This document shows positions 1 through 64,000 of a DNA stretch of 64,000 bases, one piece after another; position 1 is the first letter of the stretch; every line of letters starts with the position of its first letter. The stretch lies in contig QEVV01000004.1 in the NCBI GenBank assembly GCA_003228115.1, positions 85,175 to 149,174 on the forward strand, written 5' to 3'. This stretch comes from Chloroflexota bacterium. Lineage in GTDB: Bacteria; Chloroflexota; Dehalococcoidia; Lucifugimonadales; SAR202-VII-2. The notes beneath the pieces are model-generated. The model did no database searches. It saw only the letters and a list, made by a program, of their open reading frames with translations, and was not told where the DNA came from. The position numbers and the translations under genes are program-made.

Positions 1-682
1 CGCTGCTGCGATGCGCAACCAATATCACGTCATGGCTCTCGACCACCGCGGACACGGGGACAGCCCCTGGACCGACCCCGAGGCCTACAAGCTCGCTGAT
101 TATGTGGCGGAATTAAAGGGCCTAATCGAGGCGCTCGACCTAAAGGGCCTGTTCCTCATGGGACACTCCGCAGGCAGCAAGAACGCCTGGATCTATATCG
201 CTGAGAACCCTGGCCGGGTCGCCCGTCTGGTCATCACAGACATGGACCCAGACTCCGTCAACCCCGGCTCCAAAGAAATGATCAGCCGCTACAAAGACGA
301 GTCCGACGAGTACGATAGCCTTGACGTCGTCGTAGAACGCCTGCGAGACCGGGCACGCCTCGCCTCAGACGACATCCTGCGGCATCACGCCGAACACATG
401 ACACGAGCCCTGCCAAACGGGAAGCTGGTCTGGAAGCGTGACCGCCACGTCGTCACCCACTACGACCGGCCGGACGCCTGGCACTACCTTCCCAAAGTGA
501 ACGTGCCCACCCTCATAGTCCGGGGCTCCATCAGCACACTGCTGACTGGCCCGGTCGCCCGGCGCATGAACGAAGAAATCCCTGACTGCCGCCTAGTAGA
601 ACTAGAGGGCGGCCACCACTGGGCCCACCACGAATTCCCAGACCAGTACGAGCAAGCTGTACGGGAGTTCTTGGACAACTGA
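1..682 (+). CDS. alpha/beta-fold hydrolase, N-terminus outside window
   Basis: Frame of ORF 11..682 is open back to base 2. HRGHGDS region and GHSAGS nucleophile elbow (G-x-S-x-G). Confidence 0.8.
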   Translation, partial: AAAMRNQYHVMALDHRGHGDSPWTDPEAYKLADYVAELKGLIEALDLKGLFLMGHSAGSKNAWIYIAENPGRVARLVITDMDPDSVNPGSKEMISRYKDESDEYDSLDVVVERLRDRARLASDDILRHHAEHMTRALPNGKLVWKRDRHVVTHYDRPDAWHYLPKVNVPTLIVRGSISTLLTGPVARRMNEEIPDCRLVELEGGHHWAHHEFPDQYEQAVREFLDN

Positions 683-685
683 GTT

Positions 686-722
686 CCCTCACCCTGTGGC
701 AGAGGGCTAGGGAGAGGGGGAA
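686..722. repeat. G/A-rich CCCTC...GAGGG type intergenic element
   Basis: CCCTCACCCTGTGGCAGAGGGCTAGGGAGAGGGGGAA, directly after the hydrolase stop. Confidence 0.5.
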
Positions 723-776
723 AGGCCTGACCAACTCAAGCCACGGTAAAAGCAACCATCCCATCTCTCCTGGATC

Positions 777-886
777 GAGGTGCCGGGGCGGAGCCCCGCC
801 GGGGTGACAGGGGTGTCCCCTGTAGCAAAAACATTAGTGGGCGGGCTGGGTGGGACAGCGGCGCTAGCCAGTGCAAGCCAGCCGCC
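777..886 (+). repeat. family-A structured intergenic repeat, single copy
   Basis: GAGGTGCCGGGGCGGAGCCCCGCCGGGGTGACAGGGGTGTCCCCTGTAGCAAAAACATTAGTGGGCGGGCTGGGTGGGACAGCGGCGCTAGCCAGTGCAAGCCAGCCGCC. Confidence 0.85.
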
Positions 887-942
887 TGCTCCAACGCTCC
901 AATCGTGCACAACGCCGAACACCAACCACAGAGGAGGCCAGC

Positions 943-1578
943 ATGCCAAAGACCCTTGTTGACGAGACCCTGCCCATAAACACCGGCAAGGCCTACGAAC
1001 TCAAACAAGGCCAGCTTCTACGCGTCTACGGCCAGACCACCGCCGACTTCGTCGCCTTCAACCTCCACGACCTCAAAGAGCGATTCGACCAGGCCAGGAC
1101 CAAGAGCAACCAGTCCAAGATATTCATCTCCACCGGCGACGTCCTCTACTCCCAGCGCAACAACGTCCTGCTCACCGTCACCGACGACCAGTTCCCCGGC
1201 CACCACGACATGCAAAAGGGTATGTGTAGCCGGAAACGCATTGAGATGGTCTTCATGGGCAAGTCACGACGCGACAAGTGGGGAGGAGGCCAACAGGTGG
1301 AGCAGCGTTGGGAGGACCTTCCCAGCCACGGCTGCTGGGAGAACCTATCGCGAGCCACAGAGGCCTGGGGCATAGACCCCGACGACCTGCCAGGCCCATT
1401 CAACCTCTTCCAAAACACCCGCATCGATGGCGACACAGGCATCATGTACTGGGACCTCGTCGACTTGGACGGGGACGTTTACGTGGAGATGCGGGCGGAG
1501 ACGGACTGCCTGGTAGCTGTGAGCAACTGTCCCGGCGGCCGCGGCCCGCTGACCCGCATCGTCGTCAGCGAGCCTTAG
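943..1578 (+). CDS. DUF1989 / urea-carboxylase-associated family protein
   Basis: ORF 871..1578. Start moved to ATG 943, which follows GAGGAGG (931-937); the upstream codons lie in or just after a repeat element. Family call from the FNLHD..ER...GDVLYS...HHD..C pattern. Confidence 0.65.
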   Translation: MPKTLVDETLPINTGKAYELKQGQLLRVYGQTTADFVAFNLHDLKERFDQARTKSNQSKIFISTGDVLYSQRNNVLLTVTDDQFPGHHDMQKGMCSRKRIEMVFMGKSRRDKWGGGQQVEQRWEDLPSHGCWENLSRATEAWGIDPDDLPGPFNLFQNTRIDGDTGIMYWDLVDLDGDVYVEMRAETDCLVAVSNCPGGRGPLTRIVVSEP

Positions 1579-1599
1579 GCCCATGCGAGAGCTTGTGGT

Positions 1600-2049
1600 T
1601 CAGGAGACTCGCTGTCCCTCAACCACACCGTTCAGAGTCCAGAACGAACCCTCTGCCGGAACCCCGGTGATGCTCCCATAATTGACCACCAGCGACGACC
1701 CATCGCCCTGCAGGTAGTGGTCCCAGGAATCGGCCGTCGTGCCCCCGACCCTAAGTACCACAGCCGGGCCCTCGCCCGATTGGTGGAACCGGTACAGGGT
1801 GCCTGCCGGCATAATCATGCCTTCGCCCCGGCTCACAACAGTGGCTTCATCGCCCTCGTTGTAGAACGTGGCCTCGCCATCGAGCACCAGGTAGGTCTGG
1901 TCCTCGTACGTGTGGCTGTGCAACATCACCTCGCCACCCTCAACCAAGAACTTCAACGACAGTCTTGTCCTATCAGTGCCGGGTAGTTCTTCGTTGCTCC
2001 TGCCCTCACTTAGCAACTGCGTCTTCAACTCAAACTTTTGGGGTTCCAT
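1600..2049 (-). CDS. cupin domain protein
   Basis: ORF 1600..2076. ATG 2049 follows GGAGGAG. Cupin-like LHSHTYEDQTYLVLDGEATF and PAGTLYRFH motifs. Confidence 0.7.
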   Translation of the reverse strand: MEPQKFELKTQLLSEGRSNEELPGTDRTRLSLKFLVEGGEVMLHSHTYEDQTYLVLDGEATFYNEGDEATVVSRGEGMIMPAGTLYRFHQSGEGPAVVLRVGGTTADSWDHYLQGDGSSLVVNYGSITGVPAEGSFWTLNGVVEGQRVS

Positions 2050-2210
2050 TGGACTCCTCCATCCTCGTCTTGTCATCTCAACGCCAGTTACGCAAATTTA
2101 ACCCCGAGGGTGCCCCAGAGCAATACCCAACGCAGGGGTCAGTAACTAGATTGCCGCATTTACCTAGTTTCTATGCCAAAGCGGCACTCGAACCAACTTA
2201 CGCGAGCGAG

Positions 2211-2250
2211 GGGGCCTATGGCAACACAACGTTGTGTTGCCATAGGCCCC
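2211..2250 (-). terminator. perfect 40-bp palindrome downstream of the OsmC-like gene (hairpin, no clear U-tract)
   Basis: GGGGCCTATGGCAACACAAC|GTTGTGTTGCCATAGGCCCC. Confidence 0.4.
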
Positions 2251-2310
2251 TCGTGTCTACTGTTAGGCTGATTTGACCCAGCCCCTCTGAAGTCCCACCC
2301 GTGCAGCCTG

Positions 2311-2883
2311 TTATTCCTGGATGGTCAGTTGGGAGGAGAAATCGACGGCCCTCAGAGAGTGCCGAGTGGGGGAAAGGTCTTCTGCCATCTTGGCGACCTG
2401 CTCCAATTGCTCTCGGGGCGCGCTGCTTTTGACGTAATAACTGGCCCGGATTTCTTGAAACCCTGGGGGTACAGCACCGAGAACCGGTAGGGCCAGCATA
2501 CCCTGGAGATCGATATCGCCTTCAACCTCTATCCTCAATCCCTCAATGGAGACACCCATGGTCGCCCCGTAGGTCGCCCAGCCTGAAGCCAAGCAGTGAC
2601 CCAGGGCAGCCAGTAGCACTTCCACCGAGGACGGGCCTTTGTCCGTTCCCAGAAGCTCCTGGGGATGGTCACCTACTATAGTGAAGGCTTTCTGGCGGGA
2701 AGTATCGTTCCTAGCACCGCCCATGGAAAACGGCTTGACTACGGCCTCGTTATGGAAGCCGCCTCTCCATATGGTAGTCGCTGAGAAAACAGCTTTGGCG
2801 ACCTCGGGCTGCGCCGTCACCATCTCCACCATGCCTTGAATCCCCTCCACACTCAGCCCATTGACGCTCGTTGTCGTTGTCAT
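2311..2883 (-). CDS. OsmC/Ohr family peroxiredoxin-like protein
   Basis: 190-aa ORF with GGAGG before the ATG. OsmC-like core LLAALGHCLASG and C-terminal beta region. Confidence 0.75.
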   Translation of the reverse strand: MTTTTSVNGLSVEGIQGMVEMVTAQPEVAKAVFSATTIWRGGFHNEAVVKPFSMGGARNDTSRQKAFTIVGDHPQELLGTDKGPSSVEVLLAALGHCLASGWATYGATMGVSIEGLRIEVEGDIDLQGMLALPVLGAVPPGFQEIRASYYVKSSAPREQLEQVAKMAEDLSPTRHSLRAVDFSSQLTIQE

Positions 2884-3061
2884 TGCGAGACCTCCCTGTA
2901 AAGACTGTCCCCATTGTCCAGGGAATACAGGCTCGCTTCATCTGACAAACGTCGGATTTTAGTGGGCCGAATCTTTCTAAAAGAAAGTAGGCGACACGGC
3001 GCTGGGTGGAATTTGGGAGGACACAGGTCTAGACGCTAGCGCCTCCTTAAGGGACGCTCGC

Positions 3062-4666
3062 TTAGGCCAGAAGGCCGTGTTCCACAGCGAAGAGTGTTGC
3101 GGTGGCCCGGCTGGAAACGCCGATCTTGCTGTAGACATGCTCCAAGTGTGACCGGACAGTTCCTTCGGCTATAAAGAGGGCATTTGCAACCTGCCGACGA
3201 TTGAGACCCTTGGCTATCAGACGGAGCACCTCCACCTCGCGATCGGTGAGCCCGGCTGGCCACTCTTGCTGGCGAGTCCTCTGTCTGTGGGAACGGTCCA
3301 CGCCACTCAGTTCGTCCGTAAGAGCCTGGAAAACATCCGTAGAGAACCTTGCCCCTACTTCTTGGCGCATTACTTCGACCGCCTGATCGATCTCGCGGGC
3401 AGGACTGCCAGGTGAGTCGTGCGTAAGCTCGTCGAATCGATCAGCTAAAGCTATTATCCGTGCGCCCACCGGTATCTGGGAGCCCTGAACCCCACGATAA
3501 TAACCGCTACCGTCCATTCGTTCATGGTGTGCCGCCACCAGGGGAATAATCGCCACTAGGGCTGGTACTTTGGACAGAATTCGCTCCGAATGGTACGGGT
3601 GGAGCCGCACTTGCTCCCGCTCGGCCTCCGTGAGGGTTTCCGGGAACTTGTTCAGCACGAAGGAGGGTACTGCCACAATCCCAATATCATGCACCAAGGC
3701 AGCTTGGTAGATGGTGGTTACCTGCGATTCGTTAAGCCCCATCCTCCGAGCGATGCGGTCAGCCAGATCGGCTATTCGGCGCGAACGACCGGCCAGAAAC
3801 GGCGATTTCAGGTCGGCGTAGTCGGCCAAGGCCAGCGTCACATCAGTCAGCTTCTCCTCCCCCATGTACTGATAGGGAGACTGCTCTGGCTCCATGGAAA
3901 GGACGCTGTCCCAGACCCTTTCCTCTTCCAGTCCTCGCCAGAAGCTTTCCTTCCGCGCCACGGAGAGGAAGGCATCAACCACCGACGGATCAAAGGCTTT
4001 GTTGCGTCTGGCCTGTGCCACATGCATTGCGGCATCACGGCCCTCCACTCGATGGAAGACCTCCAGAAAGCTCGTCACCAATACGATACGAGAGATGACA
4101 GGGATGGCGCCTTTCTTATTGCCGTATGGCATCCCGTGGCCATCCCACTGCTCAAAGACCTGCATCAACGCATCCTGGACTGACTGTGGCATTCCCAGCC
4201 GCTGGGCAATGCGTGAAGCCACAAGGCAGGTGTTTTCAAAACCCTCCTTCATAAACGCCCGGCCCTTTACCAGGAAGTCCAGAATATGGTTTGCACGGGT
4301 TGGCAAGGATGCTCCAGCCGCCACGTACTTCATCAGCCATGAAGCAATATCCAAGGGGTTCCGAGCATTGCGAAAGAACTGAAGGTCCCGCTTGGCAACA
4401 AGCTCGTCGACAAGCCAAGAACTGGCTAACTGACTGGTGTACGTAGTGCAGCCGGCGTCCTTTAACAGCTCAGCGTAGAACAGGTCGGTGCGCTGGTCTA
4501 AAGGAAGCTCCATCTCCTGAGCAATGTGCATGCCAATATAGCAAGAGCGCGCCCCGTGCTCCGTGTGCATCCCCAACGCGAGGTCGCTCGCCAGCGAGAA
4601 GGCCCCCAACAGGTCAGCAGTACGAAGGGCGTTCCCTTCTCGGCTCGCCGATGGTAGCTCTGCCAT
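3062..4666 (-). CDS. HD / HD-GYP domain protein fused to a LuxR-type HTH
   Basis: AAGGAG lies 7 nt before the ATG. N-terminal HD-like region, HD-GYP signature HHERMDGSGYYRG, and C-terminal LTDREVEVLRLIAKGL..TVRSHLEHVYSKIGV (LuxR/GerE HTH). Confidence 0.75.
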   Translation of the reverse strand: MAELPSASREGNALRTADLLGAFSLASDLALGMHTEHGARSCYIGMHIAQEMELPLDQRTDLFYAELLKDAGCTTYTSQLASSWLVDELVAKRDLQFFRNARNPLDIASWLMKYVAAGASLPTRANHILDFLVKGRAFMKEGFENTCLVASRIAQRLGMPQSVQDALMQVFEQWDGHGMPYGNKKGAIPVISRIVLVTSFLEVFHRVEGRDAAMHVAQARRNKAFDPSVVDAFLSVARKESFWRGLEEERVWDSVLSMEPEQSPYQYMGEEKLTDVTLALADYADLKSPFLAGRSRRIADLADRIARRMGLNESQVTTIYQAALVHDIGIVAVPSFVLNKFPETLTEAEREQVRLHPYHSERILSKVPALVAIIPLVAAHHERMDGSGYYRGVQGSQIPVGARIIALADRFDELTHDSPGSPAREIDQAVEVMRQEVGARFSTDVFQALTDELSGVDRSHRQRTRQQEWPAGLTDREVEVLRLIAKGLNRRQVANALFIAEGTVRSHLEHVYSKIGVSSRATATLFAVEHGLLA

Positions 4667-4731
4667 TAGCCCACTCCTTGCTCAAGGTAGTGTGCGCCCG
4701 CTCATGATTGCCGCCATCTCCCTCTTCCATA

Positions 4732-4767
4732 GCAACAAACATGTAAGCGGCAACAAACATGTAGGCG
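4732..4767. promoter_or_regulatory. tandem 18-mer, candidate operator upstream of the HD-GYP/LuxR gene
   Basis: GCAACAAACATGTAAGCG GCAACAAACATGTAGGCG (one mismatch). Each unit holds the ACATGT palindrome. 66-101 nt upstream of the start codon at 4666. Confidence 0.4.
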
Positions 4768-5045
4768 CTCGAGAGTCTTAGCGGCCGGAGGCCGAGCTGC
4801 CCGTTGGCATCCCCGGAATCCATTCGACCTTGGGGGTCAACGGGGCTCGCAGGTGTCCTATGAAACTCCGGCACGTTGCTTGAGCCACCGCCCCCGGCGC
4901 AGAGACGGAGCCTTCTTGCTCCTTGAGCATATGCGCAGGGAGGCGCAGGGAAGGGCCAGGCTAGAACCGTACGAGGGCAGTGTAGATGGGAAAGCGTCGT
5001 AGACCAAACCGACGGCGTGCCCCTCAAGGGGAACCCGGTGAGCCC

Positions 5046-5798
5046 CTATCTCTTCCCCGCTGCCTCCGGCTGAGCCAACAGCCGCCCAAAGCCCGGCACC
5101 GGCCGCTGAATACCCAGCTGGTTCATAGCCCACCAAGAGATCGCTTGGAACTGGGTGACCACTGGCTTTCCGGTCGCCTGCTCAATGCGGTCGATGTTGC
5201 GCACAACCGGCCATTGCGGGCAGGAAAAGAAAATGCCGTCCGTGTCGGGATGCTCATTGAACGCTTCCATCGCCATCTCGAAAGGCTGGTCGAACGTTCC
5301 CTCGCTGAGCTGCTGAGCCAACGACAGGTGCAGGCCCTTCGAGGCTACGACCTCGAACCCGGCTGTCTCAAAGGCGCCGATCGCCCTTCGCAATATGGCG
5401 TCTTGGTAGTTGCTGATAATGGTGATCCGCTGCATGCCAAGCTCTCGAAGCGCAGCCATGACCGCAGCGATGTCCGTCGTCACGGGAACCGCGCCGCCAG
5501 CGTATCGGCTCATGTCCTCGGCAAGCTGAAGGTAGTACTCCGGCCCTTGAGAGGTAATCACAGGGATGCCGCCAAAAGCGATGGCGCTAGCCTTGCGCTC
5601 CACCAACTCCTTGACGCATGTCTCCACCATTGCCAGCGCCTTCTTGTACTCTTCGGCGCTGTGGTCAGCCATGCCTAGCACGGAGAGACACCAGCTCACG
5701 CCCTCCGGCACGACCTGCATCGCCTCATACATTGCGGTCTCATTAGTCCGCGGCGGTGAGATCAGCCCAATGGTGCCCAGTGGCCCGTAGATGCCCAT
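5046..5798 (-). CDS. Asp/Glu/hydantoin racemase superfamily protein (maleate isomerase / arylmalonate decarboxylase-like)
   Basis: 250-aa ORF with GGGAGG before the ATG. N-terminal G.IGLISP pattern; paralog of 38994..39710. Confidence 0.65.
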   Translation of the reverse strand: MGIYGPLGTIGLISPPRTNETAMYEAMQVVPEGVSWCLSVLGMADHSAEEYKKALAMVETCVKELVERKASAIAFGGIPVITSQGPEYYLQLAEDMSRYAGGAVPVTTDIAAVMAALRELGMQRITIISNYQDAILRRAIGAFETAGFEVVASKGLHLSLAQQLSEGTFDQPFEMAMEAFNEHPDTDGIFFSCPQWPVVRNIDRIEQATGKPVVTQFQAISWWAMNQLGIQRPVPGFGRLLAQPEAAGKR

Positions 5799-5943
5799 GA
5801 GTAACCTCCCGCCCTAGTCTTCAACAGCGCTACCGAGAGCCTTTGGCGGAGGTTATTCGGTATACTGCTGAACTGCAACCCTCCACCGCAATTGTTTCCA
5901 AGGCTCGATACTCACAGGGCGCGCGGACGCCGCAGGAGGCGAA

Positions 5944-7269
5944 GTGACCGACTCAGTGCAGCCCAGCCGTAGCCGCGACGTAGCCGATATCATCGAGGGC
6001 GACCGCGATGAACTGGTCGCTCTGGCTCTGGATTTGGCTGGCATCCACAGCCCGGCTGGCCACGAGCGCCCGGCAGCAGAGTTCGTCGCCAACTGGCTCA
6101 ACCAGGCAGGCATCCAGTCCCGGGTCCAGCCCCTCACAGCGGACAGCGCCAACGCTATCGGCCTAATTCGTGGCAACGACAGCGGCAGGAGTCTCATCTT
6201 CGACGCCCACCTCGACAACGAGCCTCCCGCTGGGGGCGCACCCGCCACAGAGATGGAGCAACGCCTAGAGCGAGGTTTCGTTGAAGACGGCCTCCTCGTC
6301 GGGCCCACAATCATCAACTGCAAGGGCCAGGTAGCCGCCTTCCTCATCGCCGCCCGCGCCATCCACAAATCTGGAATTCAGCTTGGTGGCGACCTGACCG
6401 TCGCCGCCGTGGCCTCCGAAACAGGCCAGCCGTCGGTCGGCAACCACCAGGGCATCGACTATCCCGGCGAAGGCTTCGGCACTCGGTGGATGATCGACCG
6501 CGGCGTCATTGCCGACTACGCCCTCATCGGCGAAACGTCAGGCTTCGGTATTGTTGCCGCCGAATGTGGCGTGGCCCAAATTCAGGTCAGCGTTCCTGGG
6601 CGCGTGGTCTACACACCCCGCCTCACGCGGCCCGCCGACTGGCAGTCCCACCCCAACCCTTTCGTGAAGGCCAGCCATATCGTTCAGGCCCTTGAGGTAT
6701 GGGCAGAGGGCTACGAACACCAAGCCACCGTCGAGTTTTATGGCGGTACGATTGTCCCCAAAGCCCAAGTGGTCGGCATCGACGGCGGCCCTAACGGATC
6801 CCATTTTGGCAGCCCTGAATGCGTCATCTATCTCGATGTCCGGCTGGCCCCAGGCGCTGACCCGAAAGCGGTGCGCCGGGAGGTGTCCGACGCGGTGAAG
6901 GCGCTGGGCGTGTCCGCCGAGGTGTCGCTTTATCAGTGGTCGAGAGGCTTTATAGCCCAAAACGTAGAGCCCCTTATCGAAGCCATCGAAACAGCCCACC
7001 ACTCCCTGCACGGTGAAGCCCCACCTCCGCCGCCGGCAGCCGAGATGAGCATGTGGCGGGACATCAACCCCTTCAACGAGGTGGGCATACCGGCGGTGTG
7101 CTACGGACCTCCCCGCCTCCAGGACCCCTACTCGAAAGTCGGCAACCGCGCCATGAAAATCGATGACCTCGTCGCAGCAACCAAGGTCTACGCGATGACG
7201 GCATTACAGATCTGCGGCGTCAGCAACCAAACGGATCGTCCTCCCTCCTTAGGAGAGGGAGGGAGTTAA
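5944..7269 (+). CDS. M20 family metallopeptidase (ArgE/DapE/ACY1/CPG2-like)
   Basis: GTG start 4 nt after AGGAGG. 441 aa with M20-like metal-binding regions (FDAHLD, GETSG). The last ~10 codons run into a GGGAGGG-type repeat. Confidence 0.75.
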   Translation: MTDSVQPSRSRDVADIIEGDRDELVALALDLAGIHSPAGHERPAAEFVANWLNQAGIQSRVQPLTADSANAIGLIRGNDSGRSLIFDAHLDNEPPAGGAPATEMEQRLERGFVEDGLLVGPTIINCKGQVAAFLIAARAIHKSGIQLGGDLTVAAVASETGQPSVGNHQGIDYPGEGFGTRWMIDRGVIADYALIGETSGFGIVAAECGVAQIQVSVPGRVVYTPRLTRPADWQSHPNPFVKASHIVQALEVWAEGYEHQATVEFYGGTIVPKAQVVGIDGGPNGSHFGSPECVIYLDVRLAPGADPKAVRREVSDAVKALGVSAEVSLYQWSRGFIAQNVEPLIEAIETAHHSLHGEAPPPPPAAEMSMWRDINPFNEVGIPAVCYGPPRLQDPYSKVGNRAMKIDDLVAATKVYAMTALQICGVSNQTDRPPSLGEGGS

Positions 7270-7401
7270 AGGGAGGGGGAAACATCAGCAAATGCCGCCT
7301 CCGAATAATCAGACCGTTTCACCTCTCTCACAGGGAGAGGGCATTCTGTGTCCTCCCTCCCTTGATGGGAGGGAGCTAGAGGGAGGGTGACCCTCCCTTT
7401 T
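7241..7401. repeat. cluster of four CTCCCTCC/GGAGGGAG-type hairpins
   Basis: Stems are 7241-48/7258-65, 7322-27/7335-40, 7353-61/7367-75 and 7381-87/7391-97. The last is followed by TTTT. The first overlaps the M20 peptidase 3' end. Confidence 0.7.
7381..7401 (+). terminator. short GC hairpin plus T-run downstream of the M20 peptidase gene
   Basis: GGGAGGG TGA CCCTCCC TTTT. Confidence 0.45.
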
Positions 7402-7448
7402 AACGCAGGCCTCAACCGAACGCATCCAAACTCCAAGAGAACACCCTC

Positions 7449-7910
7449 ATGACTGAAAACAACCTCAACCTAGAAACCCTGAAAAAGGCCGCAGTTATCC
7501 TCGGCCTTTTTGGCGTGGGGCTATGGCTCAGCATCCAAATAGGCTGGATAGGGTGGATGATTTCTCTGGGAGCCCTAATCCTCTTCGGCTTCTGGGCCTC
7601 CGTCGCTCTTGGCGGGCTCGTGACCGGCATCTTCTTCGGCGGCTTGACCATCTGGGGTGCAGTCTTCGGCCTCGGCAATGAAGGCGGCGGCGAGAGCGCC
7701 GGATGGGTGCTCCTCGTCGGCCTTGGCAGCCTGGCCGTCCTCGCCGGAGTCGGCCTGTGGAGCAAGAGCCGCATCCCTGGGGCCGCCGTCATGGCCGGCG
7801 GCCTCGCCAGCATAGGCGTCGGCTTCCCGCCAGTCCTGCCCCTACTCGCTGGCCTAGCCGTGACCTGGCTCGGCGTCTCCATCGTCCGCAGGTTCGCCGA
7901 ACAGGAATAG
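7449..7910 (+). CDS. hypothetical integral membrane protein
   Basis: 153-aa ORF, 4-5 Gly/Leu-rich hydrophobic segments. No recognisable family. Confidence 0.5.
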   Translation: MTENNLNLETLKKAAVILGLFGVGLWLSIQIGWIGWMISLGALILFGFWASVALGGLVTGIFFGGLTIWGAVFGLGNEGGGESAGWVLLVGLGSLAVLAGVGLWSKSRIPGAAVMAGGLASIGVGFPPVLPLLAGLAVTWLGVSIVRRFAEQE

Positions 7911-7999
7911 CCTGCAATCAGCTATCCCTCTCCCCCGCTCTGCGCCAAATTCAGCAATGTGCTGTAGGAATGCCAAGTCCCGATAGGCCACTTCAAATT

Positions 8000-8084
8000 G
8001 GGGTGCAGGAGCAAAGCCCCGCCGGGGGCGTGGGGGAGTCCCCCACAAACAAAACATTTGAGGGCGGGACCACAGCGTCCGCTA
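8000..8084 (+). repeat. family-A repeat, variant with GTGGGGG/CCCCCAC hairpin and shortened 3' part
   Basis: GGGGTGCAGGAGCAAAGCCCCGCCGGGGGCGTGGGGGAGTCCCCCACAAAC... Confidence 0.8.
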
Positions 8085-8161
8085 CACCCAACCCTCGGGC
8101 CGAAGCCAAGGCCCCAACCTTGCATCCCTCCAAATGTGCCACCAGTCCCATGTCCCCTCAC

Positions 8162-8208
8162 AAGCAAAAAAGAGGAAGGCCCTTCACAGACGTGAAGGGC
8201 CTTCCTCT
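8162..8208 (-). terminator. rho-independent terminator of the EthD-like gene
   Basis: 17-bp stem AGAGGAAGGCCCTTCAC/GTGAAGGGCCTTCCTCT, followed on the minus strand by TTTTTT. Confidence 0.8.
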
Positions 8209-8234
8209 CTCTATGCATTGAGCGACTGACCGCC

Positions 8235-8504
8235 TTACGGCATCACCTCATTGACCTGGATGATTGGCTGGAGGTCGGTGTAGTTGGGAATGTCCTCCAT
8301 GGTGTTGAACGTCAGCAGCCCAATGACGAGGTACGGCGGCTCAGACCCCGGCTCCCCTCCGCCGATGCCCTTGAGGTTCCTCAGCTCCACCAGCCCCGCA
8401 GGCTCCAACGTCCTCCGCACCAGATCCACATGCGGTCCGTTGTAGTAATCGAAATCGAACCTGGCGCCGGGCGTGTTGGCATACATAACGCTGACCTGAA
8501 TCAT
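8235..8504 (-). CDS. EthD family protein
   Basis: 89-aa ORF with GGGGAGG before the ATG. The N-terminal V.V.Y....FD.DYY...H pattern is typical of EthD/TIGR02118-like proteins. Canonical terminator downstream. Confidence 0.6.
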   Translation of the reverse strand: MIQVSVMYANTPGARFDFDYYNGPHVDLVRRTLEPAGLVELRNLKGIGGGEPGSEPPYLVIGLLTFNTMEDIPNYTDLQPIIQVNEVMP

Positions 8505-8828
8505 AATTTCCTCCCCTTGGCTTGGTCAGCCGATGCTACTAGTGGGGAGGGGCGAGGTCAAATGAACGGAAGAATCAGCCCACCAAGCCTTAAAACAAAC
8601 TTCCCCATAACTAGAGCCATTTCCTACTCCTCGTTTGTTATGTCTGCCAAATCCAGGCTGGAGATGCTCCAACTGACGCCCTGGGCACTCGTTCCGAGAC
8701 TGGCAGGCTTCCGTAGCGCGCTGCCAGGATTAGTGGGAGACGCAAGCACAACGCCGACCTACCTAGGTACTGATATTATTCCATGATCGGAAGGGTTCCA
8801 GACCAGGCGCTAACCAGCGGGAGGCATT

Positions 8829-9659
8829 GTGGAGTTTGAACAGGTCAGAACACTCACGCATGAAGTTCTCAAGGAGATGCTGCGCGGGGTTAAGAAGAAC
8901 CCCAACACGGTCACGAACTTCACGGGGAACATGCAACGAACCAACATTGTTGGACAGGTGGAGCAGATCGCTAGACAGCGTGGACATCTTACGAACCAAG
9001 ATCTTTCCCACGAGGAGCGCCGCTTTGTAGTGGAAGCACTCTGGCAGCTAGTCATACAAGGGATCCTCATTCCCGGAACATTTGACGGCGATCAGGGCTG
9101 GCCGTTTGTGTCATTCACCGAACACGGCGAACGAACAATCCAGGAAGAAGGCCCTACACCCTACGACCCTGACCGATACCTGGAACAGTTTCGGGGTGGG
9201 AACGTCGACCCGGTGGTGTCCTTCTACGTCGAGGAGGCCTTGGGGTCCTTCACGGCAAACCGACACACGTCATGTGTCGTAATGCTGGGAGTTGCATCCG
9301 AGAGAGTGCTTGACCTTTTACACTCTGCGTTCTTGGCTGCTCTCGCGAGCCAAAATGAGCGGGAGAAGTTGATGCAAAAGGCCAACGGGAAAATGTTGGT
9401 AGTGCGGTACGGCGAATTGAAGAAGCGCCTCGAGCCCAAGAAAGATCAACTTCCCCAGGCCATGCGCGACAACCTTGATACTACTTTAACCAGCATTTTC
9501 AACATCATTCGGCAGCTGAGGAACGACGCTGGACATCCGACCGGTAGGCAGATGACCCGTGATGAGGCTTACGCCCTTCTTTACCTCTTCCCCTACTACC
9601 ACGCACAAATGTCCGCTCTTATTGAGCACCTAGAGGCAAACCCTGACTCCTTGACCTAG
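8829..9659 (+). CDS. hypothetical protein with C-terminal HEPN-like R-x4-H motif
   Basis: GTG start 5 nt after GGGAGG. 276 aa with IIRQLRNDAGHPTG (R-x4-H) in a helical C-terminal half. The gene and its 320-bp upstream region look more AT-rich than the flanks. Confidence 0.5.
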   Translation: MEFEQVRTLTHEVLKEMLRGVKKNPNTVTNFTGNMQRTNIVGQVEQIARQRGHLTNQDLSHEERRFVVEALWQLVIQGILIPGTFDGDQGWPFVSFTEHGERTIQEEGPTPYDPDRYLEQFRGGNVDPVVSFYVEEALGSFTANRHTSCVVMLGVASERVLDLLHSAFLAALASQNEREKLMQKANGKMLVVRYGELKKRLEPKKDQLPQAMRDNLDTTLTSIFNIIRQLRNDAGHPTGRQMTRDEAYALLYLFPYYHAQMSALIEHLEANPDSLT

Positions 9660-9727
9660 GTTGATGGGTTGTCCCCTTCCAACCCTATGCTATAGTGCAC
9701 CCAAAACCTCGCGGAGGAGGCCCCACA

Positions 9728-10423
9728 ATGGTAAGCAGCTTTGAGGATCATGCTTGGCAGGACGTGGTAAGCGCAGAAGACCTTGAACTCTATAAACACT
9801 ATGAACGGCCTACCTTCCTTGGGGAGCGCCCCGCCCTGCTCCTTATCGACCTCTACAACATGGCCTACGACGGTGGCCGCGGCCCCGTCCATGAGATCAC
9901 CAAGACCTACCCCAGCGCCTGCGGCGAGTACGCCTACGACGCCATCGAGCCCACCAAGGAACTGCTGGCGTTGGCCCGATCTCGGGGCTTCCCGGTCATC
10001 TACTCCACGGCCGACACCCGGCACGCCGGAAAGCGGGGCAACGTCCGCGCCACCTATCGCCACTCCGGCGACAGCGGCGACGACCCCTTCGGCATTTATG
10101 AGGCCTTCAAGCCGGAGCCCAATGACCTCATCATCTACAAGGAGAGGGCCAGCACCTTCTTCGGCACCCCACTGTCGGCCTACCTAACGCAGAACAAGGT
10201 GGACACCCTCATCGTCTGCGGCGAGAGCACCAGCGGATGCGTGCGGGCCAGCGTCGTCGACGCCTACTCCAGCGGCTACCACACAGCCCTCGTCGAAGAG
10301 TGCACCTACGACCGCGCCCTGTTGTCGCACAAGATCAGCCTGTTCGATCTGCACCACAAATACGCCGACGTGATGCACATGGACGAGGTCAAAGAACACC
10401 TCCAAGCCTTCAGTGAGGTGTAG
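9728..10423 (+). CDS. isochorismatase-family cysteine hydrolase
   Basis: ORF 9695..10423. ATG 9728 follows GGAGGAGG. LLLIDLYN and TLIVCGESTSGCVRAS (catalytic Cys context). Confidence 0.8.
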   Translation: MVSSFEDHAWQDVVSAEDLELYKHYERPTFLGERPALLLIDLYNMAYDGGRGPVHEITKTYPSACGEYAYDAIEPTKELLALARSRGFPVIYSTADTRHAGKRGNVRATYRHSGDSGDDPFGIYEAFKPEPNDLIIYKERASTFFGTPLSAYLTQNKVDTLIVCGESTSGCVRASVVDAYSSGYHTALVEECTYDRALLSHKISLFDLHHKYADVMHMDEVKEHLQAFSEV

Positions 10424-10425
10424 CG

Positions 10426-11295
10426 ATGGACCCCAGGGCAACCGGCCCTTACCCCTACTCGCCCATCGTCGACCGGCCCAAGCTGACCTGGCCCAATAAC
10501 GCCAAGGTCGCCCTGTGGGTCATACCCAACATTGAGTTCTACGCCCTCAATCAGCGGATAGGCCCCAACTTCGCCGACCCGCCCGACGTTCCCGCCTTCG
10601 CCGTTCGAGACTACGGAGCGAGGGTCGGCATCTGGCGCATCATGGACGTTATGAGCCGCTTCGGCGTGCGAGGCACCGTGGCCCTCAACTCCGATGTCTG
10701 CGACCAGTACCCCCAGATCATCGAGAAGTGTGTGGCGCTGGACTGGGAGCTTATGGGCCACAACTACGCCAACACCCGCCGCCTGAGCGTGATGGAGCCG
10801 GCCGAGGAAAGAGAGACCGTCCTTGGCACTATCGACCGCATCGAAAGGGCCTCCGGCAGGCGGCCCGCGGGTTGGATGGGGGCAGGCGGTCAAGAGTCGT
10901 GGAACTCCCTGGACTTCTTCGTGGAAGCAGGCCTCAAGTACGTGGGTGAATGGGTCGCCGACGACCAGCCCTTCCTGATGGACCCCATCAAGGGGCGTCA
11001 GCTGGTGGCCCTGCCCTACACCATGGAAATCAACGACATCCCCATCTTCGAGTACAAGCACCACACCCCCCAGGAATTCGAGGGCATGGTCAAGCGCCAA
11101 TTCGACGTCCTCTACCGCGAAGGCGCCGAATCAGGGCGCGTCATGGCCATCGCCCTGCACCCCTACCTCATAGGTCTGCCCCACCGCATCGACTCCCTCA
11201 CCGCAGTCCTCGAGTACATCACCGGCCACAAGGACGTCTGGCTTGCAACGGGAGAAGAAATCACAGACCACTACCTATCACAACTGGGCGGCTAG
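10426..11295 (+). CDS. polysaccharide deacetylase family protein (PuuE/allantoinase-like)
   Basis: 289-aa ORF starting 3 nt after the previous stop. The N-terminal YPYSPI..RP...WP pattern is typical of the PuuE-like deacetylase fold. Confidence 0.7.
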   Translation: MDPRATGPYPYSPIVDRPKLTWPNNAKVALWVIPNIEFYALNQRIGPNFADPPDVPAFAVRDYGARVGIWRIMDVMSRFGVRGTVALNSDVCDQYPQIIEKCVALDWELMGHNYANTRRLSVMEPAEERETVLGTIDRIERASGRRPAGWMGAGGQESWNSLDFFVEAGLKYVGEWVADDQPFLMDPIKGRQLVALPYTMEINDIPIFEYKHHTPQEFEGMVKRQFDVLYREGAESGRVMAIALHPYLIGLPHRIDSLTAVLEYITGHKDVWLATGEEITDHYLSQLGG

Positions 11296-11388
11296 AAAGG
11301 CTGATACCGACAGCCCTGCGTCGAGCCGGTTGAGGTCTTTAAGCCACGCCACTGGCAGTCTAACCGACTTGGCCACCGCCGCAGGCGT

Positions 11389-11485
11389 GGGGTGCAGGGG
11401 CAAGGCCCCGCCGGGGGCCACAGGGGGCGTCCCCCTGTATCCCTGAACGTTCGAGGGTGGGCTGGGCGGGACAACAGCGTGAGCC
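11389..11485 (+). repeat. family-A repeat
   Basis: GGGGTGCAGGGGCAAGGCCCCGCCGGGGGCCACAGGGGGCGTCCCCCTGTATCCCTGAACGTTCGAGGGTGGGCTGGGCGGGAC... Confidence 0.85.
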
Positions 11486-11523
11486 AAAACAAGCCGTTAG
11501 AAGACAATAACCCTACTCAACGA

Positions 11524-11560
11524 GAGGCCCCGGCCAAGCGCACTGCCTGGCCGGGGCCTC
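11524..11560. terminator. hairpin between convergent genes
   Basis: 13-bp stem GAGGCCCCGGCCA/TGGCCGGGGCCTC; no strong U-tract. Confidence 0.4.
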
Positions 11561-11587
11561 TTCATGCAACAATCGCCCTAGCCCAAC

Positions 11588-12373
11588 CTAGTTGGCAGCC
11601 CAGCGAATCCACGTCGCCGGAGTGGTGCCGGACTCGTTCAACTCACCATCTTCCACAAAGCTCTGGGCGGGACTGTACGTGTACAGGTCGTCCGTCGTTC
11701 CGCCGTACTCGCCTCGGTAGACTTCCACCGTCGCATCACCGTCGGGATTGTGCTGCGTCGCAGTGCCAACCACTACCATCTCTGCCGGATCGACCGGCGT
11801 TCCACAGCAAACGACCGCATTAATCTCGCCTTCAACACTCGTGGAGCCAAAAATCTCCACTCCCGTGTATGCGCCCCCTTCAAAGGTCAGCCGTAGATCC
11901 GGGGCAATCATCCCAGTGACCGGCAAGGGTACGGCCCCTCCGCCGCCTTCATGCTCATCCCCTTCGTAGAGGTCCTCTAGGTCTTCATCGATTGCATCGA
12001 GAAAATCGTCGCAATCGGGGTCGAGCTCCACGCACATGGGCAGGGGTTCAGGGCCGCTGCCATTGCCTTCGGGCGGGGCTGGCGTCGCCGAGATGGGCTG
12101 CGGCACCGATCCGCTATCGCCCTTGGGCTCGTCATCTTCGTAGAGACCCCCCGGGTTATCATCGCCTAGAACGGGAGTATCGTCGCAATCGGCTCCAGCC
12201 GCCACGTTGAGAACCTCTCCCTCTTCCACCGCGCACCCGGCCAGGGCTGCAAGGTCGCCGCCAATGCCCTCCGTTTGCTTATCGGAATCGTTGGCAGCCA
12301 GCCCGGAACTGCAACCAATGGCCGCCGTCAGCATCAGACCCAAACCCACTATGGATACCAGCCGCTTGTTCAT
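11588..12373 (-). CDS. acidic secreted lipoprotein, hypothetical
   Basis: ORF 11588..12421. Start taken at MNKRLVSIVGLGLMLTAAIGC (signal peptide plus lipobox). Asp/Glu/Pro-rich middle. Confidence 0.55.
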   Translation of the reverse strand: MNKRLVSIVGLGLMLTAAIGCSSGLAANDSDKQTEGIGGDLAALAGCAVEEGEVLNVAAGADCDDTPVLGDDNPGGLYEDDEPKGDSGSVPQPISATPAPPEGNGSGPEPLPMCVELDPDCDDFLDAIDEDLEDLYEGDEHEGGGGAVPLPVTGMIAPDLRLTFEGGAYTGVEIFGSTSVEGEINAVVCCGTPVDPAEMVVVGTATQHNPDGDATVEVYRGEYGGTTDDLYTYSPAQSFVEDGELNESGTTPATWIRWAAN

Positions 12374-12643
12374 GATCCTTCCTCCTGTCAGTCCACCTCG
12401 ATGTATTACCGTCCTGTACATTCAAGACGGAGGACAGGAGGAAAAGGTTCCCGGGGCTCAGGGCAAGGGGGCATTTACCAGGCAGGCACCCTCATCGTCC
12501 GCTGAGACAAGCATCCAACACAACGGCATCGCCTGATGGAGCGACGATGCACGTTCCAGAGTCAGCCAAGGGTGCTGTTACAATAATAGAGCAGCTAGAC
12601 GGCGGGGGCGAAGCTTTTTTAGGTACAACCGAAGACTCGTCTC

Positions 12644-13117
12644 CTACCCCTCTGCCACCGCCTTGATCCGCTCCAACGTCCGCCCGGCCCCTGCTTCCAG
12701 CTCCGCCCGGCGCCGCTCTTGCGTGCCGAACACCACCCTTGCGAAACCCGGAATCGTCCAGCGCACCTGGAAGGACTCGGTCACCAGCGTGCCGCCCTCG
12801 ACAGGCTCGAGATCGTAGCGCCATCGGGTCTGTACAGCCTTTAGGAAGGGAATGGGCATCGCCTCGAACGCGAAGACGCGATCGGGCTCCAGGTCTGTAA
12901 CGCGGACGCTCGTGAACCACCAGAACCACTTGTGACGATTGTACCCACGGAACTGCGCACCCACCGCGGGGCCAGATGCCCCTTTTAGCCAGGAACAGCG
13001 ATAGGTCTCCGGGCTCCACTCTCCCATCCGCGTCACGTCCGTAATGAGGGAGAATATTGCTTCAGAAGTCGCGTTAATCTTGAGCTGGGTACTTCCAGTG
13101 AAAATGGGTTCGGTCAA
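12644..13117 (-). CDS. SRPBCC (START/polyketide cyclase-like) family protein
   Basis: 157-aa ORF with TTG start. The pattern I.A..E.IF.L..D..R..EW is typical of SRPBCC proteins. Confidence 0.6.
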   Translation of the reverse strand: MTEPIFTGSTQLKINATSEAIFSLITDVTRMGEWSPETYRCSWLKGASGPAVGAQFRGYNRHKWFWWFTSVRVTDLEPDRVFAFEAMPIPFLKAVQTRWRYDLEPVEGGTLVTESFQVRWTIPGFARVVFGTQERRRAELEAGAGRTLERIKAVAEG

Positions 13118-13191
13118 TGCTCTTCAGCCTCTCATGTATTTTTTCGCAGTCCAGTGGCCGTTGGCTCCCACACATGCTCTTCTCGTGCCTA

Positions 13192-14391
13192 TCACCCCTC
13201 AAGTGGGAGTCGTATCTCTCTGCGGGTCTTCGCCGATTCAACGATCGCCAAGCATACCTCAACTGAGGCCCGGCCCCAACGCCCGTCATGCACAGGCGGT
13301 TCAGCTCCGATGACAGCGTTGTACACTTCCTCAACGAACCCCCCCCATCCCGGCGGCCGATGTACGGGCGGCAGCGGTACCTCATATTTGCCAGCGTCGG
13401 CATACACCATCACCCCATCACCGGATGGCCGCAGGTCTCCCTTCTCACAGCTGGCGACAATCACGCCGAAATGAGGCTGACTAAGTTGTTCACTTTCGTG
13501 ATGTGTTGGGTCCAATGCCCGGCGGTACATTGAAGATCGACCCTCAGCGCGGAGGCGCAACTCTTCCGAATAGTCCTTGACCTGCCCCAGCGCCTTTCGA
13601 GTCTCTCCGTGAGCCGGGGGCTTTACTTCGCCGGTCTCGCCTATCGAGAAATGAAACTCGTCGGTGTCGAAGTGGTCGTAGCCGCTGAACGCTATCGACG
13701 CCACGACACCGTTGTCGAACTCCACAAAGGCGAGGCTGCTTCCCACGGCAGGCCGGCCCGTGTCCCACGCTCCCGTTGAAGCCCGTACGCTCGTGACTGG
13801 CCCCCCGGCCAAGGTCCTCACCATTTCTATTTGATGCACCACTTGATTGAATACGGCGCCCCCGCCAAGGGCAACATCCAAGTCGTGTGGGGGCCTCAAA
13901 CGGTACAGCCAATTGTTGTAGTTCCAGGCATTGATCATCCGGACTGGACCCAGCTCCCCACCGTCGATTATTTCCCGCATCTTCTGGACGGCGGGACTCT
14001 GTCCATAGGTATAGCCCACCAGCAGTTGCACATTGTTCCTGGCTGCCGCAGCAATCATGAGGTCGCAGTCTTCCAGGGACAGCGCCATCGGCTTTTCCAC
14101 CATGACGTGCTTGCCGTGCTCCGCTGCCATGACCGCGTGCGGCCCATGAAGGCTATGCGGCGTGGCCACGTACACCACGTCGACATCTGGGTCAGCACAG
14201 AGTTCTTCCAGCCTACCGTACGGCTTCGCCCGAAACTCGCGGACGAAAACTTCCAGTGCTTCCCCATCGGTATCGCACGCTGCCACGACACTTACTCTGG
14301 GGTCCTGCACAAGGGCTGGCATCATCAAAGCTGACGCTGTCCCCAAACCGACAACGCCCAAGCGAAGCTGCTTGTCTCCAGAAGAGGTCAT
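13192..14391 (-). CDS. Gfo/Idh/MocA family oxidoreductase
   Basis: ORF 13192..14406. ATG 14391 follows AAGGTG. Rossmann N-terminus LGVVGLGTAS and EKP motif VMVEKPMA. Confidence 0.8.
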   Translation of the reverse strand: MTSSGDKQLRLGVVGLGTASALMMPALVQDPRVSVVAACDTDGEALEVFVREFRAKPYGRLEELCADPDVDVVYVATPHSLHGPHAVMAAEHGKHVMVEKPMALSLEDCDLMIAAAARNNVQLLVGYTYGQSPAVQKMREIIDGGELGPVRMINAWNYNNWLYRLRPPHDLDVALGGGAVFNQVVHQIEMVRTLAGGPVTSVRASTGAWDTGRPAVGSSLAFVEFDNGVVASIAFSGYDHFDTDEFHFSIGETGEVKPPAHGETRKALGQVKDYSEELRLRAEGRSSMYRRALDPTHHESEQLSQPHFGVIVASCEKGDLRPSGDGVMVYADAGKYEVPLPPVHRPPGWGGFVEEVYNAVIGAEPPVHDGRWGRASVEVCLAIVESAKTRREIRLPLEG

Positions 14392-14408
14392 GCGGTCACC
14401 TTTCAATG

Positions 14409-14431
14409 CAAATATCAGAACAAATATCAGA
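14409..14431. promoter_or_regulatory. direct repeat CAAATATCAGA x2 (12-bp period) just upstream of the Gfo/Idh/MocA gene
   Basis: 14409-14419 and 14421-14431, located 18-40 nt upstream of ATG 14391 on the minus strand. Confidence 0.25.
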
Positions 14432-14468
14432 TCTCACGAAGGGGGCGGCGTCAGAGGCCAAAACGCAT

Positions 14469-14504
14469 TTGGCGTCCCCGAACTGAATAGTTCGTGGACG
14501 CCAA
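14469..14504 (-). terminator. hairpin downstream of DUF3891-like copy A
   Basis: TTGGCGTCC-C-CGAACT GAAT AGTTCG-T-GGACGCCAA. Confidence 0.4.
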
Positions 14505-14530
14505 TTTGCCGACACCTCTCTTGGAGCTGC

Positions 14531-15352
14531 CTACTCTACGAACGTGAACTCAAGCAGCTGCCGGGGAGCCTTGTGATAGGCCTCCCTTATCTCTTCGTCG
14601 GAAGCGCCCACCATCGGCGCCATCTCCCTGCCTCTCACCATCACCTTGAGTGGTGAAAGGTCAAATGGGAACGGGTCGATCTTCAGGATGCCGCCATCCA
14701 GAGGCGTGATGTTGAACGTCGCTTCGTCCTTGGTCTCGTAGGACATGGGTATCGGTCCGATAAAGTGCTCAATCAGGCTGCCATCAGTCCATCCCTCGCA
14801 GCAGAAATAGATGGAGAGCAGATCGTAGAGCTGGAGAATCCTGTAGTTCGTCCACAGCTCCCCTTCGAACTTGGCATCGCCGTTACCTAATGCATTCCTG
14901 TCTTCTTTTTGACCAGCCTCGAGCCTTTCGATGATGGCGGGAACCTCGGGGTTGGGCGCTTTCGCTCCAATGTAGGCCCTGGTTGAACTCGTTACGGTCT
15001 CGTAGCGCTCCTGCCAGAGCCCCGTCCGATGCATCGACACGATGAGGCCCGCGTACGGGTCGCGGGAGCGGACCCAATCGATATTGCGGACGTAGCAGTC
15101 CAGCTGCCCCGGGTATCCAAGAGGCTCACCCAGTCCCGCCGGCCTACCCTTTTCCGAGTTGATAGGAGGCAAGCGTTCCCACTCGCGATATCCGTCATCG
15201 TGGTGCCCCGTCCCGAACACCATCGAGTCGTAAGGCCGCAGCCTCTCGAACTTGTCGTTTCCCCAGTGGGCTGCAAACTGCCCCGACAGCTCCGTGTGGT
15301 CTGACTGATCGACCAGGAAAAAGTTACCCTCGGCGGTCTCTCGTATCATCAC
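14531..15352 (-). CDS. conserved hypothetical protein, DUF3891-like (tentative), copy A
   Basis: ORF 14531..15367. Start at GTG 15352 or ATG 15349, by alignment with paralog 16604..17425. Q.DH..LSGQFAAHWGN and HHDDGY motifs. Confidence 0.6.
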   Translation of the reverse strand: MMIRETAEGNFFLVDQSDHTELSGQFAAHWGNDKFERLRPYDSMVFGTGHHDDGYREWERLPPINSEKGRPAGLGEPLGYPGQLDCYVRNIDWVRSRDPYAGLIVSMHRTGLWQERYETVTSSTRAYIGAKAPNPEVPAIIERLEAGQKEDRNALGNGDAKFEGELWTNYRILQLYDLLSIYFCCEGWTDGSLIEHFIGPIPMSYETKDEATFNITPLDGGILKIDPFPFDLSPLKVMVRGREMAPMVGASDEEIREAYHKAPRQLLEFTFVE

Positions 15353-15390
15353 GATGCACCCTCCCAAATACCACGTTGGTGTCCAAAAAT

Positions 15391-15402
15391 ACTGATATCA
15401 GT
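15391..15402. promoter_or_regulatory. perfect 12-bp palindrome ACTGATATCAGT between amidohydrolase A and DUF3891-like A
   Basis: Shares the ATATCAG core with the repeats at 14409-14431. Confidence 0.25.
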
Positions 15403-15426
15403 CCCCGTCCTTACAAGCAGGCGCTC

Positions 15427-16497
15427 CTATATCCCGTATAGGGCCTGTGGGTTGTCGCTCAAGATCTTGTCGACGACATGGCTCGGAATCACGCTGTCTT
15501 GCTGCAGCTTCCGAATGGCGTCGATCTCTGCTGAGGTATCGGCGTGGCCATAGTCTGAGCCCAACACCAGATTATCCTCCCCACTGAACTTGAGCACATA
15601 GGGAAGGTCGTCGCGGGTCAGACATTCAACGTAGAGCCTGTTTTCCTTCATGATGTCAGGCGACACATGACCGCCAGTCTTGGCAAGTCTGTTATCAAGA
15701 TCGTTTATTACCCAGGGTACCCAGGATGCGCTCGACTCCATAAAACCCCATCTGAGGTCAGGAAATTTGTCGGGCAGTCTTTGATCCAGGAGGTCATGGA
15801 AACATGCTGCCATGGTCATTTTGAACTTGAAGAGTCCGCTGCCCCGGGAGAAAAGATCTCTCATAGCCAGGTTGCCCTCGCCGTCATGGACGGTTATTGG
15901 CATGTCCAGCTTGCTGGCCTCTTCGTAGATGGGGTAAAAGTAAGGATCCGTGAGCAGCCGGTCACGCTCGGTGGTCCTCATGTAAACACCACAAGCGCCG
16001 TTCTCCTTCCCAAAGTGAAGCTCCTCAAGGGCCTTATCCATCGTCAGCAGAGGCGGCACTACAGCCCACCGCAGCCGATTCTCACTTTGCTTCCAAATCT
16101 CAGCCAGCCAGCGGTTATAGCTCCGGCAGGTCGCCAGGTCTATATCATCCTTATTGGTCATGATGTGGACGAAGAAGGAGGGGTAGAGCATTTGAATGTC
16201 CACACCCAGTTCATCCATGTGCGAAAGGCGCTGTCCCAGGTTGGTCAGTTCCCTTGACTCTCGAGAGGTCTGTGAAACCTGTCCTCTACCTGATGCCCCC
16301 ACGGTGTCCGGAACCCCGAAGAGGTTGTCTTGGTGTTGGTGAAGATATCTCCCGTCCACATGCCAGTATGCAACCCCGCGTTCCTCTTCGTTCTTGGGAA
16401 TGAAGAGCTGTGGCCGCAGATGCCGCTCGGACTCTTCCATGTACTCCCAGGTCCGTTCCGTTTCTATGACATGACAGTCAGCGTCAATTACAGGCAC
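15427..16497 (-). CDS. amidohydrolase-2 (ACMSD-type TIM-barrel metal hydrolase) family protein, copy A
   Basis: N-terminus MPVIDADCHV and C-terminal LGSDYGHAD are typical of PF04909-type amidohydrolases. Confidence 0.8.
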   Translation of the reverse strand: MPVIDADCHVIETERTWEYMEESERHLRPQLFIPKNEEERGVAYWHVDGRYLHQHQDNLFGVPDTVGASGRGQVSQTSRESRELTNLGQRLSHMDELGVDIQMLYPSFFVHIMTNKDDIDLATCRSYNRWLAEIWKQSENRLRWAVVPPLLTMDKALEELHFGKENGACGVYMRTTERDRLLTDPYFYPIYEEASKLDMPITVHDGEGNLAMRDLFSRGSGLFKFKMTMAACFHDLLDQRLPDKFPDLRWGFMESSASWVPWVINDLDNRLAKTGGHVSPDIMKENRLYVECLTRDDLPYVLKFSGEDNLVLGSDYGHADTSAEIDAIRKLQQDSVIPSHVVDKILSDNPQALYGI

Positions 16498-16603
16498 TGT
16501 TCAGACCTCCTCGGTGGTAATCCCAAGTCTTTTGTGCCGCCCTCGCAAATGGAGAGCCCTGTGATGTCAGTTGCAGGAGGCTCGTAGCCCAGAGGGAGCC
16601 GCA

Positions 16604-17425
16604 TCACTTCACGAACGTGAACTCCAGCATGGTGCGTGGCGCCTTGTGATAGGCCGCCCTGATCTCCTCATCGGAAGCGCCCACCATTGGCGCCATCTCC
16701 CTTCCCCTCAAGGTCACCGTGAAAGGAGACACGTCGAACGGAAACGGCTCAATCTTCAACGTGGTGTCGTTGACGGGGGTTATGTTGAAGTTTGCGTCGT
16801 CCTTGGTCTCGTACGACGTGGGCACTGGCCCAATGGAGTGCTCCGTAAGCCGGCCCTCAGCAAACCCATCGCAACAAAAATAAATGGACAGCAGATCGTA
16901 GAGCTGAAGGATGCGGTAGTTCGTCCACAACTCTTGTTCGAACTTTGCATCGCCGTTTGCCAGAGCCGCCCTATTTGCGTCCTGCTCAGCTTCCAGCCGC
17001 TCCGTGATGGCGACTATCTCGGGGCTTGCGGCCCTCGCCCCTCCTGAAGCTCTGGTGGAACTCGTCACGGTCTCATAACGTTGCTGCCACAGACCCGTCC
17101 GGTGCATCGAGACCACCAGGCCCGCATACGCGTCGTGATTGCGGACCCAATCGATGTTACGGACGTAGCAGTCTAGTTGCCCCTCGATTCCCAGAGGCTC
17201 CCCCAGTCCCGCCGGTCTCCCCTTTTCTGAATTGACTGGCGGCAGGTACTCCCACTCCCGGTACCCGTCGTCATGATGCAACGTCCCGAATACCATCGAA
17301 TCGTAAGGCCGCAGCCTTTCGAACTTGTCGTTTCCCCAGTGAGCCGCAAACTGCCCCGACAACTCAGTGTGATCCTGCTGATCGACTAAGAAGAAGTTAC
17401 CGTCAGCCGTCTCACGTACCATCAT
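16604..17425 (-). CDS. conserved hypothetical protein, DUF3891-like (tentative), copy B
   Basis: 273 aa, roughly 80% identical by eye to 14531..15352. GGGAGGG before the ATG. Confidence 0.6.
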   Translation of the reverse strand: MMVRETADGNFFLVDQQDHTELSGQFAAHWGNDKFERLRPYDSMVFGTLHHDDGYREWEYLPPVNSEKGRPAGLGEPLGIEGQLDCYVRNIDWVRNHDAYAGLVVSMHRTGLWQQRYETVTSSTRASGGARAASPEIVAITERLEAEQDANRAALANGDAKFEQELWTNYRILQLYDLLSIYFCCDGFAEGRLTEHSIGPVPTSYETKDDANFNITPVNDTTLKIEPFPFDVSPFTVTLRGREMAPMVGASDEEIRAAYHKAPRTMLEFTFVK

Positions 17426-17485
17426 GATGACCCTCCCAATAAATCGGTCTGGTGTAGAACCCTCTGGCGTCAGTTCGGTTGAAAA

Positions 17486-18556
17486 CTACAGCCCATACAG
17501 AGCAGTCGGATTGTCGTCCAAGATTTTGTTCACAACGTTCTTCGGGATAGCGCTGTCACCCTGCAGACGCCGGATGGCATCAATCTCTGCAGCGGTGTCG
17601 GCGTGGCCGTAGTCAGAGCCCAACACAAGGTTATCCTCGCCGCTGAAGCTCAGCACATAGTTGAGGTCGTCGCGGGTCAGGCACTCCACATAGAACCTGT
17701 TCTCCTTCAACATGTCCGCCGACGCGTGCTCGCCGACCTTGGCGAGCCGGTTGTCTAGGTCATTCAGCATCCACGGCACCCAGGACGCGCTAGCCTCCAT
17801 GAAGCCCCACCTGAGGTCAGGAAACTTGTCAGGGGTCTTCTTGATCAAAAGGTCGTGGACACACCCTGCCATCGTCATCTTGAACTTGAGGAAACCGCTG
17901 CCGCGGACGAACAGATCCCTCATGGTCGTGTTGCCCTCGCCATCATGGACGGTGATGGGCATATTAAGCTTGCTAGCCTCTTCATATATTGGATAGAAGT
18001 AGGGTTCGGACAGTAGCCTGTCCCGCTCCACCGTCCTCATATAGACACCGCAAGCCCCGTTTTCCTTGCCGAAATGGATCTCCTCCAGTGCCTTGTCCAT
18101 GCTCAACAAGGGCGGCACGACCGCCCACCGCAAGCGATTGTTGCTCTGCCTCCAGATCTCCGCCAGCCAGCGGTTGTAGCTCCGGCAGGTCGCCAGGTCG
18201 GTGTCGTCTTTGTTGGACATGACGTGGATGAAGTAGCTGGGATACAGCATTTGGATGTCTACGCCCAGCTCATCCATGTGGCCGAGGCGGGTGTCAAGGT
18301 TGGTTAGCTCCCTGGCCTCGCGGGCAGTGTGCGACACCACCCCCCTTCCGCCCGACTCCTCTTCGTCGCGTACGCCATAGAGGTTGTCTTGGTGCTGCTG
18401 CAGGTATCTCCCATCGCTCAACCAGAAGGCAGGCCCGCGAGCCTCCTCATTCTTGGGAATCACCAGTAGCGGCATCAGGTGCCGGTCAGACTCGTCCGCG
18501 TAGGACCAAGTGCGCTCAGTCTCGATAACGTGGCAGTCGGCATCGATAATCGGCAT
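17486..18556 (-). CDS. amidohydrolase-2 family protein, copy B
   Basis: ORF 17486..18613. Start moved to MPIIDADCHV (ATG 18556, GAGG upstream) by alignment with copy A. Roughly 80% identity by eye. Confidence 0.8.
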   Translation of the reverse strand: MPIIDADCHVIETERTWSYADESDRHLMPLLVIPKNEEARGPAFWLSDGRYLQQHQDNLYGVRDEEESGGRGVVSHTAREARELTNLDTRLGHMDELGVDIQMLYPSYFIHVMSNKDDTDLATCRSYNRWLAEIWRQSNNRLRWAVVPPLLSMDKALEEIHFGKENGACGVYMRTVERDRLLSEPYFYPIYEEASKLNMPITVHDGEGNTTMRDLFVRGSGFLKFKMTMAGCVHDLLIKKTPDKFPDLRWGFMEASASWVPWMLNDLDNRLAKVGEHASADMLKENRFYVECLTRDDLNYVLSFSGEDNLVLGSDYGHADTAAEIDAIRRLQGDSAIPKNVVNKILDDNPTALYGL

Positions 18557-18753
18557 TGCATGCACCTCTTTGCGTCCGTCGGTGTCCTTCTGCCGCTCTT
18601 GTAGTCGAAACAATGCCTGCTGTCAACCGCTATGAGCGGATATCTGATCAATCACTAACGGCCAATACCCACATCGGCTGAGGCTCCCTTTCCCGTGCTA
18701 AACTAGGGTCACAGTAAACGTGCCTGCCACCTACAAGCTCACTCCACACCCAC

Positions 18754-19800
18754 GTGCCCTACAACACTAGTTTGACCCACTCAATTCCAGCCTTTCTCGG
18801 AAGGACAAAGAGCCTTTTGTCCCTGGGACTCGTAACGTTATTCATTGTGCTCGTCGTCGCCGGTTGCGGAGACGGCAAGGGCGCTGACCAGCGCATACGG
18901 GAGGTTGTGGAAGCCTGGACAGGAACAGGATTGGCCGAATTCAACACATCCGCCGCAGTAGCGGTCGCTGAGGATTTGCCCGCCAGCATTTCAGTCATTG
19001 AGGCAGCCCTGGCCGAAGGAATCACCCGCAACCTCAACTGGGCCATCGTAGACACCCAGGAAGTCGAGGGAGGAAAGATCCGGGCAGAAGTCCAGCTAGA
19101 AGCGCCTTTCAATATCCAGATCGGCGACATTGCCGCCAGCTACAATCTGCGCTTCAAGTACAACCTGCTGGTCCGCGGAGATGTTGTTGAGGAAGCTGTC
19201 TTGGTGCTCGACTCCCTGAACCTCATCAGCGCTTCTCCCCTACTTCCGACACCGACCCTACCGGCGCCAACTCCACGCCCAACACCGACGGAGACCGCCC
19301 CGCCGCCGACCCCATCGCCGCGGCCGTCCATCACCCCGTTCCCCACGCGCCAGCCTACGGCAACCACGCGGCCAGCGCCCACACCAACACAAATGCCCCC
19401 GGCGCCGACGCTAACGCCAGTGTTGGTCCACGAGGGTAAGCCCAACGTCGTCAGTTTCCCTGACGCTCAGGGCCAACTCGCCCTTACTGCGCACTGGGAA
19501 ATCGTCATTGAAGGTCCCTCCGTCATCGCCGTTGACTACCCGTTCGTGGAAAGCGATGACCTGGAAGTGTTTGTCACCTTCAAAGCCGCAGACCCTCAGG
19601 CAAAACTCACAAGCGTTGTCATAAAGGGGCCTGGCAAACAGGAGCTTGCGTCAACCAAGGACGTCGACCTCTTGTGGCGTTCTGCCTTCACCATCCAGGA
19701 AACCGGCGTTCACCGAATCCTCCTGAACCCTCCCGTGGCCACCGGGGACATGACGGTTAACTTGCTGATCACCTTCCACCTAACCGCACCAACCCAGTAG
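18754..19800 (+). CDS. secreted lipoprotein with Pro/Thr-rich linker, hypothetical
   Basis: 348-aa ORF with GTG start. Signal peptide plus lipobox LVVAGC, and a central PTPTLPAPTPRPTPTETAPPPTPSP linker. Confidence 0.55.
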   Translation: MPYNTSLTHSIPAFLGRTKSLLSLGLVTLFIVLVVAGCGDGKGADQRIREVVEAWTGTGLAEFNTSAAVAVAEDLPASISVIEAALAEGITRNLNWAIVDTQEVEGGKIRAEVQLEAPFNIQIGDIAASYNLRFKYNLLVRGDVVEEAVLVLDSLNLISASPLLPTPTLPAPTPRPTPTETAPPPTPSPRPSITPFPTRQPTATTRPAPTPTQMPPAPTLTPVLVHEGKPNVVSFPDAQGQLALTAHWEIVIEGPSVIAVDYPFVESDDLEVFVTFKAADPQAKLTSVVIKGPGKQELASTKDVDLLWRSAFTIQETGVHRILLNPPVATGDMTVNLLITFHLTAPTQ

Positions 19801-19948
19801 CGCCATTCCTCACCACCGCAGTGTTGCCCTCTCGCCCCGCAACCCATGACATAAGGGAACAACGCTGCAGAGCGGCCACCGCCCCCCTCCGTGGCGTGCC
19901 AAACCTCTCTTGACACTTCCCGCACACATGTGCTACTTCTATGAAGGG

Positions 19949-19962
19949 CGAACATGCGTTCC
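19949..19962 (+). promoter_or_regulatory. LexA (SOS) box of the GAAC-N4-GTTC type in the lexA promoter
   Basis: CGAACATGCGTTCC lies about 35 nt downstream of TTGACA (19910-19915) and 31 nt upstream of GTG 19993. Confidence 0.7.
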
Positions 19963-19992
19963 CCCCCAAGCACTTACCAAGAGGGGTTCAGC

Positions 19993-20634
19993 GTGAAAAA
20001 GCTTTCCACCAGGCAACAGGGCATCCTGGAGTTTCTTGAATCCTTCATCGACGAGCACGGCTACCCCCCAACAGTCAGGGACATTCAACACGGATGCAGC
20101 ATCAGCTCCACATCCGTTGTCGACTACAACCTGCGCCACCTAGAGCGGGAGGGTTACATCAACCGGGACCCGGATGTGTCCCGGGGCATTGGCCTGACAG
20201 AGGGCAGCTACGGCCGCAGGGATAACGTGGTCAGCCTTCCTCTCCTTGGCTACATTGCCGCCGGTACACCAATTCCCGTCCCCACCGCGGAAGGTTGGGC
20301 CTCCACAGAGCCCCTGGACAGCGTTGACGTGCCCACGTATTTGACCGGCGGTCGCCGCGATGTCTACGCCCTGAAAGTGAAGGGCTTCTCGATGATCGAC
20401 GCCCTCATCGACGAAGGGGATGTGGTAGTTCTTGAGCCCATACGGCAGGCCCAAAACAACGATATGGTGGCCGCCGTTCTCACCGACACCAACGAGGTCA
20501 CACTCAAGCGTTTCTACGCAGAGGGCTCTCGCGTTCGCCTTCAGCCGGCCAACAGCCAAATGGAACCCATCTACGTTGACGCCGACAAAGTGGAAGTCCA
20601 CGGCCGCGTGGTAGCCGTCCTCCGCATAATGTAG
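19993..20634 (+). CDS. lexA: LexA repressor
   Basis: ORF 19954..20634. N-terminal wHTH (LSTRQQGILEFL..GYPPTVRDI), S24 peptidase core (GFSMIDA..GD, TLKRF). ATG 19954 lies inside the SOS box, so GTG 19993 (after GAGGGG) is preferred. Confidence 0.85.
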   Translation: MKKLSTRQQGILEFLESFIDEHGYPPTVRDIQHGCSISSTSVVDYNLRHLEREGYINRDPDVSRGIGLTEGSYGRRDNVVSLPLLGYIAAGTPIPVPTAEGWASTEPLDSVDVPTYLTGGRRDVYALKVKGFSMIDALIDEGDVVVLEPIRQAQNNDMVAAVLTDTNEVTLKRFYAEGSRVRLQPANSQMEPIYVDADKVEVHGRVVAVLRIM

Positions 20635-20697
20635 GGCCCGGCTTCACTCCCACAACACGAAGGTTCTCCCCTTCTGGCTACATCCCTCCTTACAGGG

Positions 20698-20740
20698 GCC
20701 CCCAAGCCCCTTCCCCCTGAGGGGGAAGGGGCTTGGGGGC
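20698..20740 (+). terminator. 20-bp perfect stem hairpin downstream of lexA
   Basis: GCCCCCAAGCCCCTTCCCCC TGA GGGGGAAGGGGCTTGGGGGC; no U-tract, so it may be a repeat element rather than a classical terminator. Confidence 0.45.
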
Positions 20741-20836
20741 GAAGCTTCCCGACAGGCACGCCGCAGCGCCAGCCCTTCCCCACTACCCCCCAAACGCGCT
20801 ACCATCCTTCCCATAGACACGAACCAGGGAGAAGGC

Positions 20837-22153
20837 ATGGCAACCCAGCAACCCATGACCCACGGGCACGCCCACCGTCACTACCACGCCGACATGCTTA
20901 GCGTGGAGGAGGCGAGGGAGCGTATTCTAGCCAATTTCAGCGTCCTCGAACCGGAGGAGCGCCCACTTCTTGAGTGCTTGGGCCAGGTGTTGGCAGAGGA
21001 CGCCCGCTGCGACATCAACATTCCCCCAGCTGACAACTCCGCCATGGACGGCTACGCCGTCCAGTTCGACAGCATCAAAGGCGCTGAAGACGGAACGCCC
21101 GTTACTTTGAAGGTGGTGGGCTACGTAGCAGCAGGGCAAGTGCCCGAAGGCGCAGTAACGCCTGGCACCGCGTTCAGGATCATGACCGGTGCTGCCACCC
21201 CCATCGGCGCAGACACGGTGATCCCCTTCGAGGACACAGACGAAATGCAGCGCAAGGCCGACGGCCTCACGCTGGACGAAATCGCTATTCAATACGAACA
21301 CCCCAAAGGCACGAACGTCCGCCCCACCGGTGACGACTTCAGCAAGGGTGATCTGGCCGTCGAGCGGGGCACCGTCCTGCGCCCCGCCGAGTTGGGAGTC
21401 CTTGCCGCCATCGGTAAGCCAACGGTGAAGGTGTACCGGCGGCCTGTCATTGCGGTGCTTGCAACCGGCGACGAGCTCCAGGAGCCGGGAGAGCCACCCC
21501 AACCAGGCAAGATCTACAACACCAACAACTACAGCATCGCCGCTTCCGTGACCCGTTACGGCGGCATAGTGAAGCTGCTTGGCATTGCCCGTGACAACCT
21601 TGAGGACCTTGAAGCCAAGGTTGAGGAGGCCCTTTCCTGCGACCTTCTTCTTACCTCTGCGGGCGTCTCCAAAGGCGACTACGACATCGTCAAAGACGTT
21701 CTGGGGCGCAAGGGCAAGGTGGAGTTGTGGTCGGTGCGCATGCGACCAGCCAAGCCGTTGGCCTTTGGGCTTCTCGATGGCCCCGATGGGCGAAAGGTCC
21801 CCCACCTGGGTCTACCCGGCAACCCCGTCTCTGCCCTCGTCGCCTTCGAACAGGTGGCCCGTCCGGCCATCTTGAAGATGCTGGGGAAGACCCGCCTGGA
21901 CAAGCCCTCCATTACCGCCATCCTTGAAGACGACATCACCAACAGCGACAGCCGCAGGGTCTACGCCAGGGTGATAGTGACCAAACGCGAGGGGACGTAC
22001 TACGCCAAGCTAGCAGGGGGCCAAGGCTCCCACGTTCTCTCAGCCGTCGCCCGTGGCAACGGCCTAGCCGTCTGCCCAGAGGAACAAGCCGCCGTCCGCG
22101 CCGGTGAGGAAGTCAAAGTAGAAATGCTGGACTGGCCGGAAGAGTACGAATAG
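20837..22153 (+). CDS. moeA: molybdopterin molybdenumtransferase MoeA
   Basis: LSVEEARERIL, NSAMDGYAV, TGDEL, LLLTSAGVSKGDYD and LPGNPVSALV motifs. The start could also be ATG 20894. Confidence 0.85.
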   Translation: MATQQPMTHGHAHRHYHADMLSVEEARERILANFSVLEPEERPLLECLGQVLAEDARCDINIPPADNSAMDGYAVQFDSIKGAEDGTPVTLKVVGYVAAGQVPEGAVTPGTAFRIMTGAATPIGADTVIPFEDTDEMQRKADGLTLDEIAIQYEHPKGTNVRPTGDDFSKGDLAVERGTVLRPAELGVLAAIGKPTVKVYRRPVIAVLATGDELQEPGEPPQPGKIYNTNNYSIAASVTRYGGIVKLLGIARDNLEDLEAKVEEALSCDLLLTSAGVSKGDYDIVKDVLGRKGKVELWSVRMRPAKPLAFGLLDGPDGRKVPHLGLPGNPVSALVAFEQVARPAILKMLGKTRLDKPSITAILEDDITNSDSRRVYARVIVTKREGTYYAKLAGGQGSHVLSAVARGNGLAVCPEEQAAVRAGEEVKVEMLDWPEEYE

Positions 22154-22163
22154 CTAGGCGAAT

Positions 22164-22188
22164 GTAGGGGTGCCCCGACGGGTCGCCC
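22164..22188 (+). repeat. family-B GTAGGGG(C/T)G hairpin repeat (imperfect copy)
   Basis: GTAGGGGTGCCCCGACGGGTCGCCC, immediately after the moeA stop. Confidence 0.5.
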
Positions 22189-22265
22189 TCCGGCTAATGC
22201 CAGCGTCCCCTTACCGCCGCGGCCTATGCCCGCATCCAAGCCTCAGCAGACAAAGGCAATTTCCA

Positions 22266-22691
22266 ATGTCCTCTACACCCCCCTGCCCCCTCTCTTCAAC
22301 CCACCACATCGGCGTTGCGGTACGAAGTCTAGATGAGCACATTCCTCTGTACAGAGACCTGTTCGGGCTGGACCCCGGCCCGGTGCTAGAGGCCCCAGCC
22401 TACGGCGTGCGGGGCGTGTTCATCTCAACCGGCAACACCAACATCGAGCTTGTGGAGCCTACGTCGCCGGACAGCCCCATCGCCCGCTTCCTGGAAACCC
22501 GCGGCGAGGGCCTACATCACGTCTGCTTTGAGGTTGAGGACATCAACGGCAAGCTGGCAGCGCTCAAGGAACAAGGCATTAGGCTTGTGGACCAAGAGCC
22601 GCGGCCTGGCCTTGCCGGGGGCGTGGTCGCATTCCTCCACCCAAGCGCAGGCAAGGGCGTCCTCATAGAGCTGGCTGAGCACCCGCATTAA
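22266..22691 (+). CDS. methylmalonyl-CoA epimerase / VOC (glyoxalase) family protein
   Basis: ORF 22170..22691. Start at ATG 22266. HHIGVAV...IELVEP....SPIARFLE.RGEGLHHVCFEV pattern. Confidence 0.75.
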   Translation: MSSTPPCPLSSTHHIGVAVRSLDEHIPLYRDLFGLDPGPVLEAPAYGVRGVFISTGNTNIELVEPTSPDSPIARFLETRGEGLHHVCFEVEDINGKLAALKEQGIRLVDQEPRPGLAGGVVAFLHPSAGKGVLIELAEHPH

Positions 22692-22755
22692 CGAGCCGGG
22701 AAATTCACCGCGGAGTTCGCCGAGAACGCGGAGAATGAACTTCCAAGACGAACTA

Positions 22756-22800
22756 CTCTCCGCGCCCTCTGCGCCCTCTGCGCCCTCTGCGCCCTCCGCG
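22756..22800. repeat. 9-bp tandem repeat (5 units) inside a 12-bp inverted-repeat frame
   Basis: CTCTCCGCG (CCCTCTGCG)x3 CCCTCCGCG. Flanked by TTCACCGCGGAG (22704-22715) and CTCCGCGGTGAA (22794-22805). Confidence 0.85.
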
Positions 22801-23190
22801 GTGAACTCCCTTCCCTGAAGCCCCAATCGGTGTGAGGCCGCTGGCAACATCGTCCCCCACCAATGCTCCACTCGGCCCGGCCGCACGCATAGTATAATGA
22901 CGGCCAGAGGCGGCCTCCGGGGGTGACCCATGGCTCTCACTAAACGCTCGCTGATCTTCTCTCCCTCCTTTCTTGCCATCGCGTCTCATCGCGTTCTTTC
23001 TCCTAGCCCATCGTTACCCAAACCGAAGCCTGGCAGCCCAGGCGCTAAAGCTGAGTGGCAGGATGGGCGGGACGGGAGGGCTAGGCCCTATCAACTGCGG
23101 GGAAAGAGAACGGCGTGCCAACGGGGACGGACCTCTGACGACAACGTTAGCTTGGGATGCAATCTCGATCACGCTTAAAGGAGAGTGAAC

Positions 23191-23994
23191 ATGTTAGTGC
23201 CAATCATTGTTCTCGTTGTACTGGCGGTATTCGCCGTGGCCTTGGTGCCGGCGGGGGTGCGCATCATCAAGCAGTATGAGGGAGGCGTATTGCTGCGCCT
23301 TGGGCGTTTCGTCAGCGTCCGGGGCCCTGGCCTCAACTTCATCCTCCCCTACATCGACACGGTCATTCGCGTCGACTTTCGCATTCGCACCCTCGACGTT
23401 CCCAGCCAGGAGATGATCACGTCCGACACCGTGACTGTGAAGGTCAATGCGGTCGTCTACTTCAAAGTAGTCGACGCCGAGAAGGCCGTTATTCAAGTGC
23501 AGGAGTACGCCAACGCCACCTGGCAGATAGCCCAGACTTCCCTCAGGGCCGTCATCGGCGCCACGGACCTGGAGTCGCTGCTCAGCCGCCGGGAAGAAGT
23601 CAACAGCCGGCTTCAGCAGATCATCGGCGAGCAAACCGAACCCTGGGGCGTCACGGTCTCCGTGGTGGAGGTCAAGGACGTGGAACTGCCATCTGGCATG
23701 CAACGTGCCATGGCCCGCCAGGCCGAGTCAGAACGGGAACGACGCGCCAAGGTTGTCCACGCTGAGGGCGAGTTTGAAGCTGCCGAGCGACTGGTGGAGG
23801 CGGCAACGGTCATGGATCGGTCTCCAGCGGCGCTCCAGTTGCGCTATCTTCAGACCCTTGCTGATATCACCACGGACCGCTCCAGCATCGTTGTGTTTCC
23901 CTTGCCCATGGACATTTTGCGGGGCTTCCTGCCAAACGCCTTGTTCGGCAATGCCACCACTCAACACGGGGACCAAGAAGCCAGCGACGACTGA
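23191..23994 (+). CDS. SPFH/Band-7 (stomatin-like) protein
   Basis: AAAGGAGAG precedes ATG 23191. N-terminal TM helix, then IKQYEGGVLLRLGRF and a typical SPFH core. No NfeD partner seen. Confidence 0.85.
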   Translation: MLVPIIVLVVLAVFAVALVPAGVRIIKQYEGGVLLRLGRFVSVRGPGLNFILPYIDTVIRVDFRIRTLDVPSQEMITSDTVTVKVNAVVYFKVVDAEKAVIQVQEYANATWQIAQTSLRAVIGATDLESLLSRREEVNSRLQQIIGEQTEPWGVTVSVVEVKDVELPSGMQRAMARQAESERERRAKVVHAEGEFEAAERLVEAATVMDRSPAALQLRYLQTLADITTDRSSIVVFPLPMDILRGFLPNALFGNATTQHGDQEASDD

Positions 23995-24030
23995 GTACCC
24001 GTTCAGGATTCCTAACACCGGGCCCACAAA

Positions 24031-24068
24031 GCAAACGGGGGCGGCCAAATGGCCGCCCCCGTTTGCTT
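24031..24068 (+). terminator. terminator-like hairpin after the SPFH gene
   Basis: 16-bp stem GCAAACGGGGGCGGCC AAAT GGCCGCCCCCGTTTGC, then TT. Confidence 0.6.
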
Positions 24069-24115
24069 GCCCCTCCCCAATGCGTCCTCTAGCATGGTGT
24101 TAAATGTAGTGCCTG

Positions 24116-25936
24116 ATGCGAGAGGATGCGGTGGAGTTTGAGGGCGGCTTCTTTGCGGACATTGTAGCGGTCTTCCTGGCGGCCTTTGCTGGAGGATTGG
24201 CTGCGCGGCTCCTACGGCTTCCCGTCATCCTAGGCTACCTCGCCGTAGGTATGGCGGTGGGGCCCCACGCCCTCGGCCTTGTAGAGAACGCCGATACCAT
24301 CCGGACCCTTGCGGAGTTCGGCGTCGTTCTCCTGCTCTTCGCTGTAGGCGTCGAGGTCTCTTTTCGCGACCTCCGCAAGCTGGGCAGGGTTGTTATTGCC
24401 GGTGCCCTAGCGCAGGTCATCCTGACGTCAGGGATAGCCTTCCTCATCCTTCTGGCGTTCGGCCGGGTCCCGCGAGAAGCGGTGGTGCTGGGCCTCGTCA
24501 TTTCGCTCAGCAGCACCATGGTCGTGCTCAAGACCCTTTCAGATCGCGGCGAACTACATTCTCTTCACGGCCGGATCATCACCGGGATCTTGTTGCTCCA
24601 GGACCTTGCCTTTGTTCCCATGATTGCCCTACTGCCGGCCCTTGGCGCAGAAGGCGCGTCAACCGTCCTTGCCGACCTTGGCCTCGGTCTGCTCAAAGCT
24701 GGAGTAGTGCTTACTCTGGCAGTCGTTCTCGGCACAAGGGTCGTGCCTGTGCTTATGAGCCGGATTTCAGGCCTCGGCTCGCGGGAGGTCTTCCTCCTGA
24801 CGGTCATGGCCGTCGTCTTCGCTTCCGCGAGCCTCACCCGGTCCGTCGGTCTTTCGGCGGCGCTGGGGGCTTTCGTCGCCGGTCTCGTCCTCAGCGAGTC
24901 TGATTTTGGACATCGGGCTTTGGCGGAAGTCGTGCCACTGCGGGACGCCTTCGCCTCCCTCTTCTTCGTCTCCTTAGGCATGCTTACAGACCCTGTCTTC
25001 CTTTCTAACCACATTTTCGAAGTCCTGCTGGTCATGGCCCTTGTCGTATTCCTCAAGTCAGCCGTCTCGGCGGCCTTGACTAGGTCATTTGGATACATGC
25101 CGCATACCGCTGTGCTCACTGGCGCCGGCCTCGCACAGATTGGGGAGTTCAGCTTCATCCTCGCGGCCACCGCTAGCACACAGGGAATCGTCGGTGGTGA
25201 CCTATTGACCCTGACCGTGGTCTCAGCCGTGCTCACTATGGCGTTGACACCATCCATCCTCGCCGCGGCGTCCAAGGCGTTGGATGCCGCAAGCCTCCGA
25301 TTCCAACCGCTTCGCCCATTCCACAGACCCGACATCGAGTATGAAGGACGACTCCCCGCCCTGAGGGACCACGTCATCGTATGTGGCTTGGGGAGAGTGG
25401 GTTCGCTGGTCGCCCAGGCCTTGGCAGACCACGAGGTACCCTTCATCGGCATCGATCCCGACCCGTACGTCGTGGCCCGCTGGAAGCAGGCTGGGCATCA
25501 TGCGTTACAGGGGGCCAGCCAGAACAGCACCATTCTTGAAGCCTGTCGTGTCAAACAGGCCCGAATGATGGTGATATCGACTGGCGACCCCGTATCGACC
25601 CAGGTGACAGCCCAAGGCGCCCTTCAGGCCAACGCCAAGCTGGATATTGTGGCTCGCGTTCGGTGGCGTGACGAAGGCGAACGCCTCCAACGAATGGGCG
25701 TAACCGAAGTTGTATGGCCGGAGATGGAGGCCGGGTTGGAAATCTTGCGCCACTCACTCCACCGCTACCACACGAAGCGCGTGGAGGTTGATCTGCTGGT
25801 AAGACGCCTGCGCAACCATCTCAGCTTCGGGGAAGCTGCTGGTGAAGATGTCCTGCCACCAGAAGAGGGACTGGGGGAAGAACTCGCGCCGCCGCACCAT
25901 TTGGCCGATGAAACGCCAGGGGATGGGAAAAACTAG
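24116..25936 (+). CDS. CPA2 cation:proton antiporter with C-terminal RCK/TrkA-N domain (KefB/KefC-like)
   Basis: 606 aa, about 12 TM segments, then VIVCGLGRVGSLVAQAL Rossmann-type RCK domain. Confidence 0.8.
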   Translation: MREDAVEFEGGFFADIVAVFLAAFAGGLAARLLRLPVILGYLAVGMAVGPHALGLVENADTIRTLAEFGVVLLLFAVGVEVSFRDLRKLGRVVIAGALAQVILTSGIAFLILLAFGRVPREAVVLGLVISLSSTMVVLKTLSDRGELHSLHGRIITGILLLQDLAFVPMIALLPALGAEGASTVLADLGLGLLKAGVVLTLAVVLGTRVVPVLMSRISGLGSREVFLLTVMAVVFASASLTRSVGLSAALGAFVAGLVLSESDFGHRALAEVVPLRDAFASLFFVSLGMLTDPVFLSNHIFEVLLVMALVVFLKSAVSAALTRSFGYMPHTAVLTGAGLAQIGEFSFILAATASTQGIVGGDLLTLTVVSAVLTMALTPSILAAASKALDAASLRFQPLRPFHRPDIEYEGRLPALRDHVIVCGLGRVGSLVAQALADHEVPFIGIDPDPYVVARWKQAGHHALQGASQNSTILEACRVKQARMMVISTGDPVSTQVTAQGALQANAKLDIVARVRWRDEGERLQRMGVTEVVWPEMEAGLEILRHSLHRYHTKRVEVDLLVRRLRNHLSFGEAAGEDVLPPEEGLGEELAPPHHLADETPGDGKN

Positions 25937-25969
25937 GAACAAAGCCGTGGCAAGGAAGGCGCTTATGGT

Positions 25970-25994
25970 AGTAGGGGCGACTCGGTGAGTCGCC
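25970..25994 (+). repeat. family-B GTAGGGGCG hairpin repeat
   Basis: GTAGGGGCGACTCGGTGAGTCGCCC; 9-bp stem GGGCGACTC/GAGTCGCCC. Confidence 0.7.
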
Positions 25995-26046
25995 CAAGTC
26001 TGGGCGAAACCTGGTGGGGACTAACTAGCCTCCCACTCTGCGCCCC

Positions 26047-26847
26047 TTAGGTACCCACCTTCAGCGAAGCGGTTATCTCTCTGACAGTCCGTATGATCGA
26101 CAGCGCCGTGAGTTTACCAGTGCGCGGGTTCTCTGTAGGCACGTTTTCTATATGCACCGCAAGCCGTCCGAACTCCCCTTCCACTTCTATGTCATGGCAA
26201 TTGCGTGTCAGACCCGGCACCGCAATAATGCGCACCCTAGTCCTATCGGGGCCTATGCCCGCCAGGCTCACCGCGGCGGAGACGTTGACGTTGGCAGGAA
26301 AACCCTTGCACGCCTCCCGGGCACTGCCCTCGAACAACAGTCGCTCTTCCTCAAGCCCCTCCAACGACATGCCCTTGTCAACCAAAAAGGGCGCTCCCTG
26401 GAGGGCCTCCGGTGGCTTTCGTGAAGTCATGGTCACATGGTCGATGCGGCCCTCCGCCGCCGATTTGATGCCGTCCAGCCCGGCGATCGCCCCGGATGGC
26501 ACGAACAAACGGCAACTCCGCTCCACTGCCACCGCCACCAGTTCCGGATGGTCGAGCAAGGCGCCAACGCTAATAACCATGAGGTCTTTGCCAGCCCCAA
26601 AGGTCAGCCTTGCCAGGTCCGGAACAACATCAGCGCCCGCAGCCTCAATAACAAGGTCCGCCCTTTCCACCAAATCCTGTGGACTCAAGTAATCCACAGG
26701 ATTGCCAAGCGTAGCAAGAAAGGCCTTGGCCCGTTCCTCTCCGCGACTAGCGACGCCAACAACCTTAACCGGAAGGTGCCCATCATCGACGGCCCTGAGA
26801 AGTGCCCGTCCTATGGCCCCGCATCCAACCACTGCGATAGAAAGCAT
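26047..26847 (-). CDS. nadX: L-aspartate dehydrogenase-like (NadX/DUF108)
   Basis: N-terminal VVGCGAIG Rossmann motif and FPANVNVSAAVSLAG signature typical of NadX. Confidence 0.7.
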   Translation of the reverse strand: MLSIAVVGCGAIGRALLRAVDDGHLPVKVVGVASRGEERAKAFLATLGNPVDYLSPQDLVERADLVIEAAGADVVPDLARLTFGAGKDLMVISVGALLDHPELVAVAVERSCRLFVPSGAIAGLDGIKSAAEGRIDHVTMTSRKPPEALQGAPFLVDKGMSLEGLEEERLLFEGSAREACKGFPANVNVSAAVSLAGIGPDRTRVRIIAVPGLTRNCHDIEVEGEFGRLAVHIENVPTENPRTGKLTALSIIRTVREITASLKVGT

Positions 26848-26961
26848 CCGGTGCCCCTCCGTAATCGTCTGCCAATCCTAGCCCGGCCAGTCACACCCGT
26901 CCAGCGATGTTCGAGGATCAAACCACCAAGCTGGAGAAAAGACTTCCTGAGCCGGTGCCGC

Positions 26962-27341
26962 GGGGTGCAGGGGCGCAGCCCCGCGGGCGTTACAGAGGCG
27001 CCCCCTGTATCTAAAAACGTTCGCGGGCGGGCTGACTGGGCACTCAATGCTAGCAACTGGCAAGGAACACCGCCGCTAGTACCCACGAAGCACGTCTAGG
27101 CCAAATGCCGGGGTGCAGGGGCAACGCCCCACCGGGGTCGCAGGGGTGTCCCCTGTATTTAAAAAGGTTCGCGGGCGGGCTGACTGGGCACTCAGGCTAG
27201 CCACTGGCAAAGAACAGCGCCGCTAGTACCCACGAAGCACGTCTAGGCCAAATGCCGGGGTGCAGCCCCGCCGGGGCCACAGGGGTGTCCCCTGTATTAA
27301 AAACGTTTGTGGGCGGGCTGGGTGGGACCTCAACGCTAGCC
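26962..27341 (+). repeat. family-A repeat, three tandem units (starts 26962, 27110, 27257; period 147-148 bp)
   Basis: The core plus a conserved ~50-nt linker (..CTAGCnACTGGCAAnGAACAnCGCCGCTAGTACCCACGAAGCACGTCTAGGCCAAATGCC) is repeated. The third core lacks the first hairpin. Confidence 0.9.
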
Positions 27342-27409
27342 CCAAAATAACCGTCAGCCTTCAATCAAGGGTCGCCACATCCATCCCTGCCAAGCCCGCC
27401 GACGTGCCT

Positions 27410-28819
27410 ATGCTACAATTCCTCCATCCACTCCCTCGGGGAATCCGCCCCTTGACCTCCGACTACCGCAATCTTCCCAGCGTTGACCGGCTTCTGGCTC
27501 ATCAGGAAATTGGCCGTCTGCTGCAAGACTACTCTCGCAACTCCGTCCTAACCCTGGTGCGCCGGAGCTTGGAACAAGCGCGGTCATCCATCTCAAATGG
27601 CGCAACCGCCCCTTCCAGCGACCAGATAGTCGAAGGCCTGGTGGCTCAGGCAAAAGCGCTGTGGAGTCCCTCGCCTAGGCCCGTCATCAACGCCACTGGC
27701 GTCGTACTCCACACCAACCTGGGCCGAGCGCCCCTCAGCAACGAGGCAGTGGAAGCCATGCGGCAAGCAGCCCTGACCTATACAGACCTAGAACTGGACT
27801 TGGAGGACGGCAAGCGTGGATCCCGGCAAGCACAGGTCCAGCAACTCCTTTGCCAGCTCACCGGCGCCGAGGCAGCACTGGTCGTCAACAACAATGCCGC
27901 CGCCGTCTTGCTTGGACTGGTTGCCTTGGCGGAAGGGCGGGAAGTCATCGTCTCCAGAGGGGAAGCAGTAGAGATCGGCGGCGGGTTTCGCGTGCCGGAC
28001 GTGCTCCGCCAGTCTGGAGCGACCCTCGTCGAAGTGGGCACCACCAACCGCACCTATGCGCGGGACTATGCGGCCGCCGTAAGCGACCACACCGCCGCCT
28101 TCCTACGAGTGCACCCGTCCAATTTCCAGGTGACCGGCTTCACACATGCGGCAACGACACCGGAGCTTGCTGAACTAGGCCGAACTCACGGTACCCCTGT
28201 CCTCTACGACCTAGGCTCTGGCTGCCTCCTGAACACGGAACGTTTCGGCCTTTCACACGAGCCCACGCCCCAGGAAGCTGTGGAAGACGGGGCCGACCTA
28301 GTTTTCTTCTCCGGCGACAAACTGCTGGGCGGGCCGCAGGCAGGCATTGTTGTGGGCAAGGAAAAGCTCGTGCAGCAATTGGCCCGGCATCCGCTGGCCC
28401 GCGCTGTCCGCATCGACAAGATGAGCCTGGCGGCCCTCAGCGCCACGTTGCTCCATTACGTCAAAGGGGACGTTCTCGAAGCGGTCCCCATCTGGCGCAT
28501 GATTTCGTCAACGGTTGACGAAATCATGCAGCGGGCGGACGTCTGGCGAGACCGCCTAGGAGCCGACGCCATCGTCGTTGAGGGAGAATCAACCGTCGGA
28601 GGAGGCAGCCTACCCGGCGAGACCCTGCCGACACGCCTCGTTGCTTTGCCCAGCGCCCACGTCGACCAGTTGGCCCTATCACTGCGGCAACAAAGCCCGC
28701 CGGTGATTGGCCGGATCGAAAGCGGCAGCCTCCACCTGGACCCTCGCACGGTGCTGCCTGAGCAAGACGAACCCCTCATCCAGGCCGTTCTGGCAGCCTC
28801 TGTAGGGGCGTTCAATTGA
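27410..28819 (+). CDS. selA: L-seryl-tRNA(Sec) selenium transferase SelA
   Basis: ORF 27260..28819; its first 50 codons lie in repeats, so the start is taken at ATG 27410. LPSVDRLL, VINATGVVLHTNLGRAPL and FSGDKLLGGPQAG (PLP-Lys) motifs. Confidence 0.85.
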   Translation: MLQFLHPLPRGIRPLTSDYRNLPSVDRLLAHQEIGRLLQDYSRNSVLTLVRRSLEQARSSISNGATAPSSDQIVEGLVAQAKALWSPSPRPVINATGVVLHTNLGRAPLSNEAVEAMRQAALTYTDLELDLEDGKRGSRQAQVQQLLCQLTGAEAALVVNNNAAAVLLGLVALAEGREVIVSRGEAVEIGGGFRVPDVLRQSGATLVEVGTTNRTYARDYAAAVSDHTAAFLRVHPSNFQVTGFTHAATTPELAELGRTHGTPVLYDLGSGCLLNTERFGLSHEPTPQEAVEDGADLVFFSGDKLLGGPQAGIVVGKEKLVQQLARHPLARAVRIDKMSLAALSATLLHYVKGDVLEAVPIWRMISSTVDEIMQRADVWRDRLGADAIVVEGESTVGGGSLPGETLPTRLVALPSAHVDQLALSLRQQSPPVIGRIESGSLHLDPRTVLPEQDEPLIQAVLAASVGAFN

Positions 28820-28825
28820 ACGCCC
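28802..28825 (+). repeat. family-B GTAGGGGCG hairpin repeat overlapping the selA stop codon
   Basis: GTAGGGGCGTTCAATTGAACGCCC; stem GGGCGTTCA/TGAACGCCC. Encodes the last selA residues VGAFN plus the TGA. Confidence 0.7.
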
Positions 28826-28907
28826 GACGCCTGCCATCAGCTACTTTGGTCGTTAACGCATGGGATTGCCGACTGTAGAACAGACTCCTGACTCCTCAAC
28901 GAGCAAG

Positions 28908-30068
28908 CTAGCCTCCTGCGTAGCCCACCAACTCAACGAAGCCTCGGCCTTCCACTGGCCGACCTTCCCGTAAACCCCGCACCACCACCTCGCCCTCCCA
29001 ATAGATAGGCGTAATGGGGTCGGGAGGGATAAATTCGGAGTCCTCCACAAGCGGCTCGAGTGACAAGCTCATCCCCAAAGCCTCGATGTCGATTTGCCAA
29101 TTGGAAGGATATTGGCCACCCGTCTTGGGACTCGTCCAGGTCGTGTTGGAGCGCAGCACAATGTCATCGCCATCGATCGTCACAGCGCTTCCATCCTCGT
29201 TGACGAAGGTCGCCAATCTTCCAAGAATCCGGCCGTCTGGCGCCCAAACGCTGAAAAACACAAGCTCCGTGTCATCATTCAACTGCAAACTAAACCAGTC
29301 CCAGCCAACCTCAAACGCCCGGAAGTCTCCCCACTGGTGGTCTAGCCACCCAGAGCCGATGACCTCTTGGCTAACATCCCCAACGGTCAGCATGCCAGTG
29401 ACTTCAAGCCTCGGATACGTGTAGTAGTAGGTCTTGCCGGCCTCGTGAAAATCGAGCAAGCCGTCGCCGCCGTGAAGGACTGGCGGCTTGACCGCAGAGA
29501 AACTCAAATCAAGGTCGTATCCCTCCACCGACCCCGCTAGCGCATACTCCCCATCGAATCCTGCAACCCGCCAGCCTTTGACGGTGGCGGCGAAGCCCTC
29601 CAGAGGATCCTCGCCGAGCTTTTGCCCAAGGACCTGTCCAAAGGTGAATGTCTCCGTTTGGTGGTCTGTAATCGCCAGATGCCCCATCAAGATCTCGATG
29701 GGCACGATATTTCCGCCGAGCTCAAACATCGCAGCATGAAACCCATATTCGGAGCCGTCAGCCGCTTCCAGATACCCGTTGTAGTACCACCACTCCACGT
29801 CCGAAGCATGGGACGCGTCGTCAGCAGGTAGCGCAATGGTCGTCGGAGCGGACGGCATCGCCGTCGGAATGGCCGAGGCAGTCGGCTTTGGCGTAGGCGT
29901 GGGGACGGGGGCGGGAACTACCGTGGCTGAAGGCTGTGGAGACGGTAAAGGCGTTGGAGTTGAAGGCTGGCAGGCTATGAGGGCCAGCAAAAGGCTCAGG
30001 ATGAGTGCGAGAAAAAGAATGCGGATCAAGCGCTGCGGAAACCCAGTCAAGAAGCCGCAACTCCCCAT
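28908..30068 (-). CDS. AttH/CrtC-like (lipocalin-fold) lipoprotein
   Basis: ORF 28908..30266. Start at ATG 30068 gives a signal peptide plus lipobox (LLALIAC). DVEWWYYNGYL motif typical of AttH / hydroxyneurosporene synthase-like domains. Confidence 0.65.
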   Translation of the reverse strand: MGSCGFLTGFPQRLIRILFLALILSLLLALIACQPSTPTPLPSPQPSATVVPAPVPTPTPKPTASAIPTAMPSAPTTIALPADDASHASDVEWWYYNGYLEAADGSEYGFHAAMFELGGNIVPIEILMGHLAITDHQTETFTFGQVLGQKLGEDPLEGFAATVKGWRVAGFDGEYALAGSVEGYDLDLSFSAVKPPVLHGGDGLLDFHEAGKTYYYTYPRLEVTGMLTVGDVSQEVIGSGWLDHQWGDFRAFEVGWDWFSLQLNDDTELVFFSVWAPDGRILGRLATFVNEDGSAVTIDGDDIVLRSNTTWTSPKTGGQYPSNWQIDIEALGMSLSLEPLVEDSEFIPPDPITPIYWEGEVVVRGLREGRPVEGRGFVELVGYAGG

Positions 30069-30081
30069 GAAGACACCACCG

Positions 30082-30747
30082 CTAGCCTCGTCTTCCTGCA
30101 AATAGCCCGTTACGGAACGCGTATGACACCGCCTCGACCCGCGTATGGACATCGAGCTTAGCCAGAATGGGCTGCACGTGGTTGCGCACTGTGGTCTTAC
30201 TGAGGAAGAGGCGGTCTGCAATGTTGTCGGTCCCATAGCCCTGAGCGAGGAGGGAAAGTACCTCAAGCTCTCGGGGTGATAGATCGCTGTAGGAGCCGTT
30301 GGTCACGTATTCCGTGTTGGATTCAGGGCTGGGAGGTGACAACTCTACGAAGCGGCTAAGGCTTTGAAGGAGCTGTTTCGCCTCTACCTCCGTGGTGGCG
30401 TCCCGCATGATGTGAACCAGCACAGAGAGTTCCGGGCGTTCAGAAGGGGCAATGATATGAGCATGAAGATCCATCTCGCGGCCCCACTCTTGTCACGCGT
30501 GAAGACGGTCTGGCCCGCCGGCACCTGCGACCTCCGGGCCTTCAAAATCACCGGACAATTGGGCGCACAATCGCTATCATGCTCAGTTTGGCCCTGCAAT
30601 ACCTCGAAGCATCGCTTGCCCAAGACTTCCTCGGCCGTCCAACCAAGCAGGCGCTGCATCGTTCCACAGAACCACTCGGTGTTCCATATCGACGCCGTAT
30701 ATGCCGTCCTCACTGTCTGCGAGCAGCGTTAGCAGGTCCGTCGGCAA
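30082..30747 (-). pseudogene. PAS-sensor LuxR-family regulator disrupted by two compensating frameshifts
   Basis: Three collinear pieces. TTG 30747 (GGAGG 6 nt upstream) reads ..LLTLLADSEDGIYGVDMEHRVVLWNDAA, then hits a stop. The +1 frame (ORF 30384..30713) reads QRLLGWTAEEVLGKRCFEVLQG...TRDKSG. The original frame resumes (ORF 30082..30474) with LVHIMRDATTEVE... plus LuxR HTH LSPRELEVLSLLAQGY..TVRNHVQPILAKL. Confidence 0.6.
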
Positions 30748-30815
30748 GGCCTACCTCCACGCAACTGGGATGCCCCAAATCGAAAGTACACCCGCCACTA
30801 CGGGGAAGTCAAAGT

Positions 30816-31613
30816 CTATGTCACCCTAAGGGCAACTGCCGTGATGTTATCTATGCCGCCTCTCGCGTTCGCCATGTCCACAAGTTCTTCGCATGCCTGC
30901 TGGGGCCCTGTAGAGGCGACGGCATGTTCGACCTCTGCATCATTGACCAGTCGATAGAGACCATCAGAGCAAAGGAACAGAGCGTCTCCTGACTCCAACG
31001 TGCCAGCAAAGGTGTCGACCCGGACATTTGGAGAGGGGCCAATACACCTCGTCAGCATATTGCGATAGGCGTGCCGTTCAGCCTGCTCCCGGGTCATAGC
31101 CGCAGTCGACACCTGCTCCTCAACCCAGCTGTGGTCAACGGAGATATGGCGAATCCGGCCCTCTGAGACCCCGTAGGCTCTACTATCACCTACGTTCCCC
31201 ACAACGAAGGCAGCCCCGGCCACAACAGCGACCGTGAGCGTTGTACCCATGCCGCGCCGCCCGGACTCCTGCGATGCCTGATAAACATTGGCGTTGATGT
31301 TCCCCAATACTCCCGAAAGGGCCTCCTCCAACTCGTCCGCCGTGGGTGAACCCGGCCCCTTCAACGCCAGCGCCACACCTTCGATCAATCCCTCAATGGC
31401 AAGAGCGCTAGCCACGTCACCGGCTGGGCCACCCCCCATACCATCAGCCACCGCCACCAAGGCGTCGATGCCTACAGGGACATCATCTCCAACCAGAGCA
31501 CAATAGGTGTCCTGGTTGCTCTTCCGCACCTTACCAATGTCAGTGACGGCTCCAAGACTAATGACTGTCGTCACGGTTACTCCAAAGGGCCATCTGAGGC
31601 CAAACTCCCACAT
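30816..31613 (-). CDS. PP2C-family Ser/Thr protein phosphatase
   Basis: TDIGKVRKSNQD, VADGMGG and LCSDGL motifs. The true start is possibly an internal GTG. Confidence 0.85.
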   Translation of the reverse strand: MWEFGLRWPFGVTVTTVISLGAVTDIGKVRKSNQDTYCALVGDDVPVGIDALVAVADGMGGGPAGDVASALAIEGLIEGVALALKGPGSPTADELEEALSGVLGNINANVYQASQESGRRGMGTTLTVAVVAGAAFVVGNVGDSRAYGVSEGRIRHISVDHSWVEEQVSTAAMTREQAERHAYRNMLTRCIGPSPNVRVDTFAGTLESGDALFLCSDGLYRLVNDAEVEHAVASTGPQQACEELVDMANARGGIDNITAVALRVT

Positions 31614-31757
31614 GTCGTCACGGGGTCCACTGCTCGCATACGCAAAGATATGACCGTCGGAGTGAGGACTCTTTGCCAGCTTCCTCTTCCCTAATCGACG
31701 CCGAGACCCGCTGGATACGCTTATACCTTAGTCAAGCGAAACATTGTCCGATCCTTC

Positions 31758-32010
31758 GGGGTGCGGAGCATAGCGTGTCCCAACGGTCAAAGCGTTTGAG
31801 AGTCTGCCCTAACCCAGCCGAAGGGCGGGCTGGGTCGGGCAGCGGCGTCAGCCAGCATAGCTAACCCTCCAGGCAACAAAACGGACCCACCCTTTCGTAG
31901 CCAAGCGGCGCACCCGGGGTGCAGGGGCGCAGCCCCGCCGGGGGTTACAGGGGGTGCCCCCCTGTATAAAAGCGTTTGTGGGTGGGCCGGGCGGGACAAC
32001 AGCATTAGCC
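31758..32010 (+). repeat. family-A repeat, one degenerate copy (31758..31853) plus one intact copy (31916..32010)
   Basis: The intact copy reads GGGGTGCAGGGGCGCAGCCCCGCCGGGGGTTACAGGGGGTGCCCCCCTGTATAAAAGCGTTTGTGGGTGGGCCGGGCGGGAC. The upstream copy keeps GGGGTGCGG... and GGGCGGGCTGGGTCGGGCAGCGGCGTCAGCC. Confidence 0.75.
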
Positions 32011-32112
32011 ACCAATGACCGTCCCTCAAACTCAACGCACCTCAAAACCACAACCAGTCTCTTCTCCCTGAAACACCCAACTCGTAACTGATCCAGGCCC
32101 CACAGTAGGCCG

Positions 32113-33447
32113 CTAGCCCACCACCGTCCCCGCCGCCTCAGATACCGGCCGCCGAGGAGGCTTTGCGAAAAACATAGCGATTATGACGGCGCCGAACAGA
32201 GCAGCGAAAGCCCCAAACGCGATCTCGTAGCTCCCCGTGCTGTCACGGATGGCAGCCGCCAAGATGGGGCCCAGGGGATTGATGATCCCCATAACAGGCA
32301 TGGCAACGCCACGAATGGCGCCCAGGTGCATCCGGCCAAAGTAGTCTGCAAACATAAGGCTGAAGAGCACAGTCCATCCCCCCGTACCAATCCCGTAGAC
32401 AACCGCAAAAAGGACCGCTGTGGGATAGTCGTCAGCCACCGTGAGGATCAGCATGGCAACCACTTGGATCGAAGAAGCAACAATGGCCCCCCGGCGAACG
32501 TGCATGCGCTCGAACAAGAAGCCCCATCCCATCATTGTCACCGCCGAAGTCCCGGCGAAGATGGTGCTCACAGTGACTGCCAGCGCTGTACTGACACCTT
32601 TGTCCTGGAAGTTGGCCACGGCGTGAAAGTTCACCGCAGTCTGAATAAATGCAGCGCCGGCCGTCGCCAGGACGATCAGCCAAAAGGCACGCGTCCGCAG
32701 CGCCGCCCGCAACGTGAAGGAATAGTCGCTCACCGTCTTCCGCGCCCATCGTCCCGTCTGAGGTGCGTTGGCGGCCTCAACATTTTCCGCCGTGTCGCCA
32801 TCAGGTCTAAGACCAAAGTCCTCCGGCCGGCGTCGCAAATACATGAAGGCCGGCACAACGATAAACACAAGAGTGATGCCTGCCAAAGCCACGTAGGCAT
32901 GCCGCCAACTGTAGGCGACCATAATTGGAAGGATAATGAGCGGCATGACGGCCTGCCCGGCCCTCAACCCAATGGAGTAGATAGCCATAGCTCTGCCACG
33001 CCGCCGGACGAACCAGTTGGCCACTGCCACCCCGGTCGCCAGATTGACCCCGGCCATCGCCGCGGCACGACCACCGCCCAGGAAGACCCACATATGCCAC
33101 GGCTCCGACATGGAGGCCAGCCCCAGAATCATGCCCGCCATGACCACTCCCGATATCATGACGATGCCTCGGGCGCCATGCTTATCCAGGAACCGGCCCA
33201 CAACAGCCGAGAGCATAGACCCGACCAGCGAGCCGAGCGTGAATCCCAGCGTAACCTCAAATCTGGACCAGCCCATATCGTCGCCAATCGGTTTGACGAA
33301 GACAGCCACCACCGGCCCGTACATGGCTACATGGAAGAAGCTAACGACAACGGAGGAGTAGACAATTCCCCATCCGTAAAAAACGTTGCGAAAAGGCCAA
33401 AAGATTGGAAGGGACTGAGGGGGCTTGCTGGGAGGAGAATCGCTCAT
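32113..33447 (-). CDS. MFS transporter
   Basis: 444 aa, about 12 TM segments, with a G..LDK.G.R-like loop (GRFLDKHGARG). Confidence 0.8.
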   Translation of the reverse strand: MSDSPPSKPPQSLPIFWPFRNVFYGWGIVYSSVVVSFFHVAMYGPVVAVFVKPIGDDMGWSRFEVTLGFTLGSLVGSMLSAVVGRFLDKHGARGIVMISGVVMAGMILGLASMSEPWHMWVFLGGGRAAAMAGVNLATGVAVANWFVRRRGRAMAIYSIGLRAGQAVMPLIILPIMVAYSWRHAYVALAGITLVFIVVPAFMYLRRRPEDFGLRPDGDTAENVEAANAPQTGRWARKTVSDYSFTLRAALRTRAFWLIVLATAGAAFIQTAVNFHAVANFQDKGVSTALAVTVSTIFAGTSAVTMMGWGFLFERMHVRRGAIVASSIQVVAMLILTVADDYPTAVLFAVVYGIGTGGWTVLFSLMFADYFGRMHLGAIRGVAMPVMGIINPLGPILAAAIRDSTGSYEIAFGAFAALFGAVIIAMFFAKPPRRPVSEAAGTVVG

Positions 33448-33656
33448 GCAGGCGCGACCGTTCGGGAACCTTCATCCACCAATCTTCCGCCGCGAAGACA
33501 GAGCTTGCACACGCGATAGCCCTCAGCGAGCGCCTCGCCAGCATCGCGAAAGGCCACGCGGTTCTGAATGGCTATCCTCCGGGCCGCCGAGCAGTCCGGG
33601 GCACAATAAATCCGGGTCGTGCGGCTCCCAACAAGACCCGCGATAATTTGCGTCAT
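33444..33656 (-). CDS. stand-alone Ada-type zinc-binding domain protein
   Basis: ORF 33444..33728, start at ATG 33656. YCAPDC...N.V.F.....A...GYRVCKLC matches the Ada N-terminal Cys4 domain pattern. Stop overlaps the MFS start (ATGA). Confidence 0.6.
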   Translation of the reverse strand: MTQIIAGLVGSRTTRIYCAPDCSAARRIAIQNRVAFRDAGEALAEGYRVCKLCLRGGRLVDEGSRTVAPA

Positions 33657-33723
33657 GTCGCTAACCTCAAGTGATACAACATCCGGCCTGAGACGTCTCC
33701 GACCGGAGCACACGCCCCCCTTC

Positions 33724-33765
33724 GTCATTTCGACCGGAGCGCAGCGAAGCGGAGATTTTTGTTAG
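33724..33765 (+). repeat. family-D repeat GTCATTTCGACCGGAGCGCAGCGnAGCGGAGA
   Basis: GTCATTTCGACCGGAGCGCAGCGAAGCGGAGATTTTTGTTAG; near-identical copy at 42685. Confidence 0.75.
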
Positions 33766-33934
33766 GTGGCCCGAGCGCCGACGTTACACTTCCATCCGCA
33801 TCACAGCCACCACCCCGGCCACCGCCACACACTATACTACAGCCCGCTTGCCTCGTTCGGGCCTCCCTTTCCGTTTGCGCCCCTACTAGCCCGCTCCCTA
33901 TACTGATGCCGATTTCAACAACCACGGAGGAAAC

Positions 33935-34405
33935 ATGACCACGAACCAAAACCGGGGCGTTCTCGGTGACTACGCGCCGGAGATGACACAGCAGCTAGCA
34001 GAAGTTGGCGTGCGAGCAGCCCAACAAAGAGCAAAGGAGGCGGGAGGAACCACCAGCGTTGTCGTCGTTGATGCAGCGGGCCACCTGGTCATGTTTGTCC
34101 GCGCAGACAAGCGAGGCGTCTACAGCTTCGAGATGACCTTCGGCCGGGCCAGCGCTGCAGCAGCCCTACGCCGCCGCACCGTGGAACTGGAAGGCCTGGC
34201 TACGCCAATCAACCCGCGTTGGGTCTACTACCAAAACCTAATTCAAACCTTCGTCCCCGTGCCCGGTGGATGCCCTGTTGCCCACGACGGCAAGATCATA
34301 GGAGCAATCGGTTGCGGCGGAGACACCGCCGAGCAAGACCAAGCCAGCGCCGACTTTGCGGCCGCTGAGATGGAAAAGGCTTACGCAAAGATCGTCAGCG
34401 GATAA
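33935..34405 (+). CDS. GlcG/HbpS-like (DUF336) heme-binding protein
   Basis: VVVVDAAGHLV.F.RAD and GG.PV...G..IGAIG.GG motifs. Confidence 0.75.
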   Translation: MTTNQNRGVLGDYAPEMTQQLAEVGVRAAQQRAKEAGGTTSVVVVDAAGHLVMFVRADKRGVYSFEMTFGRASAAAALRRRTVELEGLATPINPRWVYYQNLIQTFVPVPGGCPVAHDGKIIGAIGCGGDTAEQDQASADFAAAEMEKAYAKIVSG

Positions 34406-34419
34406 AGTCATGGACACAA

Positions 34420-34455
34420 AAAGCGGGGGAGGCTTCATGAAGCCTCCCCCGCTTT
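34420..34455. terminator. bidirectional hairpin between the glcG-like and hyuB-like genes
   Basis: AAAGCGGGGGAGGCTTC/GAAGCCTCCCCCGCTTT with flanking A/T runs. Confidence 0.55.
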
Positions 34456-34483
34456 AAGATTTCATTGCGGTCAGGAAATCCCC

Positions 34484-36178
34484 TTAGGCCCCCAAGCCCG
34501 CCTCCTGCAGCTCTCGCTGCGACATTCCGTACAGATCGATGGCGTTTTGAGACGACACGATACCATCTTCCACGTCATGGATGACCCGCTCCCGCTCCCG
34601 CTCCTTGGGGTCTCCGACCCCGCCGCCAGCTGGCGCTTCTATACGGACCACGTCACCGGGCGCCAACTCCACGCTCGAGACCATAGTCTCGTGGCGCTGC
34701 TCTTGTGGAGTGCCTGGGTTGATGACAACAGCCCCAACGACTCCATCCATACCACCCTCGGTCCCCTGGGCCACACGCCTGTCTGCACCGCCCGTGAACT
34801 TGGCTGAGCCCTTGAGGAGATAGTCCCGCCGGTAGGATGACCCGCCTCGGAACTTGCCCGCGCCCCCTGTATCAGGTGTAACAGCGAATTGCAGCAGCCT
34901 CACATCGAACTCGGCCTCGAGTATCTCAATGCTGGTGAATCGCGAGGACCCGCTGAACCCGTGGCCCGTGCCTGGCCAACCGTCCCCGCCCTCGAAGGCG
35001 TAACTGCCCGGGTTGAAGATCTCGTATTGAACATAAGGCCTGGCGCTGGCTCCCCGGCTGCCAAGCACCATGGAGCTTTGCGTCCCACCGAAGGAGACAG
35101 CGGGCCTGCCTGACGCCTTAGTCATTGCCCTGTTGACAATGCCTTCAATGGCTCGCAAGTTTTTCGAATAGAAACCAGTGGGTCCGGGATAGATGGGGTC
35201 AACAAGGCTTCCTGACCGGAAGCGGTAGTCGATGACGCCTTGAGATCCCCAATTGTTCGGGATCGAAGGGTCCACCATGGCGGTCAGCGATGATGTAGAA
35301 ATGCCTCGGAGGAAGGGAGGCCGGATGTTTACCGGACCTTCGCTCTGATCGCCTGTGGCGCTGAAGTCCATGATCAGACGATCGCCTTCCTTGATTGCGG
35401 CGACATGCAAGCGAATGGTGCGGCTTGAGTCCACAACATCCCGTATGAACGTTTCGCCCTCGAAAACGCCGTCAGGCCATTCCTCCAGTTCGCGTCGAAG
35501 CCTCTGCTCAGTCCGTTTTCCCAGAAGATCGAAGGTGGATTCCACCACCTCTTTGCCAAACTGGTCCATGAGTGCAATGAGGCGCTCCCCGCCGATGCTC
35601 CAGAGAGCCCCTGCCTGCGCCGTCAGGTCACCAAGCACCAGATGAGGCGACCTGCTGTTCCCTCTGAAGAACTGCTCCGTCTCTTTGATAATTTGATAGT
35701 CACGTTGGAACCGTACCGGGAGGATTTGAAGCCCCTCACCATAGACATCGCGTGCAAGAGTGACCCGGCTCCCCGGTGCAAGTCCCCCAATGTCGCTCTT
35801 GTGGCCAATGCTAGCGCAGAAAGCAACCAGGCTTCCTTCGTAGAAAATGGGCGTCACCACGACAATGTCCATAGGATGGGGAACGCCGCTGTGGTAAGCG
35901 CTATTGATAACGAAGCTGTCCCCTTCCTTCATGTCCTCGTAGTCGTAGAACTCCAGAACCCCGGCGACACAATAGGGATAGGCCCCGTTGTGACCCACAA
36001 CGCTGGAATGAGAGCCAACCAACCTGCCTTGCCAGTCCAGAAGGGCACAACTGAAGTCGTGCGTCTCCCGAATAATGGTGGAGAAGCCGGTGCGGAAGAT
36101 GGCGACCTGCATCTCGCTGACAATACCGTTCAGCCGAGCGCCGATCACTTCTTGGGTTATGACGTCGACGTCTACCAT
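34484..36178 (-). CDS. hydantoinase B / oxoprolinase family protein
   Basis: 564 aa. N-terminus D.IT.EVI...L..I..EM and overall HyuB-like layout. Sits directly downstream of the HyuA-like gene. Confidence 0.8.
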   Translation of the reverse strand: MVDVDVITQEVIGARLNGIVSEMQVAIFRTGFSTIIRETHDFSCALLDWQGRLVGSHSSVVGHNGAYPYCVAGVLEFYDYEDMKEGDSFVINSAYHSGVPHPMDIVVVTPIFYEGSLVAFCASIGHKSDIGGLAPGSRVTLARDVYGEGLQILPVRFQRDYQIIKETEQFFRGNSRSPHLVLGDLTAQAGALWSIGGERLIALMDQFGKEVVESTFDLLGKRTEQRLRRELEEWPDGVFEGETFIRDVVDSSRTIRLHVAAIKEGDRLIMDFSATGDQSEGPVNIRPPFLRGISTSSLTAMVDPSIPNNWGSQGVIDYRFRSGSLVDPIYPGPTGFYSKNLRAIEGIVNRAMTKASGRPAVSFGGTQSSMVLGSRGASARPYVQYEIFNPGSYAFEGGDGWPGTGHGFSGSSRFTSIEILEAEFDVRLLQFAVTPDTGGAGKFRGGSSYRRDYLLKGSAKFTGGADRRVAQGTEGGMDGVVGAVVINPGTPQEQRHETMVSSVELAPGDVVRIEAPAGGGVGDPKERERERVIHDVEDGIVSSQNAIDLYGMSQRELQEAGLGA

Positions 36179-36232
36179 GAAGCCCTCCCAGCCGAACCCT
36201 TAGCTACCAAAACGGAGCGAAGCCTGCACACC

Positions 36233-38281
36233 CTAGTTCACCGTGATAATGATATTGCCAAAGCCATCAATCTCAGCCAACTGGCCTGGGTAGATGACCG
36301 TCGTTGAGTCCGACTGGTCAACAATGACCGGCCCTTCCAGGCGATGGCCCGGCCGTAATAGCGCACGGTTGTAGACGGGGCAGGAAATCATGCCCTGAGC
36401 ACTGCTGAAGCAGGCATCTCGATCACCGGCCCTGGCCGTCTCAACGCCCCCTTCACCAGCCACCCCAGGGTTGATCGTTGCATGCCGAACCTGTGCGACG
36501 GCCACCACCCGGTAGTTGACGACCTCAACCGGTTCCTCCGGCGCTCCGTGACCGAATTGCTGGGCATGCAGTTGGTCGAAGTTCGCCCTCGATGCCTTGA
36601 GATCATCTTCAGTCAGCTGGGCTGCCCCGCTCACGGCCACGGTCAATTCATAACCCTGGCCCTGATAGCGCAGGTCCAAGAAGCGGGACAGTTGGATTTG
36701 TTCACGCGGAAAGCCATCGCTTTGGAATCCTTCCAGTGCCTGGGACTCAAGCCCCGAGAAAACGGTCATAGCGGCCTCGCCAGTCAAGCCAGCCAACGGC
36801 GCCAACCGGGAGGTCATATAGTCACGCCGTGGGTCTGCCATCAATAGCCCAAGCGCCGAGGTCACGCCCGGAGCGGGCGGCACAATGACCTTTTGCATGT
36901 TCAGGTCGGCCGCCAGTCTGCCGGAGGGAATTGGGCCTGCGCCGCCAAACGCCACCATGCTGAAGTCGCGTAGGTCGTAGCCTCGCTCGGTGGAAACGGC
37001 GCGGACGCCCTCCTCCATCTTGGCGTTGATGATACGGATGATGCCTTCAGCAGTCTGAAGCGGGCTCAACCCAAGGGTGGCCCCCATTTCCTTAATAGCC
37101 TCATAGGCCTTGTCGTAATGGAGGGACACCTTCCCGCCACCAAGGTTGTTCGGGTTCAGATAACCGAGCACAACGTTCGCATCGGTGACAGTGGGATTAG
37201 TGCCGCCCTTACCGTAGCAAACGGGGCCTGGATCGGCTCCTGCGCTCTGGGGACCGACCTGAAGACCACCCCCCTTGTCGAGCCATGCGATAGTGCCGCC
37301 GCCCGCCCCAATCGTGTGAATCATCAGCATGGGCACGCCAAGCTCCCAGTCGCCTAGGCGCCCAGATGTCTCTTCAAGAATCTTGCCCTTCTCACCCAGA
37401 GCCAAATCGGTGCTGGTCCCCCCAACATCCAGGGTCACGACATTGTCGAACCCAGCAGCTGAGGCAATCTCAACCCCGGCCAATGCTCCGGCGCAAGGGC
37501 CGGAAAGGATCGTGGTTACAGGCACCACACTTTCGACCTTATTGACGCCGCCATTGCTCTGCATGATGTAGAGCTGGCGAGTCTTGACCCCTTCGTCGCG
37601 CAGTTGCTTGCTGAGGTTGGTAAGGTAGGCAGTCATCGCCGGGTCCAGCCTCGCGTTGGCCACGGTAGTGCTATAACGGGGATGCTCCCGGATCTGAGGC
37701 AGTATCTCCGAAGACAGCGACACCCAGGCCTCTGGGTACTCCTGTTTAATCAACTCCCCTACCCTCTTTTCGTGGGCGGGGTTTAGAAAAGAGAACAGCA
37801 AGACCACCGCAATCGACTCGACGCCCTTCTCCTTAAGCCTACGAATAGCTTGGATCGTCGCCTCTTCGTCGAGGGCCTTCAACACGTTGCCTTCGTTATC
37901 AATGCGCTCGGGGACCTCGAGGCGGAAGCGGGGCGGAACCAGCGGCTTCTTCTCGATGAACAGGTTCCCCAACTCAGCCCCGAACCGAGGGAGGTGCCAG
38001 ATGTCGTTGATACCTGTGAAGCCCTCCGTGATCAGTAGCCCAACCTTGGCGCCCCTGTTCTGCACCAAAATGTTCGTGCCCACCGTCGTCCCGTGGGAAA
38101 GGGTGCCAATGTTGTCCAAATCACCCTTGTTAGGGAACATCTCAAGGACGCCCTGAACAATCGACTGGCTTGGGTCGGAAGGTGTGGATGGCACCTTCAG
38201 AATTTCAATCTCGCCGGTTTCTTGGTCCATTACCACCATGTCGGTGAACGTCCCTCCGGTGTCTACTGCTACCGTCTTCAC
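36233..38281 (-). CDS. hydantoinase A / oxoprolinase family protein
   Basis: ORF 36233..38323 (TTG start). GTG 38281, 6 nt after GAGGAG, gives VKTVAVDTGGTFTD, the typical HyuA N-terminus. Confidence 0.8.
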   Translation of the reverse strand: MKTVAVDTGGTFTDMVVMDQETGEIEILKVPSTPSDPSQSIVQGVLEMFPNKGDLDNIGTLSHGTTVGTNILVQNRGAKVGLLITEGFTGINDIWHLPRFGAELGNLFIEKKPLVPPRFRLEVPERIDNEGNVLKALDEEATIQAIRRLKEKGVESIAVVLLFSFLNPAHEKRVGELIKQEYPEAWVSLSSEILPQIREHPRYSTTVANARLDPAMTAYLTNLSKQLRDEGVKTRQLYIMQSNGGVNKVESVVPVTTILSGPCAGALAGVEIASAAGFDNVVTLDVGGTSTDLALGEKGKILEETSGRLGDWELGVPMLMIHTIGAGGGTIAWLDKGGGLQVGPQSAGADPGPVCYGKGGTNPTVTDANVVLGYLNPNNLGGGKVSLHYDKAYEAIKEMGATLGLSPLQTAEGIIRIINAKMEEGVRAVSTERGYDLRDFSMVAFGGAGPIPSGRLAADLNMQKVIVPPAPGVTSALGLLMADPRRDYMTSRLAPLAGLTGEAAMTVFSGLESQALEGFQSDGFPREQIQLSRFLDLRYQGQGYELTVAVSGAAQLTEDDLKASRANFDQLHAQQFGHGAPEEPVEVVNYRVVAVAQVRHATINPGVAGEGGVETARAGDRDACFSSAQGMISCPVYNRALLRPGHRLEGPVIVDQSDSTTVIYPGQLAEIDGFGNIIITVN

Positions 38282-38518
38282 AAGCAACTCCTCAGTTAGT
38301 TCTGGATGTGTCAAACTAATCAACGCGGCCCCTTAGGCCACGCCTACCGACTATAGATTGCGCCCCTAGTAGCGTCAATCCCCGATGTGCCTAAACGGCC
38401 CCTTTACCGCTTCGGCAACCAGTTCATGCTGCCCCAACCTCGCTCCCGCCTCATAGCCCTTGTGCCATCAGACAACGAATAAAGCTGCCCAGCCCTGATC
38501 GCCGACAGCTCGCTTGTC

Positions 38519-38611
38519 GCGGGTGCAGGAGCGCAGCCCCGCCGGGGTTACAGGGGTGTCCCCTGAAACAAGACGTTCGCGGGCGGACTGGGCGGGATAA
38601 CCGAGTCAGCC
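38519..38611 (+). repeat. family-A repeat
   Basis: GCGGGTGCAGGAGCGCAGCCCCGCCGGGGTTACAGGGGTGTCCCCTGAAACAAGACGTTCGCGGGCGGACTGGGCGGGAT... Confidence 0.85.
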
Positions 38612-38706
38612 ACTTCAAGCCACTCGTACTCAAAGCGTAGCCTGCCCAAAGAAAACTACCCGACAACGATTAGCCCCAGCCCCGGGGCAGCACTGCCCAG
38701 TTTCAC

Positions 38707-38801
38707 GCGGGTGCAGGGGCGAAGCCCCGCCGGGGTCACAGGGGTGTCCCCTGAAACAAGACGTTCGCGGGGCGGGCTGGGTGGGACAGCAGCGTCCGGC
38801 C
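38707..38801 (+). repeat. family-A repeat (188 bp after the previous copy)
   Basis: GCGGGTGCAGGGGCGAAGCCCCGCCGGGGTCACAGGGGTGTCCCCTGAAACAAGACGTTCGCGGGGCGGGCTGGGTGGGAC... Confidence 0.85.
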
Positions 38802-38993
38802 AAACCAAGCCGTTACACCGCCAATAGCCATGTGCAGACCTTGAACACCTAATGTCCATTGAGAGCGCGAAGCCCCGAAGCCCCAGACTCGCTTGCCACT
38901 GCCAAGCGACCCAGCTAGCATAGCCACCATCTCATCCCCTGCTACCCGCAAAACGGCTTCGTAGCTGGCGGAGAAACCCAAAAGGAGGCACCC

Positions 38994-39710
38994 ATGTACG
39001 GATGGCGCGGCCGCATAGGCCACATCTGCCCCTCTATACCCATAGACATGATCATGAACGAGTTCCAATTGATGCTCCCCGATGGCGTTCAGATGGTGTA
39101 CAGCTCGCTGCACGTCCAGAACATCCAGAACTCAGACTTCGATCGTGCCTTGGAACGCTTGACCGAAGCGACCGAGCAGATAGCAGACGGGGAAGTCGAC
39201 TGCATCATCGCTGGCGGTGGGCCTTTGGTAGCCATGCGTGGCACCGACGCCGACATTGTTGAGCACATCACCAGCATTGCCAAAGTGCCATCCTCAACAA
39301 CAACAGGGGCCATGATCTCAGCTCTTCGCCACCTGGAAGCCAAACGGGTGGCTATAGCCTCACCCTATTCGGATGAGCGAAACGTGTTGCTTGGGAAGTA
39401 CCTGGAAAGCCAGGGATTCGAGGTCGTGGGGCAAAAAGGCCTCGGCCTAACCCGCGCAATGGATATAGCCAAGCTTCCGTGGCACGCCTCTTACGAACTA
39501 GCACGGAAAGCCGCCGCCGATGCCCCTGGCGCAGACGCCATCTATATGCCCTGCGCCCGCTTCCCCATCATTGGCAACATAGACATCATAGAACAGGACA
39601 CAGGCATACCGATTGTCACCAGCGTTCAGTCCATGACCTGGTGGGGCCTCAATGCCATTGGCATAGGTGAAGAAATCCTAGGGTTCGGGCTGTTACTGGA
39701 AGATCGGTAG
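38994..39710 (+). CDS. Asp/Glu/hydantoin racemase superfamily protein (maleate isomerase / arylmalonate decarboxylase-like)
   Basis: 238 aa with N-terminal GWRGRIGHICPS. Paralog of 5046..5798, divergent from the hydantoinase genes. Confidence 0.65.
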   Translation: MYGWRGRIGHICPSIPIDMIMNEFQLMLPDGVQMVYSSLHVQNIQNSDFDRALERLTEATEQIADGEVDCIIAGGGPLVAMRGTDADIVEHITSIAKVPSSTTTGAMISALRHLEAKRVAIASPYSDERNVLLGKYLESQGFEVVGQKGLGLTRAMDIAKLPWHASYELARKAAADAPGADAIYMPCARFPIIGNIDIIEQDTGIPIVTSVQSMTWWGLNAIGIGEEILGFGLLLEDR

Positions 39711-39832
39711 TCAAAGGGGGCCGACACGCCCTTTTCGTCGTTGCGAGCAAGGCACGTGGCGGGTGTCGCGCTGTGCCTGGGGTATGAACCCCTCGGTGGG
39801 GACACCAGACTGGCAGTAACGGTCAGGTCTTG

Positions 39833-39857
39833 GTAGGGGCGGGTCTTAGACCCGCCC
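39833..39857 (+). repeat. family-B GTAGGGGCG hairpin repeat
   Basis: GTAGGGGCGGGTCTTAGACCCGCCC; stem GGGCGGGTC/GACCCGCCC. Confidence 0.7.
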
Positions 39858-39989
39858 GCGCGCTTGCTGCTGACGGCGAGACCTAGACAGGGAAGTACCC
39901 CTTGACTATGAGCTTGGTCTGAGCGGGGTTCATGCGGAGTCTCCGGGGTACCGGGACTCTGCAACTTGGTGGGGCCGAGTGGATGCTCT

Positions 39990-40925
39990 CTAGTAGAGCG
40001 GCCCGAAGTGTTGCTCGTACCGGGTCTTGAATTCTTCTTCGGTGTAGCTGTATGTCTGCGTTCCATACACTTCCACAGCATAGGCAGCCGCAACCGTCCC
40101 CATCTCAGCACAAGCCACCAAGTCCTTACTCTCGATCAGGCCCTTGATGAGTCCAGCTCGGAAGGCGTCTCCGGCCCCCGTGGGATCTACCGCTTCGGCC
40201 AGAGGTAGCGCCGGAATCGAATTCTCTCCATCCGGCTCGGAAATGACCGCGCCGTGTTCGCCACGAGTCGTGATAATCGACTCAGTGAGTTCCAACAGGT
40301 CTGCCGTTTCTGTTTCCACCTTTCTCAATATCATTTCTATCTCGTAATCATTGGCAATGAGGAGGCGGGAGCCTCGAATGCCGCTCAGGAGTTGCTCCGC
40401 CGACAACCCTGGAATCGACTGGCCCGGATCAAAAATGAAGGGCAGGCCCATGTTTCGGTAGGCTTCAGCGTATCCAACCATGTCATCCCCATTGCCAGGA
40501 GAAATGATGGCTATCGCATCCCTGGCATCCACCCCTGCAAGGTCATCCCCAGCGGAGAACTTCATTGCACCGGGATTGAACCCAGTGATCTGGTTGTCCG
40601 CCTGATCTGTCGTAATGAAAGCGGAGGCAGTCAATTCGTCCTCGACCACCAAAATCGATGAGGTGGAGATGCCGTGCTTTTCCAACCACCGGAAGTAGAG
40701 GTCGTGGTCCCGACCAATCGTGGCCCGAATGCGAGACTGCTCCCCAAGCATCGCCAACGCAAACGCAATGTTGCCAGCGGTGCCGCCGAAATTCTCCACC
40801 ATCCGGTCCACCATGAAGGAAATGTTAATTACGTGGGTCTTCTCCGGCATGATGTGATCGGAGAAGTTGCCGCCAAAGCTCATGATGCGGTCGTATGCAA
40901 GGGAACCGGAAACCAGGATGTCCAC
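39990..40925 (-). CDS. PfkB-family carbohydrate/nucleoside kinase
   Basis: GGTAGN, and C-terminal DPTGAGDAF (PfkB signature 2). Confidence 0.8.
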   Translation of the reverse strand: MDILVSGSLAYDRIMSFGGNFSDHIMPEKTHVINISFMVDRMVENFGGTAGNIAFALAMLGEQSRIRATIGRDHDLYFRWLEKHGISTSSILVVEDELTASAFITTDQADNQITGFNPGAMKFSAGDDLAGVDARDAIAIISPGNGDDMVGYAEAYRNMGLPFIFDPGQSIPGLSAEQLLSGIRGSRLLIANDYEIEMILRKVETETADLLELTESIITTRGEHGAVISEPDGENSIPALPLAEAVDPTGAGDAFRAGLIKGLIESKDLVACAEMGTVAAAYAVEVYGTQTYSYTEEEFKTRYEQHFGPLY

Positions 40926-41069
40926 GCAGAGCCTCCGTGATTATGCGGGAATGAGACCGTCGCATTCCCTGCGACGCCTCCACTACCTTAGGCAACCTCC
41001 ATCCCACGGTCAACCAAGCCCATGTTGTTCCTGCTGCACTCCCAACGTACAATCCGGCCGAGGAAAAGC

Positions 41070-42428
41070 ATGGACAAACCCACAGAACTACTCAGCAGCT
41101 ACGCAGCCAGCCTTACCTATGATGAGCTAACCGAGGATGCCGTCCATGGCATCAAGCGATGCCTCGTGGATAGCCTCGCCTGCGCCCTAGGAGGCTTCAC
41201 TGGCGAGCCGTCACGCATCGCCATAGCTATGGCCCGCCAGGTCTCAGGCGCCTCACCGGCCCGTGTTTTCTTCACCAACGACGCCACATCGCCAGAGTTA
41301 GCCGCCTTCGCCAATACCACCATGATTCGCTACCTGGACTGCAACGACATCTATCGCGCCAAGGAAGGCGGTCATCCCAGCGACACCATCGGAGCGGTCC
41401 TGGCCGCAGCCGACAGCACCGGAGCCAGCGGCAAGCGAACTGTTCTGGGCCTCGCCGTGTCCTATGAGGTCTTTTGCACCCTTGGTGAGATGGAGAACCT
41501 CGGCCTGCACAGCCTCGACCACGTCCTCAATACCGCCATCGCCTCCGCGCTTGGGGCGGGAAGTGTCCTGGGCCTGACTCCTGAGCAGATGGCCCATGCC
41601 CTGTCGATAGCTCTCGTTCCCAACCTGGCATTGCGGGTCAGTCGCTCCGGGCACCTCTCCATGTGGAAGGGCGCAGCTGCCGGCAACGCCGCCCGCAACG
41701 GCCTATTCGCCGCTCAATTGGCCGCCCTAGGCATGACCGGCCCGGCCGAACCATTCCATGGAGAAAAGGGGCTGGGTGATCTTTTGGGCGCGCCTCCGGT
41801 GCTGCCGCCACTGGGCGGACGGGACGGCGACTTCCACGCCAACATCATCAACATGAAATACTTCCCCAGCGACTATCATGCGCAGGGCCACATCTGGGCG
41901 GCTATTGAGCTGCGCCAGCAGCTTGCCGCAACGGACATAGCCGAACTCCACGCCTACATCCACGACTTCGGCTACCACGAGATTGGGGAAGGCCAAGCGA
42001 AATGGGATGTTCAAGGCAGGGAGACTGCAGACCACAGTCTCCCCTACCTCTTAGCCGCTAGCTTCTTGGATGGCGATATGGGTCCGGCCCAGTTCACTCC
42101 GGAACGAATAGCCGACCCCGCGGTCCATGATCTCATCGCCAAAGTGAGCGTCCACAACGACCCCGAACTGACGAGCCTCTACGAGAAAAACGCTGTCGCC
42201 ACCCGACTCGAGGCCGTTACCACTGGCGGCGAACGCGTCGTGGTAGAAATCGAGTCGCCCAAGGGCCACTTCCGCAACCCCCTCACCGACTCTGAACTTG
42301 AAGAAAAGTTCCATCGCTTCGCCGACGGCCTGCTGCCCCGACCGACCCAGGAAGCCGCCCTCCACGAACTGTGGCAGCTGGAGCAGGCCCCCAACCTTGG
42401 AAGCGCGCTGGCCAGTCTCCAGGTGTAA
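41070..42428 (+). CDS. MmgE/PrpD family protein
   Basis: ORF 41022..42428, start at ATG 41070. N-terminal L..YA..L.YD.L...AVH..KR.L.DSLACALGG is typical of MmgE/PrpD. Confidence 0.8.
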   Translation: MDKPTELLSSYAASLTYDELTEDAVHGIKRCLVDSLACALGGFTGEPSRIAIAMARQVSGASPARVFFTNDATSPELAAFANTTMIRYLDCNDIYRAKEGGHPSDTIGAVLAAADSTGASGKRTVLGLAVSYEVFCTLGEMENLGLHSLDHVLNTAIASALGAGSVLGLTPEQMAHALSIALVPNLALRVSRSGHLSMWKGAAAGNAARNGLFAAQLAALGMTGPAEPFHGEKGLGDLLGAPPVLPPLGGRDGDFHANIINMKYFPSDYHAQGHIWAAIELRQQLAATDIAELHAYIHDFGYHEIGEGQAKWDVQGRETADHSLPYLLAASFLDGDMGPAQFTPERIADPAVHDLIAKVSVHNDPELTSLYEKNAVATRLEAVTTGGERVVVEIESPKGHFRNPLTDSELEEKFHRFADGLLPRPTQEAALHELWQLEQAPNLGSALASLQV

Positions 42429-42684
42429 GACCACATCGCCCAAAACCGACCACAGCCGCTTTGTCATCGCTTTGCAAATCGAGAGGGCCGGGGGGCGCAG
42501 GTAATGTTAAAGCGAACAAGGCCCTTCGCTCCGCTCTAGGACGACAAGGGGCGCGGGGCAGGGGCGGGTTTGTCTTGCTGAGGAGTCGGTTGAACCAGTT
42601 CGCCTTCAACCTCGACCCGCCGACGAAGCATCTCAGCATTGGAGATTCTTGTCGTTTGTGGTGCCGCAGTGGTCTCCTACCCTT

Positions 42685-42727
42685 GTCATTTCGACCGGAG
42701 CGCAGCGGAGCGGAGAAATCTTGTTAC
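42685..42727 (+). repeat. family-D repeat
   Basis: GTCATTTCGACCGGAGCGCAGCGGAGCGGAGAAATCTTGTTAC. Confidence 0.75.
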
Positions 42728-42745
42728 TGGTCGAGCGTGCCCTTC

Positions 42746-42773
42746 GTCTTTCCGGCGTAGGCCGGAATCCAGT
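42746..42773 (+). repeat. family-C hairpin repeat GTCnTTCCGGCGnAnGCCGGAAnCCAG
   Basis: GTCTTTCCGGCGTAGGCCGGAATCCAG; stem TTCCGGC/GCCGGAA. Confidence 0.7.
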
Positions 42774-42796
42774 CGACCCTGGCCATTCACCACTTC

Positions 42797-44491
42797 TCAG
42801 GCTTGTTTCCCACCGCCACCTTCAATCTTCGCCCAGGAATCACGAAGCGTCGCGGTGCGGTTGAAAACCAACGCCCCTGGCCTGGAATCGCTGCTGTCGA
42901 CACAAAAATAGCCAACCCGCTCGAACTGATAGTGCTGTCCAGGCGCTGCATCAACGAGGCTTGATTCAACCCGGCAAGAGGTCAACACAGTGAGGGACTC
43001 CGGGTTCAGGACGGTGCGATAGTCCTCGACCTCGTCTGGCCTCTCCACCGTGAAAAGGTTGTCGTAGAGACGCACCTCGGCTTCCAAGGCGTGCGCTGCT
43101 GAGACCCAATGGATGGTCCCGCGGACCTTGCGGCCATCTGGCGCCTGGCCCCCTTTGGTCTCGGGATCGTAGGTGCAGTGGACGGTTACCACCTCGCCAG
43201 TCGATTCGTCCTTATCGAAACCCGCGCAAGTTATGAAGTACCCGTACCGCAACCGCACTTCGCGGCCCGGAGCGAGACGAAAGAACTTCCCCGGCGGGTC
43301 CTCTCTAAAATCGTCCGATTCAATGTAGAGTTCCCGCGAGAAGGGCACCTTGTGCGTCCCCATCGCAGGGTCTTCAGGGTTATTGACTGCCTCCAGTTCC
43401 TCAACCTGCCCTTCCGGAAAGTTGTCGATGACGACCTTGAGGGGGTGCAGAACGGCCATGGCCCGCCGCGCCCTCTGGTTCAGGTCCTCACGGACACAGT
43501 GCTCAAGCAAGGCGACCTCCACAGCCGTCTGGCGCTTTGCCACCCCTATACGGTCGCAGAACGTCTTGATCGACTCTGGTGAATACCCGCGCCTCCGAAG
43601 CCCTGACAGGGTCGGCATTCGAGGATCATCCCATCCAGAAACATAGCCATCTTCCACCAGGTGCAAGAGCTTGCGTTTGCTCAGCACCGTGTACGTCAAG
43701 TTGAGTCTGGCGAACTCGATCTGTTGAGGGTGATGGATCTCTAGGCCGTTTAGGATCCAGTCGTAGAGGGGGCGGTGGTCCTCGAATTCCATGGTGCAGA
43801 GGGAGTGCGTGACCTCTTCAATCGAGTCGGATTGGCCGTGAGCAAAGTCGTACATCGGGTAGATGCACCACGCGTCTCCGGTGCGGTGGTGTGTTGCCTT
43901 CAAGACCCGGTAGAGGACCGGATCTCTCATGTTGAGATTGGGCGATCCCATATCGATCTTGGCTCGGAGCACTCGAGCCCCTTCCTCGAACTCGCAGGCG
44001 CGCATCCGCCTAAAGAGGTCGAGGTTTTCCCCCACCGGCCGGTTCCGATGAGGACTCTCCTTGCCGGGCTCGGTCAGCGTGCCGCGGCCCTCTCGTATTT
44101 GCTCTTGGTTGAGATCGTCGACGTAGGCTTTGCCCTTCTGAATCAGATCGATTGCGAACTCATACAGCGCCTCGAAGTAGTCTGACGCGTAGTGGAGATG
44201 TGCCCCCCAGTCCCAACCCAGCCAGCGAACATCCTCCTTGATGGAGGTCACATATTCCTCTTCTTCCTTCGTTGGGTTGGTGTCGTCGAATCTGAGATGA
44301 CATTCCCCACCTGTCTCCTCAGCGACTCCAAAGTTGAGGCACATCGACTTGGCATGCCCAATGTGCAGGTGGCCATTCGGCTCCGGCGGAAACCGGGTAA
44401 CAACGCGGCCGCCCCATTTGTTCGTCCGGATATCATCCAGGATGATATCCCTGATGAAGTCGGAACCCTTGCTATCATTTGCACTAATCAC
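42797..44491 (-). CDS. glnS: glutamine--tRNA ligase
   Basis: GTG start after [30 protein letters not shown] (HIGH) and VLSKRKL (KMSKS-type) motifs. Length 564 aa. Confidence 0.85.
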
Positions 44492-44630
44492 TTCAAAACT
44501 CCTTCGCTCCGATCATATCAATTCATACCTGCGATGGCCCGGTTCCCGGTTGGAGTACAATGCCGTCGCGCTCTCGTCCGGCGCCGCGCCCCTAAATAGT
44601 ATCTCGCAATCCCCAATGGCGATCAGAGCT

Positions 44631-44726
44631 GGGGTGCGGGGGCAAAGCCCCGCCGGGGGTTGCAGGGGGAGTCCCCCTGCAACCGAAACGTTCGAGGGCG
44701 GGCTGGGCGGGACAGCGGCGTCCGCC
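44631..44726 (+). repeat. family-A repeat, variant with TGCAGGGGG/CCCCCTGCA hairpin
   Basis: GGGGTGCGGGGGCAAAGCCCCGCCGGGGGTTGCAGGGGGAGTCCCCCTGCAACCGAAACGTTCGAGGGCGGGCTGGGCGGGAC... Confidence 0.85.
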
Positions 44727-44838
44727 ACACCAAGTCGGCCGCCAAGAAAGAAATCCCACACGCCAGATGCGTTGTCGGCAAATGCCGGTGGTGCCCCAAA
44801 TGGGGCACGAAACTCAACATAGACATAGGGAGGTCTTC

Positions 44839-45918
44839 ATGATAGATGATGCCTTTGTTATCGATGCCATCAAACACTCGCACAATCTGCACCCATCTAA
44901 CTACGCCTACGCCGAGCATGCCGCGCCCATAGCCGAAGCCGTAGCCAAGGGCTTGTACTTAACAAGCCCCCTGGGAACCAAAATACCCCAAGAACGATAT
45001 CAGAGGGACTGGCGTATTGAGGATACCGCTTCCACAACGTTCCTGGAGAGCGACGTCGATATGGCAGTCCATCAGGTTCTGCCCATAGCGGCATTCAAAG
45101 ACGGGCTGGACTCCTTCGAAAAGAACGTTGAGGCGCAGCGGCGCTGGCCGGACCGCTTCATCATCTATGCGGGCGTTGACCCCATGCAAGGTCAGAAAGC
45201 CATGGAGGAACTGGAACGCCAGGTCGAGGAGCTTCACCCCGTGGGGCTGAAGCTCTATCCGCACACCTGGGTATCGGGTCAGCCCAAGGGGTGGTTCATG
45301 GACGATCCGGAGATTGCCTTCCCCTTCTTCGAACGAGCCCAGAAGCTCGGCCTCAAGGTTGTGGCCATTCACAAAGCGGTACCCATGGGTCCGGTGCCCC
45401 TCCAGTACTACCATGTGGAAGATGTGGACCGAGCGGCCCTGGCCTTCCCTGACCTCATCTTCGAAGTCATCCACACCGGCGTAGCGTTTATCGAGGAAAC
45501 AGCTTGGCTGCTGGCCCGTTTCCCCAACGTCTACGGCAACCTTGAGACAACCAGTACATTCGTTGACTTTCGGCCAATGGCCTTCACCCAGGCGATGGCA
45601 GGCCTGCTAGCGCAAGGCGGCGCCGCAGTCCTGGACAGGCTCCTCTGGGCGACCGGGTCCATGCACCCGCAGGCAAGCCTCGAAAAATTCTGGCACGATT
45701 GGGACTTCCCCCCGGAGATGCAAGAAGGGCTGGGGCTCCCCTCAATAACCAAGGACTTGAAGAAGAAGATTCTGGGAGAGAACTACGCCCGGATGCTGGG
45801 TTTGGACATTCCGGCCATGAAGGAAAAGCTAGATCAGGACGAGTTCGGCATCAAGAAGAAGCAGCAGGGGAAAGTTCCCCCATACTCCTCCGTTGAGTTC
45901 GCTAGCGAGGCCGTGTGA
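44839..45918 (+). CDS. amidohydrolase-2 family protein
   Basis: ORF 44767..45918. ATG 44839 follows GGGAGG. FVIDAI.H and a TIM-barrel amidohydrolase-like layout. Confidence 0.7.
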   Translation: MIDDAFVIDAIKHSHNLHPSNYAYAEHAAPIAEAVAKGLYLTSPLGTKIPQERYQRDWRIEDTASTTFLESDVDMAVHQVLPIAAFKDGLDSFEKNVEAQRRWPDRFIIYAGVDPMQGQKAMEELERQVEELHPVGLKLYPHTWVSGQPKGWFMDDPEIAFPFFERAQKLGLKVVAIHKAVPMGPVPLQYYHVEDVDRAALAFPDLIFEVIHTGVAFIEETAWLLARFPNVYGNLETTSTFVDFRPMAFTQAMAGLLAQGGAAVLDRLLWATGSMHPQASLEKFWHDWDFPPEMQEGLGLPSITKDLKKKILGENYARMLGLDIPAMKEKLDQDEFGIKKKQQGKVPPYSSVEFASEAV

Positions 45919-46295
45919 TGCCTACAGAGGAAGGTGTACGCGCTTGTCTCAGTGAAATAATCGACCCCTGCAGTGTCGGGACAGGTCTGCCCCTCAACAT
46001 ATTGGAAATGGGCCTGCTGCGGGACATCGATATCCAGGACGGCCACGTCGCACTGCGTCTGCGGCTAACAACGCCCATGTGCATGCTGTTCCCCCATTTC
46101 CTGGATGAAGTCCAGAATAGGGTGGGCGCCCTCCCCGACGTTGAGTCGGTAACCTGCGAGACCGACGCCGGGATGGACTGGGGACCCGAAATGATGACCG
46201 TAGTAGCGAAGAGCCGGCTGCAACAACTTCGCGAAAGTTGGGACCGAAAAATCGGGTACGTCCCAGAAGGAAACCCAAAGGGGTTAGGCCGATAA
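45915..46295 (+). CDS. DUF59 (MIP18/PaaD-like Fe-S assembly) domain protein
   Basis: Start overlaps the upstream stop (GTGATG). L.EIIDP......NI.E.GL....I pattern typical of DUF59. Confidence 0.65.
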   Translation: MMPTEEGVRACLSEIIDPCSVGTGLPLNILEMGLLRDIDIQDGHVALRLRLTTPMCMLFPHFLDEVQNRVGALPDVESVTCETDAGMDWGPEMMTVVAKSRLQQLRESWDRKIGYVPEGNPKGLGR

Positions 46296-46332
46296 GGCCC
46301 TTAAGCCATTCATTGAAATAACGGAGGCCCAA

Positions 46333-47847
46333 ATGAATAAGACAACAGGAAGTTCGAGTTTCCGGCTGCAGGAAGCCACAATCGCCGACATTCATGCCGC
46401 GTTCAGTTCAGGAGCGCTGACATCTCGGCAATTGGTGGACCTCTATCTCAACCGTATCGAGGCCTACGACCGCGGTGGGCCCAAGATCAACTCCATCATT
46501 ACCGTCAACCCCAACGCCTTTGAAGACGCCGACCGCCTGGACAAAACGTTTGCGAAGAGCGGGATTTCTGGCCCTCTGCATGGAATACCCATAATCCTCA
46601 AGGACCAAATGGATGCCGTGGGCATGCCAACCACGCTCGGTTCAGTGGTCCTCAAGGACTACTTCCCAGAGAGAGACTCGTTTGTCGCAGTGAAGCTGAA
46701 GCAGGCTGGCGCAATCATTCTTGCCAAGGCCACCCTGGGAGAAATGGGGGGAGGCGACACCCACGGCTCTCTCTTCGGCTCCACGGGGAACGCCTATGAC
46801 CCAGAGAGGACAGCGGGAGGCTCCTCCGGTGGGCCGGGCGCTAGCATCTCATCGAATTTCGGGGCGGTCGCCATTGGACAGGAAGGTTTCGCCTCGATCA
46901 GACGACCAGCGGCTTGGAATGGGATTGTAGGCATGAGACCCACCGCCGGCCTTGTAAGCCGGGGCGGCGTCTTCGATGGCTGGCCTGGACTGGCCGGCTC
47001 GCTGGGGCCAATGGCAAGGTCCGTAACCGACGTAGCCAAGCTCATGGATGTGATCGTGGGCTTTGACGCGGAAGACCCAATAACCTCGCTGGGCGTCGGC
47101 AATGCGCCGCCAAGCTTCTCCGATCTTCTGGACCGTGACGCCCTCCGGGGAGCCCGCATCGGCGTCATCAACCAGTCGATGGGTTTTCACTCTGACCCAA
47201 CCTCTGAGGACTTCAGGCTGGTTGCCAGTGTTTTTGATAGCGCAATAACAGACCTTGGCGAAGCCGGGGCTGAGATGATCAACCTCCCAGAAATCCCCGG
47301 AATCATCGAGACTCTGGGAAAGAGGGCATTGGACAGCAGTGAAGAAGAGGCTTGGAACCAGTACTTCCTCCGTGGCGACAACCCGCCCTACCCTTCGCGC
47401 GACGCCATGATGCAATCGCCTGACTACTCCAAGGTGTACCGATCGAGGAACTCTGGCGTCATAAAGTCGGGACCCGAAGAGTACGGTGAATACCTAAGGG
47501 CCAGAGAGGGGCTCATGTTCACCATTTCGCAGATGATGGCCGAGTCCCAATTGGACGCTATTGTTCACAAAACCGTGGAGCATCAGCCAACGCTCATCAG
47601 CGAAGGCACTGGTCCCCCTTATTACAACATGAGAGGCGTCACCCACATCAATACGTTCCTGGTGAATGTGCCCTCAATTTCGATCCCAGCTGGGTTCACG
47701 GCGGATAACCTTCCGGTGGGGATAACCCTCCTCGGCAGGCCCTTCAGCGACGGCCTATTGATCAAGCTGGCCTACGCCTATGAGCGAGCCACCGGCCATC
47801 GAAGGCCCCCCGCAATAACACCTCCATTGTCGGGCGAGCCCTCATAA
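46333..47847 (+). CDS. amidase (amidase-signature family)
   Basis: GIPI.LKD, and the GGSSGGPGASIS amidase signature. Confidence 0.85.
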   Translation: MNKTTGSSSFRLQEATIADIHAAFSSGALTSRQLVDLYLNRIEAYDRGGPKINSIITVNPNAFEDADRLDKTFAKSGISGPLHGIPIILKDQMDAVGMPTTLGSVVLKDYFPERDSFVAVKLKQAGAIILAKATLGEMGGGDTHGSLFGSTGNAYDPERTAGGSSGGPGASISSNFGAVAIGQEGFASIRRPAAWNGIVGMRPTAGLVSRGGVFDGWPGLAGSLGPMARSVTDVAKLMDVIVGFDAEDPITSLGVGNAPPSFSDLLDRDALRGARIGVINQSMGFHSDPTSEDFRLVASVFDSAITDLGEAGAEMINLPEIPGIIETLGKRALDSSEEEAWNQYFLRGDNPPYPSRDAMMQSPDYSKVYRSRNSGVIKSGPEEYGEYLRAREGLMFTISQMMAESQLDAIVHKTVEHQPTLISEGTGPPYYNMRGVTHINTFLVNVPSISIPAGFTADNLPVGITLLGRPFSDGLLIKLAYAYERATGHRRPPAITPPLSGEPS

Positions 47848-47968
47848 GAGCAGGCCAACGTGTAAGATATGGTCGCCGCGCACCACATTCACAGCTAGCA
47901 GGAGAACAATTGCGACGGTAACACCACTAGATGTCATCCCGGCCTTCCACCAAGCACTACGCAATGGC

Positions 47969-48553
47969 ATGAAATCGATCGACGACGCAGCCTACGGGGC
48001 AGCAGCCGGTGACGGCAATTTGGCGCCGGCCGTGGAGCAGCTCCGCTTTTTCAACGAAATTCTGAAGTGGCATGCAGACGGCGAGGACGAACTGGTGTTC
48101 CCGGCCATAGAAAAAGTAGCCCCGCTTGCGGCAAAGACCTACGTTCACGACCATCATGAATTCGACGCGATGACGGCGGGCCTAGCCAAGATCGCCTCCA
48201 CATCAGACGCTCTGGTCGCGGCCCGTGAGACCGCTGCGCTGACTGCAGTGCTGAGGATTCACCTCGATAAGGAAGACCAGCTTCTCTATCCACTTCTGCG
48301 CGAGCGTACTTCCTTGGAAGAGCAAACAGCGATAGTTGGTGGCATGGCCGCACATGTGCCACCCGAACGCACCCCGGACTTCATCAACTGGTTCTTCCCC
48401 CTGTTGGGACACGACGACCGGGCGATGTGGACAAGGGTCGTCATGGGGCTAATGCCTGAGCAGGTGTTCGCCGGCGTGAAGGGCCTCATCCAGGCAACTG
48501 TAGCTGGCGATTGGGCAGAATTGACGCGGCGAATCCCCGAACTGGACTCCTAA
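47969..48553 (+). CDS. hemerythrin (HHE cation-binding) domain protein, N-terminus uncertain
   Basis: H/E/D ligand patterns (WHADGEDELVFPAIE, HDHHEFD). The frame stays open upstream of ATG 47969 and encodes DVIPAFHQALRNG, which looks like part of the domain. The only upstream candidate is ATT 47909 after AGGAG (47900-47904). Confidence 0.65.
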   Translation: MKSIDDAAYGAAAGDGNLAPAVEQLRFFNEILKWHADGEDELVFPAIEKVAPLAAKTYVHDHHEFDAMTAGLAKIASTSDALVAARETAALTAVLRIHLDKEDQLLYPLLRERTSLEEQTAIVGGMAAHVPPERTPDFINWFFPLLGHDDRAMWTRVVMGLMPEQVFAGVKGLIQATVAGDWAELTRRIPELDS

Positions 48554-48637
48554 CCCCGCGGCATCGCACTGGCCCGAGCAAGACCCCGCGGGCAAGCTGG
48601 GACTGGGCGATCGGCAGCCTACAACAGAGGGTCCAAC

Positions 48638-49447
48638 ATGCCTGAGATCGAAAATCAGGTTGCTATCATCACCGGGGCAGGCCGCATGCGGGGCATTGGC
48701 CGTGCCGCAGCCTTGGCCCTTGCTGACGCTGGATGCGACATCGTGCTCACCGGGACCGGCCGCGACCCTTCAGCCTTTCCTGATGACGAGAAACAGGCAG
48801 GATGGAGCGACATCGAAAGCGTAGCTGATGAGGTGCGGGCCCTGGGCAGACGAGCACTGCCCCTGGTGGTCAACGTCGCTGACGCAGATCAGGTGGAAAA
48901 CATGGTCAAGCAGGCCGTGAGTTCCCTGGGCCGCGTCGACATCCTTGTGAACAACGCTGCCTTCCTCCGCGGCGTAGATCGCGTTCCCGTCGTCGATCTG
49001 CCGGAGGAGTTGTTCCGCAAGGTGATGGAGATCAAGATGGTCGGCACCTTCCTATGTTCCCAGGCTGTGGCTCGTCACCTCATCGACCAAGGCCAGGGCG
49101 GCTCCATCGTCAACGTCTCTTCCACTGCTGGCCGCCGAGGCCTTGCGAACACGGCAGCCTACTGCGCCGCCAACTTCGCCGTGCACGGATTCACTCAGTC
49201 GTTGGCCTTGGAGCTTGCCACACACCAGATACGGGTCAACGCCGTGTGCCCCGGCCTCATCGACACCGAGCGCAACGAGCTCCTCAAGGAAGATGACCGC
49301 TGGGACAGGCAACTCCACAGCATCCCCCTGGGCCACGCAGGCACTGCCGACGACATCGGCCAAGCCATACGCTTCCTCTGCTCGCCCGGCGCCGCCTACA
49401 TAACCGGCGAGTACATCAACATCAACGGTGGCTCCGTTATGCAGTAG
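48638..49447 (+). CDS. SDR family oxidoreductase (FabG-like)
   Basis: TGAGRMRGIG cofactor motif, NNAA, and the S...Y..aK catalytic pattern (YCAANFA). Confidence 0.8.
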   Translation: MPEIENQVAIITGAGRMRGIGRAAALALADAGCDIVLTGTGRDPSAFPDDEKQAGWSDIESVADEVRALGRRALPLVVNVADADQVENMVKQAVSSLGRVDILVNNAAFLRGVDRVPVVDLPEELFRKVMEIKMVGTFLCSQAVARHLIDQGQGGSIVNVSSTAGRRGLANTAAYCAANFAVHGFTQSLALELATHQIRVNAVCPGLIDTERNELLKEDDRWDRQLHSIPLGHAGTADDIGQAIRFLCSPGAAYITGEYININGGSVMQ

Positions 49448-49559
49448 CAGTTCCTCCACAAGCCACACATCGGTGACAGCAGTTCGGCCTCCAAGCCCGC
49501 CAGATCCACACAACCCTTGACGTGCTGAAAGAGTCCGAATGCGCAATTTGCTTCCCACC

Positions 49560-49586
49560 GTCATTCCGGCGAAAGCCGGAACCCAG
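49560..49586 (+). repeat. family-C hairpin repeat
   Basis: GTCATTCCGGCGAAAGCCGGAACCCAGG, in the amt upstream region. Confidence 0.7.
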
Positions 49587-49787
49587 GAACGTCCGTTCAG
49601 CGAGACATGGGCCGAACAACCCCAATCCTACCGCCCCACCCCCTTCACCAAGCCAACCTGCGATCCCAGCGGGGTGCAGAACACACCGAGAACCATCCTC
49701 AGCACCTTGCTCCCTCAGCGCCCTCGGGTGATTACCTCGTTCCAACATCCCGTATCACCCCCTGCCCACACCATTGTTTGGCAACCT

Positions 49788-49858
49788 GTAACAAAACGTT
49801 AACAACGTCGCAACATGCCGGAAACTCACCCCTCGTACATTGGAAACAACGTTCTAAC
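49788..49858 (+). promoter_or_regulatory. phased nnAAC pentamer array (GlnR-box-like) upstream of amt
   Basis: GTAAC(49788) n6 TTAAC(49799) n6 GCAAC(49810) n6 GAAAC(49821), then in the same 11-bp phase GAAAC(49843) n6 CTAAC(49854). ATG at 49874. Confidence 0.5.
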
Positions 49859-49873
49859 AGGGGAGGTTCCGGC

Positions 49874-51289
49874 ATGTTCAAACTCATTCGGAGCAGGAAG
49901 GGCAAGATATCGATTCTCGCCTTGTGGGGCATGGCCATCTTCTTGATGTCCGGCGGTCTGGCCCTGGCCCAAGACCCAAGCGGCGCAGCCACGCTAGCTG
50001 CCGACTCCACCGCGGCCGTGAACTTCACGTGGACATTGATGGCCGCGTTCTTAGTGTTCTTCATGCAGGCGGGCTTCGCCTTCTTGGGAGCGGGCCTAAT
50101 CCGCTCCAAGAACACGGTCAACTATATGACCAAGAGCTTCATGGACTTTGCTGTCGCAGCCCTCAGCTTCTGGGCCTTCGGCTTCGCTTTGATGTTCGGT
50201 GGTTCAGCGGTTGCCTCCGGCCTCATGGATGGTAACGCCTGGATCGGCTACTCAGGCTTCTTCCTCAGCGGCCAGGCCTATGACGTCTCCACCGCTGAGT
50301 TGTGGATTTTCCAGATGGTCTTCGCCGGTACCGCTGCAACCATTGTGGCCGGAGCCGTCGCTGAGCGTATGAAGATCAACGCCTACCTCGCCTACGCATT
50401 CATCGTCGGCGCTATCATCTACCCCTTGTACGGCCACCAGATCTGGGGCGGCGGCTGGCTCTCCACCCTCGATTTGGGTGCTGGAGCTGTCGACTTCGCC
50501 GGCTCCGGTGTCGTCCACGCCGTCGGTGGGTTCGTTGGGCTGGCCGGGGCCATTATGGTCGGCGCCCGCATTGGCAAGTTCAACGCCGACGGAACATCCA
50601 ACGACATCAGGGGTCACAATATCCCCTACATCCCAATAGGCGTCTTTATACTGTTCTTTGGATGGTTCGGCTTCAACGCCGGTTCCACCCTGGCGGCGAC
50701 AGAGCTTCGCATTTCCATCATAGCTGTGAACACGCTACTGGCAGGGGCAGCGGGCGCTATTGTCGGCCTGTACTACTCCATCGCCCGTACCGGCAAGGCC
50801 GACATTGGCTCCGCCGCCAACGGCACCCTGGCTGGCCTCGTAGGCATCACCGCCTCCTGCGCTTGGGTCGCGCCATGGGCCGCAGTGGTCATCGGCATAA
50901 TCGCCGCACTGGTCATGAAGGGCAGCAGCTACGCCGTTGAGCGTTGGCTCAAGGTGGACGACCCGGTCGGCGCTGTCTCGGTTCACGGTGCTGCTGGCAT
51001 CTGGGGGCTCCTCTCAGTCGGCTTCTTCGCCGACGGCACCTATGGCAACTACACAACCGACGGCCCCTTTGTCACCGGCCTGTTCTACGGTGAATGGGAG
51101 CAACTGGCGGCCCAGCTCATCAGCGCCGTTATGGTTGTAGCTTGGTCCCTGGGCACCGGCCTGCTCCTCTTCTGGGTGCTCAAGAAGACCATGGGAATCC
51201 GTGCGTCCCGAGAGGAAGAACTAGAAGGGCTGGACATGCCAGAGCATGGGCTCGCCGCCTACCCAGAGTTCGTAAGTCCACAAAAGTGA
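49874..51289 (+). CDS. amt: ammonium transporter
   Basis: ORF 49607..51289. ATG 49874 follows GGGGAGG and gives a signal peptide (..GGLALAQDP). FAFLGAGLIRSKN and DFAGSGVVH motifs. Strong terminator downstream. Confidence 0.9.
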   Translation: MFKLIRSRKGKISILALWGMAIFLMSGGLALAQDPSGAATLAADSTAAVNFTWTLMAAFLVFFMQAGFAFLGAGLIRSKNTVNYMTKSFMDFAVAALSFWAFGFALMFGGSAVASGLMDGNAWIGYSGFFLSGQAYDVSTAELWIFQMVFAGTAATIVAGAVAERMKINAYLAYAFIVGAIIYPLYGHQIWGGGWLSTLDLGAGAVDFAGSGVVHAVGGFVGLAGAIMVGARIGKFNADGTSNDIRGHNIPYIPIGVFILFFGWFGFNAGSTLAATELRISIIAVNTLLAGAAGAIVGLYYSIARTGKADIGSAANGTLAGLVGITASCAWVAPWAAVVIGIIAALVMKGSSYAVERWLKVDDPVGAVSVHGAAGIWGLLSVGFFADGTYGNYTTDGPFVTGLFYGEWEQLAAQLISAVMVVAWSLGTGLLLFWVLKKTMGIRASREEELEGLDMPEHGLAAYPEFVSPQK

Positions 51290-51355
51290 GGCTTCTAGGC
51301 GCCGCTTCGGCCAGAATGGTCGCAAGCAGCTAGATGTCATTCCCAGCGGACAAGA

Positions 51356-51396
51356 GAAGGAGCGCCCCGACGACATCGGGGCGCTCCTTCTTTTGT
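51356..51396 (+). terminator. rho-independent terminator of amt
   Basis: 14-bp stem GAAGGAGCGCCCCG/CGGGGCGCTCCTTC, loop ACGACAT, then TTTTGT. Confidence 0.85.
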
Positions 51397-51465
51397 CTGC
51401 GCTGTTCGCTGGAAGCTTGCGGGACCCCATCTAGCCCGACTCCCAGGCGCCAGGCTCGCGAAAAT

Positions 51466-51503
51466 GAAACACAAACGTAACATCCCCGCAATTGGCTTGT
51501 AAT
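51466..51503 (+). promoter_or_regulatory. phased pentamer array (GlnR-box-like) upstream of small ORF copy 1
   Basis: GAAAC(51466) n6 GTAAC(51477) n6 GCAAT(51488) n6 GTAAT(51499). TGTAAT (51498-51503) could double as the -10. Confidence 0.45.
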
Positions 51504-51558
51504 AAAAGCCTGGCATTCTAGTGGCAACGAAAACAATTTCCCTATGAGGTGTTGAACC

Positions 51559-51645
51559 ATGGAAATCATTATTGCAGGAGTCGCCTTCGTAGCACTGTTC
51601 GGCCTTTGGGTCATCGTACCGAGCAAGCTGCTCCGCAAGCGCTAA
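51559..51645 (+). CDS. 28-aa single-TM small membrane protein, copy 1 (MEIIIAGVAFVALFGLWVIVPSKLLRKR)
   Basis: Below the ORF-track length cutoff. GAGGTG lies 7 nt before the ATG, and an intrinsic terminator follows. Peptide identical to copy 2 despite 7 nucleotide differences, all synonymous. Confidence 0.75.
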   Translation: MEIIIAGVAFVALFGLWVIVPSKLLRKR

Positions 51646-51665
51646 ACACAAGACCTTGGTAGAGA

Positions 51666-51704
51666 AGAGCGCTCCGGCAATGTCGGAGCGCTCTTTCTTT
51701 TTGT
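51666..51704 (+). terminator. rho-independent terminator of small ORF copy 1
   Basis: AGAGCGCTCCG GCAATGT CGGAGCGCTCT, then TTCTTTTTGT. Confidence 0.85.
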
Positions 51705-51759
51705 CCCGCCACTGGCGGACTCAGCGTAGGCTGTGCTATCGTGCCGCTCTCACTCAACC

Positions 51760-51797
51760 GCAACGCAAACGTAACATGCCTGCAATTGGCCTGTAAT
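51760..51797 (+). promoter_or_regulatory. phased pentamer array (GlnR-box-like) upstream of small ORF copy 2
   Basis: GCAAC(51760) n6 GTAAC(51771) n6 GCAAT(51782) n6 GTAAT(51793). Confidence 0.45.
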
Positions 51798-51853
51798 ACT
51801 GGCGTGGCATTCTGTTACTAACGAAAGTAATTCTTCTTCCAGGGGTGTCAGAC

Positions 51854-51940
51854 ATGGAAATCATTATAGCAGGAGTCGCCTTCGTCGCACTGTTCGGCCT
51901 CTGGGTCATCGTACCAAGCAAGCTCCTTCGCAAACGCTAA
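51854..51940 (+). CDS. 28-aa single-TM small membrane protein, copy 2
   Basis: Same peptide as 51559..51645. AGGGGTG upstream, with its own intrinsic terminator. Confidence 0.75.
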   Translation: MEIIIAGVAFVALFGLWVIVPSKLLRKR

Positions 51941-51962
51941 ACACCCGGGACCTTGGGGATAT

Positions 51963-51998
51963 GAAACGCTCCTGCAATGCGGGAGCGTTTCTTTTTTG
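51963..51998 (+). terminator. rho-independent terminator of small ORF copy 2
   Basis: GAAACGCTCC TGCAATGCG GGAGCGTTTC, then TTTTTT. Confidence 0.85.
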
Positions 51999-52043
51999 CC
52001 CTGTGCTAGGATGTTCCTACGCCCAGGCAGGAGAAGTAACAAC

Positions 52044-52997
52044 ATGAAAGTCCGCATAGGTATGGCGCCCACCACTCTCCCCGCGGGAAAGGAGGGAGCC
52101 GACCTTTTCTGGCGCACCATGGACCTCTGCGACTCCCTAGACTTTGACTCCGTTTGGCTCAGTGATAGGCCTGTAGGCCCCCGCATTAGCATGGAACCCA
52201 TGGTTGGCATGGCGGCCGTGGCCGGCCGATACCCCAAGCTCAAGTTTGGCACCAGCGTGCTCATCCTCTCAATAAGGCAACCCGTCCTCCTGGCCAAAGA
52301 ACTAGCGACCTTCGACTATCTTTCGGGGGGGCGTATCTTCCCCGCCATCGGCTTGGGGCAAGACGACCCAAGAGAATACGAGGCCATGGGAACTCGCAAA
52401 GAAGACCGAGGACGCCGCGTTGATGAAGCCATCCCCCTGCTGCGCCGCCTCTGGACGGAAGACAACGTTACCCACCATGGGGAGTTCTACACACTCAACG
52501 ATGTGACGGTTGAGCCTAAGCCTCTTCAAAAGCCCTGCATCCCCCTATGGATTGGGGGCCGCAGCAAGGCCGCCCAACGCCGCATTGGCCGGTTGGGCGA
52601 CGGATGGCTCTGCTCCAGCGCGACGGCCGCTGAGATGGAGGAAGGCATCACCGTCATCAATTCGACCGCAGGTGAGGCTGGGCGGTCCGTGCCTGAGGAC
52701 CACATGGGGGCGAACATAGGCTTCCGCATCGACGCCAGCAAGGAAGCTGGTGTAGAGAACGCAGCTCCCTTCGCCATCCGGCTCCGGCCGGACGCCGATT
52801 TCGCTTCCTACGCCGCTCTGGGCACAGCAGAGGATGTTGTCTCCACACTTCGCGACTACGTCGCCGCCGGAGTCACCAAATTCGTGCTGCGGCCCATGTG
52901 CCACCCGGAGGAAATGGAAGACCAACTCCGTCGCGCCGGCGAGGATGTAATCCCAGCGTTTCACTCAGATAGGGCCGGAACGAAGATCACAGCTTGA
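52044..52997 (+). CDS. LLM-class (luciferase-like) flavin/F420-dependent oxidoreductase
   Basis: ORF 51996..52997. ATG 52044 follows AGGAGAAG. FDSVWLSDR, LA.L..LSGGR...G.G and P..P.WIGG patterns. Confidence 0.8.
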   Translation: MKVRIGMAPTTLPAGKEGADLFWRTMDLCDSLDFDSVWLSDRPVGPRISMEPMVGMAAVAGRYPKLKFGTSVLILSIRQPVLLAKELATFDYLSGGRIFPAIGLGQDDPREYEAMGTRKEDRGRRVDEAIPLLRRLWTEDNVTHHGEFYTLNDVTVEPKPLQKPCIPLWIGGRSKAAQRRIGRLGDGWLCSSATAAEMEEGITVINSTAGEAGRSVPEDHMGANIGFRIDASKEAGVENAAPFAIRLRPDADFASYAALGTAEDVVSTLRDYVAAGVTKFVLRPMCHPEEMEDQLRRAGEDVIPAFHSDRAGTKITA

Positions 52998-53045
52998 CCG
53001 GCCCAGCTTCAACAGAGCCCTTCGTATGCCGGAAAGGGGTAGGGC

Positions 53046-54587
53046 GTGAACATAGCCGAGCTTCTCACAAGGTCCGCGCGCAGTCATGGTGAGGCCCCAG
53101 CGATCTCCTTCTCAGGAGACACGTGGAGCTACAAGGAGATGGACCGCCGGGTATCAGGGATAGCGGGCGGACTCCTCAGCCTGGGAATGCGCCGCGGGGA
53201 CCGGGTGCTCCTGTTTCAACGCAACCAGCCCCAGCTTCTGGAAAGCATGTTCGCCTGCTGGCGAGCGGGCCTCATCGCCGTACCTGTTAACAACCGCCTT
53301 CTCCCTGCAGAGGCGGCCTACATCGCCGAGAACTCAGGGGCCCAGGCGCTGATTGTGTCCCCGGAGTTCAAAGACGTCGCATCGGCCTGCGCTGGGGCGA
53401 CGCCCGGCTTGCTGGAGGTATCGACCGATGACAGCGGCCCCCTTTCGCTCAATGGGCTGATGAGCGGCGGAAAAGAGTGTGAGGACGCCGAGGTAGACGA
53501 GGACGATATCGCCTGGCTCTTCTACACCTCCGGCACTACCGGACGGCCCAAGGGAGCGATGCTCACCCACCGCAACCTGTTGACGATGACTCTGAACTAC
53601 CTGGCGGAGGTAGCGCCGGTACGGCCCGGCGATGTGTTCCTCCACGCTGCGCCGCTGACACATGGGTCCGGCTTATATGCGTTACCCGCCGTAGCAATGG
53701 CGGCAAAGCAGGTCATCCAACACACGGCATCCTTTGACCCTGCAACATTCTTTGAGCTCATTGAACGCCACAGCGTCACTCAGGTGGCATTCCTGGCGCC
53801 CACTATGATCATCGCGCTGCTCAACCATCCGGCTCTGGGACAACACGACCTATCGAGCTTAAGGAGCATGGCATATGGCGGCGCCCCGATGTATGTGGAG
53901 ACCCTGAAACGTGCGGTCACGGCCTTCGGCCCTACCCTCGTCCAGATATACGGCATGGGAGAAGTCCCCATGTCCATCTCCGTGCTCCCAAGGTGGGAGC
54001 ACCTGATTGACGGGGAACCCGAGCATGAGCGCCGCCTGTCCTCAGCGGGAATCCCCCGCCTGGGCATGGAGGTAGCCATCCTGGACAGCGCAGATGAAAA
54101 GCTTCCTTCAGGACAAATAGGCGAAATCGCCGTTCGGGGGCCGGTAGTGATGAAGGGCTATTGGGCGGACTCCGCGGCCACCGAGGAGTCGTTACGGGGG
54201 GGCTGGCTGCACACAGGTGATATTGGAAGAATGGACCCCGATGGCTTCCTGTACATCCTCGACAGAGCGAAGGACATGATCATCAGCGGAGGAGCCAATA
54301 TCTATCCTCGAGAAGTGGAAGACGTCCTGGCCACGCACCCTGAGGTTCTGGAAGCCCTCGTCGTTGGTGTTCCAGACCCCTATTGGGGCGAGGCGGTGGT
54401 CGTATTGCGTTCAGGCGCGGGAGCGACCGAGGAGGAGATCATAGCGTTCTGCCGCAGCCGCCTGGCTGGCCACAAGAAGCCTCGCTCAATCGACTTTGCG
54501 GACACCCTCCCCAAGAACGCCTATGGAAAAGTGCTTAAGCGTGAGGTCCGCGACCGCTACTGGCAAGGCAGTGACCGGAAAGTCTAG
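53046..54587 (+). CDS. AMP-dependent acyl-CoA synthetase/ligase
   Basis: YTSGTTGRPKG AMP-binding motif, GEI..RG and the GW..TGD pattern. Confidence 0.85.
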   Translation: MNIAELLTRSARSHGEAPAISFSGDTWSYKEMDRRVSGIAGGLLSLGMRRGDRVLLFQRNQPQLLESMFACWRAGLIAVPVNNRLLPAEAAYIAENSGAQALIVSPEFKDVASACAGATPGLLEVSTDDSGPLSLNGLMSGGKECEDAEVDEDDIAWLFYTSGTTGRPKGAMLTHRNLLTMTLNYLAEVAPVRPGDVFLHAAPLTHGSGLYALPAVAMAAKQVIQHTASFDPATFFELIERHSVTQVAFLAPTMIIALLNHPALGQHDLSSLRSMAYGGAPMYVETLKRAVTAFGPTLVQIYGMGEVPMSISVLPRWEHLIDGEPEHERRLSSAGIPRLGMEVAILDSADEKLPSGQIGEIAVRGPVVMKGYWADSAATEESLRGGWLHTGDIGRMDPDGFLYILDRAKDMIISGGANIYPREVEDVLATHPEVLEALVVGVPDPYWGEAVVVLRSGAGATEEEIIAFCRSRLAGHKKPRSIDFADTLPKNAYGKVLKREVRDRYWQGSDRKV

Positions 54588-54599
54588 GCACGCTGGTTC

Positions 54600-55340
54600 T
54601 TAGCCCTCCCGCACCCGAATGCGGGAAGCCGCTTCATACCCCAATGCGATCTCTGTCCCGCCCTCGGTTCGCAGCACCATAACTCCCCGGTAGGGTGCTG
54701 CCTCTACCACATGCAAGGATTGCCCGGGCAACACGCCCTGAGCAATCAAATAGCCCAACAATTCCACCCCATGCTCTGGTACCCACGTCACGATGTAGCG
54801 ACTCCCAGATTCTGCCCCAGCAAGCGACATCTCGCCAGATCGGTCCGCTTGGTCTGCTCCGGGGATCGGATGACCAAAGGGGCAAACTGAGGGATATCCC
54901 AGCCGCTGAGCAATTTTTTGCTCTGTAAGGCGGGACAGCCCGTGTTCCAGCCGGTGGGCCTCTTGATGCGCCCGCTCCAGAGGGACGCCAAGCTCCGTGA
55001 CCGCAAGGCATTCCGCCAGCCGGTGCCGTCTCACAACGTCCCTCGCCATCTCCCGGCCTTCCTCCGTCAGCCGCACTTCTTTACCGGGAGTAATGTGCAC
55101 CAGTCCCTGCCGGGCCATGCGCCGCACCATCCCCGTTACCGAAGGCAGCGACGTCCCCTGATGTTCGGAGGGAGCAAGGCCCCGAAGGTAGTCGGCTACA
55201 TGGCCTGGGGTCGGAGCGACATCATCCTCTTCAAGTATGAAGATGGCCTGAAGGTAGTTCTCAGCCGCAGGCGAAAGCCGCGGATGGCCTTCGCTGGGTG
55301 CAGACCGGGCGTACTCTTGTATAGATGCGGTGGCAACCAT
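54600..55340 (-). CDS. DtxR/MntR-family metal-dependent transcriptional regulator with FeoA/SH3-like C-terminal domain
   Basis: ENYLQAIFIL, a helix-turn-helix, RRHRLAE..L dimerisation helix and a C-terminal SH3-like part. Confidence 0.8.
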   Translation of the reverse strand: MVATASIQEYARSAPSEGHPRLSPAAENYLQAIFILEEDDVAPTPGHVADYLRGLAPSEHQGTSLPSVTGMVRRMARQGLVHITPGKEVRLTEEGREMARDVVRRHRLAECLAVTELGVPLERAHQEAHRLEHGLSRLTEQKIAQRLGYPSVCPFGHPIPGADQADRSGEMSLAGAESGSRYIVTWVPEHGVELLGYLIAQGVLPGQSLHVVEAAPYRGVMVLRTEGGTEIALGYEAASRIRVREG

Positions 55341-55342
55341 GC

Positions 55343-55783
55343 TTAGGAAGGACGCTCCTTGCGCTCGATCTCCCGCTCCTCAGCCTTGGCTCGCAGTACT
55401 CTTCCCTTCTCTGGCGTGGGGTCTTTAACCACGCCGTACATCTGTCGCCCTTCGTGGTCCTCCGGCAAATGCTCGGTGATTGGCAACCCTTCCTTTGTCA
55501 CGAACAGAAGACAGTGGCAATACTTGTAGATCTGCATGTCATCGCAGGCGCATATCCATGTGCGGTTCTTGATCTCTTCATTCTTATCGGGATAAAACCG
55601 GCAAGGACACAGCGGTCGGCCAATTGAATCTACGTTGGCCGCCAGCCCCAGGATCACCCCCTCCGCACACTCAGGATCCGGATGCGTCGTCGTACCCGAC
55701 TTCTCGCAGTACTTCTGCACGAAATTTCGCATCTTTTGCATCGCTGCTTCGCTGGGTTGTTCCGGCACCTCGACCTCCATCAA
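55343..55783 (-). CDS. ferredoxin-thioredoxin reductase catalytic-subunit-like protein
   Basis: CPCRFY....E......W.C.C......Y..CHC.LF cysteine pattern characteristic of FTR beta. Stop lies 2 nt before the DtxR-like start. Confidence 0.7.
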   Translation of the reverse strand: MMEVEVPEQPSEAAMQKMRNFVQKYCEKSGTTTHPDPECAEGVILGLAANVDSIGRPLCPCRFYPDKNEEIKNRTWICACDDMQIYKYCHCLLFVTKEGLPITEHLPEDHEGRQMYGVVKDPTPEKGRVLRAKAEEREIERKERPS

Positions 55784-55870
55784 ACGGATTATTGGACTTG
55801 GATATAAGTCATCCGAGGCGGGTTCCCTTGCCGGGCCATCCTAGCGGGCGCTCTCTGTCCTTGGCAAGGC

Positions 55871-58300
55871 CTATGACACGCTGACAGGATCGATATCAAC
55901 CACCCACCCAGCGGTCAGCTCGACTTGGCTGAGAAAGCCTGCTGGGTCGGGGCTCCGCAACACAACGTGCCAACGGTACTTGCCTCGCAAGCGCGCCGGA
56001 TAACCAGGCGCTGGCCCTATCACAGCGCTCTCCGTATCCCCAATGGCGCGCTGGTGCCGCAGCAGCACGCGGCACAACCTCTCTGCCTCGCCCTCGCTCA
56101 ACGCGGCATCTGTATGGCTATAGGTAAGTTTGGCCAAGCGGGAGAAGGGCGGATACCGGAACGACCGCCTGAAGGCGATCTCTTGTTCAAAGAAGGCCTC
56201 ATAGTCCTGTGAAGCCGCTGCCTGGACAGCGTAGTTGTCGGGCTGGTAGGTCTGAATGATGCCCTCCCCCGCCAACGCTCCTCGTCCAGCCCTACCGGCA
56301 ACCTGGCACAGAAGTTGAAAGACCCTTTCCTGGGCCCGAAAGTCGGGAATGTACAAACCCAGGTCGGCAAGCATTACGCCTACGAGCATGACGTTGGGGA
56401 TATGCAACCCCTTGGTCACCATTTGCGTGCCTACCAAGATGTGCGCCTCGCCCCGAATGAACTTGTTCAACACCAAGTCCCGCTGTCCCGAAATGGTGGA
56501 GACATCTCTGTCCCATCGCACAGCCTCCGCGTCCGGGAAAAGTTCCTGCGCTTCCTGAAGCACCCGCTGCGTGCCGACGCCAAGGTAGCGAATGCGGCGG
56601 CTCTGACAGACGGGACAAGCGGAGGGTTCCTGCTGCATTCGACCACAATGGTGGCACAGCAACCGTTGGCGGTCGCCGTGATAGGTCATCGGAGTGGCGC
56701 AGCTCCGGCACTCCACTGAATGCCCACAATCGCGGCATTGAACGTGGGTTGAACTGCCCCGGCGGTTGAGAAACAGGATAACCTGGCCACCCACATCCAA
56801 GGCCCGTCTCACCGCCTCCTGGAGCGGCTCGCTGAACATCGAACGATTGCCAGCCCTAAGCTCGGATCGCATATCCACGATCCGCACGTCCGCCATACTT
56901 CCAATGCCCTCAAGCTCAGTGATAGGCCTGATACGGTTCGGCAACTTGAGCGACCGATGCTTCTCGCGTTGCGCCTGGTAATAGGTCACCACATCAGGTG
57001 TGGCGCTACCCAAAACCGTCACTGCACCCGTCAACCTCGCTAGCTCCAAAGCAGCCTCTCGGGCGTGATAGCGAGGCGTCCCCTCTGCCTGCTTGTAGGT
57101 CCATTCGTGCTCTTCGTCCAGCACGATTAAGCCAGGGTTGGACAACGGAGCAAAGAGAGCACTGCGTGACCCCACGACAATGTCGGCCTCACCTCGATAT
57201 AGACGCCACCACGCCTCACGGCGCTGTGCGGGCGTCAGTTCGCTGTGAACGACTACAACCCGCCCAGGGAAGCGCCTGTTGAACCGGTCCAGCGTCTGAG
57301 GCGTAAGCGAAATCTCAGGCACCAGAATGATGCCTTGCTTCCCCTTGCCAAGCGTTTGCGCTAGAGCTTGGAGGTATACTTCTGTCTTGCCACTGCCAGT
57401 AACCCCGTGCAAAAGAAACGAACGCGGCTCTACAGCAACGGACTCCAAAGCCGCCGAGATCTGCGCCAAAGCGCGCTGCTGATGCCCCGTCAACTTCGGC
57501 GGCGCCTCGGCCTCGTTGTGCTCTTGCACCTGGATGCCGCTCTGGACAGGGATCCGCTCCTCGAGTATGAGTCCCTTCTCCAATAGGCCTGCCACCGCTG
57601 AGGCCCCGAAGCGCCGACGCGCCTCCGTGGCTTTTATTGGTGGGCCAGCGGTCAACACCGTGTCCATCAGCGCCGCCTGCCTCCTGGCGCGTCCCTTCTT
57701 CAAGTCGGCGACGCTGTCCTCCGACAGACCGGGCGCAGTTACCAAGAAGGAAACAAAACGCTCCCGCTGACCGGGCCGCTTCCAAGTCGTTTGCCGTTCC
57801 AGCAGGCCGGACCGCTCCAATCGAGGCAGTTGCCTTTCTGCTGCCCCGCCGATGTCCCGGCGCAAGGCTGATTGCAAACTCTGAGGATGTTCTTGAAGGT
57901 AGGCCAACACAGGCCGTTGGCCCACGGGCACGGACTCGACCTGGGTCCCTACCCCCTTGGCAGTCAACGACACCATCGTGATGTGCTGACCCCGAATGGC
58001 GGGAGGGAGCATCAGGGAAGCGGCCTCGTACAGCGAGGCCATGTAGGTATCAGTAAGCCAGTGGGCCAGCGCCAATTGATGGGGACGCAGCAGGATGTCG
58101 GCATGAAGCAGGTCCACAATGTCGCGGGTGCGCTCAACCTGAGCAACCTCCGCCACACTGAACACAATGCCAGCGACATTCCTGGGCCCGAAGGGCACCG
58201 AGACAGCATGCCCCGGCTCCACCGACAAGGAAGGAGGGACACTATAGGAAAAGGTGCGGTTCCCAGCGGGGGCGTCCACCGCCACTTCTGCAAAGCTCAT
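55871..58300 (-). CDS. priA: primosomal protein N' (replication restart helicase PriA)
   Basis: ORF 55871..58342, start at ATG 58300 (MSFAEVAVD). GVTGSGKTEVY Walker A, DEEH, and a Cys-rich zinc region CRDCGH..C..C...LLCHHCG...CP.C. Confidence 0.9.
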   Translation of the reverse strand: MSFAEVAVDAPAGNRTFSYSVPPSLSVEPGHAVSVPFGPRNVAGIVFSVAEVAQVERTRDIVDLLHADILLRPHQLALAHWLTDTYMASLYEAASLMLPPAIRGQHITMVSLTAKGVGTQVESVPVGQRPVLAYLQEHPQSLQSALRRDIGGAAERQLPRLERSGLLERQTTWKRPGQRERFVSFLVTAPGLSEDSVADLKKGRARRQAALMDTVLTAGPPIKATEARRRFGASAVAGLLEKGLILEERIPVQSGIQVQEHNEAEAPPKLTGHQQRALAQISAALESVAVEPRSFLLHGVTGSGKTEVYLQALAQTLGKGKQGIILVPEISLTPQTLDRFNRRFPGRVVVVHSELTPAQRREAWWRLYRGEADIVVGSRSALFAPLSNPGLIVLDEEHEWTYKQAEGTPRYHAREAALELARLTGAVTVLGSATPDVVTYYQAQREKHRSLKLPNRIRPITELEGIGSMADVRIVDMRSELRAGNRSMFSEPLQEAVRRALDVGGQVILFLNRRGSSTHVQCRDCGHSVECRSCATPMTYHGDRQRLLCHHCGRMQQEPSACPVCQSRRIRYLGVGTQRVLQEAQELFPDAEAVRWDRDVSTISGQRDLVLNKFIRGEAHILVGTQMVTKGLHIPNVMLVGVMLADLGLYIPDFRAQERVFQLLCQVAGRAGRGALAGEGIIQTYQPDNYAVQAAASQDYEAFFEQEIAFRRSFRYPPFSRLAKLTYSHTDAALSEGEAERLCRVLLRHQRAIGDTESAVIGPAPGYPARLRGKYRWHVVLRSPDPAGFLSQVELTAGWVVDIDPVSVS

Positions 58301-58401
58301 ATCCGTATCCTCGCGCTGGCAGCGGCTAAGCGCCACCAGCAAAAGTCATCGGGCATTCCCATACCCCCTCTGAACAACTTCCGGCATGGCTCCGTCAGCA
58401 C

Positions 58402-58491
58402 GGGGTGCAGCGGCAGAGCCCCGCCGGGGTGGGGGGTGTCCCCACAAACCAAAAACGTTCGGGGCGGCCGGTTGGGAGCAACGACATCACC
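58402..58491 (+). repeat. family-A repeat, GTGGGG/CCCCAC hairpin variant
   Basis: GGGGTGCAGCGGCAGAGCCCCGCCGGGGTGGGGGGTGTCCCCACAAACCAAAAACGTTCGGGGCGGCCGGTTGGGAGC... Confidence 0.8.
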
Positions 58492-58587
58492 AAGCACCAA
58501 TCGTCCGCCAACGATAGCGCATCAACTTCCCATTCGCCTCAGTGAGACGGCGCGCATGAGATCACAGCCTCAGCCAACAAGGCCTGT

Positions 58588-58680
58588 GGGGTGCAGGGGC
58601 AAAGCCCTGCCGGGGTTACAGGGGTGTCCCCTGTACTAAAAACATTCGTGGGTGGGTTGGGTGGGAATGCAGCCTCAGTC
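58588..58680 (+). repeat. family-A repeat (186 bp after the previous copy)
   Basis: GGGGTGCAGGGGCAAAGCCCTGCCGGGGTTACAGGGGTGTCCCCTGTACTAAAAACATTCGTGGGTGGGTTGGGTGGGAA... Confidence 0.85.
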
Positions 58681-58777
58681 ACGCCAATCGTTGGTCACAC
58701 AGCCGTGGCAGGGGCCTAGCGGGACCACATTCTCCAACCCGCCAAAGCCACGCCCAGTGCCGCAATGCCAGGCCGCC

Positions 58778-58816
58778 TAAAAGAAGAAGGGGAGCGCTTT
58801 GGCGCTCCCCTTCTTC
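58778..58816 (-). terminator. rho-independent terminator of rplS
   Basis: 15-bp stem GAAGAAGGGGAGCGC/GCGCTCCCCTTCTTC, followed on the minus strand by TTTT. Confidence 0.8.
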
Positions 58817-58854
58817 AAACTTCCTATGTTGACCACACCCGGTATGAACCAAGC

Positions 58855-59199
58855 CTAGCGACGCCCGCGCTCCCTGATGCGAGCCTTCTTACCTCGGAGG
58901 CCCCGCAGGTAGTACAAGCGTGCCCGCCGTACGCGGCCCAGCCGAATCACCTTCACACCGTCGATGCGAGGCGAGTAAAGCGGGAAAGTACGCTCCACGC
59001 CAATCCCATGGGCAATTCGCCGAACAGTGAACGTGGCATTGACGCCGCCGCCACGGTTGCGAATGACCACACCCTGGAACGCCTGAATGCGCTCTCGCTG
59101 GCCCTCTACGACCTTGAAATCCACCTCTACGGTGTCCCCAGGCCGGAATATTCCGGTCTTGGGGTTGGGAACTACGGGAATGACTGCCTGAAGGTCCAT
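58855..59199 (-). CDS. rplS: 50S ribosomal protein L19
   Basis: 114 aa. FRPGDTV.V...V.EG.RERIQ.F.GVVI and GVER.FP..SP motifs. Canonical terminator downstream. Confidence 0.9.
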
Positions 59200-59384
59200 G
59201 CTGTCCTCGGGGAACGAGTCGTACGATATTCGTCAGCAACCGATTGTACTACGGGCCCATGCCCCTGTCCATAAGCACCGAGGCTTCAGCACATTGCCGA
59301 AACCTCGTCGCCTCCCATACCTAGCACAATGAAAGGGCGACACCTGGATAAATGAGTTCGATGACGTGCCCGCGGGCTTCCGCT

Positions 59385-59477
59385 GGGGTGCAGGGGCGCA
59401 GCCCCCCCCGGGGCGTGGGGTGTCCCCACAAACCAAAAACGTTCGGGGTGGGCCGGGTGGGAGCAACGTCGCTAGCC
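59385..59477 (+). repeat. family-A repeat, GTGGGG/CCCCAC hairpin variant
   Basis: GGGGTGCAGGGGCGCAGCCCCCCCCGGGGCGTGGGGTGTCCCCACAAACCAAAAACGTTCGGGGTGGGCCGGGTGGGAGC..GCTAGCCAGTGCAA. Confidence 0.85.
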
Positions 59478-59513
59478 AGTGCAAATCGTCCGCCCATCTC
59501 ACTGCTCTCCTTA

Positions 59514-59541
59514 GATCAAAGAAACGAGATCAAAGAAACGG
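59514..59541. repeat. 14-nt tandem direct repeat
   Basis: GATCAAAGAAACGA GATCAAAGAAACGG. Confidence 0.8.
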
Positions 59542-59570
59542 TGCGGTTCAACCCTCCCCAATACTCAAGC

Positions 59571-59596
59571 AGGGGCGTTCGAATGAACGCCCCTAC
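59571..59596 (-). repeat. family-B GTAGGGGCG hairpin repeat (reverse orientation)
   Basis: Minus strand reads GTAGGGGCGTTCATTCGAACGCCCCT, just downstream of the ADH gene stop. Confidence 0.65.
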
Positions 59597-59635
59597 TCCT
59601 CTTGTAACCAACGCGAGAGCAGACCCCGTCACCCC

Positions 59636-60730
59636 TTACCCGTTAGGCAGCAACACCGGAATCATCGCCTCCATGGCGTCATGCGCCCGAAACGCCTCGT
59701 TCACATCCTCCAGAGGATAATGATGGGTGATCAGCTTCTCAACGGGATACTTCACCGCTGTACTCATCGACTCCAAAGACCTTATGGCAGTCTGCGGCGT
59801 CGATGCGACGACGCCAGTCACATAGAGAGACTTCCGCACGATGAGCGCCGGGTTGACCGGCAACGGCCCGTAGTCCGTGTACTGGCCCACGACGACGTAC
59901 TTGCCGCTCATCCGCACCATCTCCAAGCCCTCTTGGAAGGCTGTTTTCCCGCCCGACGCCTCAATAACAACATCTGCTCCCTTGTCACCAACCAGCTCCA
60001 ACACTCGCTGGACCCTGGCCTCTGGCTCTGGGAAGTCGGCTATATCAACGGTCAGGTCGGCGCCCATCTCCTTGGCCAAATCTAACCGGTTCGCAGGAGC
60101 ACCAACGACAACGACCAACGAAGCGCCGGACAGCTTTGCCTGGTTCAGGGCCCCCATGCCTACCGGCCCGGAACCCTGCACCACAACCGTCTCACCGACC
60201 CGGATACCCCCGGCGCGCTCGATCGCGTTCATTGTTGTTTGGTTCCCAATGAGGGACATCAGGGCGCGCTCACTAGAAACATCGTCAGGAACCCTCAGGA
60301 GCCACGGCGTAGGCTTCAAATAAACGTATTGGGCAAAGCCACCGTTCAGGACCGGCGGATCGCTCAAGGGCTCCAGTCCGTACTTGCCATAGGTTTCGCA
60401 GAACAGCGGCATGCTAATGGTGCAGTAGTAGCAATGGCCGCAGGGCGTCCCGGAGAACAGCACGCGGTCTCCCTCTTTGACTGGCCGGCCCAGGGCATCT
60501 GAAATCACGCCACGACCCATCTGGGCAATGATCCCAATGTTCTCGTGACCAAAGATGGCCGGAAACGGAGCATCGGGATTGTGCCAAGCGTGTACGTCGG
60601 TGCCACAGACCGCAGCCATCTGGATCTGAAGCAGCACGGCGCCGGGTTCAACCTCCGGGACCGGAAACTCCTGTATCTCTAGGGGCTTCTGCGGCCCCAT
60701 GAAAACGGCTGCCTTACAGGTATTGGGCAT
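59636..60730 (-). CDS. zinc-binding medium-chain alcohol dehydrogenase family protein
   Basis: VCGTD.H...., GHE..G and VQGSGPVG nucleotide-binding motifs. Confidence 0.8.
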   Translation of the reverse strand: MPNTCKAAVFMGPQKPLEIQEFPVPEVEPGAVLLQIQMAAVCGTDVHAWHNPDAPFPAIFGHENIGIIAQMGRGVISDALGRPVKEGDRVLFSGTPCGHCYYCTISMPLFCETYGKYGLEPLSDPPVLNGGFAQYVYLKPTPWLLRVPDDVSSERALMSLIGNQTTMNAIERAGGIRVGETVVVQGSGPVGMGALNQAKLSGASLVVVVGAPANRLDLAKEMGADLTVDIADFPEPEARVQRVLELVGDKGADVVIEASGGKTAFQEGLEMVRMSGKYVVVGQYTDYGPLPVNPALIVRKSLYVTGVVASTPQTAIRSLESMSTAVKYPVEKLITHHYPLEDVNEAFRAHDAMEAMIPVLLPNG

Positions 60731-60848
60731 GACTTTCTCCTTGGAACATATTGGGCGAGCAGCCCCCGCTGGGATTGTTGGTAACTAGTCCTTGCGAGTT
60801 CCCAAGGACGGGAACGTGGCTTTTGGAGGGGCGGTCATGTCTTCGCTG

Positions 60849-61244
60849 CTAGGCAGGTCGAAACACCGGTACGTCCGCGTCCCCGAACGTAACCTGCAGC
60901 GGCATACCGATGTGAACATCCTCAGGGGCGCAGCCAACTACGTTGCTCATGAGAACCGGCCCCTCATCGAGTTCAACAAGGGCCACAACATAGGGAACAG
61001 GCCACTCGTCTGGCACGGGACGCATACGGAGAGGCACAATCGTGTAGCTGTATACCTGAGCCTTGCCACTCACCTCCTGCCAGTCCGGGTCCGAAGCGCC
61101 GCAGAAAGGGCAAAACAGCCGGGGATAGTGAAAGAACTCACTACAACTGCGGCACCGGGGAAGGACAAAACGACCCGTCCGGGCCGCCTCCCAGAAAGGG
61201 GCGGTGGCTTCAGTCTCTGGCGGAGCAAAAACGTTATCGGTCAT
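60849..61244 (-). CDS. DUF35 OB-fold / zinc-ribbon protein (thiolase-associated)
   Basis: ORF 60849..61292, start at ATG 61244. FWEAA..G.....RC..C....YPR..CP.C pattern. Directly downstream of the thiolase-like gene. Confidence 0.75.
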   Translation of the reverse strand: MTDNVFAPPETEATAPFWEAARTGRFVLPRCRSCSEFFHYPRLFCPFCGASDPDWQEVSGKAQVYSYTIVPLRMRPVPDEWPVPYVVALVELDEGPVLMSNVVGCAPEDVHIGMPLQVTFGDADVPVFRPA

Positions 61245-61249
61245 GACCC

Positions 61250-62422
61250 TCAGTCCTTTGCCAGGACCATTGTGTGGTGATTTGATATCCATCCGGCAAT
61301 CGACGTCGTAACAGCCAACTTTGCGTTGGCGACCTGGCGATCACCGGCCTCTCCTCTGAGTTGCAGGCAGGCCTCAATCACTCTCCTCATGCCGGCGAGA
61401 TGGGCATAGGCCAGCAGACCCCCGTCAGTGTTGACTGGGCACCGGGCCTTACCCAACTCCAGATTGCCGTCAATGGCAAACTGGCCGGCCTCTCCCTCCC
61501 CGCACAAACCGAGCCCCTCCAGCTGGAGCAGCAGAGCGATACTGAAACAGTCGTACAACTCCGCAACATCAATGTCTTGGATCGTGACCCCAGCCATGCC
61601 CAACGCCTGCGCCGCCGAATCCTTCACTCCGAAGTTCTGAAGGCGGGGCGCCTGGGCCACCATCCAATGGGTCGATTTGCTTCCTACACCCAGCACCCGG
61701 ATGGGAGGCTGCCGCAGGCTTTTCGCCCGCTCCAATGATGTGACGATGAAAGCAGCGCCACCATCCGTAATCACCGAGCAATCCGGGACCCTTAGAGGTT
61801 CGGCCACCATGCGCGTTTCGGGGTAGCTTTCCCAGGTCAAGGCGTCCTGCCTGAAGGCCCCCGGCGTCATAGCCGCGTGCTTCCGCTCTGAGATGCCCAC
61901 AGCAGCAAACGACTCTTTGGGAGCGTTGTAGTCATGGAGGTACCGCTGGGCCAGCAGCGCATAGTGGATCGGGGCCGGAATGCCGCCGTAGGGCGACTCG
62001 TACTCGTCACCCAGCGCCGAGAAGCTGGCAGGAAGGCCGGTGACGCCCCTGGACGCCGTGTTGGCGCTTTCGCCGAACACGCATATCGCCACCTCAGAGA
62101 GCCCGGACTCAACCAGGCTCACAGCCTGCGTCAGCAACGTTCCCGCCACCGTGCCCCCAGCCACCGTAGTAGCCACAGACGGATCGACACCCATGTATTC
62201 AGCCAGGGATTCAGCGTTGAAAAAGGTGGGGCGGGTAAACGGGGTCTGGCACAGCCAAGCATCCACATCCCCAGGAGCAAGGCCCGCGTCGTCCAAGGCC
62301 AGTCGTGCAGCCTTCGCCTGGAGTTCTAGTGTGGAGAACTGAGGCAGTCTGCCAACCTCAGTATTGCCGATTCCAGCAATGGCCAGCGGCTTCGTGAAGG
62401 CTTTCCTAGGATTGAACGTCAT
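61250..62422 (-). CDS. thiolase-like protein (SCP-x / nonspecific lipid-transfer-type thiolase)
   Basis: 390 aa with a thiolase-fold pattern (C-terminal NT.GG...GH..GA.G) and the typical pairing with DUF35. Confidence 0.75.
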   Translation of the reverse strand: MTFNPRKAFTKPLAIAGIGNTEVGRLPQFSTLELQAKAARLALDDAGLAPGDVDAWLCQTPFTRPTFFNAESLAEYMGVDPSVATTVAGGTVAGTLLTQAVSLVESGLSEVAICVFGESANTASRGVTGLPASFSALGDEYESPYGGIPAPIHYALLAQRYLHDYNAPKESFAAVGISERKHAAMTPGAFRQDALTWESYPETRMVAEPLRVPDCSVITDGGAAFIVTSLERAKSLRQPPIRVLGVGSKSTHWMVAQAPRLQNFGVKDSAAQALGMAGVTIQDIDVAELYDCFSIALLLQLEGLGLCGEGEAGQFAIDGNLELGKARCPVNTDGGLLAYAHLAGMRRVIEACLQLRGEAGDRQVANAKLAVTTSIAGWISNHHTMVLAKD

Positions 62423-62590
62423 CGAGAATGAATCCTCCCCTGACTAAGGGCGTCATTATACCGGCCCCCGTAGCGAAATCAAACTCGTTCGAGAGCCGCG
62501 GAACGAAGGAAACCGCTCGTAGGCCCCAAGAGGGTCAAGAAGGTTGCAACATGCGTGAAGCAGGCAAAGACTTCCAAAAATAAACTGTAA

Positions 62591-63177
62591 TGCTGGGCAC
62601 AGCCCGCCGTAGTAACAGGGGACTAGAAACATCCGTGGGCGGGTCGGATGGGTGGGACCGCGGCGCCAGCCTAACCAAACGCCCGACCGCCACGAGCCCC
62701 TGGGTCCGACAACACCATCCTTAAAACGCCTCCAATGCGACTGATCGGGGTGCAGGGGCAAAGCCCCACCGGGGTGACAGGGGTGTCCCCTGTACCAAAA
62801 ACATTCGTGGGCGGCTGGGTGGGAGGAACCGGGTCAGCGCAACCAAATGCCCACCCGCCACGAGTCTCGGATGGTCCAACACATGCCTCGTCCGAGGACG
62901 GGTAGCCTGTATTACGGGGTGCAGGGGCGAAGCCCCGCCGAGGTGACTGGGCTGTCCCCTGTACCAAAAACATTCGTGGGGGGGCTGGGTGGGAGGAAGA
63001 ACTTCAGCCCTAGCCAAAGCGTCCGCCCATGAGCCCTGCGAGTCCAGCCCTCCATTGATGCTGAGACGAGGTTGCCGCATTGCGGGGTGCAGGGGCGCAG
63101 CCACGCCGGGGGCACAGGGGGTGTCCCCCTGTATCAAAAACATTCGCGGGCGGGTTGGGTGGGACCTCACCGTCAGC
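62591..63177 (+). repeat. family-A repeat array: one degenerate and three intact units (starts about 62591, 62747, 62916, 63084; period 156-169 bp)
   Basis: Cores are separated by ~75-nt linkers that share a 5' motif (AACCAAAnGCCCnnCCGCCAnGAG). The array fills most of the 800-bp gap between the thiolase-like and CaCA genes. Confidence 0.9.
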
Positions 63178-63221
63178 TAAAACCAGCCGTCCGCCAACCC
63201 CAGCGCCTCAACCCTACTAAC

Positions 63222-64000
63222 TCACCCCAGCCGAAACACCAAGTACAAACCCAAGACATACACGGCCACAATCGACCCACTGCTCAGCTGAGTCGCCAAC
63301 GCCGACCGCGCCCCTTTACGAAGCATCAGAATCTGCGCTGTTCCCATGATAATCAGCCCGCAAGCAATAAGCCCCGCCACCATGTGGCTGCTGTCCAGCG
63401 CCGCAAACAACGACCCCTTGGGGTACGCAATATCAGCGATACCAAGGGCCATTACATTGAAGGCGTTGCTGCCATAGATGCCAGCCAGCGCAAGATCGGG
63501 CGCCCCCATCCGCAACGCCATCGCCGTTGCCGTCATCTCCGGCAGCGTGGTGACGATGGAAACCATCAAAACGCCGACAAAGCTCTGTGACAGACCCGAC
63601 TCCGCAGCGATCCCATTGGCTGCGTTGGCCAAAAGCGGCGCTGCAAGAAAGATGGCCGCCGCGCAGGCCGCGAATACCAGCACTCCCCAACGCAGGGTGT
63701 GCTCACCCTCCCCCGCTTCCTCCTGATAGGCATCCCCTTCCCCGGAAGAAACCTTTTTCAGGACCCATGAAGCCACTATATAGAGAAAGATAAGCAACGG
63801 CCCGGCAATGCTGATCCCTGTGACCACGTCTAAACGAACGATGGTGAACGCCGTGGCCGCTCCGGTCATAGCAATGGCCAGAAAGGCAACGAACACCTGC
63901 TGGGGCACGATCGATTGAAAGAGGTAGCGCCCTCCCAGCAACAGGGCCATAGCGGAGAGGGTGGCCATGTTTAACATGTTGGCCCCGAATATGTTCCCCG
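63222..64000 (-). CDS. CaCA-family sodium/calcium exchanger membrane protein, N-terminus outside window
   Basis: ORF 63222..63977. The frame continues to the window edge (..GNIFGANMLN). Alpha-repeat-like GSNAFNV motif and multiple TM segments. Confidence 0.7.
   Translation of the reverse strand, partial: GNIFGANMLNMATLSAMALLLGGRYLFQSIVPQQVFVAFLAIAMTGAATAFTIVRLDVVTGISIAGPLLIFLYIVASWVLKKVSSGEGDAYQEEAGEGEHTLRWGVLVFAACAAAIFLAAPLLANAANGIAAESGLSQSFVGVLMVSIVTTLPEMTATAMALRMGAPDLALAGIYGSNAFNVMALGIADIAYPKGSLFAALDSSHMVAGLIACGLIIMGTAQILMLRKGARSALATQLSSGSIVAVYVLGLYLVFRLG

Follow-up and report, generated by a model that had tools for sequence, protein, structure and literature searches.

A small, polar intergenic repeat with two conserved hairpins in a marine SAR202 bacterium

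Introduction

Why should a short, structured, non-coding sequence recur between the genes of a marine bacterium, SAR202 (Dehalococcoidia), in copy after copy that all point the same way? The window analyzed here, by which we mean the whole 64-kb stretch of DNA, raises this question in an acute form, and the candidate answers differ in what they hold responsible for the polarity: a transposase at insertion, a host process that reads the element, transcription, or replication itself. With moderate confidence, we favor a REP-like, non-autonomous, structured DNA repeat of the SAR202 (Dehalococcoidia) lineage whose polarity is set by replication rather than by transcription.

Copies, strand and placement

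Both an nhmmer profile built from 16 copies and a covariance model (R1) recover 18 copies in the window, starting at 777, 8000, 11389, 26962, 27110, 27249, 31758, 31916, 38520, 38708, 44631, 58402, 58588, 59385, 62587, 62747, 62916 and 63084, in agreement with a preliminary description that had listed 18, of which 16 were clear and two, here 31758 and 62587, degenerate. The 18-mer GGGCGGGCTGGGTGGGAC, allowing at most 3 mismatches, occurs 13 times in the window against 0.32 expected by chance. All 18 copies lie on the + strand by either model, and the − strand of the window holds no copy at E<=10 (HMM) or E<=0.01 (CM). They are also all intergenic, situated between Pfam-supported genes, and the open reading frames that overlap them have no family matches. 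One + strand frame previously taken for a gene, 58765–59274, is not real; rplS occupies 58855–59199 on the − strand instead. The earlier claim of a single orientation and strictly intergenic placement thus stands, whatever the direction of the flanking genes. Its chance figure of 2^-17 does not, because the 18 copies form 10 separate sites in which same-site copies are tandem duplicates, so that the within-window figure becomes 2^-9. Four of these sites lie between two − strand genes, three between divergent genes, two between convergent genes and one between two + strand genes. The overall density is 18 per 64 kb, or about 1 per 3.5 kb, and the window copies are mutually only ~66% identical.

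Anatomy of the element

Read 5′ to 3′ on its G-rich strand, the element is a non-coding sequence of ~120 nt that ends near ..CCGTCCGCCAA, which narrows the 95–125 nt first given. It opens with GGGGT, followed by hairpin 1 (GGGGC-GNA-GCCCC), CCGGGG, hairpin 2 (xxxGGGG(G)-TGT-(C)CCCCx'x'x'), an A-rich linker (..AAAACGTTCG..), a G block (GGGYGGGYYGGGYGGGA) that is predicted to be G4-capable, and a C/A-rich 3′ tail of ~40 nt. Both hairpins fall inside the first 50 nt, and none is conserved in the tail; the unpaired G runs hardly vary, and the boundary of the element is sharp beside hairpin 1 and fuzzy at the other end.

The two hairpins vary in different ways. In hairpin 2, the compensatory change proposed at the outset is now formally confirmed: the three outer pairs show 4–5 Watson–Crick pair types each, 95.7% of cells are paired as against 47–69% when the partners are slid, and the covariation score is 0.260 versus 0.107 for shuffled alignments, with 0 of 500 shuffles reaching 0.260. 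Hairpin 1 is a C(GNA)G mini-hairpin whose stem varies solely in wider relatives, where it is extended to GCAGGGGx/x'CCCCTGC. The hairpin parse finds the triloops already reported (GCA, GAA and AAA) together with GGA and similar loops, and 24 of 44 parsed copies have a GNA loop closed by C-G. The d(GCGNAGC) form is an extra-stable mini-hairpin (PMC13037366, PMC3201870); the GNA loop of hairpin 1, so closed, is predicted to take this form, and its TNC-loop complement is not.

Folding energies of the hairpins alone show no difference from one strand to the other, and the strand asymmetry of the structure would instead rest on the GNA loop and the G-quadruplex motif. The canonical motif, (G3+N1-7)x3 G3+, that is, four runs of at least 3 G with loops of 1–7 nt on one strand, is present on the + strand in 13 of the 18 copies and absent in 5. 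Across the window there are 17 such motifs on the + strand versus 4 on the − strand, and 13 of the 17 are inside copies. Most copies of the L067 lineage have only part of the motif.

Polarity and strand composition

Across all contigs, 19 of 19 additional sites are oriented as the first site of their own contig, those outside the window included. Once the copies are masked, the strand that carries the element has negative GC skew in 15 of 18 independent contigs; the other 3 have weakly opposite skew, and wherever the skew is clear (|skew| >= 0.025) the element strand is the C-rich one (11 of 11 contigs). In the window, the + strand is C-rich in every 4-kb bin, genes on the + and − strands are alike C-rich on +, and decomposition by third codon position puts the replication term at about −0.15. 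The usual skew rule makes the C-rich strand the leading-strand template, with the sequence of the nascent lagging strand. Taken with the − strand orientation of rplS, priA and glnS, the skew suggests that the strand able to form the G4 and the GNA mini-hairpin, consistently the locally C-rich one where the skew is clear, is probably the leading-strand template. The DNA analyzed shows no origin or terminus. The idea of a polarity tied to replication, voiced in the preliminary description, thereby gains indirect support.

Relatives and change between sister species

Full-length relatives of the element are found in marine Dehalococcoidia, and a family from soil has the same architecture. Its first 28 nt recur far more widely, as repeats in Streptomyces, Clostridia and others, and the 5′ unit GGGGTGCAGGGGC-GNA-GCCCCGCCGGGG forms dispersed or tandem repeats in Dehalococcoidia, Streptomyces, Clostridia, Desulfovibrionales and Alphaproteobacteria. 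Copy density, by contrast, is lineage-specific: species with 81–84% GlnS identity have 0–1 copy per 21 kb versus 18 per 64 kb here. Rfam gives no match at gathering score for the window and 11 related loci, and only chance-level matches at E<=10 over 62400–63300; viral contigs do not match the element, and querying the literature with the sequence string found no paper. The earlier failure to assign a named family is consistent with both the Rfam and the literature searches.

The sites of the window, all on the + strand, differ widely in their history. Copy 1 (777..900; CM 113.7 bits) is full length, has its canonical G4 motif at 839–854, and neighbors an alpha/beta hydrolase gene (11–682, +) and a DUF1989 gene (+), both assigned by Pfam. 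Copy 2 (8000..8100; 73.6 bits) has a shortened G block and a hairpin 2 of the type GTGGGGG/CCCCCAC, and copy 3 (11389..11510; 84.3 bits) has convergent flanks by Pfam, a polysaccharide deacetylase gene (10426–11295, +) and a gene at 11588–12421 (−). Between Asp dehydrogenase (−) and SelA (+) sits a cluster of three copies (26962..27370); those at 26962 and 27110 are a 148-nt tandem duplication, and that at 27249 has lost 8 nt from hairpin 1, a deletion not shared by its sister-species ortholog. The degenerate copy 31758 and the intact 31916 (31758..32040) lie between PP2C (−) and an MFS transporter (−), in a spacer with zero copies in two sister species. The pair at 38520..38830, between hydantoinase A (−) and arylmalonate decarboxylase (+), corresponds to one copy in a sister species, and hairpin 2 of the orthologous copy has changed in a compensatory manner from CAGGGG/CCCCTG to AAGGGGG/CCCCCTT. 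The copy at 44631..44755, alone in the spacer from glnS (−) to an amidohydrolase gene (+), is 97% identical to its sister-species ortholog. Between priA (−) and rplS (−) are two copies (58402..58710), of which 58402 corresponds to two neighboring copies merged into one, with both members of the pair still distinct in a close relative; another single copy (59385..59500) follows between rplS (−) and a Zn-dependent dehydrogenase gene (−). Finally, four copies (62587..63200, the first degenerate), spaced 160–169 nt apart, occupy the spacer between thiolase (−) and a Na/Ca exchanger gene (−).

Compared with sister species, some copies have been kept, one has undergone a compensatory change in place, and others have been gained or lost in tandem (1 vs 2 copies at one orthologous site, and 3 vs 2 with a fused copy at another), have fused or have decayed, one decayed ortholog having 77% identity versus ~93% in its flanks. 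For the most part, copies are kept in place, duplicated in tandem, deleted or decayed rather than freshly inserted, and no clean empty site was found. Some copies are far more conserved than third codon positions (97% vs 68%), which could mean that they serve the host and are not just a passive repeat; given a mutual identity of only ~66% in the window, part of the core's conservation may be an effect of which copies can still be detected.

Explanations for the polarity

The most likely cause, in our reading, is a strand-asymmetric structure acting at a single-stranded stage of replication. The element would act as DNA, and replication would serve as a filter: where the structure-prone strand falls on the lagging-strand template, a copy would be deleted or never become established, whereas copies in the observed orientation would be spared, and slippage would multiply them head to tail. 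Insertion into single-stranded DNA in one orientation only may contribute too. Tandem duplication, recombination between neighboring copies and decay account for local growth and shrinkage of an element that is long-lived at orthologous sites and turns up now and then in new spacers.

A first alternative, which we regard as possible yet doubtful, is a non-autonomous element moved by an HUH/Y1 transposase of the RAYT/REP or IS200/IS605 PATE type, its orientation being fixed at insertion. The enzyme would recognize the two hairpins and insert into the lagging-strand template; the active strand would be the C-rich one, with both hairpins near a sharply defined 3′ end. Strict polarity that tracks GC skew, conserved and covarying hairpins, a sharp boundary beside hairpin 1 facing a fuzzy opposite end, and copies present in spacers that are empty in sister species all fit this scheme. 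So does the architecture of the termini: head-versus-tail alignments of 15 copies score as shuffled sequence, in line with the earlier statement that terminal inverted repeats were not seen and that this speaks against a classical MITE, and flank-versus-flank alignments of the same number of copies reveal no target-site duplication beyond shuffle expectation, the 148-nt tandem duplication being the sole exception. HUH elements predict both absences, and IS200-type ends use GC-rich triloop hairpins. The preliminary description had leaned toward mobilization of this kind and had proposed a search for the enzyme. That search, by tblastn with RAYT and IS200 TnpA queries, found no Y1/HUH transposase in the window or ~200 related loci, bar one unrelated IS200. 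The latter, in locus L131, ends with GC-rich triloop hairpins. Also against transposase mobilization are hairpins at one end only, where IS200/IS605 and PATEs have one per end; the lack of a GTAG/CGTC tag, of inverted REP doublets and of a conserved target sequence at the boundary; change between species that is mostly tandem gain or loss in place; and the age of the window copies, whose ~66% identity speaks against a recent burst.

In a second alternative, which we consider unlikely, the element would serve the host as a polar DNA signal, recognized in single-stranded form when DNA is replicated or repaired. A mini-hairpin that excludes SSB, together with a G4, might for instance offer a landing pad on the leading-strand template where priming or restart could take place, or the element might act on topology or pause forks, along the lines of the E. 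coli RRS. GNA mini-hairpins are known from primase sites and ssi sites, and SSB binds them poorly (PMC13037366); in E. coli, post-replication gaps are triggered by the GC-rich, G4-containing RRS repeats depending on how these are oriented (PMC10592627). The link of orientation to the replication strand, the near-invariant unpaired G runs, the orthologs conserved well above third-codon identity and the one in-place compensatory change agree with such a role. However, close relatives have 0–1 copy per 21 kb against 18 per 64 kb here, individual copies decay, fuse or lose the G4 motif with no visible replacement, spacing is clustered and irregular, unlike that of a spaced signal, and the canonical G4 is missing from 5 of 18 copies and from most of the L067 lineage. 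Broader still, and in our judgment improbable, is the idea that the two-hairpin and G-run module is a widespread signal acting on single-stranded DNA, either as the recognition site of an undescribed single-strand mobilization enzyme or as a polar replication element used by the host. If true, the host element might be a quadruplex–duplex hybrid with the two hairpins in G4 loops, a mark on the leading-strand template where priming or restart begins or topological stress is relieved. In SAR202 the module would have been amplified to ~1 copy in every 3.5 kb, and its orientation would switch at the origin and at the terminus.

A structured RNA family transcribed from the + strand, as small RNA genes or cis-acting UTR elements, is very unlikely. 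It would explain the hairpin covariation and the excess of G-U-type mismatches on the + strand (39 G-T vs 12 A-C cells, or 20 vs 11 minus one ambiguous pair), and a + strand gene beside 6 of 10 sites makes sense UTR placement possible there. Yet 4 of 10 sites, with 9 of the 18 copies, have − strand genes on both sides, which makes an mRNA element unlikely and weakens the expressed RNA once offered as an alternative; orientation tracks strand composition, not adjacent genes; + strand transcription would run head-on to the inferred direction of replication; no promoter-like or terminator-like site in 58300–63300 coincides with a copy; Rfam is silent; and pairing of the G block with the tail is not copy-specific.

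MITE identity is rejected for want of terminal inverted repeats and target-site duplications, and so is an integron attC array, as attC sites have inverted core sites (RYYYAAC ... GTTRRRY), one long imperfect hairpin and a nearby intI gene, and serve one cassette ORF per site, unlike copies that lack inverted ends, are separated by housekeeping genes on both strands (priA, rplS, glnS) and occur several to a single spacer.

Comparison with known systems

The replication-polarized repeat that we favor shares features with four known systems. Like the phage G4 origin and RSF1010 ssiA (PMC13037366), it has a strand-specific C(GNA)G mini-hairpin in a multi-hairpin single-stranded structure of ~100 nt; those are single-copy origin parts with demonstrated priming, whereas the SAR202 copies are dispersed chromosomal repeats read from genomic sequence. 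With the E. coli RRS it shares the form of a GC-rich intergenic repeat with a G-quadruplex motif. The effect there depends on orientation relative to the fork, as it would here, and the SAR202 element differs in being many-copy, with a high and variable density, in having its G4 on the opposite strand, and in showing no sequence similarity.

IS200/IS605 elements and PATEs likewise lack inverted terminal repeats and target duplications, have hairpin-based ends and show a replication-related orientation bias, but they have a hairpin at each end, whereas both hairpins of the SAR202 element are at one end, with no visible tetranucleotide target and no TnpA or TnpB gene nearby. In IS200/IS605, the active strand lies on the lagging-strand template; if the G-rich strand is the functional one here, its place on the leading-strand template would be the reverse of the IS608 rule.

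REP, BIME and REPIN sequences, extragenic palindromes associated with RAYTs in Proteobacteria, are short, GC-rich, hairpin-forming, high-copy and strictly extragenic, single or clustered, as is the SAR202 element; both persist long by vertical descent, and both presumably act or move in single-stranded form. A REP/BIME unit is a 20–40 nt imperfect palindrome tagged at one end by GTAG or CGTC (PMC3733652), whereas the SAR202 element, at ~120 nt, is non-palindromic overall, combines two different hairpins with a G-run block and a tail, and starts with GGGGTGCAGGGGC, having neither tag at the foot of either hairpin. Inverted doublets, which are common, and a RAYT gene flanked by the repeats are features of REP/BIME systems, whereas here copies run head to tail in the window and in every multi-copy locus, and no RAYT gene is seen in the window or the family loci. 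Its orientation, moreover, is locked to strand composition, and 3 of 10 sites are in divergent promoter regions. The SAR202 element thus belongs with the small extragenic repeats of other bacteria, as a polar variant not described before.

Architecture and conserved hairpins

The 18-mer GGGCGGGCTGGGTGGGAC, searched with up to three mismatches, occurs 13 times in the window and always on the + strand, as against 0.32 occurrences in shuffled sequence. A profile HMM built from 16 copies recovers 18 matches, all on the + strand, and gives no − strand match in the window even at E ≤ 10; the covariance model of the repeat, R1, returns the identical 18 loci with no − strand match in the window at E ≤ 0.01. 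Both models bear out the preliminary description, which had placed 18 copies on the + strand at coordinates within a few bases of ours. It had also called two copies degenerate, as those at 31758 and 62587 are, and had described all as strictly intergenic, as they are; no open reading frame overlapping a copy in the window has a Pfam match. The observation is therefore confirmed, and the interpretation first attached to it is partly supported.

Read 5′ to 3′ on its G-rich strand, the repeat consists of GGGGT, hairpin 1, CCGGGG, hairpin 2, an A-rich linker with ACGTT, the G block GGGYGGGYYGGGYGGGA and a tail. Alignment of the tails gives the consensus ACA.C.GCG..AGCCA....A.CCGTCCGCCAA, and since their similarity extends ~40 nt beyond the G block, the unit measures ~120 nt. 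Within the G block the G triplets are near-invariant and the variable positions are pyrimidine “loops”.

Structure was analyzed in 44 distinct copies from the window and its relatives and in a model-aligned set of 76 matches, 73 of them distinct. In an alignment fitted to the structure, and hence biased toward pairing, 95.7% of hairpin cells form a standard pair, versus 86.1% in column shuffles and 47–69% with the partners slid; none of 500 shuffles attains the observed covariation score, 0.260 as against 0.107 for shuffles. Hairpin 2 has AU, CG, GC and UA at its three outer pairs, in counts such as 24/18/7/5. A model-free parse of the raw hairpins agrees, with hairpin 2 arms pairing as ACA/TGT, GTG/CAC, TCC/GGA, TCT/AGA and GCA/TGC, so that the compensatory changes earlier proposed for this hairpin are upheld by the score and the raw parse alike. 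Hairpin 1 is nearly invariant within the window family and covaries in more distant members (GGGGC-GAA-GCCCC, GGGGA-TTC-TCCCC, GGGGAC-AGA-GTCCCC). Misalignment of hairpin 2 left both RNAalifold, run on a MAFFT alignment, and a naive all-pairs covariation screen uninformative, and the model-based alignment took their place. Single-sequence folds suggested that the G block pairs at long range with the C-rich tail, but this helix was rejected, as a copy's own tail pairs no better than those of other copies (median rank 0.55).

Polarity, strand composition and strand-specific structure

The strict orientation first claimed holds, with its chance figure corrected from 2^-17 to 2^-9: copies sharing a site are tandem duplicates, which leaves 10 independent sites in the window. 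One site lies between two + genes, two between convergent genes, three between divergent genes and four between two − genes (31758/31916; 58402/58588; 59385; 62587–63195). In related loci with more than one site (L125, L154, L067+L088, L151, L082, L164), all sites within a locus share one strand, with 19 of 19 agreements by our own count, which makes the case stronger.

The window has a G+C content of 60% and carries priA, glnS, hydantoinase/caprolactamase subunits, an amidase, amt, an acyl-CoA synthetase, selA, aspartate dehydrogenase, PP2C, a thiolase, a Zn-dependent dehydrogenase and a Na/Ca exchanger. Where a GlnS homologue has its source named, the label is SAR202 cluster or Dehalococcoidia, and proteins identical to those of the window are found on marine metagenome contigs. 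A relative's gene calls identify rplS, on the − strand at 58855–59199, as the real gene there, and the longer + strand reading frame as not real. Two other features flank the ammonium transporter gene on its downstream side: a long inverted repeat directly behind it (51346–51400; 25-nt arms, 92% complementary, 5-nt loop), which is probably a terminator, and a ~295-nt unit duplicated in tandem (51455–51944; 75–92% identity), each copy encoding the 28-residue hydrophobic peptide MEIIIAGVAFVALFGLWVIVPSKLLRKR, possibly a leader peptide or a small membrane protein. This pair sits between amt and a gene called luciferase-like monooxygenase (Bac_luciferase) on a matching metagenome contig.

The + strand is C-rich in all 16 of the 4-kb bins, as are the genes of both strands when read on it, and splitting third-codon-position skew into coding and strand terms leaves a strand term of about −0.15. 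Once copies are masked, 15 of 18 independent contigs show negative skew on the element strand, including all 11 with an absolute skew of at least 0.025; the three opposite cases have absolute values of at most 0.013. The association is genuine, because the orientation in which a contig is deposited is arbitrary and both contig strands were found to carry copies. The leading strand is usually G-rich, and rplS, priA and glnS all lie on the − strand, from which we infer that the element's G-rich strand is the leading-strand template.

The two strands also differ in the structures they are predicted to form. Canonical G-quadruplex (G4) motifs number 17 on the + strand of the window versus 4 on the − strand, and 13 of the 17 fall within copies. 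The loop of hairpin 1 is GNA closed by C–G in 24 of 44 parsed copies, and the complementary strand presents a TNC loop instead. A GNA loop closed in this way is that of the d(GCGNAGC) mini-hairpin, which is extra-stable, its stability depending on the closing C–G pair (PMC13037366, PMC3201870). Both predicted features, G4 motif and GNA loop, thus belong to the + strand alone; hairpin-only DNA parameters give no strand asymmetry of folding energy, the two strands being similar. Stem mismatches, counted on the + strand and uncorrected for phylogeny, comprise 39 G–T versus 12 A–C cells (20 versus 11 without one ambiguous pair), an excess that hints weakly at the + strand as the folding strand.

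Turnover between related species

The relatives compared were the sister species L220/L224 (93% GlnS identity), L225 (MFS transporter 88%) and the closer L235 (dehydrogenase 97%). Upstream of glnS a copy is retained with 97% identity between species, whereas glnS third codon positions stand at 68% and the surrounding spacer at ~87%. In the decarboxylase/hydantoinase A spacer a copy is kept at 79% identity with both hairpin 2 arms altered together, a compensatory change in place; this spacer also shows a tandem gain, with two copies in the window versus one in the sister species. Copies 26962 and 27110 form a 148-nt tandem duplication, and hairpin 1 of copy 27249 lacks 8 nt present in its ortholog, an internal deletion. 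The priA/rplS spacer of L235 contains three copies, and window copy 58402 corresponds to two neighbours among them merged, its 5′ part matching the first and its 3′ part the second, a fusion with loss. The L235 ortholog of 58588 has decayed to ~77% identity versus ~93% for its flanks, and that of 59385 has lost its G4 motif. A whole site has been gained or lost in the MFS–PP2C spacer, which spans 499 nt with two copies in the window versus 64 nt in L224 and 141 nt in L225 with none, and species at 81–84% GlnS identity have 0–1 copies per 21 kb. There has been no recent burst, given that window copies are ~66% identical to each other and 78% at most.

Clean empty sites, sought in sister-species spacers to define the ends, yielded no boundary or target site because alignment fails on spacers so short or so diverged. 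When close relatives are compared, DNA directly 5′ of a copy is unalignable and its 3′ flank well conserved (window 59285–59380 against L235; 38300–38520 against L220), which suggests that gain, loss and remodelling occur on the 5′, hairpin side of existing copies. Separately, L225 encodes at 14019–16739 a 906-residue SIR2_2/nSTAND NTPase/TPR protein, in a stretch sharing several neighbour genes with the window, where we noticed no counterpart; it looks like an anti-phage defence gene.

Distribution of the repeat and of its 5′ unit

The repeat has full-length relatives in marine Dehalococcoidia/SAR202 genome bins (L066, L067/L088, L058, L031) and on marine metagenome contigs (L109, L125, L151, L154, L156, L158), and the two-hairpin module occurs alone in some Dehalococcoidia loci (L008, L082, L073, L094). 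Closed SAR202/Dehalococcoidia genomes with the family include OZ253584.1 (3.09 Mb) and CBDDDS010000005.1. A related family of ~140 nt, found on soil metagenome contigs (L139, L145, L150, L161, L172, L188, L193, L199, L200, L121, L108) and also in L164/L163/L117, L123, L101 and L128, has its parts in the same order with a different linker and G block. It runs GGGGT, hairpin 1, CGGGGG, hairpin 2 with a TGT loop, a pyrimidine-rich linker CTTCTCTTTTCCTT and the G block GGGGGGTGGGG, and is likewise dispersed, since its flanks differ among contigs.

The repeat's first 28 nt reach further still. The 24-nt unit GGGGTGCAGGGGC-GNA-GCCCCGCC, its first part, is present in unrelated phyla: in Streptomyces (L010 6950–7420; L014 2700–3000; L038 6650–7050), Clostridia/Oscillospiraceae (L039 1–200; L080 1–300; L011 1–120), Desulfovibrionales (L054 1–120) and Alphaproteobacteria (L060, L065), often as head-to-tail arrays with a period of 24 nt or ~50 nt and often at contig ends, a position typical of high-copy repeats. 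It is far commoner than chance would allow, which we put roughly at one match or so over the whole of the Streptomyces DNA scanned. A comparison of its strand with the chromosome arm in six Streptomyces chromosomes, judged by eye with a central origin assumed, was uninformative, four of the six being consistent. It was exposed by a hairpin-1-only pattern that was itself too unspecific over genome contigs; the metagenome pattern likewise gave many chance matches from GC-rich soil DNA. The unit, of which we found no description, may be a repeat family that spans phyla, or else a mini-hairpin/G-run motif that arose by convergence. So unexpectedly wide a distribution merits its own study, and recurrence in unrelated phyla hints at a shared, undescribed recognition mechanism.

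What sets the polarity

Taken together, the data fit a REP-like structured intergenic DNA repeat with slow turnover, through tandem duplication, recombination and decay, and a polarity set by replication. As the cause of that polarity we favour strand-asymmetric structure. Work on hairpins and triplet repeats in E. coli has established that deletion is promoted by structures on the lagging-strand template, and expansion by those on the nascent lagging strand. By analogy, copies whose G4/mini-hairpin strand became the lagging-strand template would be lost, and copies in the observed orientation would persist and build head-to-tail arrays. Such a model would explain polarity, tandem clusters and an orientation indifferent to gene direction; it does not account for the colonisation of new spacers. 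Its main rival is a hairpin-recognising enzyme performing a single-strand insertion step, which is possible; our search for HUH transposases in the window and related loci found none except an unrelated IS200 in L131. It is also possible that the repeat serves the host as a polar replication signal, given the high conservation of some copies and the near-invariance of unpaired G runs, but copy density differs greatly among close relatives and individual copies decay, both of which speak against every site needing its copy.

Of these readings an RNA role is the least likely, and a described RNA family was rejected, Rfam giving no match. A promoter or terminator role was rejected, as no promoter-like or terminator-like consensus site coincides with copies in 58300–63300. 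In some relatives (L067 342–611 and 1562–1673; L154 66–171) the G block reads GGGCTGGTGGGAC and contains the E. coli Chi octamer GCTGGTGG, where window copies read GCTGGGTGGG. Chi- and KOPS-type signals normally take the leading-strand orientation, to which the G-rich polarity here points opposite; both readings were rejected, and with its skew orientation opposite to that of E. coli Chi the octamer is probably coincidental. Also rejected were a phage origin (among 2.9 million viral contigs the hairpin unit had no match and a gapped pattern nine, none a family member), a tRNA-derived origin (tRNA and tmRNA genes are absent from the window) and an integron attC array (inverted core sites are absent).

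Implications and relation to known repeats

SAR202 bacteria are among the most abundant groups of the deep ocean and, to our knowledge, none has been cultured and made genetically tractable, which leaves sequence features such as this repeat among the few handles on their chromosome biology. A repeat that reports the replication strand would be a marker with which to orient and join metagenome contigs and to locate origins and termini, and it explains assembly breaks at these sites. That replication filters structured DNA by orientation is a long-standing idea, made directly testable in a bacterium by this natural case of a strand-asymmetric predicted structure (mini-hairpin and G4) confined to a single orientation.

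How, then, does the repeat compare with known systems? It has neither inverted ends nor target duplications and so is no MITE, as had been argued at the outset; nor could it be assigned to a named family, a judgment that stands, since Rfam gave no match and a literature search by sequence string found no paper. The IS200-type element of L131 (6480–7120), whose TnpA shares 47% identity with a Salmonella IS200 sequence, carries a GC-rich triloop hairpin upstream of tnpA (CCCCGGC-TCT-GCCGGGG), partly recurring downstream; its end hairpins resemble those of the window in style and differ in sequence. Strict REP, BIME or REPIN elements are excluded in turn, for the window repeat lacks a GTAG or CGTC tag and inverted pairs and is a non-palindromic unit of 120 nt. 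Polar and G4-motif-containing, it is a new type within the known class of small extragenic repeats, in an uncultured lineage of ecological importance.

What the first reader, a model, noticed from the sequence alone, without database searches (positions are those of the whole stretch)
49788..49858. Helically phased nnAAC pentamer arrays shared by the amt promoter and both small-peptide promoters (GlnR-box-like)
Upstream of amt, GTAAC-n6-TTAAC-n6-GCAAC-n6-GAAAC is followed, two helical turns later and in phase, by GAAAC-n6-CTAAC. The same 11-bp periodic architecture precedes each small ORF: GAAAC-n6-GTAAC-n6-GCAAT-n6-GTAAT at 51466..51503 and GCAAC-n6-GTAAC-n6-GCAAT-n6-GTAAT at 51760..51797. 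The distance to the start codon is similar in all three (49-57 nt). This resembles the a-site/b-site GlnR box described for actinomycetes (gTnAc-n6-GaAAc repeated), where amtB is a core target. The arrangement would place the small peptides in the same nitrogen regulon as amt. Whether this organism encodes an OmpR-type GlnR cannot be seen in this window.
Basis: partly seen in the sequence, partly recalled or inferred. Interest (0 to 1): 0.62.

Follow-up and report, generated by a model that had tools for sequence, protein, structure and literature searches.

The report
GlnR-like nitrogen boxes in Dehalococcoidia
Three promoters in this marine Chloroflexota (Dehalococcoidia) fragment, one for an ammonium transporter and two for copies of a tiny membrane peptide, carry four evenly spaced GnAAC repeats that look and are positioned like the binding sites of GlnR, the actinobacterial nitrogen regulator, and relatives encode a GlnR-like protein right next to such sites.

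Summary
Four nnAA[CT] pentamers at an 11-bp period occur only three times in 64 kb (expected 0.04). All three are on the + strand, before amt and the two 28-aa ORFs.

Each array ends exactly 10 nt upstream of a -10 hexamer, and there is no -35. The same arrays, in one orientation and with the same -10 spacing, occur in 36 of 56 Chloroflexota amt loci. They occur in 0 of 16 archaeal and 0 of 8 other bacterial loci.

Across these loci the arrays precede amt, a second amtB, glnA, the small peptide, and a roughly 225-aa OmpR-type regulator gene. That regulator's best solved-structure relatives are actinobacterial GlnR, and its receiver domain is degenerate. It sits inside GOGAT/amtB-glnK-glnA clusters.

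The geometry matches the published GlnR transcription-activation complex: four head-to-tail sites, the last one downstream of the -35 position.

Caveats:
- No regulator gene lies in this window.
- Binding, the transcription start and the nitrogen response are all inferred.
- The extra downstream GAAAC-n6-CTAAC pair is not conserved.
- The same repeat skeleton serves as a PHO box in other phyla.

No paper in the searched library links OmpR-type GlnR to Chloroflexota.

The parts
49788..49825 (+). amt operator: four direct-repeat pentamers (GTAAC, TTAAC, GCAAC, GAAAC) with 6-nt spacers, centred at about -58, -47, -36 and -25 relative to the predicted transcription start
   Evidence: The matrix from other genomes scores it 37.6 bits. 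The pentamers are invariant and the spacers free in the alignment with L001, L002, L003, L015 and L025.
49836..49841 (+). Predicted -10 hexamer TACATT of the amt promoter, 10 nt after the last pentamer. There is no -35 consensus.
   Evidence: At offsets +10/+11/+15 after the array end, T is present in 31, A in 45 and T in 45 of 47 arrays. The consensus scan found no sigma-70 promoter with a -35 here.
49843..49858 (+). It lies at the predicted +1/5'UTR and is probably not part of the operator.
   Evidence: Present in the sequence, but neither sequence nor phase is conserved in L001 and L002.
49874..51289 (+). amt, an ammonium transporter of 471 aa; Shine-Dalgarno GGGGAGG at 49860-49866
   Evidence: PF00909, E 2.8e-119. 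TIGR00836, E 4e-128. Seawater metatranscriptome contigs cover 49964-51343.
51359..51395 (+). Hairpin plus T-tract: predicted amt terminator
   Evidence: Read from the sequence. Rfam matches here are hairpin-only and below threshold. The last RNA contig ends at 51343.
51466..51503 (+). Peptide-1 operator: GAAAC, GTAAC, GCAAT, GTAAT with 6-nt spacers
   Evidence: matrix score 52.6 bits.
51511..51519 (+). Predicted extended -10 TGG-CATTCT of the peptide-1 promoter, with the hexamer 10 nt after the last pentamer
   Evidence: Same register as in 47 arrays; identical in the paralog.
51559..51645 (+). Small ORF 1, 28 aa: MEIIIAGVAFVALFGLWVIVPSKLLRKR, a predicted single-pass membrane peptide
   Evidence: All 7 nucleotide differences from ORF 2 are synonymous. 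The family is linked to amt in more than 30 Chloroflexota loci.
51664..51706 (+). Intrinsic terminator after ORF 1
51760..51797 (+). Peptide-2 operator: GCAAC, GTAAC, GCAAT, GTAAT
   Evidence: matrix score 46.9 bits.
51805..51813 (+). Predicted extended -10 TGG-CATTCT of the peptide-2 promoter
51854..51940 (+). Small ORF 2, encoding the identical 28-aa peptide
51963..51998 (+). Intrinsic terminator after ORF 2

Best explanation
The arrays are operators for a GlnR-like transcription factor. This is an OmpR/PhoB-family winged-helix protein with a degenerate, probably non-phosphorylatable receiver domain, and it is encoded elsewhere in this genome.

Four protomers would bind head-to-tail to the four GnAA[CT] sites, one per helical turn. 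The promoter-proximal protomer sits between the -35 position and the -10 hexamer. From there it would recruit RNA polymerase to a promoter that has a -10 but no -35, as in the actinobacterial GlnR activation complex.

The window thus holds three separate nitrogen-controlled transcription units: amt and two copies of a 28-aa membrane peptide gene. Each has its own operator, -10 and terminator, and they are presumably switched on together when nitrogen is scarce.

Shown: the motif, its statistics, its conservation, its fixed register with the -10, its near-exclusive association with nitrogen-assimilation genes, and the adjacency, autoregulatory arrays and GlnR homology of the candidate regulator in relatives.

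Inferred: physical binding, activation rather than repression, the nitrogen signal, the transcription start sites, and the presence of the regulator in this particular genome.
For: Statistics.

Conservation: arrays of 4 or more units occur 49 times in 717 kb, 47 of them on the amt strand. A weight matrix gives 85 hits in 806 kb, 83 of them on the + strand, to which each locus was oriented by the gene used to fetch it. Hits occur in 36 of 56 Chloroflexota loci, 0 of 16 archaeal and 0 of 8 other bacterial loci.

Geometry: the last unit ends 10 nt before a conserved TAnnnT, and no -35 is present. Arrays mostly come in even numbers of units: 33 with 4 units, 13 with 6, one with 8, and one each with 5 and 7. 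This parallels the 2-box and 3-box organisation of GlnR sites (PMC5826061).

Targets: amt, a second amtB, glnA (PF00120), the peptide, and the regulator itself.

Regulator: about 225 aa with a Trans_reg_C domain. It lies beside amt in L014, L015, L017, L018, L022, L028, L034 and L036. Its best PDB hits are GlnR, at E 1e-31 and 5.5e-32, against 6e-22 and 2e-24 for RegX3. The GlnR DNA-contact residues W179, R188 and Y217 are invariant and R196 and R213 nearly so (125 and 126 of 128), although they are also common across the OmpR family. The receiver's catalytic positions are degenerate.

Independent loci fetched through the regulator show GOGAT - regulator - (asnB) - amtB-glnK-glnA. In each of the six loci long enough to contain the amtB promoter, the only strong array (45-49 bits) sits just before amtB.

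An unbiased metagenome pattern scan recovers Ammonium_transp as the commonest downstream family, 19 of 90.

Published GlnR data agree: a/b sites gTnAc/GaAAC (GTAAC in the crystal), 6-nt spacers, four head-to-tail protomers, and the b2 site downstream of the -35 (PMC10235972).
Against: No OmpR-type gene lies in the 64-kb window, and I could not search the rest of this genome.

No binding, transcription-start or nitrogen-shift expression data exist. Metatranscriptome contigs show only that amt is transcribed, and no RNA run could be listed for the peptide region.

The repeat skeleton is not unique to nitrogen control. The same pattern precedes pstS, Na/Pi cotransporter and PHO4 genes in other phyla.

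The window's peptide operators deviate from the commonest nitrogen-class signature, having GAAAC or GCAAC first and GTAAT last, and their -10 begins with C.

The DNA-contact residues shared with GlnR are conserved across the whole OmpR family, so they do not by themselves predict specificity.

Most loci were fetched through Amt, which biases the list of target genes.
Confidence: 0.8

Rival explanations
1. The arrays are bound by the same GlnR-like (or an MtrA-like) OmpR-family protein, but it acts as a repressor. It would occlude the -35/spacer region when nitrogen is plentiful, and transcription would be driven by the -10 or extended -10 alone.
For: The sites cover roughly -60 to -22, overlapping where RNA polymerase binds. 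The peptide promoters have an extended -10, TGnCATTCT, that could work without a -35. In Streptomyces, MtrA represses nitrogen genes that GlnR activates (abstract of PMC9151340).
Against: The exact 10-nt register between the last site and the -10 in 47 arrays, and the single orientation, are what an activator contacting RNA polymerase requires. A steric repressor does not need them. The amt promoter has neither a -35 nor an extended -10. The homologous GlnR activates from this same geometry (PMC10235972).
Confidence: 0.1
2. The arrays are PHO boxes. A phosphate-responsive PhoB/PhoP-type response regulator would bind them, making amt and the peptides part of a phosphate regulon or subject to phosphate/nitrogen cross-control.
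For: PHO boxes are 11-nt direct-repeat units bound head-to-tail (PMC4415409). My metagenome scan with the array pattern also hit promoters of PstS-type binding proteins (16), Na/Pi cotransporters (5), PHO4 (2) and PstB (1). In Streptomyces, PhoP competes with GlnR at the amtB and glnA promoters (abstract of PMC3561978).
Against: None of the 85 hits in the Chloroflexota loci precedes a phosphate gene. The phosphate-class arrays are uniform GTAAC x4, and many carry a TAnnTTTG-type -10, which I recall as the Bacteroidota promoter element. The nitrogen class reads GTAAC-TTAAC-GTAAT-GAAAC, and the window's amt operator fits it at units 2 and 4. The adjacent regulator lacks phospho-acceptor chemistry and has no kinase partner.
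Confidence: 0.06
3. No dedicated regulator is involved. The phased AAC tracts would be a structural promoter feature, such as intrinsic curvature or an UP-like element, or a chance pattern.
For: A-rich tracts phased at about 10.5-11 bp can bend DNA (general knowledge). AT-rich 11-bp satellites also matched the search pattern in unrelated metagenome contigs (L117, L135, L173, L189).
Against: Expected chance count is 0.04 against 3 observed. In the three proximal units of the 47 aligned arrays, the G at pentamer position 1 (G in 45, or G/T in 46, of 47) and the C/T at position 5 are conserved while the spacers vary freely, which is a protein-recognition pattern and not an A-tract. The arrays are restricted to nitrogen genes of one phylum, and a homologous DNA-binding protein is encoded alongside.
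Confidence: 0.03

Closest known systems
Actinobacterial GlnR box and GlnR, the orphan OmpR/PhoB-family nitrogen regulator (Streptomyces, Mycobacterium, Saccharopolyspora, Amycolatopsis)
   Same: The sites are 5 nt long (gTnAc / GaAAC, or GTAAC) with 6-nt spacers. They occur as two boxes (4 sites) or three boxes (6 sites at amtB). Binding is head-to-tail, and the last site lies downstream of the -35 position. Core targets are amtB and glnA. The regulator is an orphan with an atypical receiver (PMC10235972, PMC5826061, PMC10704036). The Chloroflexota regulator's best solved-structure relatives are GlnR.
   Different: The phylum differs: Chloroflexota/Dehalococcoidia, including marine lineages. 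The b1 position is usually TTAAC rather than GaAAC. The receiver is more degenerate than the one described for GlnR: Asp occupies the phospho-acceptor position in only 33 of 128 members, and the other catalytic positions are lost. The commonest target is an uncharacterised 27-43-aa membrane peptide. DBD-only paralogs exist. In this window amt has no adjacent glnK.
PHO box / PhoB-PhoP regulon
   Same: Both use 11-nt direct-repeat units, tandem head-to-tail binding of an OmpR/PhoB winged helix, and replacement of the -35 element (PMC4415409). GTAAC x4 arrays in the same register with a -10 precede pstS, pit and Na/Pi genes in other phyla.
   Different: The targets here are nitrogen genes, not phosphate genes. 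The unit signature differs. The associated regulator has no phospho-acceptor pocket and no adjacent kinase.
Firmicute GlnR/TnrA (MerR family) sites and cyanobacterial NtcA sites
   Same: These also control amt and glnA in response to nitrogen. GTnAC-like half-sites give a superficial resemblance.
   Different: Those are palindromes bound by dimers: TGTNA-N7-TNACA and GTA-N8-TAC (consensus sequences recalled from memory). Neither occurs at any of the three window promoters. The element here is 4-8 direct repeats in a single orientation.

Membership tests
GlnR box (cis-element of OmpR-type GlnR) | 5-nt sites resembling gTnAc/GaAAC (GTAAC) separated by 6 nt, giving an 11-bp period | tested here: met
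   GTAAC-n6-TTAAC-n6-GCAAC-n6-GAAAC at 49788-49825, and the two peptide arrays. Definition taken from PMC10235972.
GlnR box (cis-element of OmpR-type GlnR) | Sites organised in a-b pairs: two boxes (4 sites) typical, three boxes (6 sites) at amtB | tested here: met
   Array sizes across loci are 4 units (33 arrays), 6 (13), 8 (1), and 5 and 7 once each. Compare PMC5826061.
GlnR box (cis-element of OmpR-type GlnR) | Promoter-proximal site lies downstream of the -35 position in a promoter with a poor -35 and a recognisable -10 | tested here: met
   The last unit ends 10 nt before a conserved TAnnnT, so its centre is near -25. No -35 was found. Compare the b2 site 'downstream of the -35 element' in PMC10235972. 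The transcription start itself is not mapped.
GlnR box (cis-element of OmpR-type GlnR) | Located at promoters of nitrogen-assimilation genes such as amtB and glnA | tested here: met
GlnR box (cis-element of OmpR-type GlnR) | Physically bound by GlnR (EMSA, footprint or ChIP) | not testable with these tools
   Requires experiment.
GlnR (OmpR/PhoB-family orphan regulator), the candidate trans factor | C-terminal OmpR/PhoB winged-helix DNA-binding domain | tested here: met
   PF00486 at E 2.7e-25 and 2.8e-24 for the regulators of L018 and L014. This holds for relatives, not for this window.
GlnR (OmpR/PhoB-family orphan regulator), the candidate trans factor | Closer to characterised GlnR than to other OmpR-family regulators | tested here: met
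   PDB phmmer gives 8HIG, 8HIH and 8HML at E 1e-31 to 6e-28, against RegX3 at 6e-22. For the L015 regulator the figures are 5.5e-32 against 2e-24. There is a weak PF21695 (GlnR_1st) hit, and precomputed PF21695 hits appear in several family members. No phylogenetic tree was made.
GlnR (OmpR/PhoB-family orphan regulator), the candidate trans factor | Atypical receiver domain, with activity independent of canonical Asp phosphorylation | tested here: inconclusive
   By sequence, the catalytic positions are degenerate in 128 members. Activity was not tested.
GlnR (OmpR/PhoB-family orphan regulator), the candidate trans factor | Orphan: no cognate histidine kinase gene adjacent | tested here: met
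   Neighbours in L081-L086 are GOGAT subunits, AsnB, AmtB, PII and GlnA. No kinase-sized ORF flanks the regulator in L014, L017 or L018.
GlnR (OmpR/PhoB-family orphan regulator), the candidate trans factor | Encoded in the genome that carries these operators | not testable with these tools
   Absent from the 64-kb window (tblastn; hmmsearch --max best E 0.13).
PHO box / Pho regulon | Direct-repeat units precede phosphate-acquisition genes (pst, pho, pit) | tested here: not met
   None of the 85 hits in the window and the Chloroflexota loci precedes such a gene. Phosphate-class hits in other phyla have a different unit signature.
TnrA/GlnR (MerR) and NtcA operators | Palindromic TGTNA-N7-TNACA or GTA-N8-TAC | tested here: not met
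   No match at any of the three promoters on either strand.

The most novel reading that the evidence does not exclude
The 27-43-aa membrane peptide (consensus ME.I....AF..LF..WVV.P....KK) is a dedicated partner of the signal-peptide-bearing Amt-type ammonium transporter in Chloroflexota. It would act as an accessory or regulatory subunit occupying the genomic, and perhaps functional, place that GlnK/PII holds next to the same transporter type in archaea. It is also the single most frequent target of a GlnR-type regulon that predates the split of Actinobacteria and Chloroflexota.
Probability: 0.3. Interest if true: 0.75.

Novelty: new member of a known kind. Interest (0 to 1): 0.6.

Why it matters
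I found no paper in the searched library describing nitrogen regulation by an OmpR-type GlnR in Chloroflexota, and recent reviews treat that protein as an actinomycete regulator.

If the reading is right, an abundant and mostly uncultured group has a readily predictable nitrogen regulon. The group includes marine Dehalococcoidia; the window is held by seawater metagenomes and metatranscriptomes. The regulon has a defined operator, a candidate regulator and a clear promoter architecture.

This makes nitrogen-status markers for metatranscriptomes possible. It extends the unusual 'four protomers, last one downstream of -35' activation mode beyond Actinobacteria. It also flags an unannotated small-protein family as a core nitrogen-stress gene tied to ammonium transport.

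Tried and rejected
- **Regulator in the window.** ORFs of 220-250 aa gave a hydrolase, DUF1989, Amdase, isochorismatase, LexA, a DtxR-like protein and others, but no OmpR-type protein. tblastn and a maximum-sensitivity profile search of all six frames were also negative.
- **RNA element in the 5' regions.** Rfam gave only sub-threshold hairpin hits at the terminators. The predicted 5'UTRs of about 26-34 nt look too short for a riboswitch.
- **Canonical sigma-70 promoter.** None was found upstream of the three genes.
- **Sigma-54.** Peptide 1 has TGGCAT-N5-TGGCA (GG-N10-GC), but this is absent from peptide 2, amt and relatives, so I rejected it.
- **MerR-type GlnR/TnrA and NtcA palindromes.** Absent.
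- **Expression evidence.** Metatranscriptome contigs cover only the amt coding region and give no transcript start. No RNA run could be listed for the peptide region.
- **Peptide identity.** There were no significant Pfam or NCBIfam hits. The 233 database relatives are nearly all unnamed or 'hypothetical'.
- **Base-specific GlnR residues as a specificity test.** They are conserved, but also across the OmpR family, so this is uninformative.
- **The downstream GAAAC/CTAAC pair.** Not conserved.
- **Literature.** No paper in the library pairs OmpR-type GlnR with Chloroflexota, Dehalococcoidia or SAR202.

Full report
**What is in the sequence**

- Upstream of amt (ATG 49874; 471 aa; PF00909 at E 2.8e-119): GTAAC 49788, TTAAC 49799, GCAAC 49810, GAAAC 49821.
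- Upstream of the first 28-aa ORF (51559-51645): GAAAC 51466, GTAAC 51477, GCAAT 51488, GTAAT 51499.
- Upstream of the second copy (51854-51940): GCAAC 51760, GTAAC 51771, GCAAT 51782, GTAAT 51793.

Four AA[CT] triplets at an 11-bp period occur three times in the 64-kb window on both strands. These are exactly the three sites, all on the + strand, against 0.04 expected from second-order Markov simulations. AAC x4 occurs once against 0.0 expected. The two peptide loci are duplicates of each other, promoter included. The window therefore holds two independent instances.

**Organism**

The Amt protein is 92% identical to that of two Dehalococcoidia MAGs (L001, L002) and 59-72% identical to many other Chloroflexota. 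Seawater and marine metagenomes hold the stretch almost word for word. This is a marine Dehalococcoidia (Chloroflexota), not an actinomycete.

**Conservation**

In 80 loci fetched through Amt, arrays of four or more units occur 49 times in 717 kb. Of these, 47 are on the strand of amt.

Aligned on the array end, the pentamers read G-[T/C/A]-A-A-[C/T], usually followed by A. The 6-nt spacers are unconstrained. A -10 hexamer TAnnnT follows at a fixed distance, with T in 31, A in 45 and T in 45 of 47 arrays at offsets +10, +11 and +15. In the window these hexamers are:
- TACATT at 49836-49841;
- TGG-CATTCT at 51511-51519;
- TGG-CATTCT at 51805-51813.

No -35 consensus is present.

A 55-nt matrix built without the window's own sites scores them at 37.6, 52.6 and 46.9 bits. 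The next unrelated window position is below -7, and shuffles reach at most 4.4. Across 806 kb the matrix gives 85 hits. They fall in 36 of 56 Chloroflexota loci, in none of 16 archaeal loci and in none of 8 other bacterial loci.

An alignment of amt promoters from genomes whose Amt is only 68-92% identical shows invariant pentamers in a sea of substitutions.

It lies after the -10, at the predicted start of the transcript.

**What the arrays precede**

Downstream genes of the 85 hits are as follows.
- The small peptide: 43.
- Amt-family transporters: 29, plus three more among the unclassified hits.
- An OmpR-type regulator gene: 6-7.
- glnA: 1 (PF00120).

In Dehalococcoidales loci the order is array - peptide - amt. 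In the window's lineage, amt and each peptide copy have their own array and terminator.

**The candidate regulator**

In L014, L017 and L018 a 232-233-aa gene lies directly upstream of the peptide-amt unit and is itself preceded by a four-unit array. Homologs lie beside amt in L015 (divergently transcribed), L022, L028, L034 and L036. Shorter DBD-only versions are found in L008, L013 and L027.

The protein has a Trans_reg_C winged helix (E about 1e-25) and a weak hit to the GlnR N-terminal domain family PF21695. Against all solved structures the top three matches are 8HIG, 8HIH and 8HML, at E 1e-31 to 6e-28. RegX3 comes next at 6e-22. For the L015 protein the values are 5.5e-32 against 2e-24. 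PMC10235972 identifies 8HIH as the M. tuberculosis GlnR activation complex and 8HML as S. erythraea GlnR-DBD bound to DNA.

In 128 family members the DNA-contacting residues are invariant or nearly so. The receiver's catalytic positions are degenerate:
- the first acidic position is never acidic;
- Asp is at the phospho-acceptor position in only 33 of 128;
- the Thr position is never Thr;
- Lys is present in only 30 of 128.

Public annotation calls these proteins only 'response regulator' or 'PhoP'.

**Independent checks**

First, loci fetched through two regulator proteins rather than through Amt show archaeal-type GOGAT subunits - regulator - (asnB) - amtB - glnK - glnA. In each of the six loci of 12-17 kb, the only strong matrix hit (45.6-49.4 bits) lies immediately upstream of amtB in the right orientation.

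Second, I ran a metagenome-wide exact scan with a degenerate array-plus-(-10) pattern, which is blind to gene content. Among 90 first downstream ORFs, Ammonium_transp was the commonest family (19), with one GlnA and one Trans_reg_C.

The same scan also brought up promoters of PstS-type binding proteins (16), Na/Pi cotransporters (5), PHO4 (2) and PstB (1). The repeat skeleton is therefore shared with PHO boxes of other phyla.

The two classes differ.
- Phosphate-class arrays are GTAAC x4, and many carry a TAnnTTTG-type -10.
- Nitrogen-class arrays read GTAAC-TTAAC-GTAAT-GAAAC followed by TAnAcT. This echoes the a-site/b-site distinction, and the window's amt operator fits it at units 2 and 4.

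**Mechanism**

Published work on actinobacterial GlnR describes gTnAc and GaAAC sites (GTAAC in the crystal) separated by 6 nt. Two boxes are typical and three occur at Streptomyces amtB. Four protomers bind head-to-tail, and the promoter-proximal one binds the b2 site downstream of the -35 element while touching the beta flap and sigma region 4 (PMC10235972, PMC5826061).

The arrays here have the same unit, the same spacer and the same 4- or 6-unit organisation. With the -10 register, the last unit is centred near -25. That also places it downstream of the -35 position.

I therefore think the arrays recruit RNA polymerase through a GlnR-like protein to promoters that lack a -35, switching on amt and the peptide genes together. 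Binding, the direction of control, the signal and the transcription starts are all inferred. Seawater metatranscriptome contigs confirm only that amt is transcribed.

**The peptides**

The two copies differ at seven nucleotides, all third-position and synonymous, so the peptide sequence is under selection. The family is 27-43 aa, with invariant F, W and P in a hydrophobic helix followed by a basic tail. It is linked to amt in more than 30 Chloroflexota loci. It has 233 relatives among 5.8 billion proteins, nearly all unnamed or 'hypothetical', and no Pfam or NCBIfam match.

The same Amt type is followed by PII/GlnK in Methanothrix.

**Limits**

- The window has no OmpR-type gene.
- The target list is biased by Amt-based retrieval. 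It is partly corrected by the regulator-based loci and the pattern scan.
- The matrix was trained on arrays chosen by the AA[CT] x4 rule. The pentamer core is therefore circular, but the leading G, the orientation, the -10 and the gene association are not.

**Novelty and verdict**

No paper in the held library connects OmpR-type GlnR with Chloroflexota, Dehalococcoidia or SAR202. The 2023 review treats GlnR as an actinomycete regulator.

I rate this a new member of a known kind: a GlnR-type operator-regulator system in another phylum, with a more degenerate receiver and a previously unnoticed small-peptide target. Confidence in the GlnR-like activator model is 0.8, and interest is 0.6.

Noticed in passing
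window 51559-51645 and 51854-51940; L001-L077 (many): The 28-aa peptide belongs to an unannotated family of 27-43-aa single-helix membrane peptides tightly linked to amt in Chloroflexota. It is often tandemly duplicated. The window's two copies differ only by 7 synonymous changes. The same Amt type in Methanothrix is followed by PII/GlnK instead.
   Followed up: partly
L008 about 3400-3700 (-), L013 about 1285-1640 (-), L027 2548-2946 (+): Short (about 98-133 aa) OmpR-type proteins consisting of the DNA-binding domain only lie next to amt and are themselves preceded by arrays. They may be receiver-less paralogs or competitors of the full-length regulator.
   Followed up: no
L088-L207 (metagenome pattern scan): GTAAC x4 arrays in the same register with a -10 precede pstS, Na/Pi cotransporter, PHO4, pstB and TonB-receptor genes in other, lower-GC lineages. 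Many carry a TAnnTTTG-type -10. These look like PHO boxes sharing the skeleton of the nitrogen arrays.
   Followed up: partly
window 51526-51533 and 51820-51827; L001, L003, L015, L065-L077 promoters: A short yCGAAAy motif recurs about 10 nt downstream of the -10 hexamer, near the predicted transcript start, in peptide promoters and SAR202-like amt promoters. Its function is unknown.
   Followed up: no
window 51511-51526: Peptide-1 promoter only: TGGCAT-N5-TGGCA resembles a sigma-54 -24/-12 element (GG-N10-GC). It is not conserved in the paralog, in amt or in relatives.
   Followed up: yes
window 49556-49589: A GC-rich hairpin (cattccggcgaaagccggaa...) lies in the long 426-nt spacer upstream of amt. 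One metatranscriptome contig maps to it in both orientations, which suggests a repeated palindromic element or a terminator of the upstream SDR gene.
   Followed up: no
L081-L086: In lineages fetched through the regulator, the gene sits inside a nitrogen supercluster: archaeal-type split GOGAT (GATase_2, Glu_synthase, GXGXG) - regulator - (asnB) - amtB - glnK - glnA. No array above threshold precedes the GOGAT genes.
   Followed up: partly
window 19954-20634 (+), 54600-55340 (-): The only transcription factors recognised among the mid-sized ORFs tested are a LexA homolog and a DtxR/IdeR-type metal repressor with a FeoA domain. Neither is related to the arrays.
   Followed up: no

Follow-up and report, generated by a model that had tools for sequence, protein, structure and literature searches.

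Tandem genes for an identical 28 aa membrane peptide follow amt in a Chloroflexota genome and share a putative promoter motif with it

Two tandem peptide genes downstream of amt

The locus of interest lies in a 64-kb stretch of Chloroflexota DNA (hereafter the window, meaning the whole stretch that was analysed). It opens with amt, which occupies positions 49874..51289 of the + strand and encodes an ammonium transporter of 471 aa (TIGR00836 4e-128, 428 bits; PF00909 on public contigs). In line with the initial annotation of this DNA, amt carries an intrinsic terminator of its own: a 25-bp stem at positions 51346..51400 of the + strand (-51.9 kcal/mol, z -8.7). Beyond this terminator lie two short + strand genes, peptide gene 1 (51559..51645) and peptide gene 2 (51854..51940), each 87 nt in length including the stop codon. 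Translation of the window confirmed that both encode the same 28 aa product, MEIIIAGVAFVALFGLWVIVPSKLLRKR, at the positions originally proposed. Gene 1 scores 69.3 bits, and gene 2 67.6 bits, against an HMM of the peptide family described below; the exact sequence of the gene 1 product is entered as P0012 in a public collection.

Each peptide gene is flanked by two further + strand features: (i) a Shine-Dalgarno sequence, which is GAGGTG at 51546..51551 for gene 1 (7 nt upstream of the ATG) and GGGGTG at 51842..51847 for gene 2 (6 nt upstream of the ATG), and (ii) an intrinsic terminator. The terminator of gene 1 (51664..51704) consists of a stem at 51664-51696 followed by a T-run (-28.3 kcal/mol, z -4.4), and that of gene 2 (51963..51997) of a stem at 51963-51991, again followed by a T-run (-27.7 kcal/mol, z -6.1); the genes are thus independently terminated, as had been claimed. 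They are also missing from annotation, being uncalled on all four public contigs that carry the locus. Prodigal, a widely used gene caller, has a minimum gene length of 90 nt, and the 87 nt peptide gene falls below it.

The two genes lie within a direct repeat, the ORF part of which has a 295-nt period (92% identity) and the leader part a 294-nt period (75% identity). The flanks of the two units are more diverged than the ORFs, at 69% identity over 110 nt upstream and 62% over 75 nt downstream. The ORF copies differ at seven nucleotides, in codons 5, 11, 16, 21, 24, 25 and 27, and all seven differences are third-position and synonymous, an outcome expected by chance with P ~6e-5 (21.2 synonymous and 62.8 nonsynonymous sites). 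The initial annotation, in which these differences were correctly listed, read this pattern as purifying selection on a translated peptide. The argument from the window pair alone is weaker than it was made out to be, because of two points. Firstly, the wobble position is common to the sense and antisense frames, and the antisense frame is uninterrupted and differs by a single residue between the copies. Secondly, gene conversion is possible, because the ORFs are closer to each other within the genome (92% identity) than orthologous copies are between genomes (76%), whereas the flanks instead show copy-to-copy orthology. Gene conversion limited to the ORFs may therefore contribute to the likeness of the window pair, and may inflate the apparent constraint. 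The claim itself holds up once the wider peptide family is considered.

Elsewhere in the 64-kb window, a tblastn search with E. coli GlnB as the query (E<=0.01) detected no PII gene, in agreement with the initial annotation; as a positive control, the PII gene of a related locus (L027) was recovered at 4e-23. Neither was a gene for an OmpR-family regulator found in the window by tblastn. The window does not contain glnA, and the gene downstream of the peptide units encodes a luciferase-like oxidoreductase without evident nitrogen link.

The peptide family and its genomic neighbourhood

Relatives were sought with a doubled 59-aa query, with a 31-aa GTG-start version (against representatives), and with an alignment headed by a 40-aa row. 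The family comprises 114 relatives at E<=1 (102 distinct cores), which are named at most 'hypothetical protein' and contain no Pfam domain; the peptide had been described as unrecognised, and it belongs to a family in which no member has a functional name. No match in Pfam-A or NCBIfam reached the cut-off, the best being DUF2970 (E 0.082; 13.2 bits against a cut-off of 27) and NF045849 (E 0.16). None of 13 aligned members passed in NCBIfam, and in Pfam one alone reached even E 0.082. A PDB profile search gave no chain at E<=1, and a search of the literature found nothing on this peptide family.

Eight positions are near-invariant among the 102 distinct cores (E2, A9, F10, L13, F14, W17, V18 and P21), and most cores carry a basic tail of 3-5 Lys/Arg within the eight residues after P21. 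Residues 3-20 are strongly hydrophobic, with a mean Kyte-Doolittle value of 2.87. Peptide length is constant, at 27-33 aa, except in one clade where it is 49-53 aa, and a Shine-Dalgarno sequence lies 6-8 nt upstream of the conserved start.

Family-wide, the + frame shows the marks of a translated sequence. Median pairwise dN/dS is 0.22, and column entropy at codon positions 1, 2 and 3 is 17.7, 13.4 and 34.4. Amino-acid identity in this frame is 0.61 and substitutions are conservative (mean BLOSUM62 +0.17), whereas the antisense frame that shares its wobble position has an identity of 0.51, radical substitutions (mean BLOSUM62 -0.71) and open frames of variable length (35-197 aa). The substitution pattern and the length together argue strongly against the antisense ORF as the real gene. 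On this comparison of sequences, strand and frame are settled by the family-wide data alone, and not by the window pair. The peptides form a conserved, unnamed family in the Dehalococcoidia, and we are highly confident that the family member encoded in the window is translated and under purifying selection.

A role at the level of RNA was also considered. The mRNA bodies (UTR plus ORF) of the two units are no more structured than shuffled sequences (z +0.8 and +2.1). An Rfam search of window positions 49000-52600 (E<=10) gave sub-threshold matches to terminator hairpins only, and Rfam searches of 11 related loci gave one tRNA at gathering score and nothing else; the glutamine riboswitch, the Downstream-peptide motif and known sRNAs were not matched.

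The genomic neighbourhood was compared across 34 loci, drawn from 185,579 species genomes; all are from Chloroflexota MAGs, nearly all of them labelled Dehalococcoidia. amt lies immediately upstream of the peptide gene in 29 of the 34 loci, and two further loci end at a contig edge. The usual order is amt, peptide gene, then glnA-glnA-gltB, and across the amt-adjoining genomes the Amt proteins are 54-92% identical. Tandem arrays of two or three peptide genes recur among the relatives. Variant arrangements include (i) peptide gene followed by amt (L011), (ii) amt followed by three peptide genes (L053), and (iii) amt, then a pair of diverged peptide paralogues, then another Amt paralogue (the L017 type); amt also neighbours the peptide gene in L055. 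In 33 of the 34 genome loci no PII gene lies beside the peptide gene. In L027, the first Amt gene is followed by a peptide gene, while the second Amt paralogue keeps a glnK-like gene.

Putative promoter boxes upstream of amt and the peptide genes

amt and each of the two peptide genes are preceded by four boxes of the form (G/T)TAAC or GAAAC at 11-bp spacing, with a -10-like hexamer ~10 nt 3' of the last box; the same spacing is found at the peptide promoters of relatives. Upstream of amt, the boxes GTAAC-n6-TTAAC-n6-GCAAC-n6-GAAAC (49788..49825, + strand) score 39.4 bits, the best match in the window, and form a putative GlnR/OmpR-type activator site; the hexamer TACATT (49836..49841, + strand) follows 10 nt after the last box. 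Peptide gene 1 is preceded by GAAAC-n6-GTAAC-n6-GCAAT-n6-GTAAT (51466..51503, + strand; 24.4 bits), and peptide gene 2 by GCAAC-n6-GTAAC-n6-GCAAT-n6-GTAAT (51760..51797, + strand; 20.9 bits). The hexamer is CATTCT in both units, at 51514..51519 (+ strand), 10 nt after the last box, for gene 1 and at 51808..51813 (+ strand) for gene 2.

These scores come from a matrix trained on the peptide promoters of other clades, with the clade of the window left out. In the 64-kb window, only the promoters of amt, peptide gene 1 and peptide gene 2 match, and no shuffle reached 6 bits. The matrix being derived from peptide promoters, the scores of the peptide promoters are partly circular; the independent part of the result consists of the amt matches and of there being no other match in the window. 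Among relatives, the motif is kept upstream of nearly every peptide gene, and matches across 40 loci comprise 53 upstream of peptide genes and 28 upstream of amt. Where glnA adjoins a peptide gene, no separate box set precedes it in the relatives that were inspected.

The promoter model rests on the conserved boxes and the -10-like hexamer. A generic sigma-70 scan returned no promoter upstream of the peptide genes, and the -10 elements are weak. Two other kinds of site that had been picked out by eye were rejected: a sigma-54 promoter (TGGCAT..TGGCA in unit 1), because unit 2 has no GC element and the spacing is wrong, and an NtcA site (GTA-n8-TAC), because its spacing is wrong as well.

The motif does fit the consensus published for the actinomycete GlnR box, gTnAc-n6-GaAAc / GTnAC-n6-GTnAC (PMC3087709), repeated at an 11-bp period before amt and the peptide genes. 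The 5-nt words and the 6-nt spacers are the same, four boxes stand upstream of amt here, and the element in the window sits where an activator would stand in for a -35 element. Unlike in the actinomycete case, the host is a member of the Chloroflexota, no GlnR orthologue was found in the window, and the candidate regulator—an atypical OmpR-family protein with a degenerate receiver half, encoded beside amt in L027—gives a GlnR_1st match (E 0.0015) that is below cut-off. We consider it probable that the peptide genes belong to the same regulon as amt, and co-regulation of the three genes is predicted. The connection with nitrogen and Amt that the initial annotation had called plausible is strengthened both by this common motif and by the position after amt in 29 of 34 loci. 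Our literature search found no published GlnR-like nitrogen-regulon signature for the Chloroflexota; the boxes are a candidate for one, and could be used to map regulons in metagenome-assembled genomes.

Possible roles of the peptide

Our overall reading, to which we give a probability of roughly 0.55, is that the peptide is a single-pass membrane peptide of the nitrogen regulon, oriented N-out/C-in, that acts with Amt. The steps that we infer, from the transcription start sites and the nitrogen response to the regulator, the topology and the Amt interaction, would run as follows. Each 295-nt unit would be a small monocistronic gene, with an activator-dependent promoter of the OmpR/PhoB/GlnR type (four 5-nt boxes from roughly -60 to -23, then the -10-like hexamer). 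The predicted mRNA would comprise a ~33-nt 5' UTR with the Shine-Dalgarno sequence, 28 codons and the strong intrinsic terminator. Since amt has the same box set as the peptide genes, a GlnR-like winged-helix protein encoded outside the window would activate all three at once, presumably when nitrogen is limiting. The product is predicted to form one transmembrane helix: the N-terminus is acidic, residues 3-20 make up the hydrophobic core, and a basic tail follows Pro21; by the positive-inside rule, the N-out, C-in orientation is predicted. In the membrane, the peptide would most likely be bound to the Amt trimer, either as an accessory subunit or as a regulatory one, comparable to AcrZ, MgtS and further small membrane proteins that act on transporters, and the two gene copies would provide dosage. 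Direct partnership with Amt, to which synteny and putative co-regulation point, is a reasonable possibility that we hold tentatively.

Small single-pass membrane proteins associated with transporters include KdpF of the Kdp pump. Others are E. coli AcrZ (49 aa, with AcrB), MgtS (31 aa, with MgtA and PitA), MgtR/MgtU and SgrT (PMC10710835). The window peptide resembles the AcrZ/MgtS/KdpF type in several respects: it is of ~30 aa with a single hydrophobic helix and a charged end, its gene stands beside a transporter gene with which it is predicted to be co-regulated, such genes are often missed by annotation, and its near-invariant helix residues would suit helix-helix contact. In size (at most 50 aa, one transmembrane helix) and in linkage (amt upstream in 29 of 34 loci, shared boxes, predicted co-regulation) it falls within the transporter-associated class, which is a functional class and not a homology family. 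It differs from these proteins in that it has no sequence relationship to them (no Pfam/NCBIfam match), its presumed partner is the Amt channel, and its gene, which has an activator-type promoter of its own, can stand in two or three tandem copies; binding is putative.

Among the literature searched, no transmembrane peptide partner of Amt was found. The nearest functional precedents, by analogy, are two small proteins of Methanosarcina. M. mazei sP36 (61 aa) is induced under nitrogen limitation and acts post-translationally on ammonium uptake, binding AmtB1 and GlnK1; it is cytoplasmic, moves to the membrane, and works via GlnK1 (PMC10714827, PMC11456600). sP26, a precedent cited in PMC11456600, is likewise induced under nitrogen limitation and acts post-translationally on glutamine synthetase. 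Unlike sP36, the window peptide is itself hydrophobic, half the size and bacterial, and in 33 of 34 loci its gene is without an adjacent PII gene. In position it recalls glnK, which is usually encoded directly downstream of amt and whose product plugs AmtB (PMC10710835): the peptide gene is likewise directly downstream of amt, and presumably co-expressed with it. GlnK, however, is a protein of ~112 aa with a PII fold and a T-loop, whereas the peptide is of 28 aa, predicted to be membrane-embedded and without a T-loop, and its gene has a promoter and terminator of its own.

The partner need not be Amt, given that the peptide gene is also found beside glnA, sometimes without amt. In most relatives it lies between amt and glnA and carries the sole box set between them; L016 has the order peptide-peptide-glnA with no amt within 6 kb, and in L024, L025 and L032 a peptide gene with boxes stands near a hydantoinase/oxoprolinase gene, with no amt within 5 kb. 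A membrane peptide of the nitrogen regulon could instead have as its target glutamine synthetase, which is that of sP26 in Methanosarcina (PMC11456600), or else a sensor kinase, a regulator or the membrane as a whole. We regard such a target as unlikely: no gene neighbours the family as constantly as amt does (29 of 34 genomes, with L011, L053 and L055 in addition); in the window clade, amt and the peptide genes have stayed together even though the 64-kb window contains no glnA; and in the L017 type two Amt paralogues accompany two peptide paralogues. Glutamine synthetase is, moreover, soluble, while the conserved part of the peptide is intramembrane.

Type I toxin loci typically have a short hydrophobic product that ends in a charged tail, carry their own promoter and terminator, occur in tandem copies, and go unannotated. 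The peptide genes show every one of these traits, and one family member, without boxes and without amt, lies on a 50.6-kb contig beside DnaB-like, AAA and MazE genes. It is nevertheless improbable that the product is a stress peptide or type I-like toxin that acts by membrane depolarisation and has nothing to do with ammonium transport. The gene keeps its place next to amt in genomes whose Amt identity is as low as 54%, whereas toxin loci are patchy, and the promoter motif is common to amt. When the minus strand of the units was scanned, no site resembling a promoter or a terminator was found, and the 5' UTR is poorly conserved beyond the boxes, with no sign, at the sequence level, of a conserved antisense RNA.

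Also quite improbable is a role of the ORF as a cis-acting leader peptide (uORF), whose translation would control terminator read-through into glnA or amt in relatives and into the luciferase-like oxidoreductase gene in the window. The arrangement in many relatives would suit such a role, with the ORF coming first after the sole nitrogen-type promoter upstream of glnA, amt (L011) or amt2 (the L017 type), and a terminator often separating it from the downstream gene. In the ORF, however, codons for a sensed amino acid do not occur in a run, there are no repeated Gln, Asn or other regulatory codons, and what is conserved is a hydrophobic helix with fixed residues, which is more than an open frame. 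Folding of the mRNA body gave no sign of an alternative structure, Rfam yielded neither a riboswitch nor a leader family, and in the window clade the units are repeated ahead of a gene with no evident link to nitrogen.

Lastly, we judge it very improbable that the repeat is a non-coding RNA gene, or that the real genes are the antisense ORFs (51330..51638 and 51754..51933, minus strand): although the antisense frame is open in 49 of 49 unique cores, it would stay open provided that the sense frame avoids TTA, CTA and TCA; boxes, Shine-Dalgarno sequences and terminator T-runs are all oriented along the + strand; and third positions vary freely, leaving little constraint at the RNA level, with neither an RNA family nor excess structure.

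Amt/Rh channels occur throughout life. The established bacterial regulator of Amt is the cytoplasmic PII protein GlnK (PMC10710835). The action of the peptide with Amt, our preferred reading, can be taken further: the ammonium channel of these Dehalococcoidia might be controlled or completed by a dedicated transmembrane micro-subunit of 27-33 aa that partly replaces cytoplasmic GlnK, and that would be supplied stoichiometrically by one to three genes, each with a promoter of its own and governed by a GlnR-like nitrogen activator. As a whole this extended proposal is speculative, and we think it doubtful. If true, it would constitute a new mode of Amt regulation, and among the partners of Amt/Rh channels the peptide would be the first to lie within the membrane. 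The linkage of a conserved membrane peptide to amt across a large, mostly uncultured class would then point to a second, intramembrane layer of control.

Twin peptide genes downstream of amt

A 295-nt direct repeat lies within positions 51401-52000 of the window, and each of its two units carries an 87-nt, forward-strand ORF: peptide gene 1 (51559..51645) and peptide gene 2 (51854..51940). Both encode the same 28-residue product, MEIIIAGVAFVALFGLWVIVPSKLLRKR; the seven nucleotides at which they differ are all third-position, synonymous changes (codons 5, 11, 16, 21, 24, 25 and 27). Shine-Dalgarno sequences lie 6-7 nt 5' of the ORFs on the same strand (GAGGTG at 51546-51551 and GGGGTG at 51842-51847), and ~20 nt past each stop codon is a GC-rich hairpin followed by a T-run (-28.3 kcal/mol, z = -4.4, for gene 1; -27.7 kcal/mol, z = -6.1, for gene 2). 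The preceding amt gene (49874..51289, forward strand; TIGR00836 match, 428 bits) has a terminator of its own, with a 25-bp stem (-51.9 kcal/mol). The initial annotation had described the twin units, their single product, their seven synonymous changes and the independent terminators of all three genes, and is correct in every detail. It had also held that the flanks have diverged more than the ORFs, and indeed the two units are 69-75% identical in their leaders and 62% in their downstream parts, versus 92% in the ORFs. As it further stated, the 64-kb window contains no PII gene, and the peptide genes are absent from the annotation, being uncalled on all four public contigs with this locus.

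A family of small, predicted membrane proteins

The exact 28-residue sequence is present, unnamed, in a public protein collection, and a profile search retrieved 114 proteins, each unnamed or labelled 'hypothetical protein'. None of the 114 carries a Pfam domain; the peptide itself has no match in Pfam, NCBIfam or the PDB, and no family of this type was found described in the literature searched. The consensus of 102 distinct cores is x-E-A-I-L-G-G-V-A-F-V-G-L-F-G-L-W-V-V-L-P-S-K-L-R-K, in which E2, A9, F10, L13, F14, W17, V18 and P21 are near-invariant; most cores have 3-5 Lys/Arg within the eight residues past P21. The hydrophobic core (Kyte-Doolittle mean 2.87), acidic N-terminus and basic tail indicate, by the positive-inside rule, a single transmembrane helix oriented N-out, C-in. 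Since F10, L13/F14, W17/V18 and P21 are spaced three to four residues apart, they should lie on the same helix face, a pattern that would fit helix-helix contact.

The seven synonymous changes had been read as purifying selection on a translated peptide. For the window pair, seven of seven has a probability of ~6e-5, given 21.2 synonymous and 62.8 nonsynonymous sites. The two-copy comparison is nevertheless not decisive alone, because the antisense frame with the common wobble position is likewise open (one residue differs between the two window copies) and because gene conversion is possible. By their flanks, window copies 1 and 2 are orthologous to copies 1 and 2, respectively, of sister clade L012-L015, which indicates that the duplication is older than the split of the two clades. 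ORF identity is 92% and 83% within genomes versus 76% between orthologues (window 51559-51645 and 51854-51940; L012 6016-6102 and 6344-6430). With ORFs closer within a genome than between orthologues and flanks that show orthology, some gene conversion limited to the ORFs is possible, and the pattern suggests concerted evolution restricted to the coding part of the units.

Frame statistics were therefore taken across the family, from 49 unique 26-codon cores, and these uphold purifying selection. Amino-acid identity is highest in the sense frame (0.61, versus 0.51 antisense), where substitutions are also conservative (mean BLOSUM62 +0.17, versus -0.71); variation is mostly third-position (entropies of 17.7, 13.4 and 34.4 by codon position), and the median dN/dS across the family is 0.22. 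The peptides keep to 27-33 aa, apart from one clade at 49-53 aa; the lengths of antisense open frames run from 35 to 197 aa. The UTR-plus-ORF RNA is no more structured than shuffled sequence (z = +0.8 and +2.1), and no Rfam family matches the locus. From these lines of evidence we conclude that the ORFs are sense-strand, protein-coding genes, whose peptide is very probably translated; a non-coding RNA or antisense gene is contradicted by the family-wide statistics and is very improbable.

A common box element and the gene neighbourhoods

Four 5-nt boxes, (G/T)TAAC or GAAAC, at an exact spacing of 11 bp stand 5' of nearly all peptide genes, an element absent from the initial annotation; it also recurs before peptide and amt genes among loci L005-L055. 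A -10-like hexamer follows ~10 nt beyond the last box (ATAAT in most clades, CATTCT in the window clade); activator-dependent promoters of the PhoB/OmpR type are built in this way, with their final box 10 nt ahead of the -10. We scanned both strands of the window with a 38-nt weight matrix made from 44 sites, leaving out the window clade (threshold 10 bits). Sites were found before amt (49788-49825, 39.4 bits), peptide gene 1 (51466-51503, 24.4 bits) and peptide gene 2 (51760-51797, 20.9 bits). The only other matches of at least 10 bits in the 64 kb are two copies of the peptide sites shifted in register by 11 nt, and twenty shuffles gave no match above 6 bits. Across 40 loci, there are 53 matches before peptide genes, 28 before amt, and none directly before a glnA that follows a peptide gene. 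The words and spacing are those of the actinomycete GlnR box (gTnAc-n6-GaAAc or GTnAC-n6-GTnAC; PMC3087709); the literature searched described no GlnR-like boxes for Chloroflexota. Given the common motif, amt and both peptide genes are predicted to form one, presumably nitrogen-responsive, regulon, and we consider it likely that the peptide genes share the regulon of amt.

A candidate box-binding factor is encoded at related locus L027 (2333-3010, reverse strand), divergently from amt (3317) and its cluster. This atypical OmpR-family protein has a full Trans_reg_C winged-helix domain and a degenerate receiver half that aligns to response-regulator models only from residue 44 at the earliest (for most models, from ~85 on). 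Its GlnR_1st match is weak and sub-threshold (E = 0.0015). The window contains no OmpR-family regulator gene of this type. Separately, window positions 49812-49830 and 49860-49878 form an inverted repeat of 19 nt with 89% complementarity: the 5' arm, AACATGCCGGAAACTCACC, covers the last two amt promoter boxes, and the 3' arm, GGGGAGGTTCCGGCATGTT, the amt Shine-Dalgarno and start codon. Because transcription is predicted to start downstream of the 5' arm, only a read-through transcript could fold in this way; the repeat is no more than partially retained in L012 and L014.

A pattern scan of one genome per species (185,579 species) yielded 34 confirmed loci, all in Chloroflexota MAGs and nearly all labelled Dehalococcoidia; their neighbourhoods were read with an HMM and marker scan. 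In 29 of the 34, amt is immediately 5' of the peptide gene; a contig end interrupts two more. The most frequent layout is amt-peptide-glnA-glnA-gltB. Others include (i) amt-peptide-peptide'-amt2 in five genomes (L017, L018, L022, L023, L030; ~3500-6800), with two diverged peptide paralogues and Amt paralogues only ~33% identical, (ii) amt-peptide-amt2-PII-glnA-gltB (L027), (iii) peptide-amt (L011), and (iv) peptide-peptide-glnA (L016). In the five genomes each Amt paralogue is paired with its own peptide paralogue and a PII gene is absent; in L027 (5334-6909) the PII gene follows the second Amt paralogue, and a peptide gene the first only. Sister clade L012-L015 has the window's neighbourhood (SDR, amt, two peptide genes, luciferase-like oxidoreductase, DtxR-type repressor, PriA), with four residues differing between its two peptides. 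Three tandem peptide genes follow amt in L053 (5094-6019; likewise L054), each with a separate box set (33.8, 31.5 and 39.4 bits), so arrays can exceed two copies. Tandem copies with their own promoter-like elements are thus recurrent in several lineages.

Divergent members of 49-53 aa, lacking E2 and bearing long acidic C-terminal tails, form tandem pairs in L024, L025 and L032 (~5001-5494), with no amt or glnA within 5 kb. A hydantoinase/oxoprolinase gene is nearby, as is a zinc alcohol dehydrogenase gene in L024. In L024 and L025 each copy has a box set before it; in L032 only the first does, and the second begins 51 nt past the first. A 39-aa, acidic-tailed member (L051/L052, 5007-5120) has no box motif 5' of it. 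Its 50.6-kb contig (name ending '_c' in L052) also carries DnaB-like, AAA_25, MazE and HTH genes, and this copy may have been picked up by a plasmid or a phage-like element. Other oddities could reflect pseudogenisation or long-read assembly errors: amt is broken into two ORFs in L006 (4313-5765) and L031 (2962-4186), the L031 peptide ORF (4426-4518) has a disrupted N-terminus, and the second L015 copy (6343-6441) has a 4-residue insertion in the tail.

A proposed role at the Amt channel

Transporters modulated by small membrane peptides are already known, as are small proteins of nitrogen control in archaea and cyanobacteria. The best-supported role for the peptide is that of an accessory or regulatory Amt subunit, on the basis of constant amt linkage, putative co-regulation, near-invariant helix residues and repeated copy gain. 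Under an inducing condition, an activator would switch on amt and, as separate units, the two peptide genes; their ~175-nt mRNAs would each give a single-pass membrane peptide, and extra gene copies would bring peptide amounts to a level comparable to the abundant trimeric channel. Analogous pairings are AcrZ with AcrB, and MgtS with MgtA and PitA (PMC10710835). Within nitrogen control, the closest precedent for such a function is Methanosarcina sP36, itself a soluble small protein (PMC10714827). No transmembrane partner of the Amt channel was found reported in the literature searched. We tentatively put the probability that the peptide binds Amt at roughly 0.4.

Linkage to glnA and the loci without amt would also fit action on something other than Amt, be it glutamine synthetase, a sensor or the membrane as such, which we regard as unlikely. 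A type I toxin-like peptide, suggested by the overall appearance of the locus and by the family member whose contig carries DnaB-like and MazE genes, is improbable in view of the stable synteny, the promoter motif common to amt and the lack of any sign of antisense RNA. Slightly less probable still is a leader-peptide attenuator: in its favour, the peptide gene of relatives precedes glnA, amt or amt2, frequently with a terminator between the two; against it, regulatory codons and an alternative structure are both absent, the window units stand alone and repeated, and the conserved helix is left unexplained.

The genes, the family and the common motif are solid, and action on Amt is a well-motivated hypothesis of peptide function that is directly testable. 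The box element, for its part, may be a signature of the nitrogen regulon in Dehalococcoidia.
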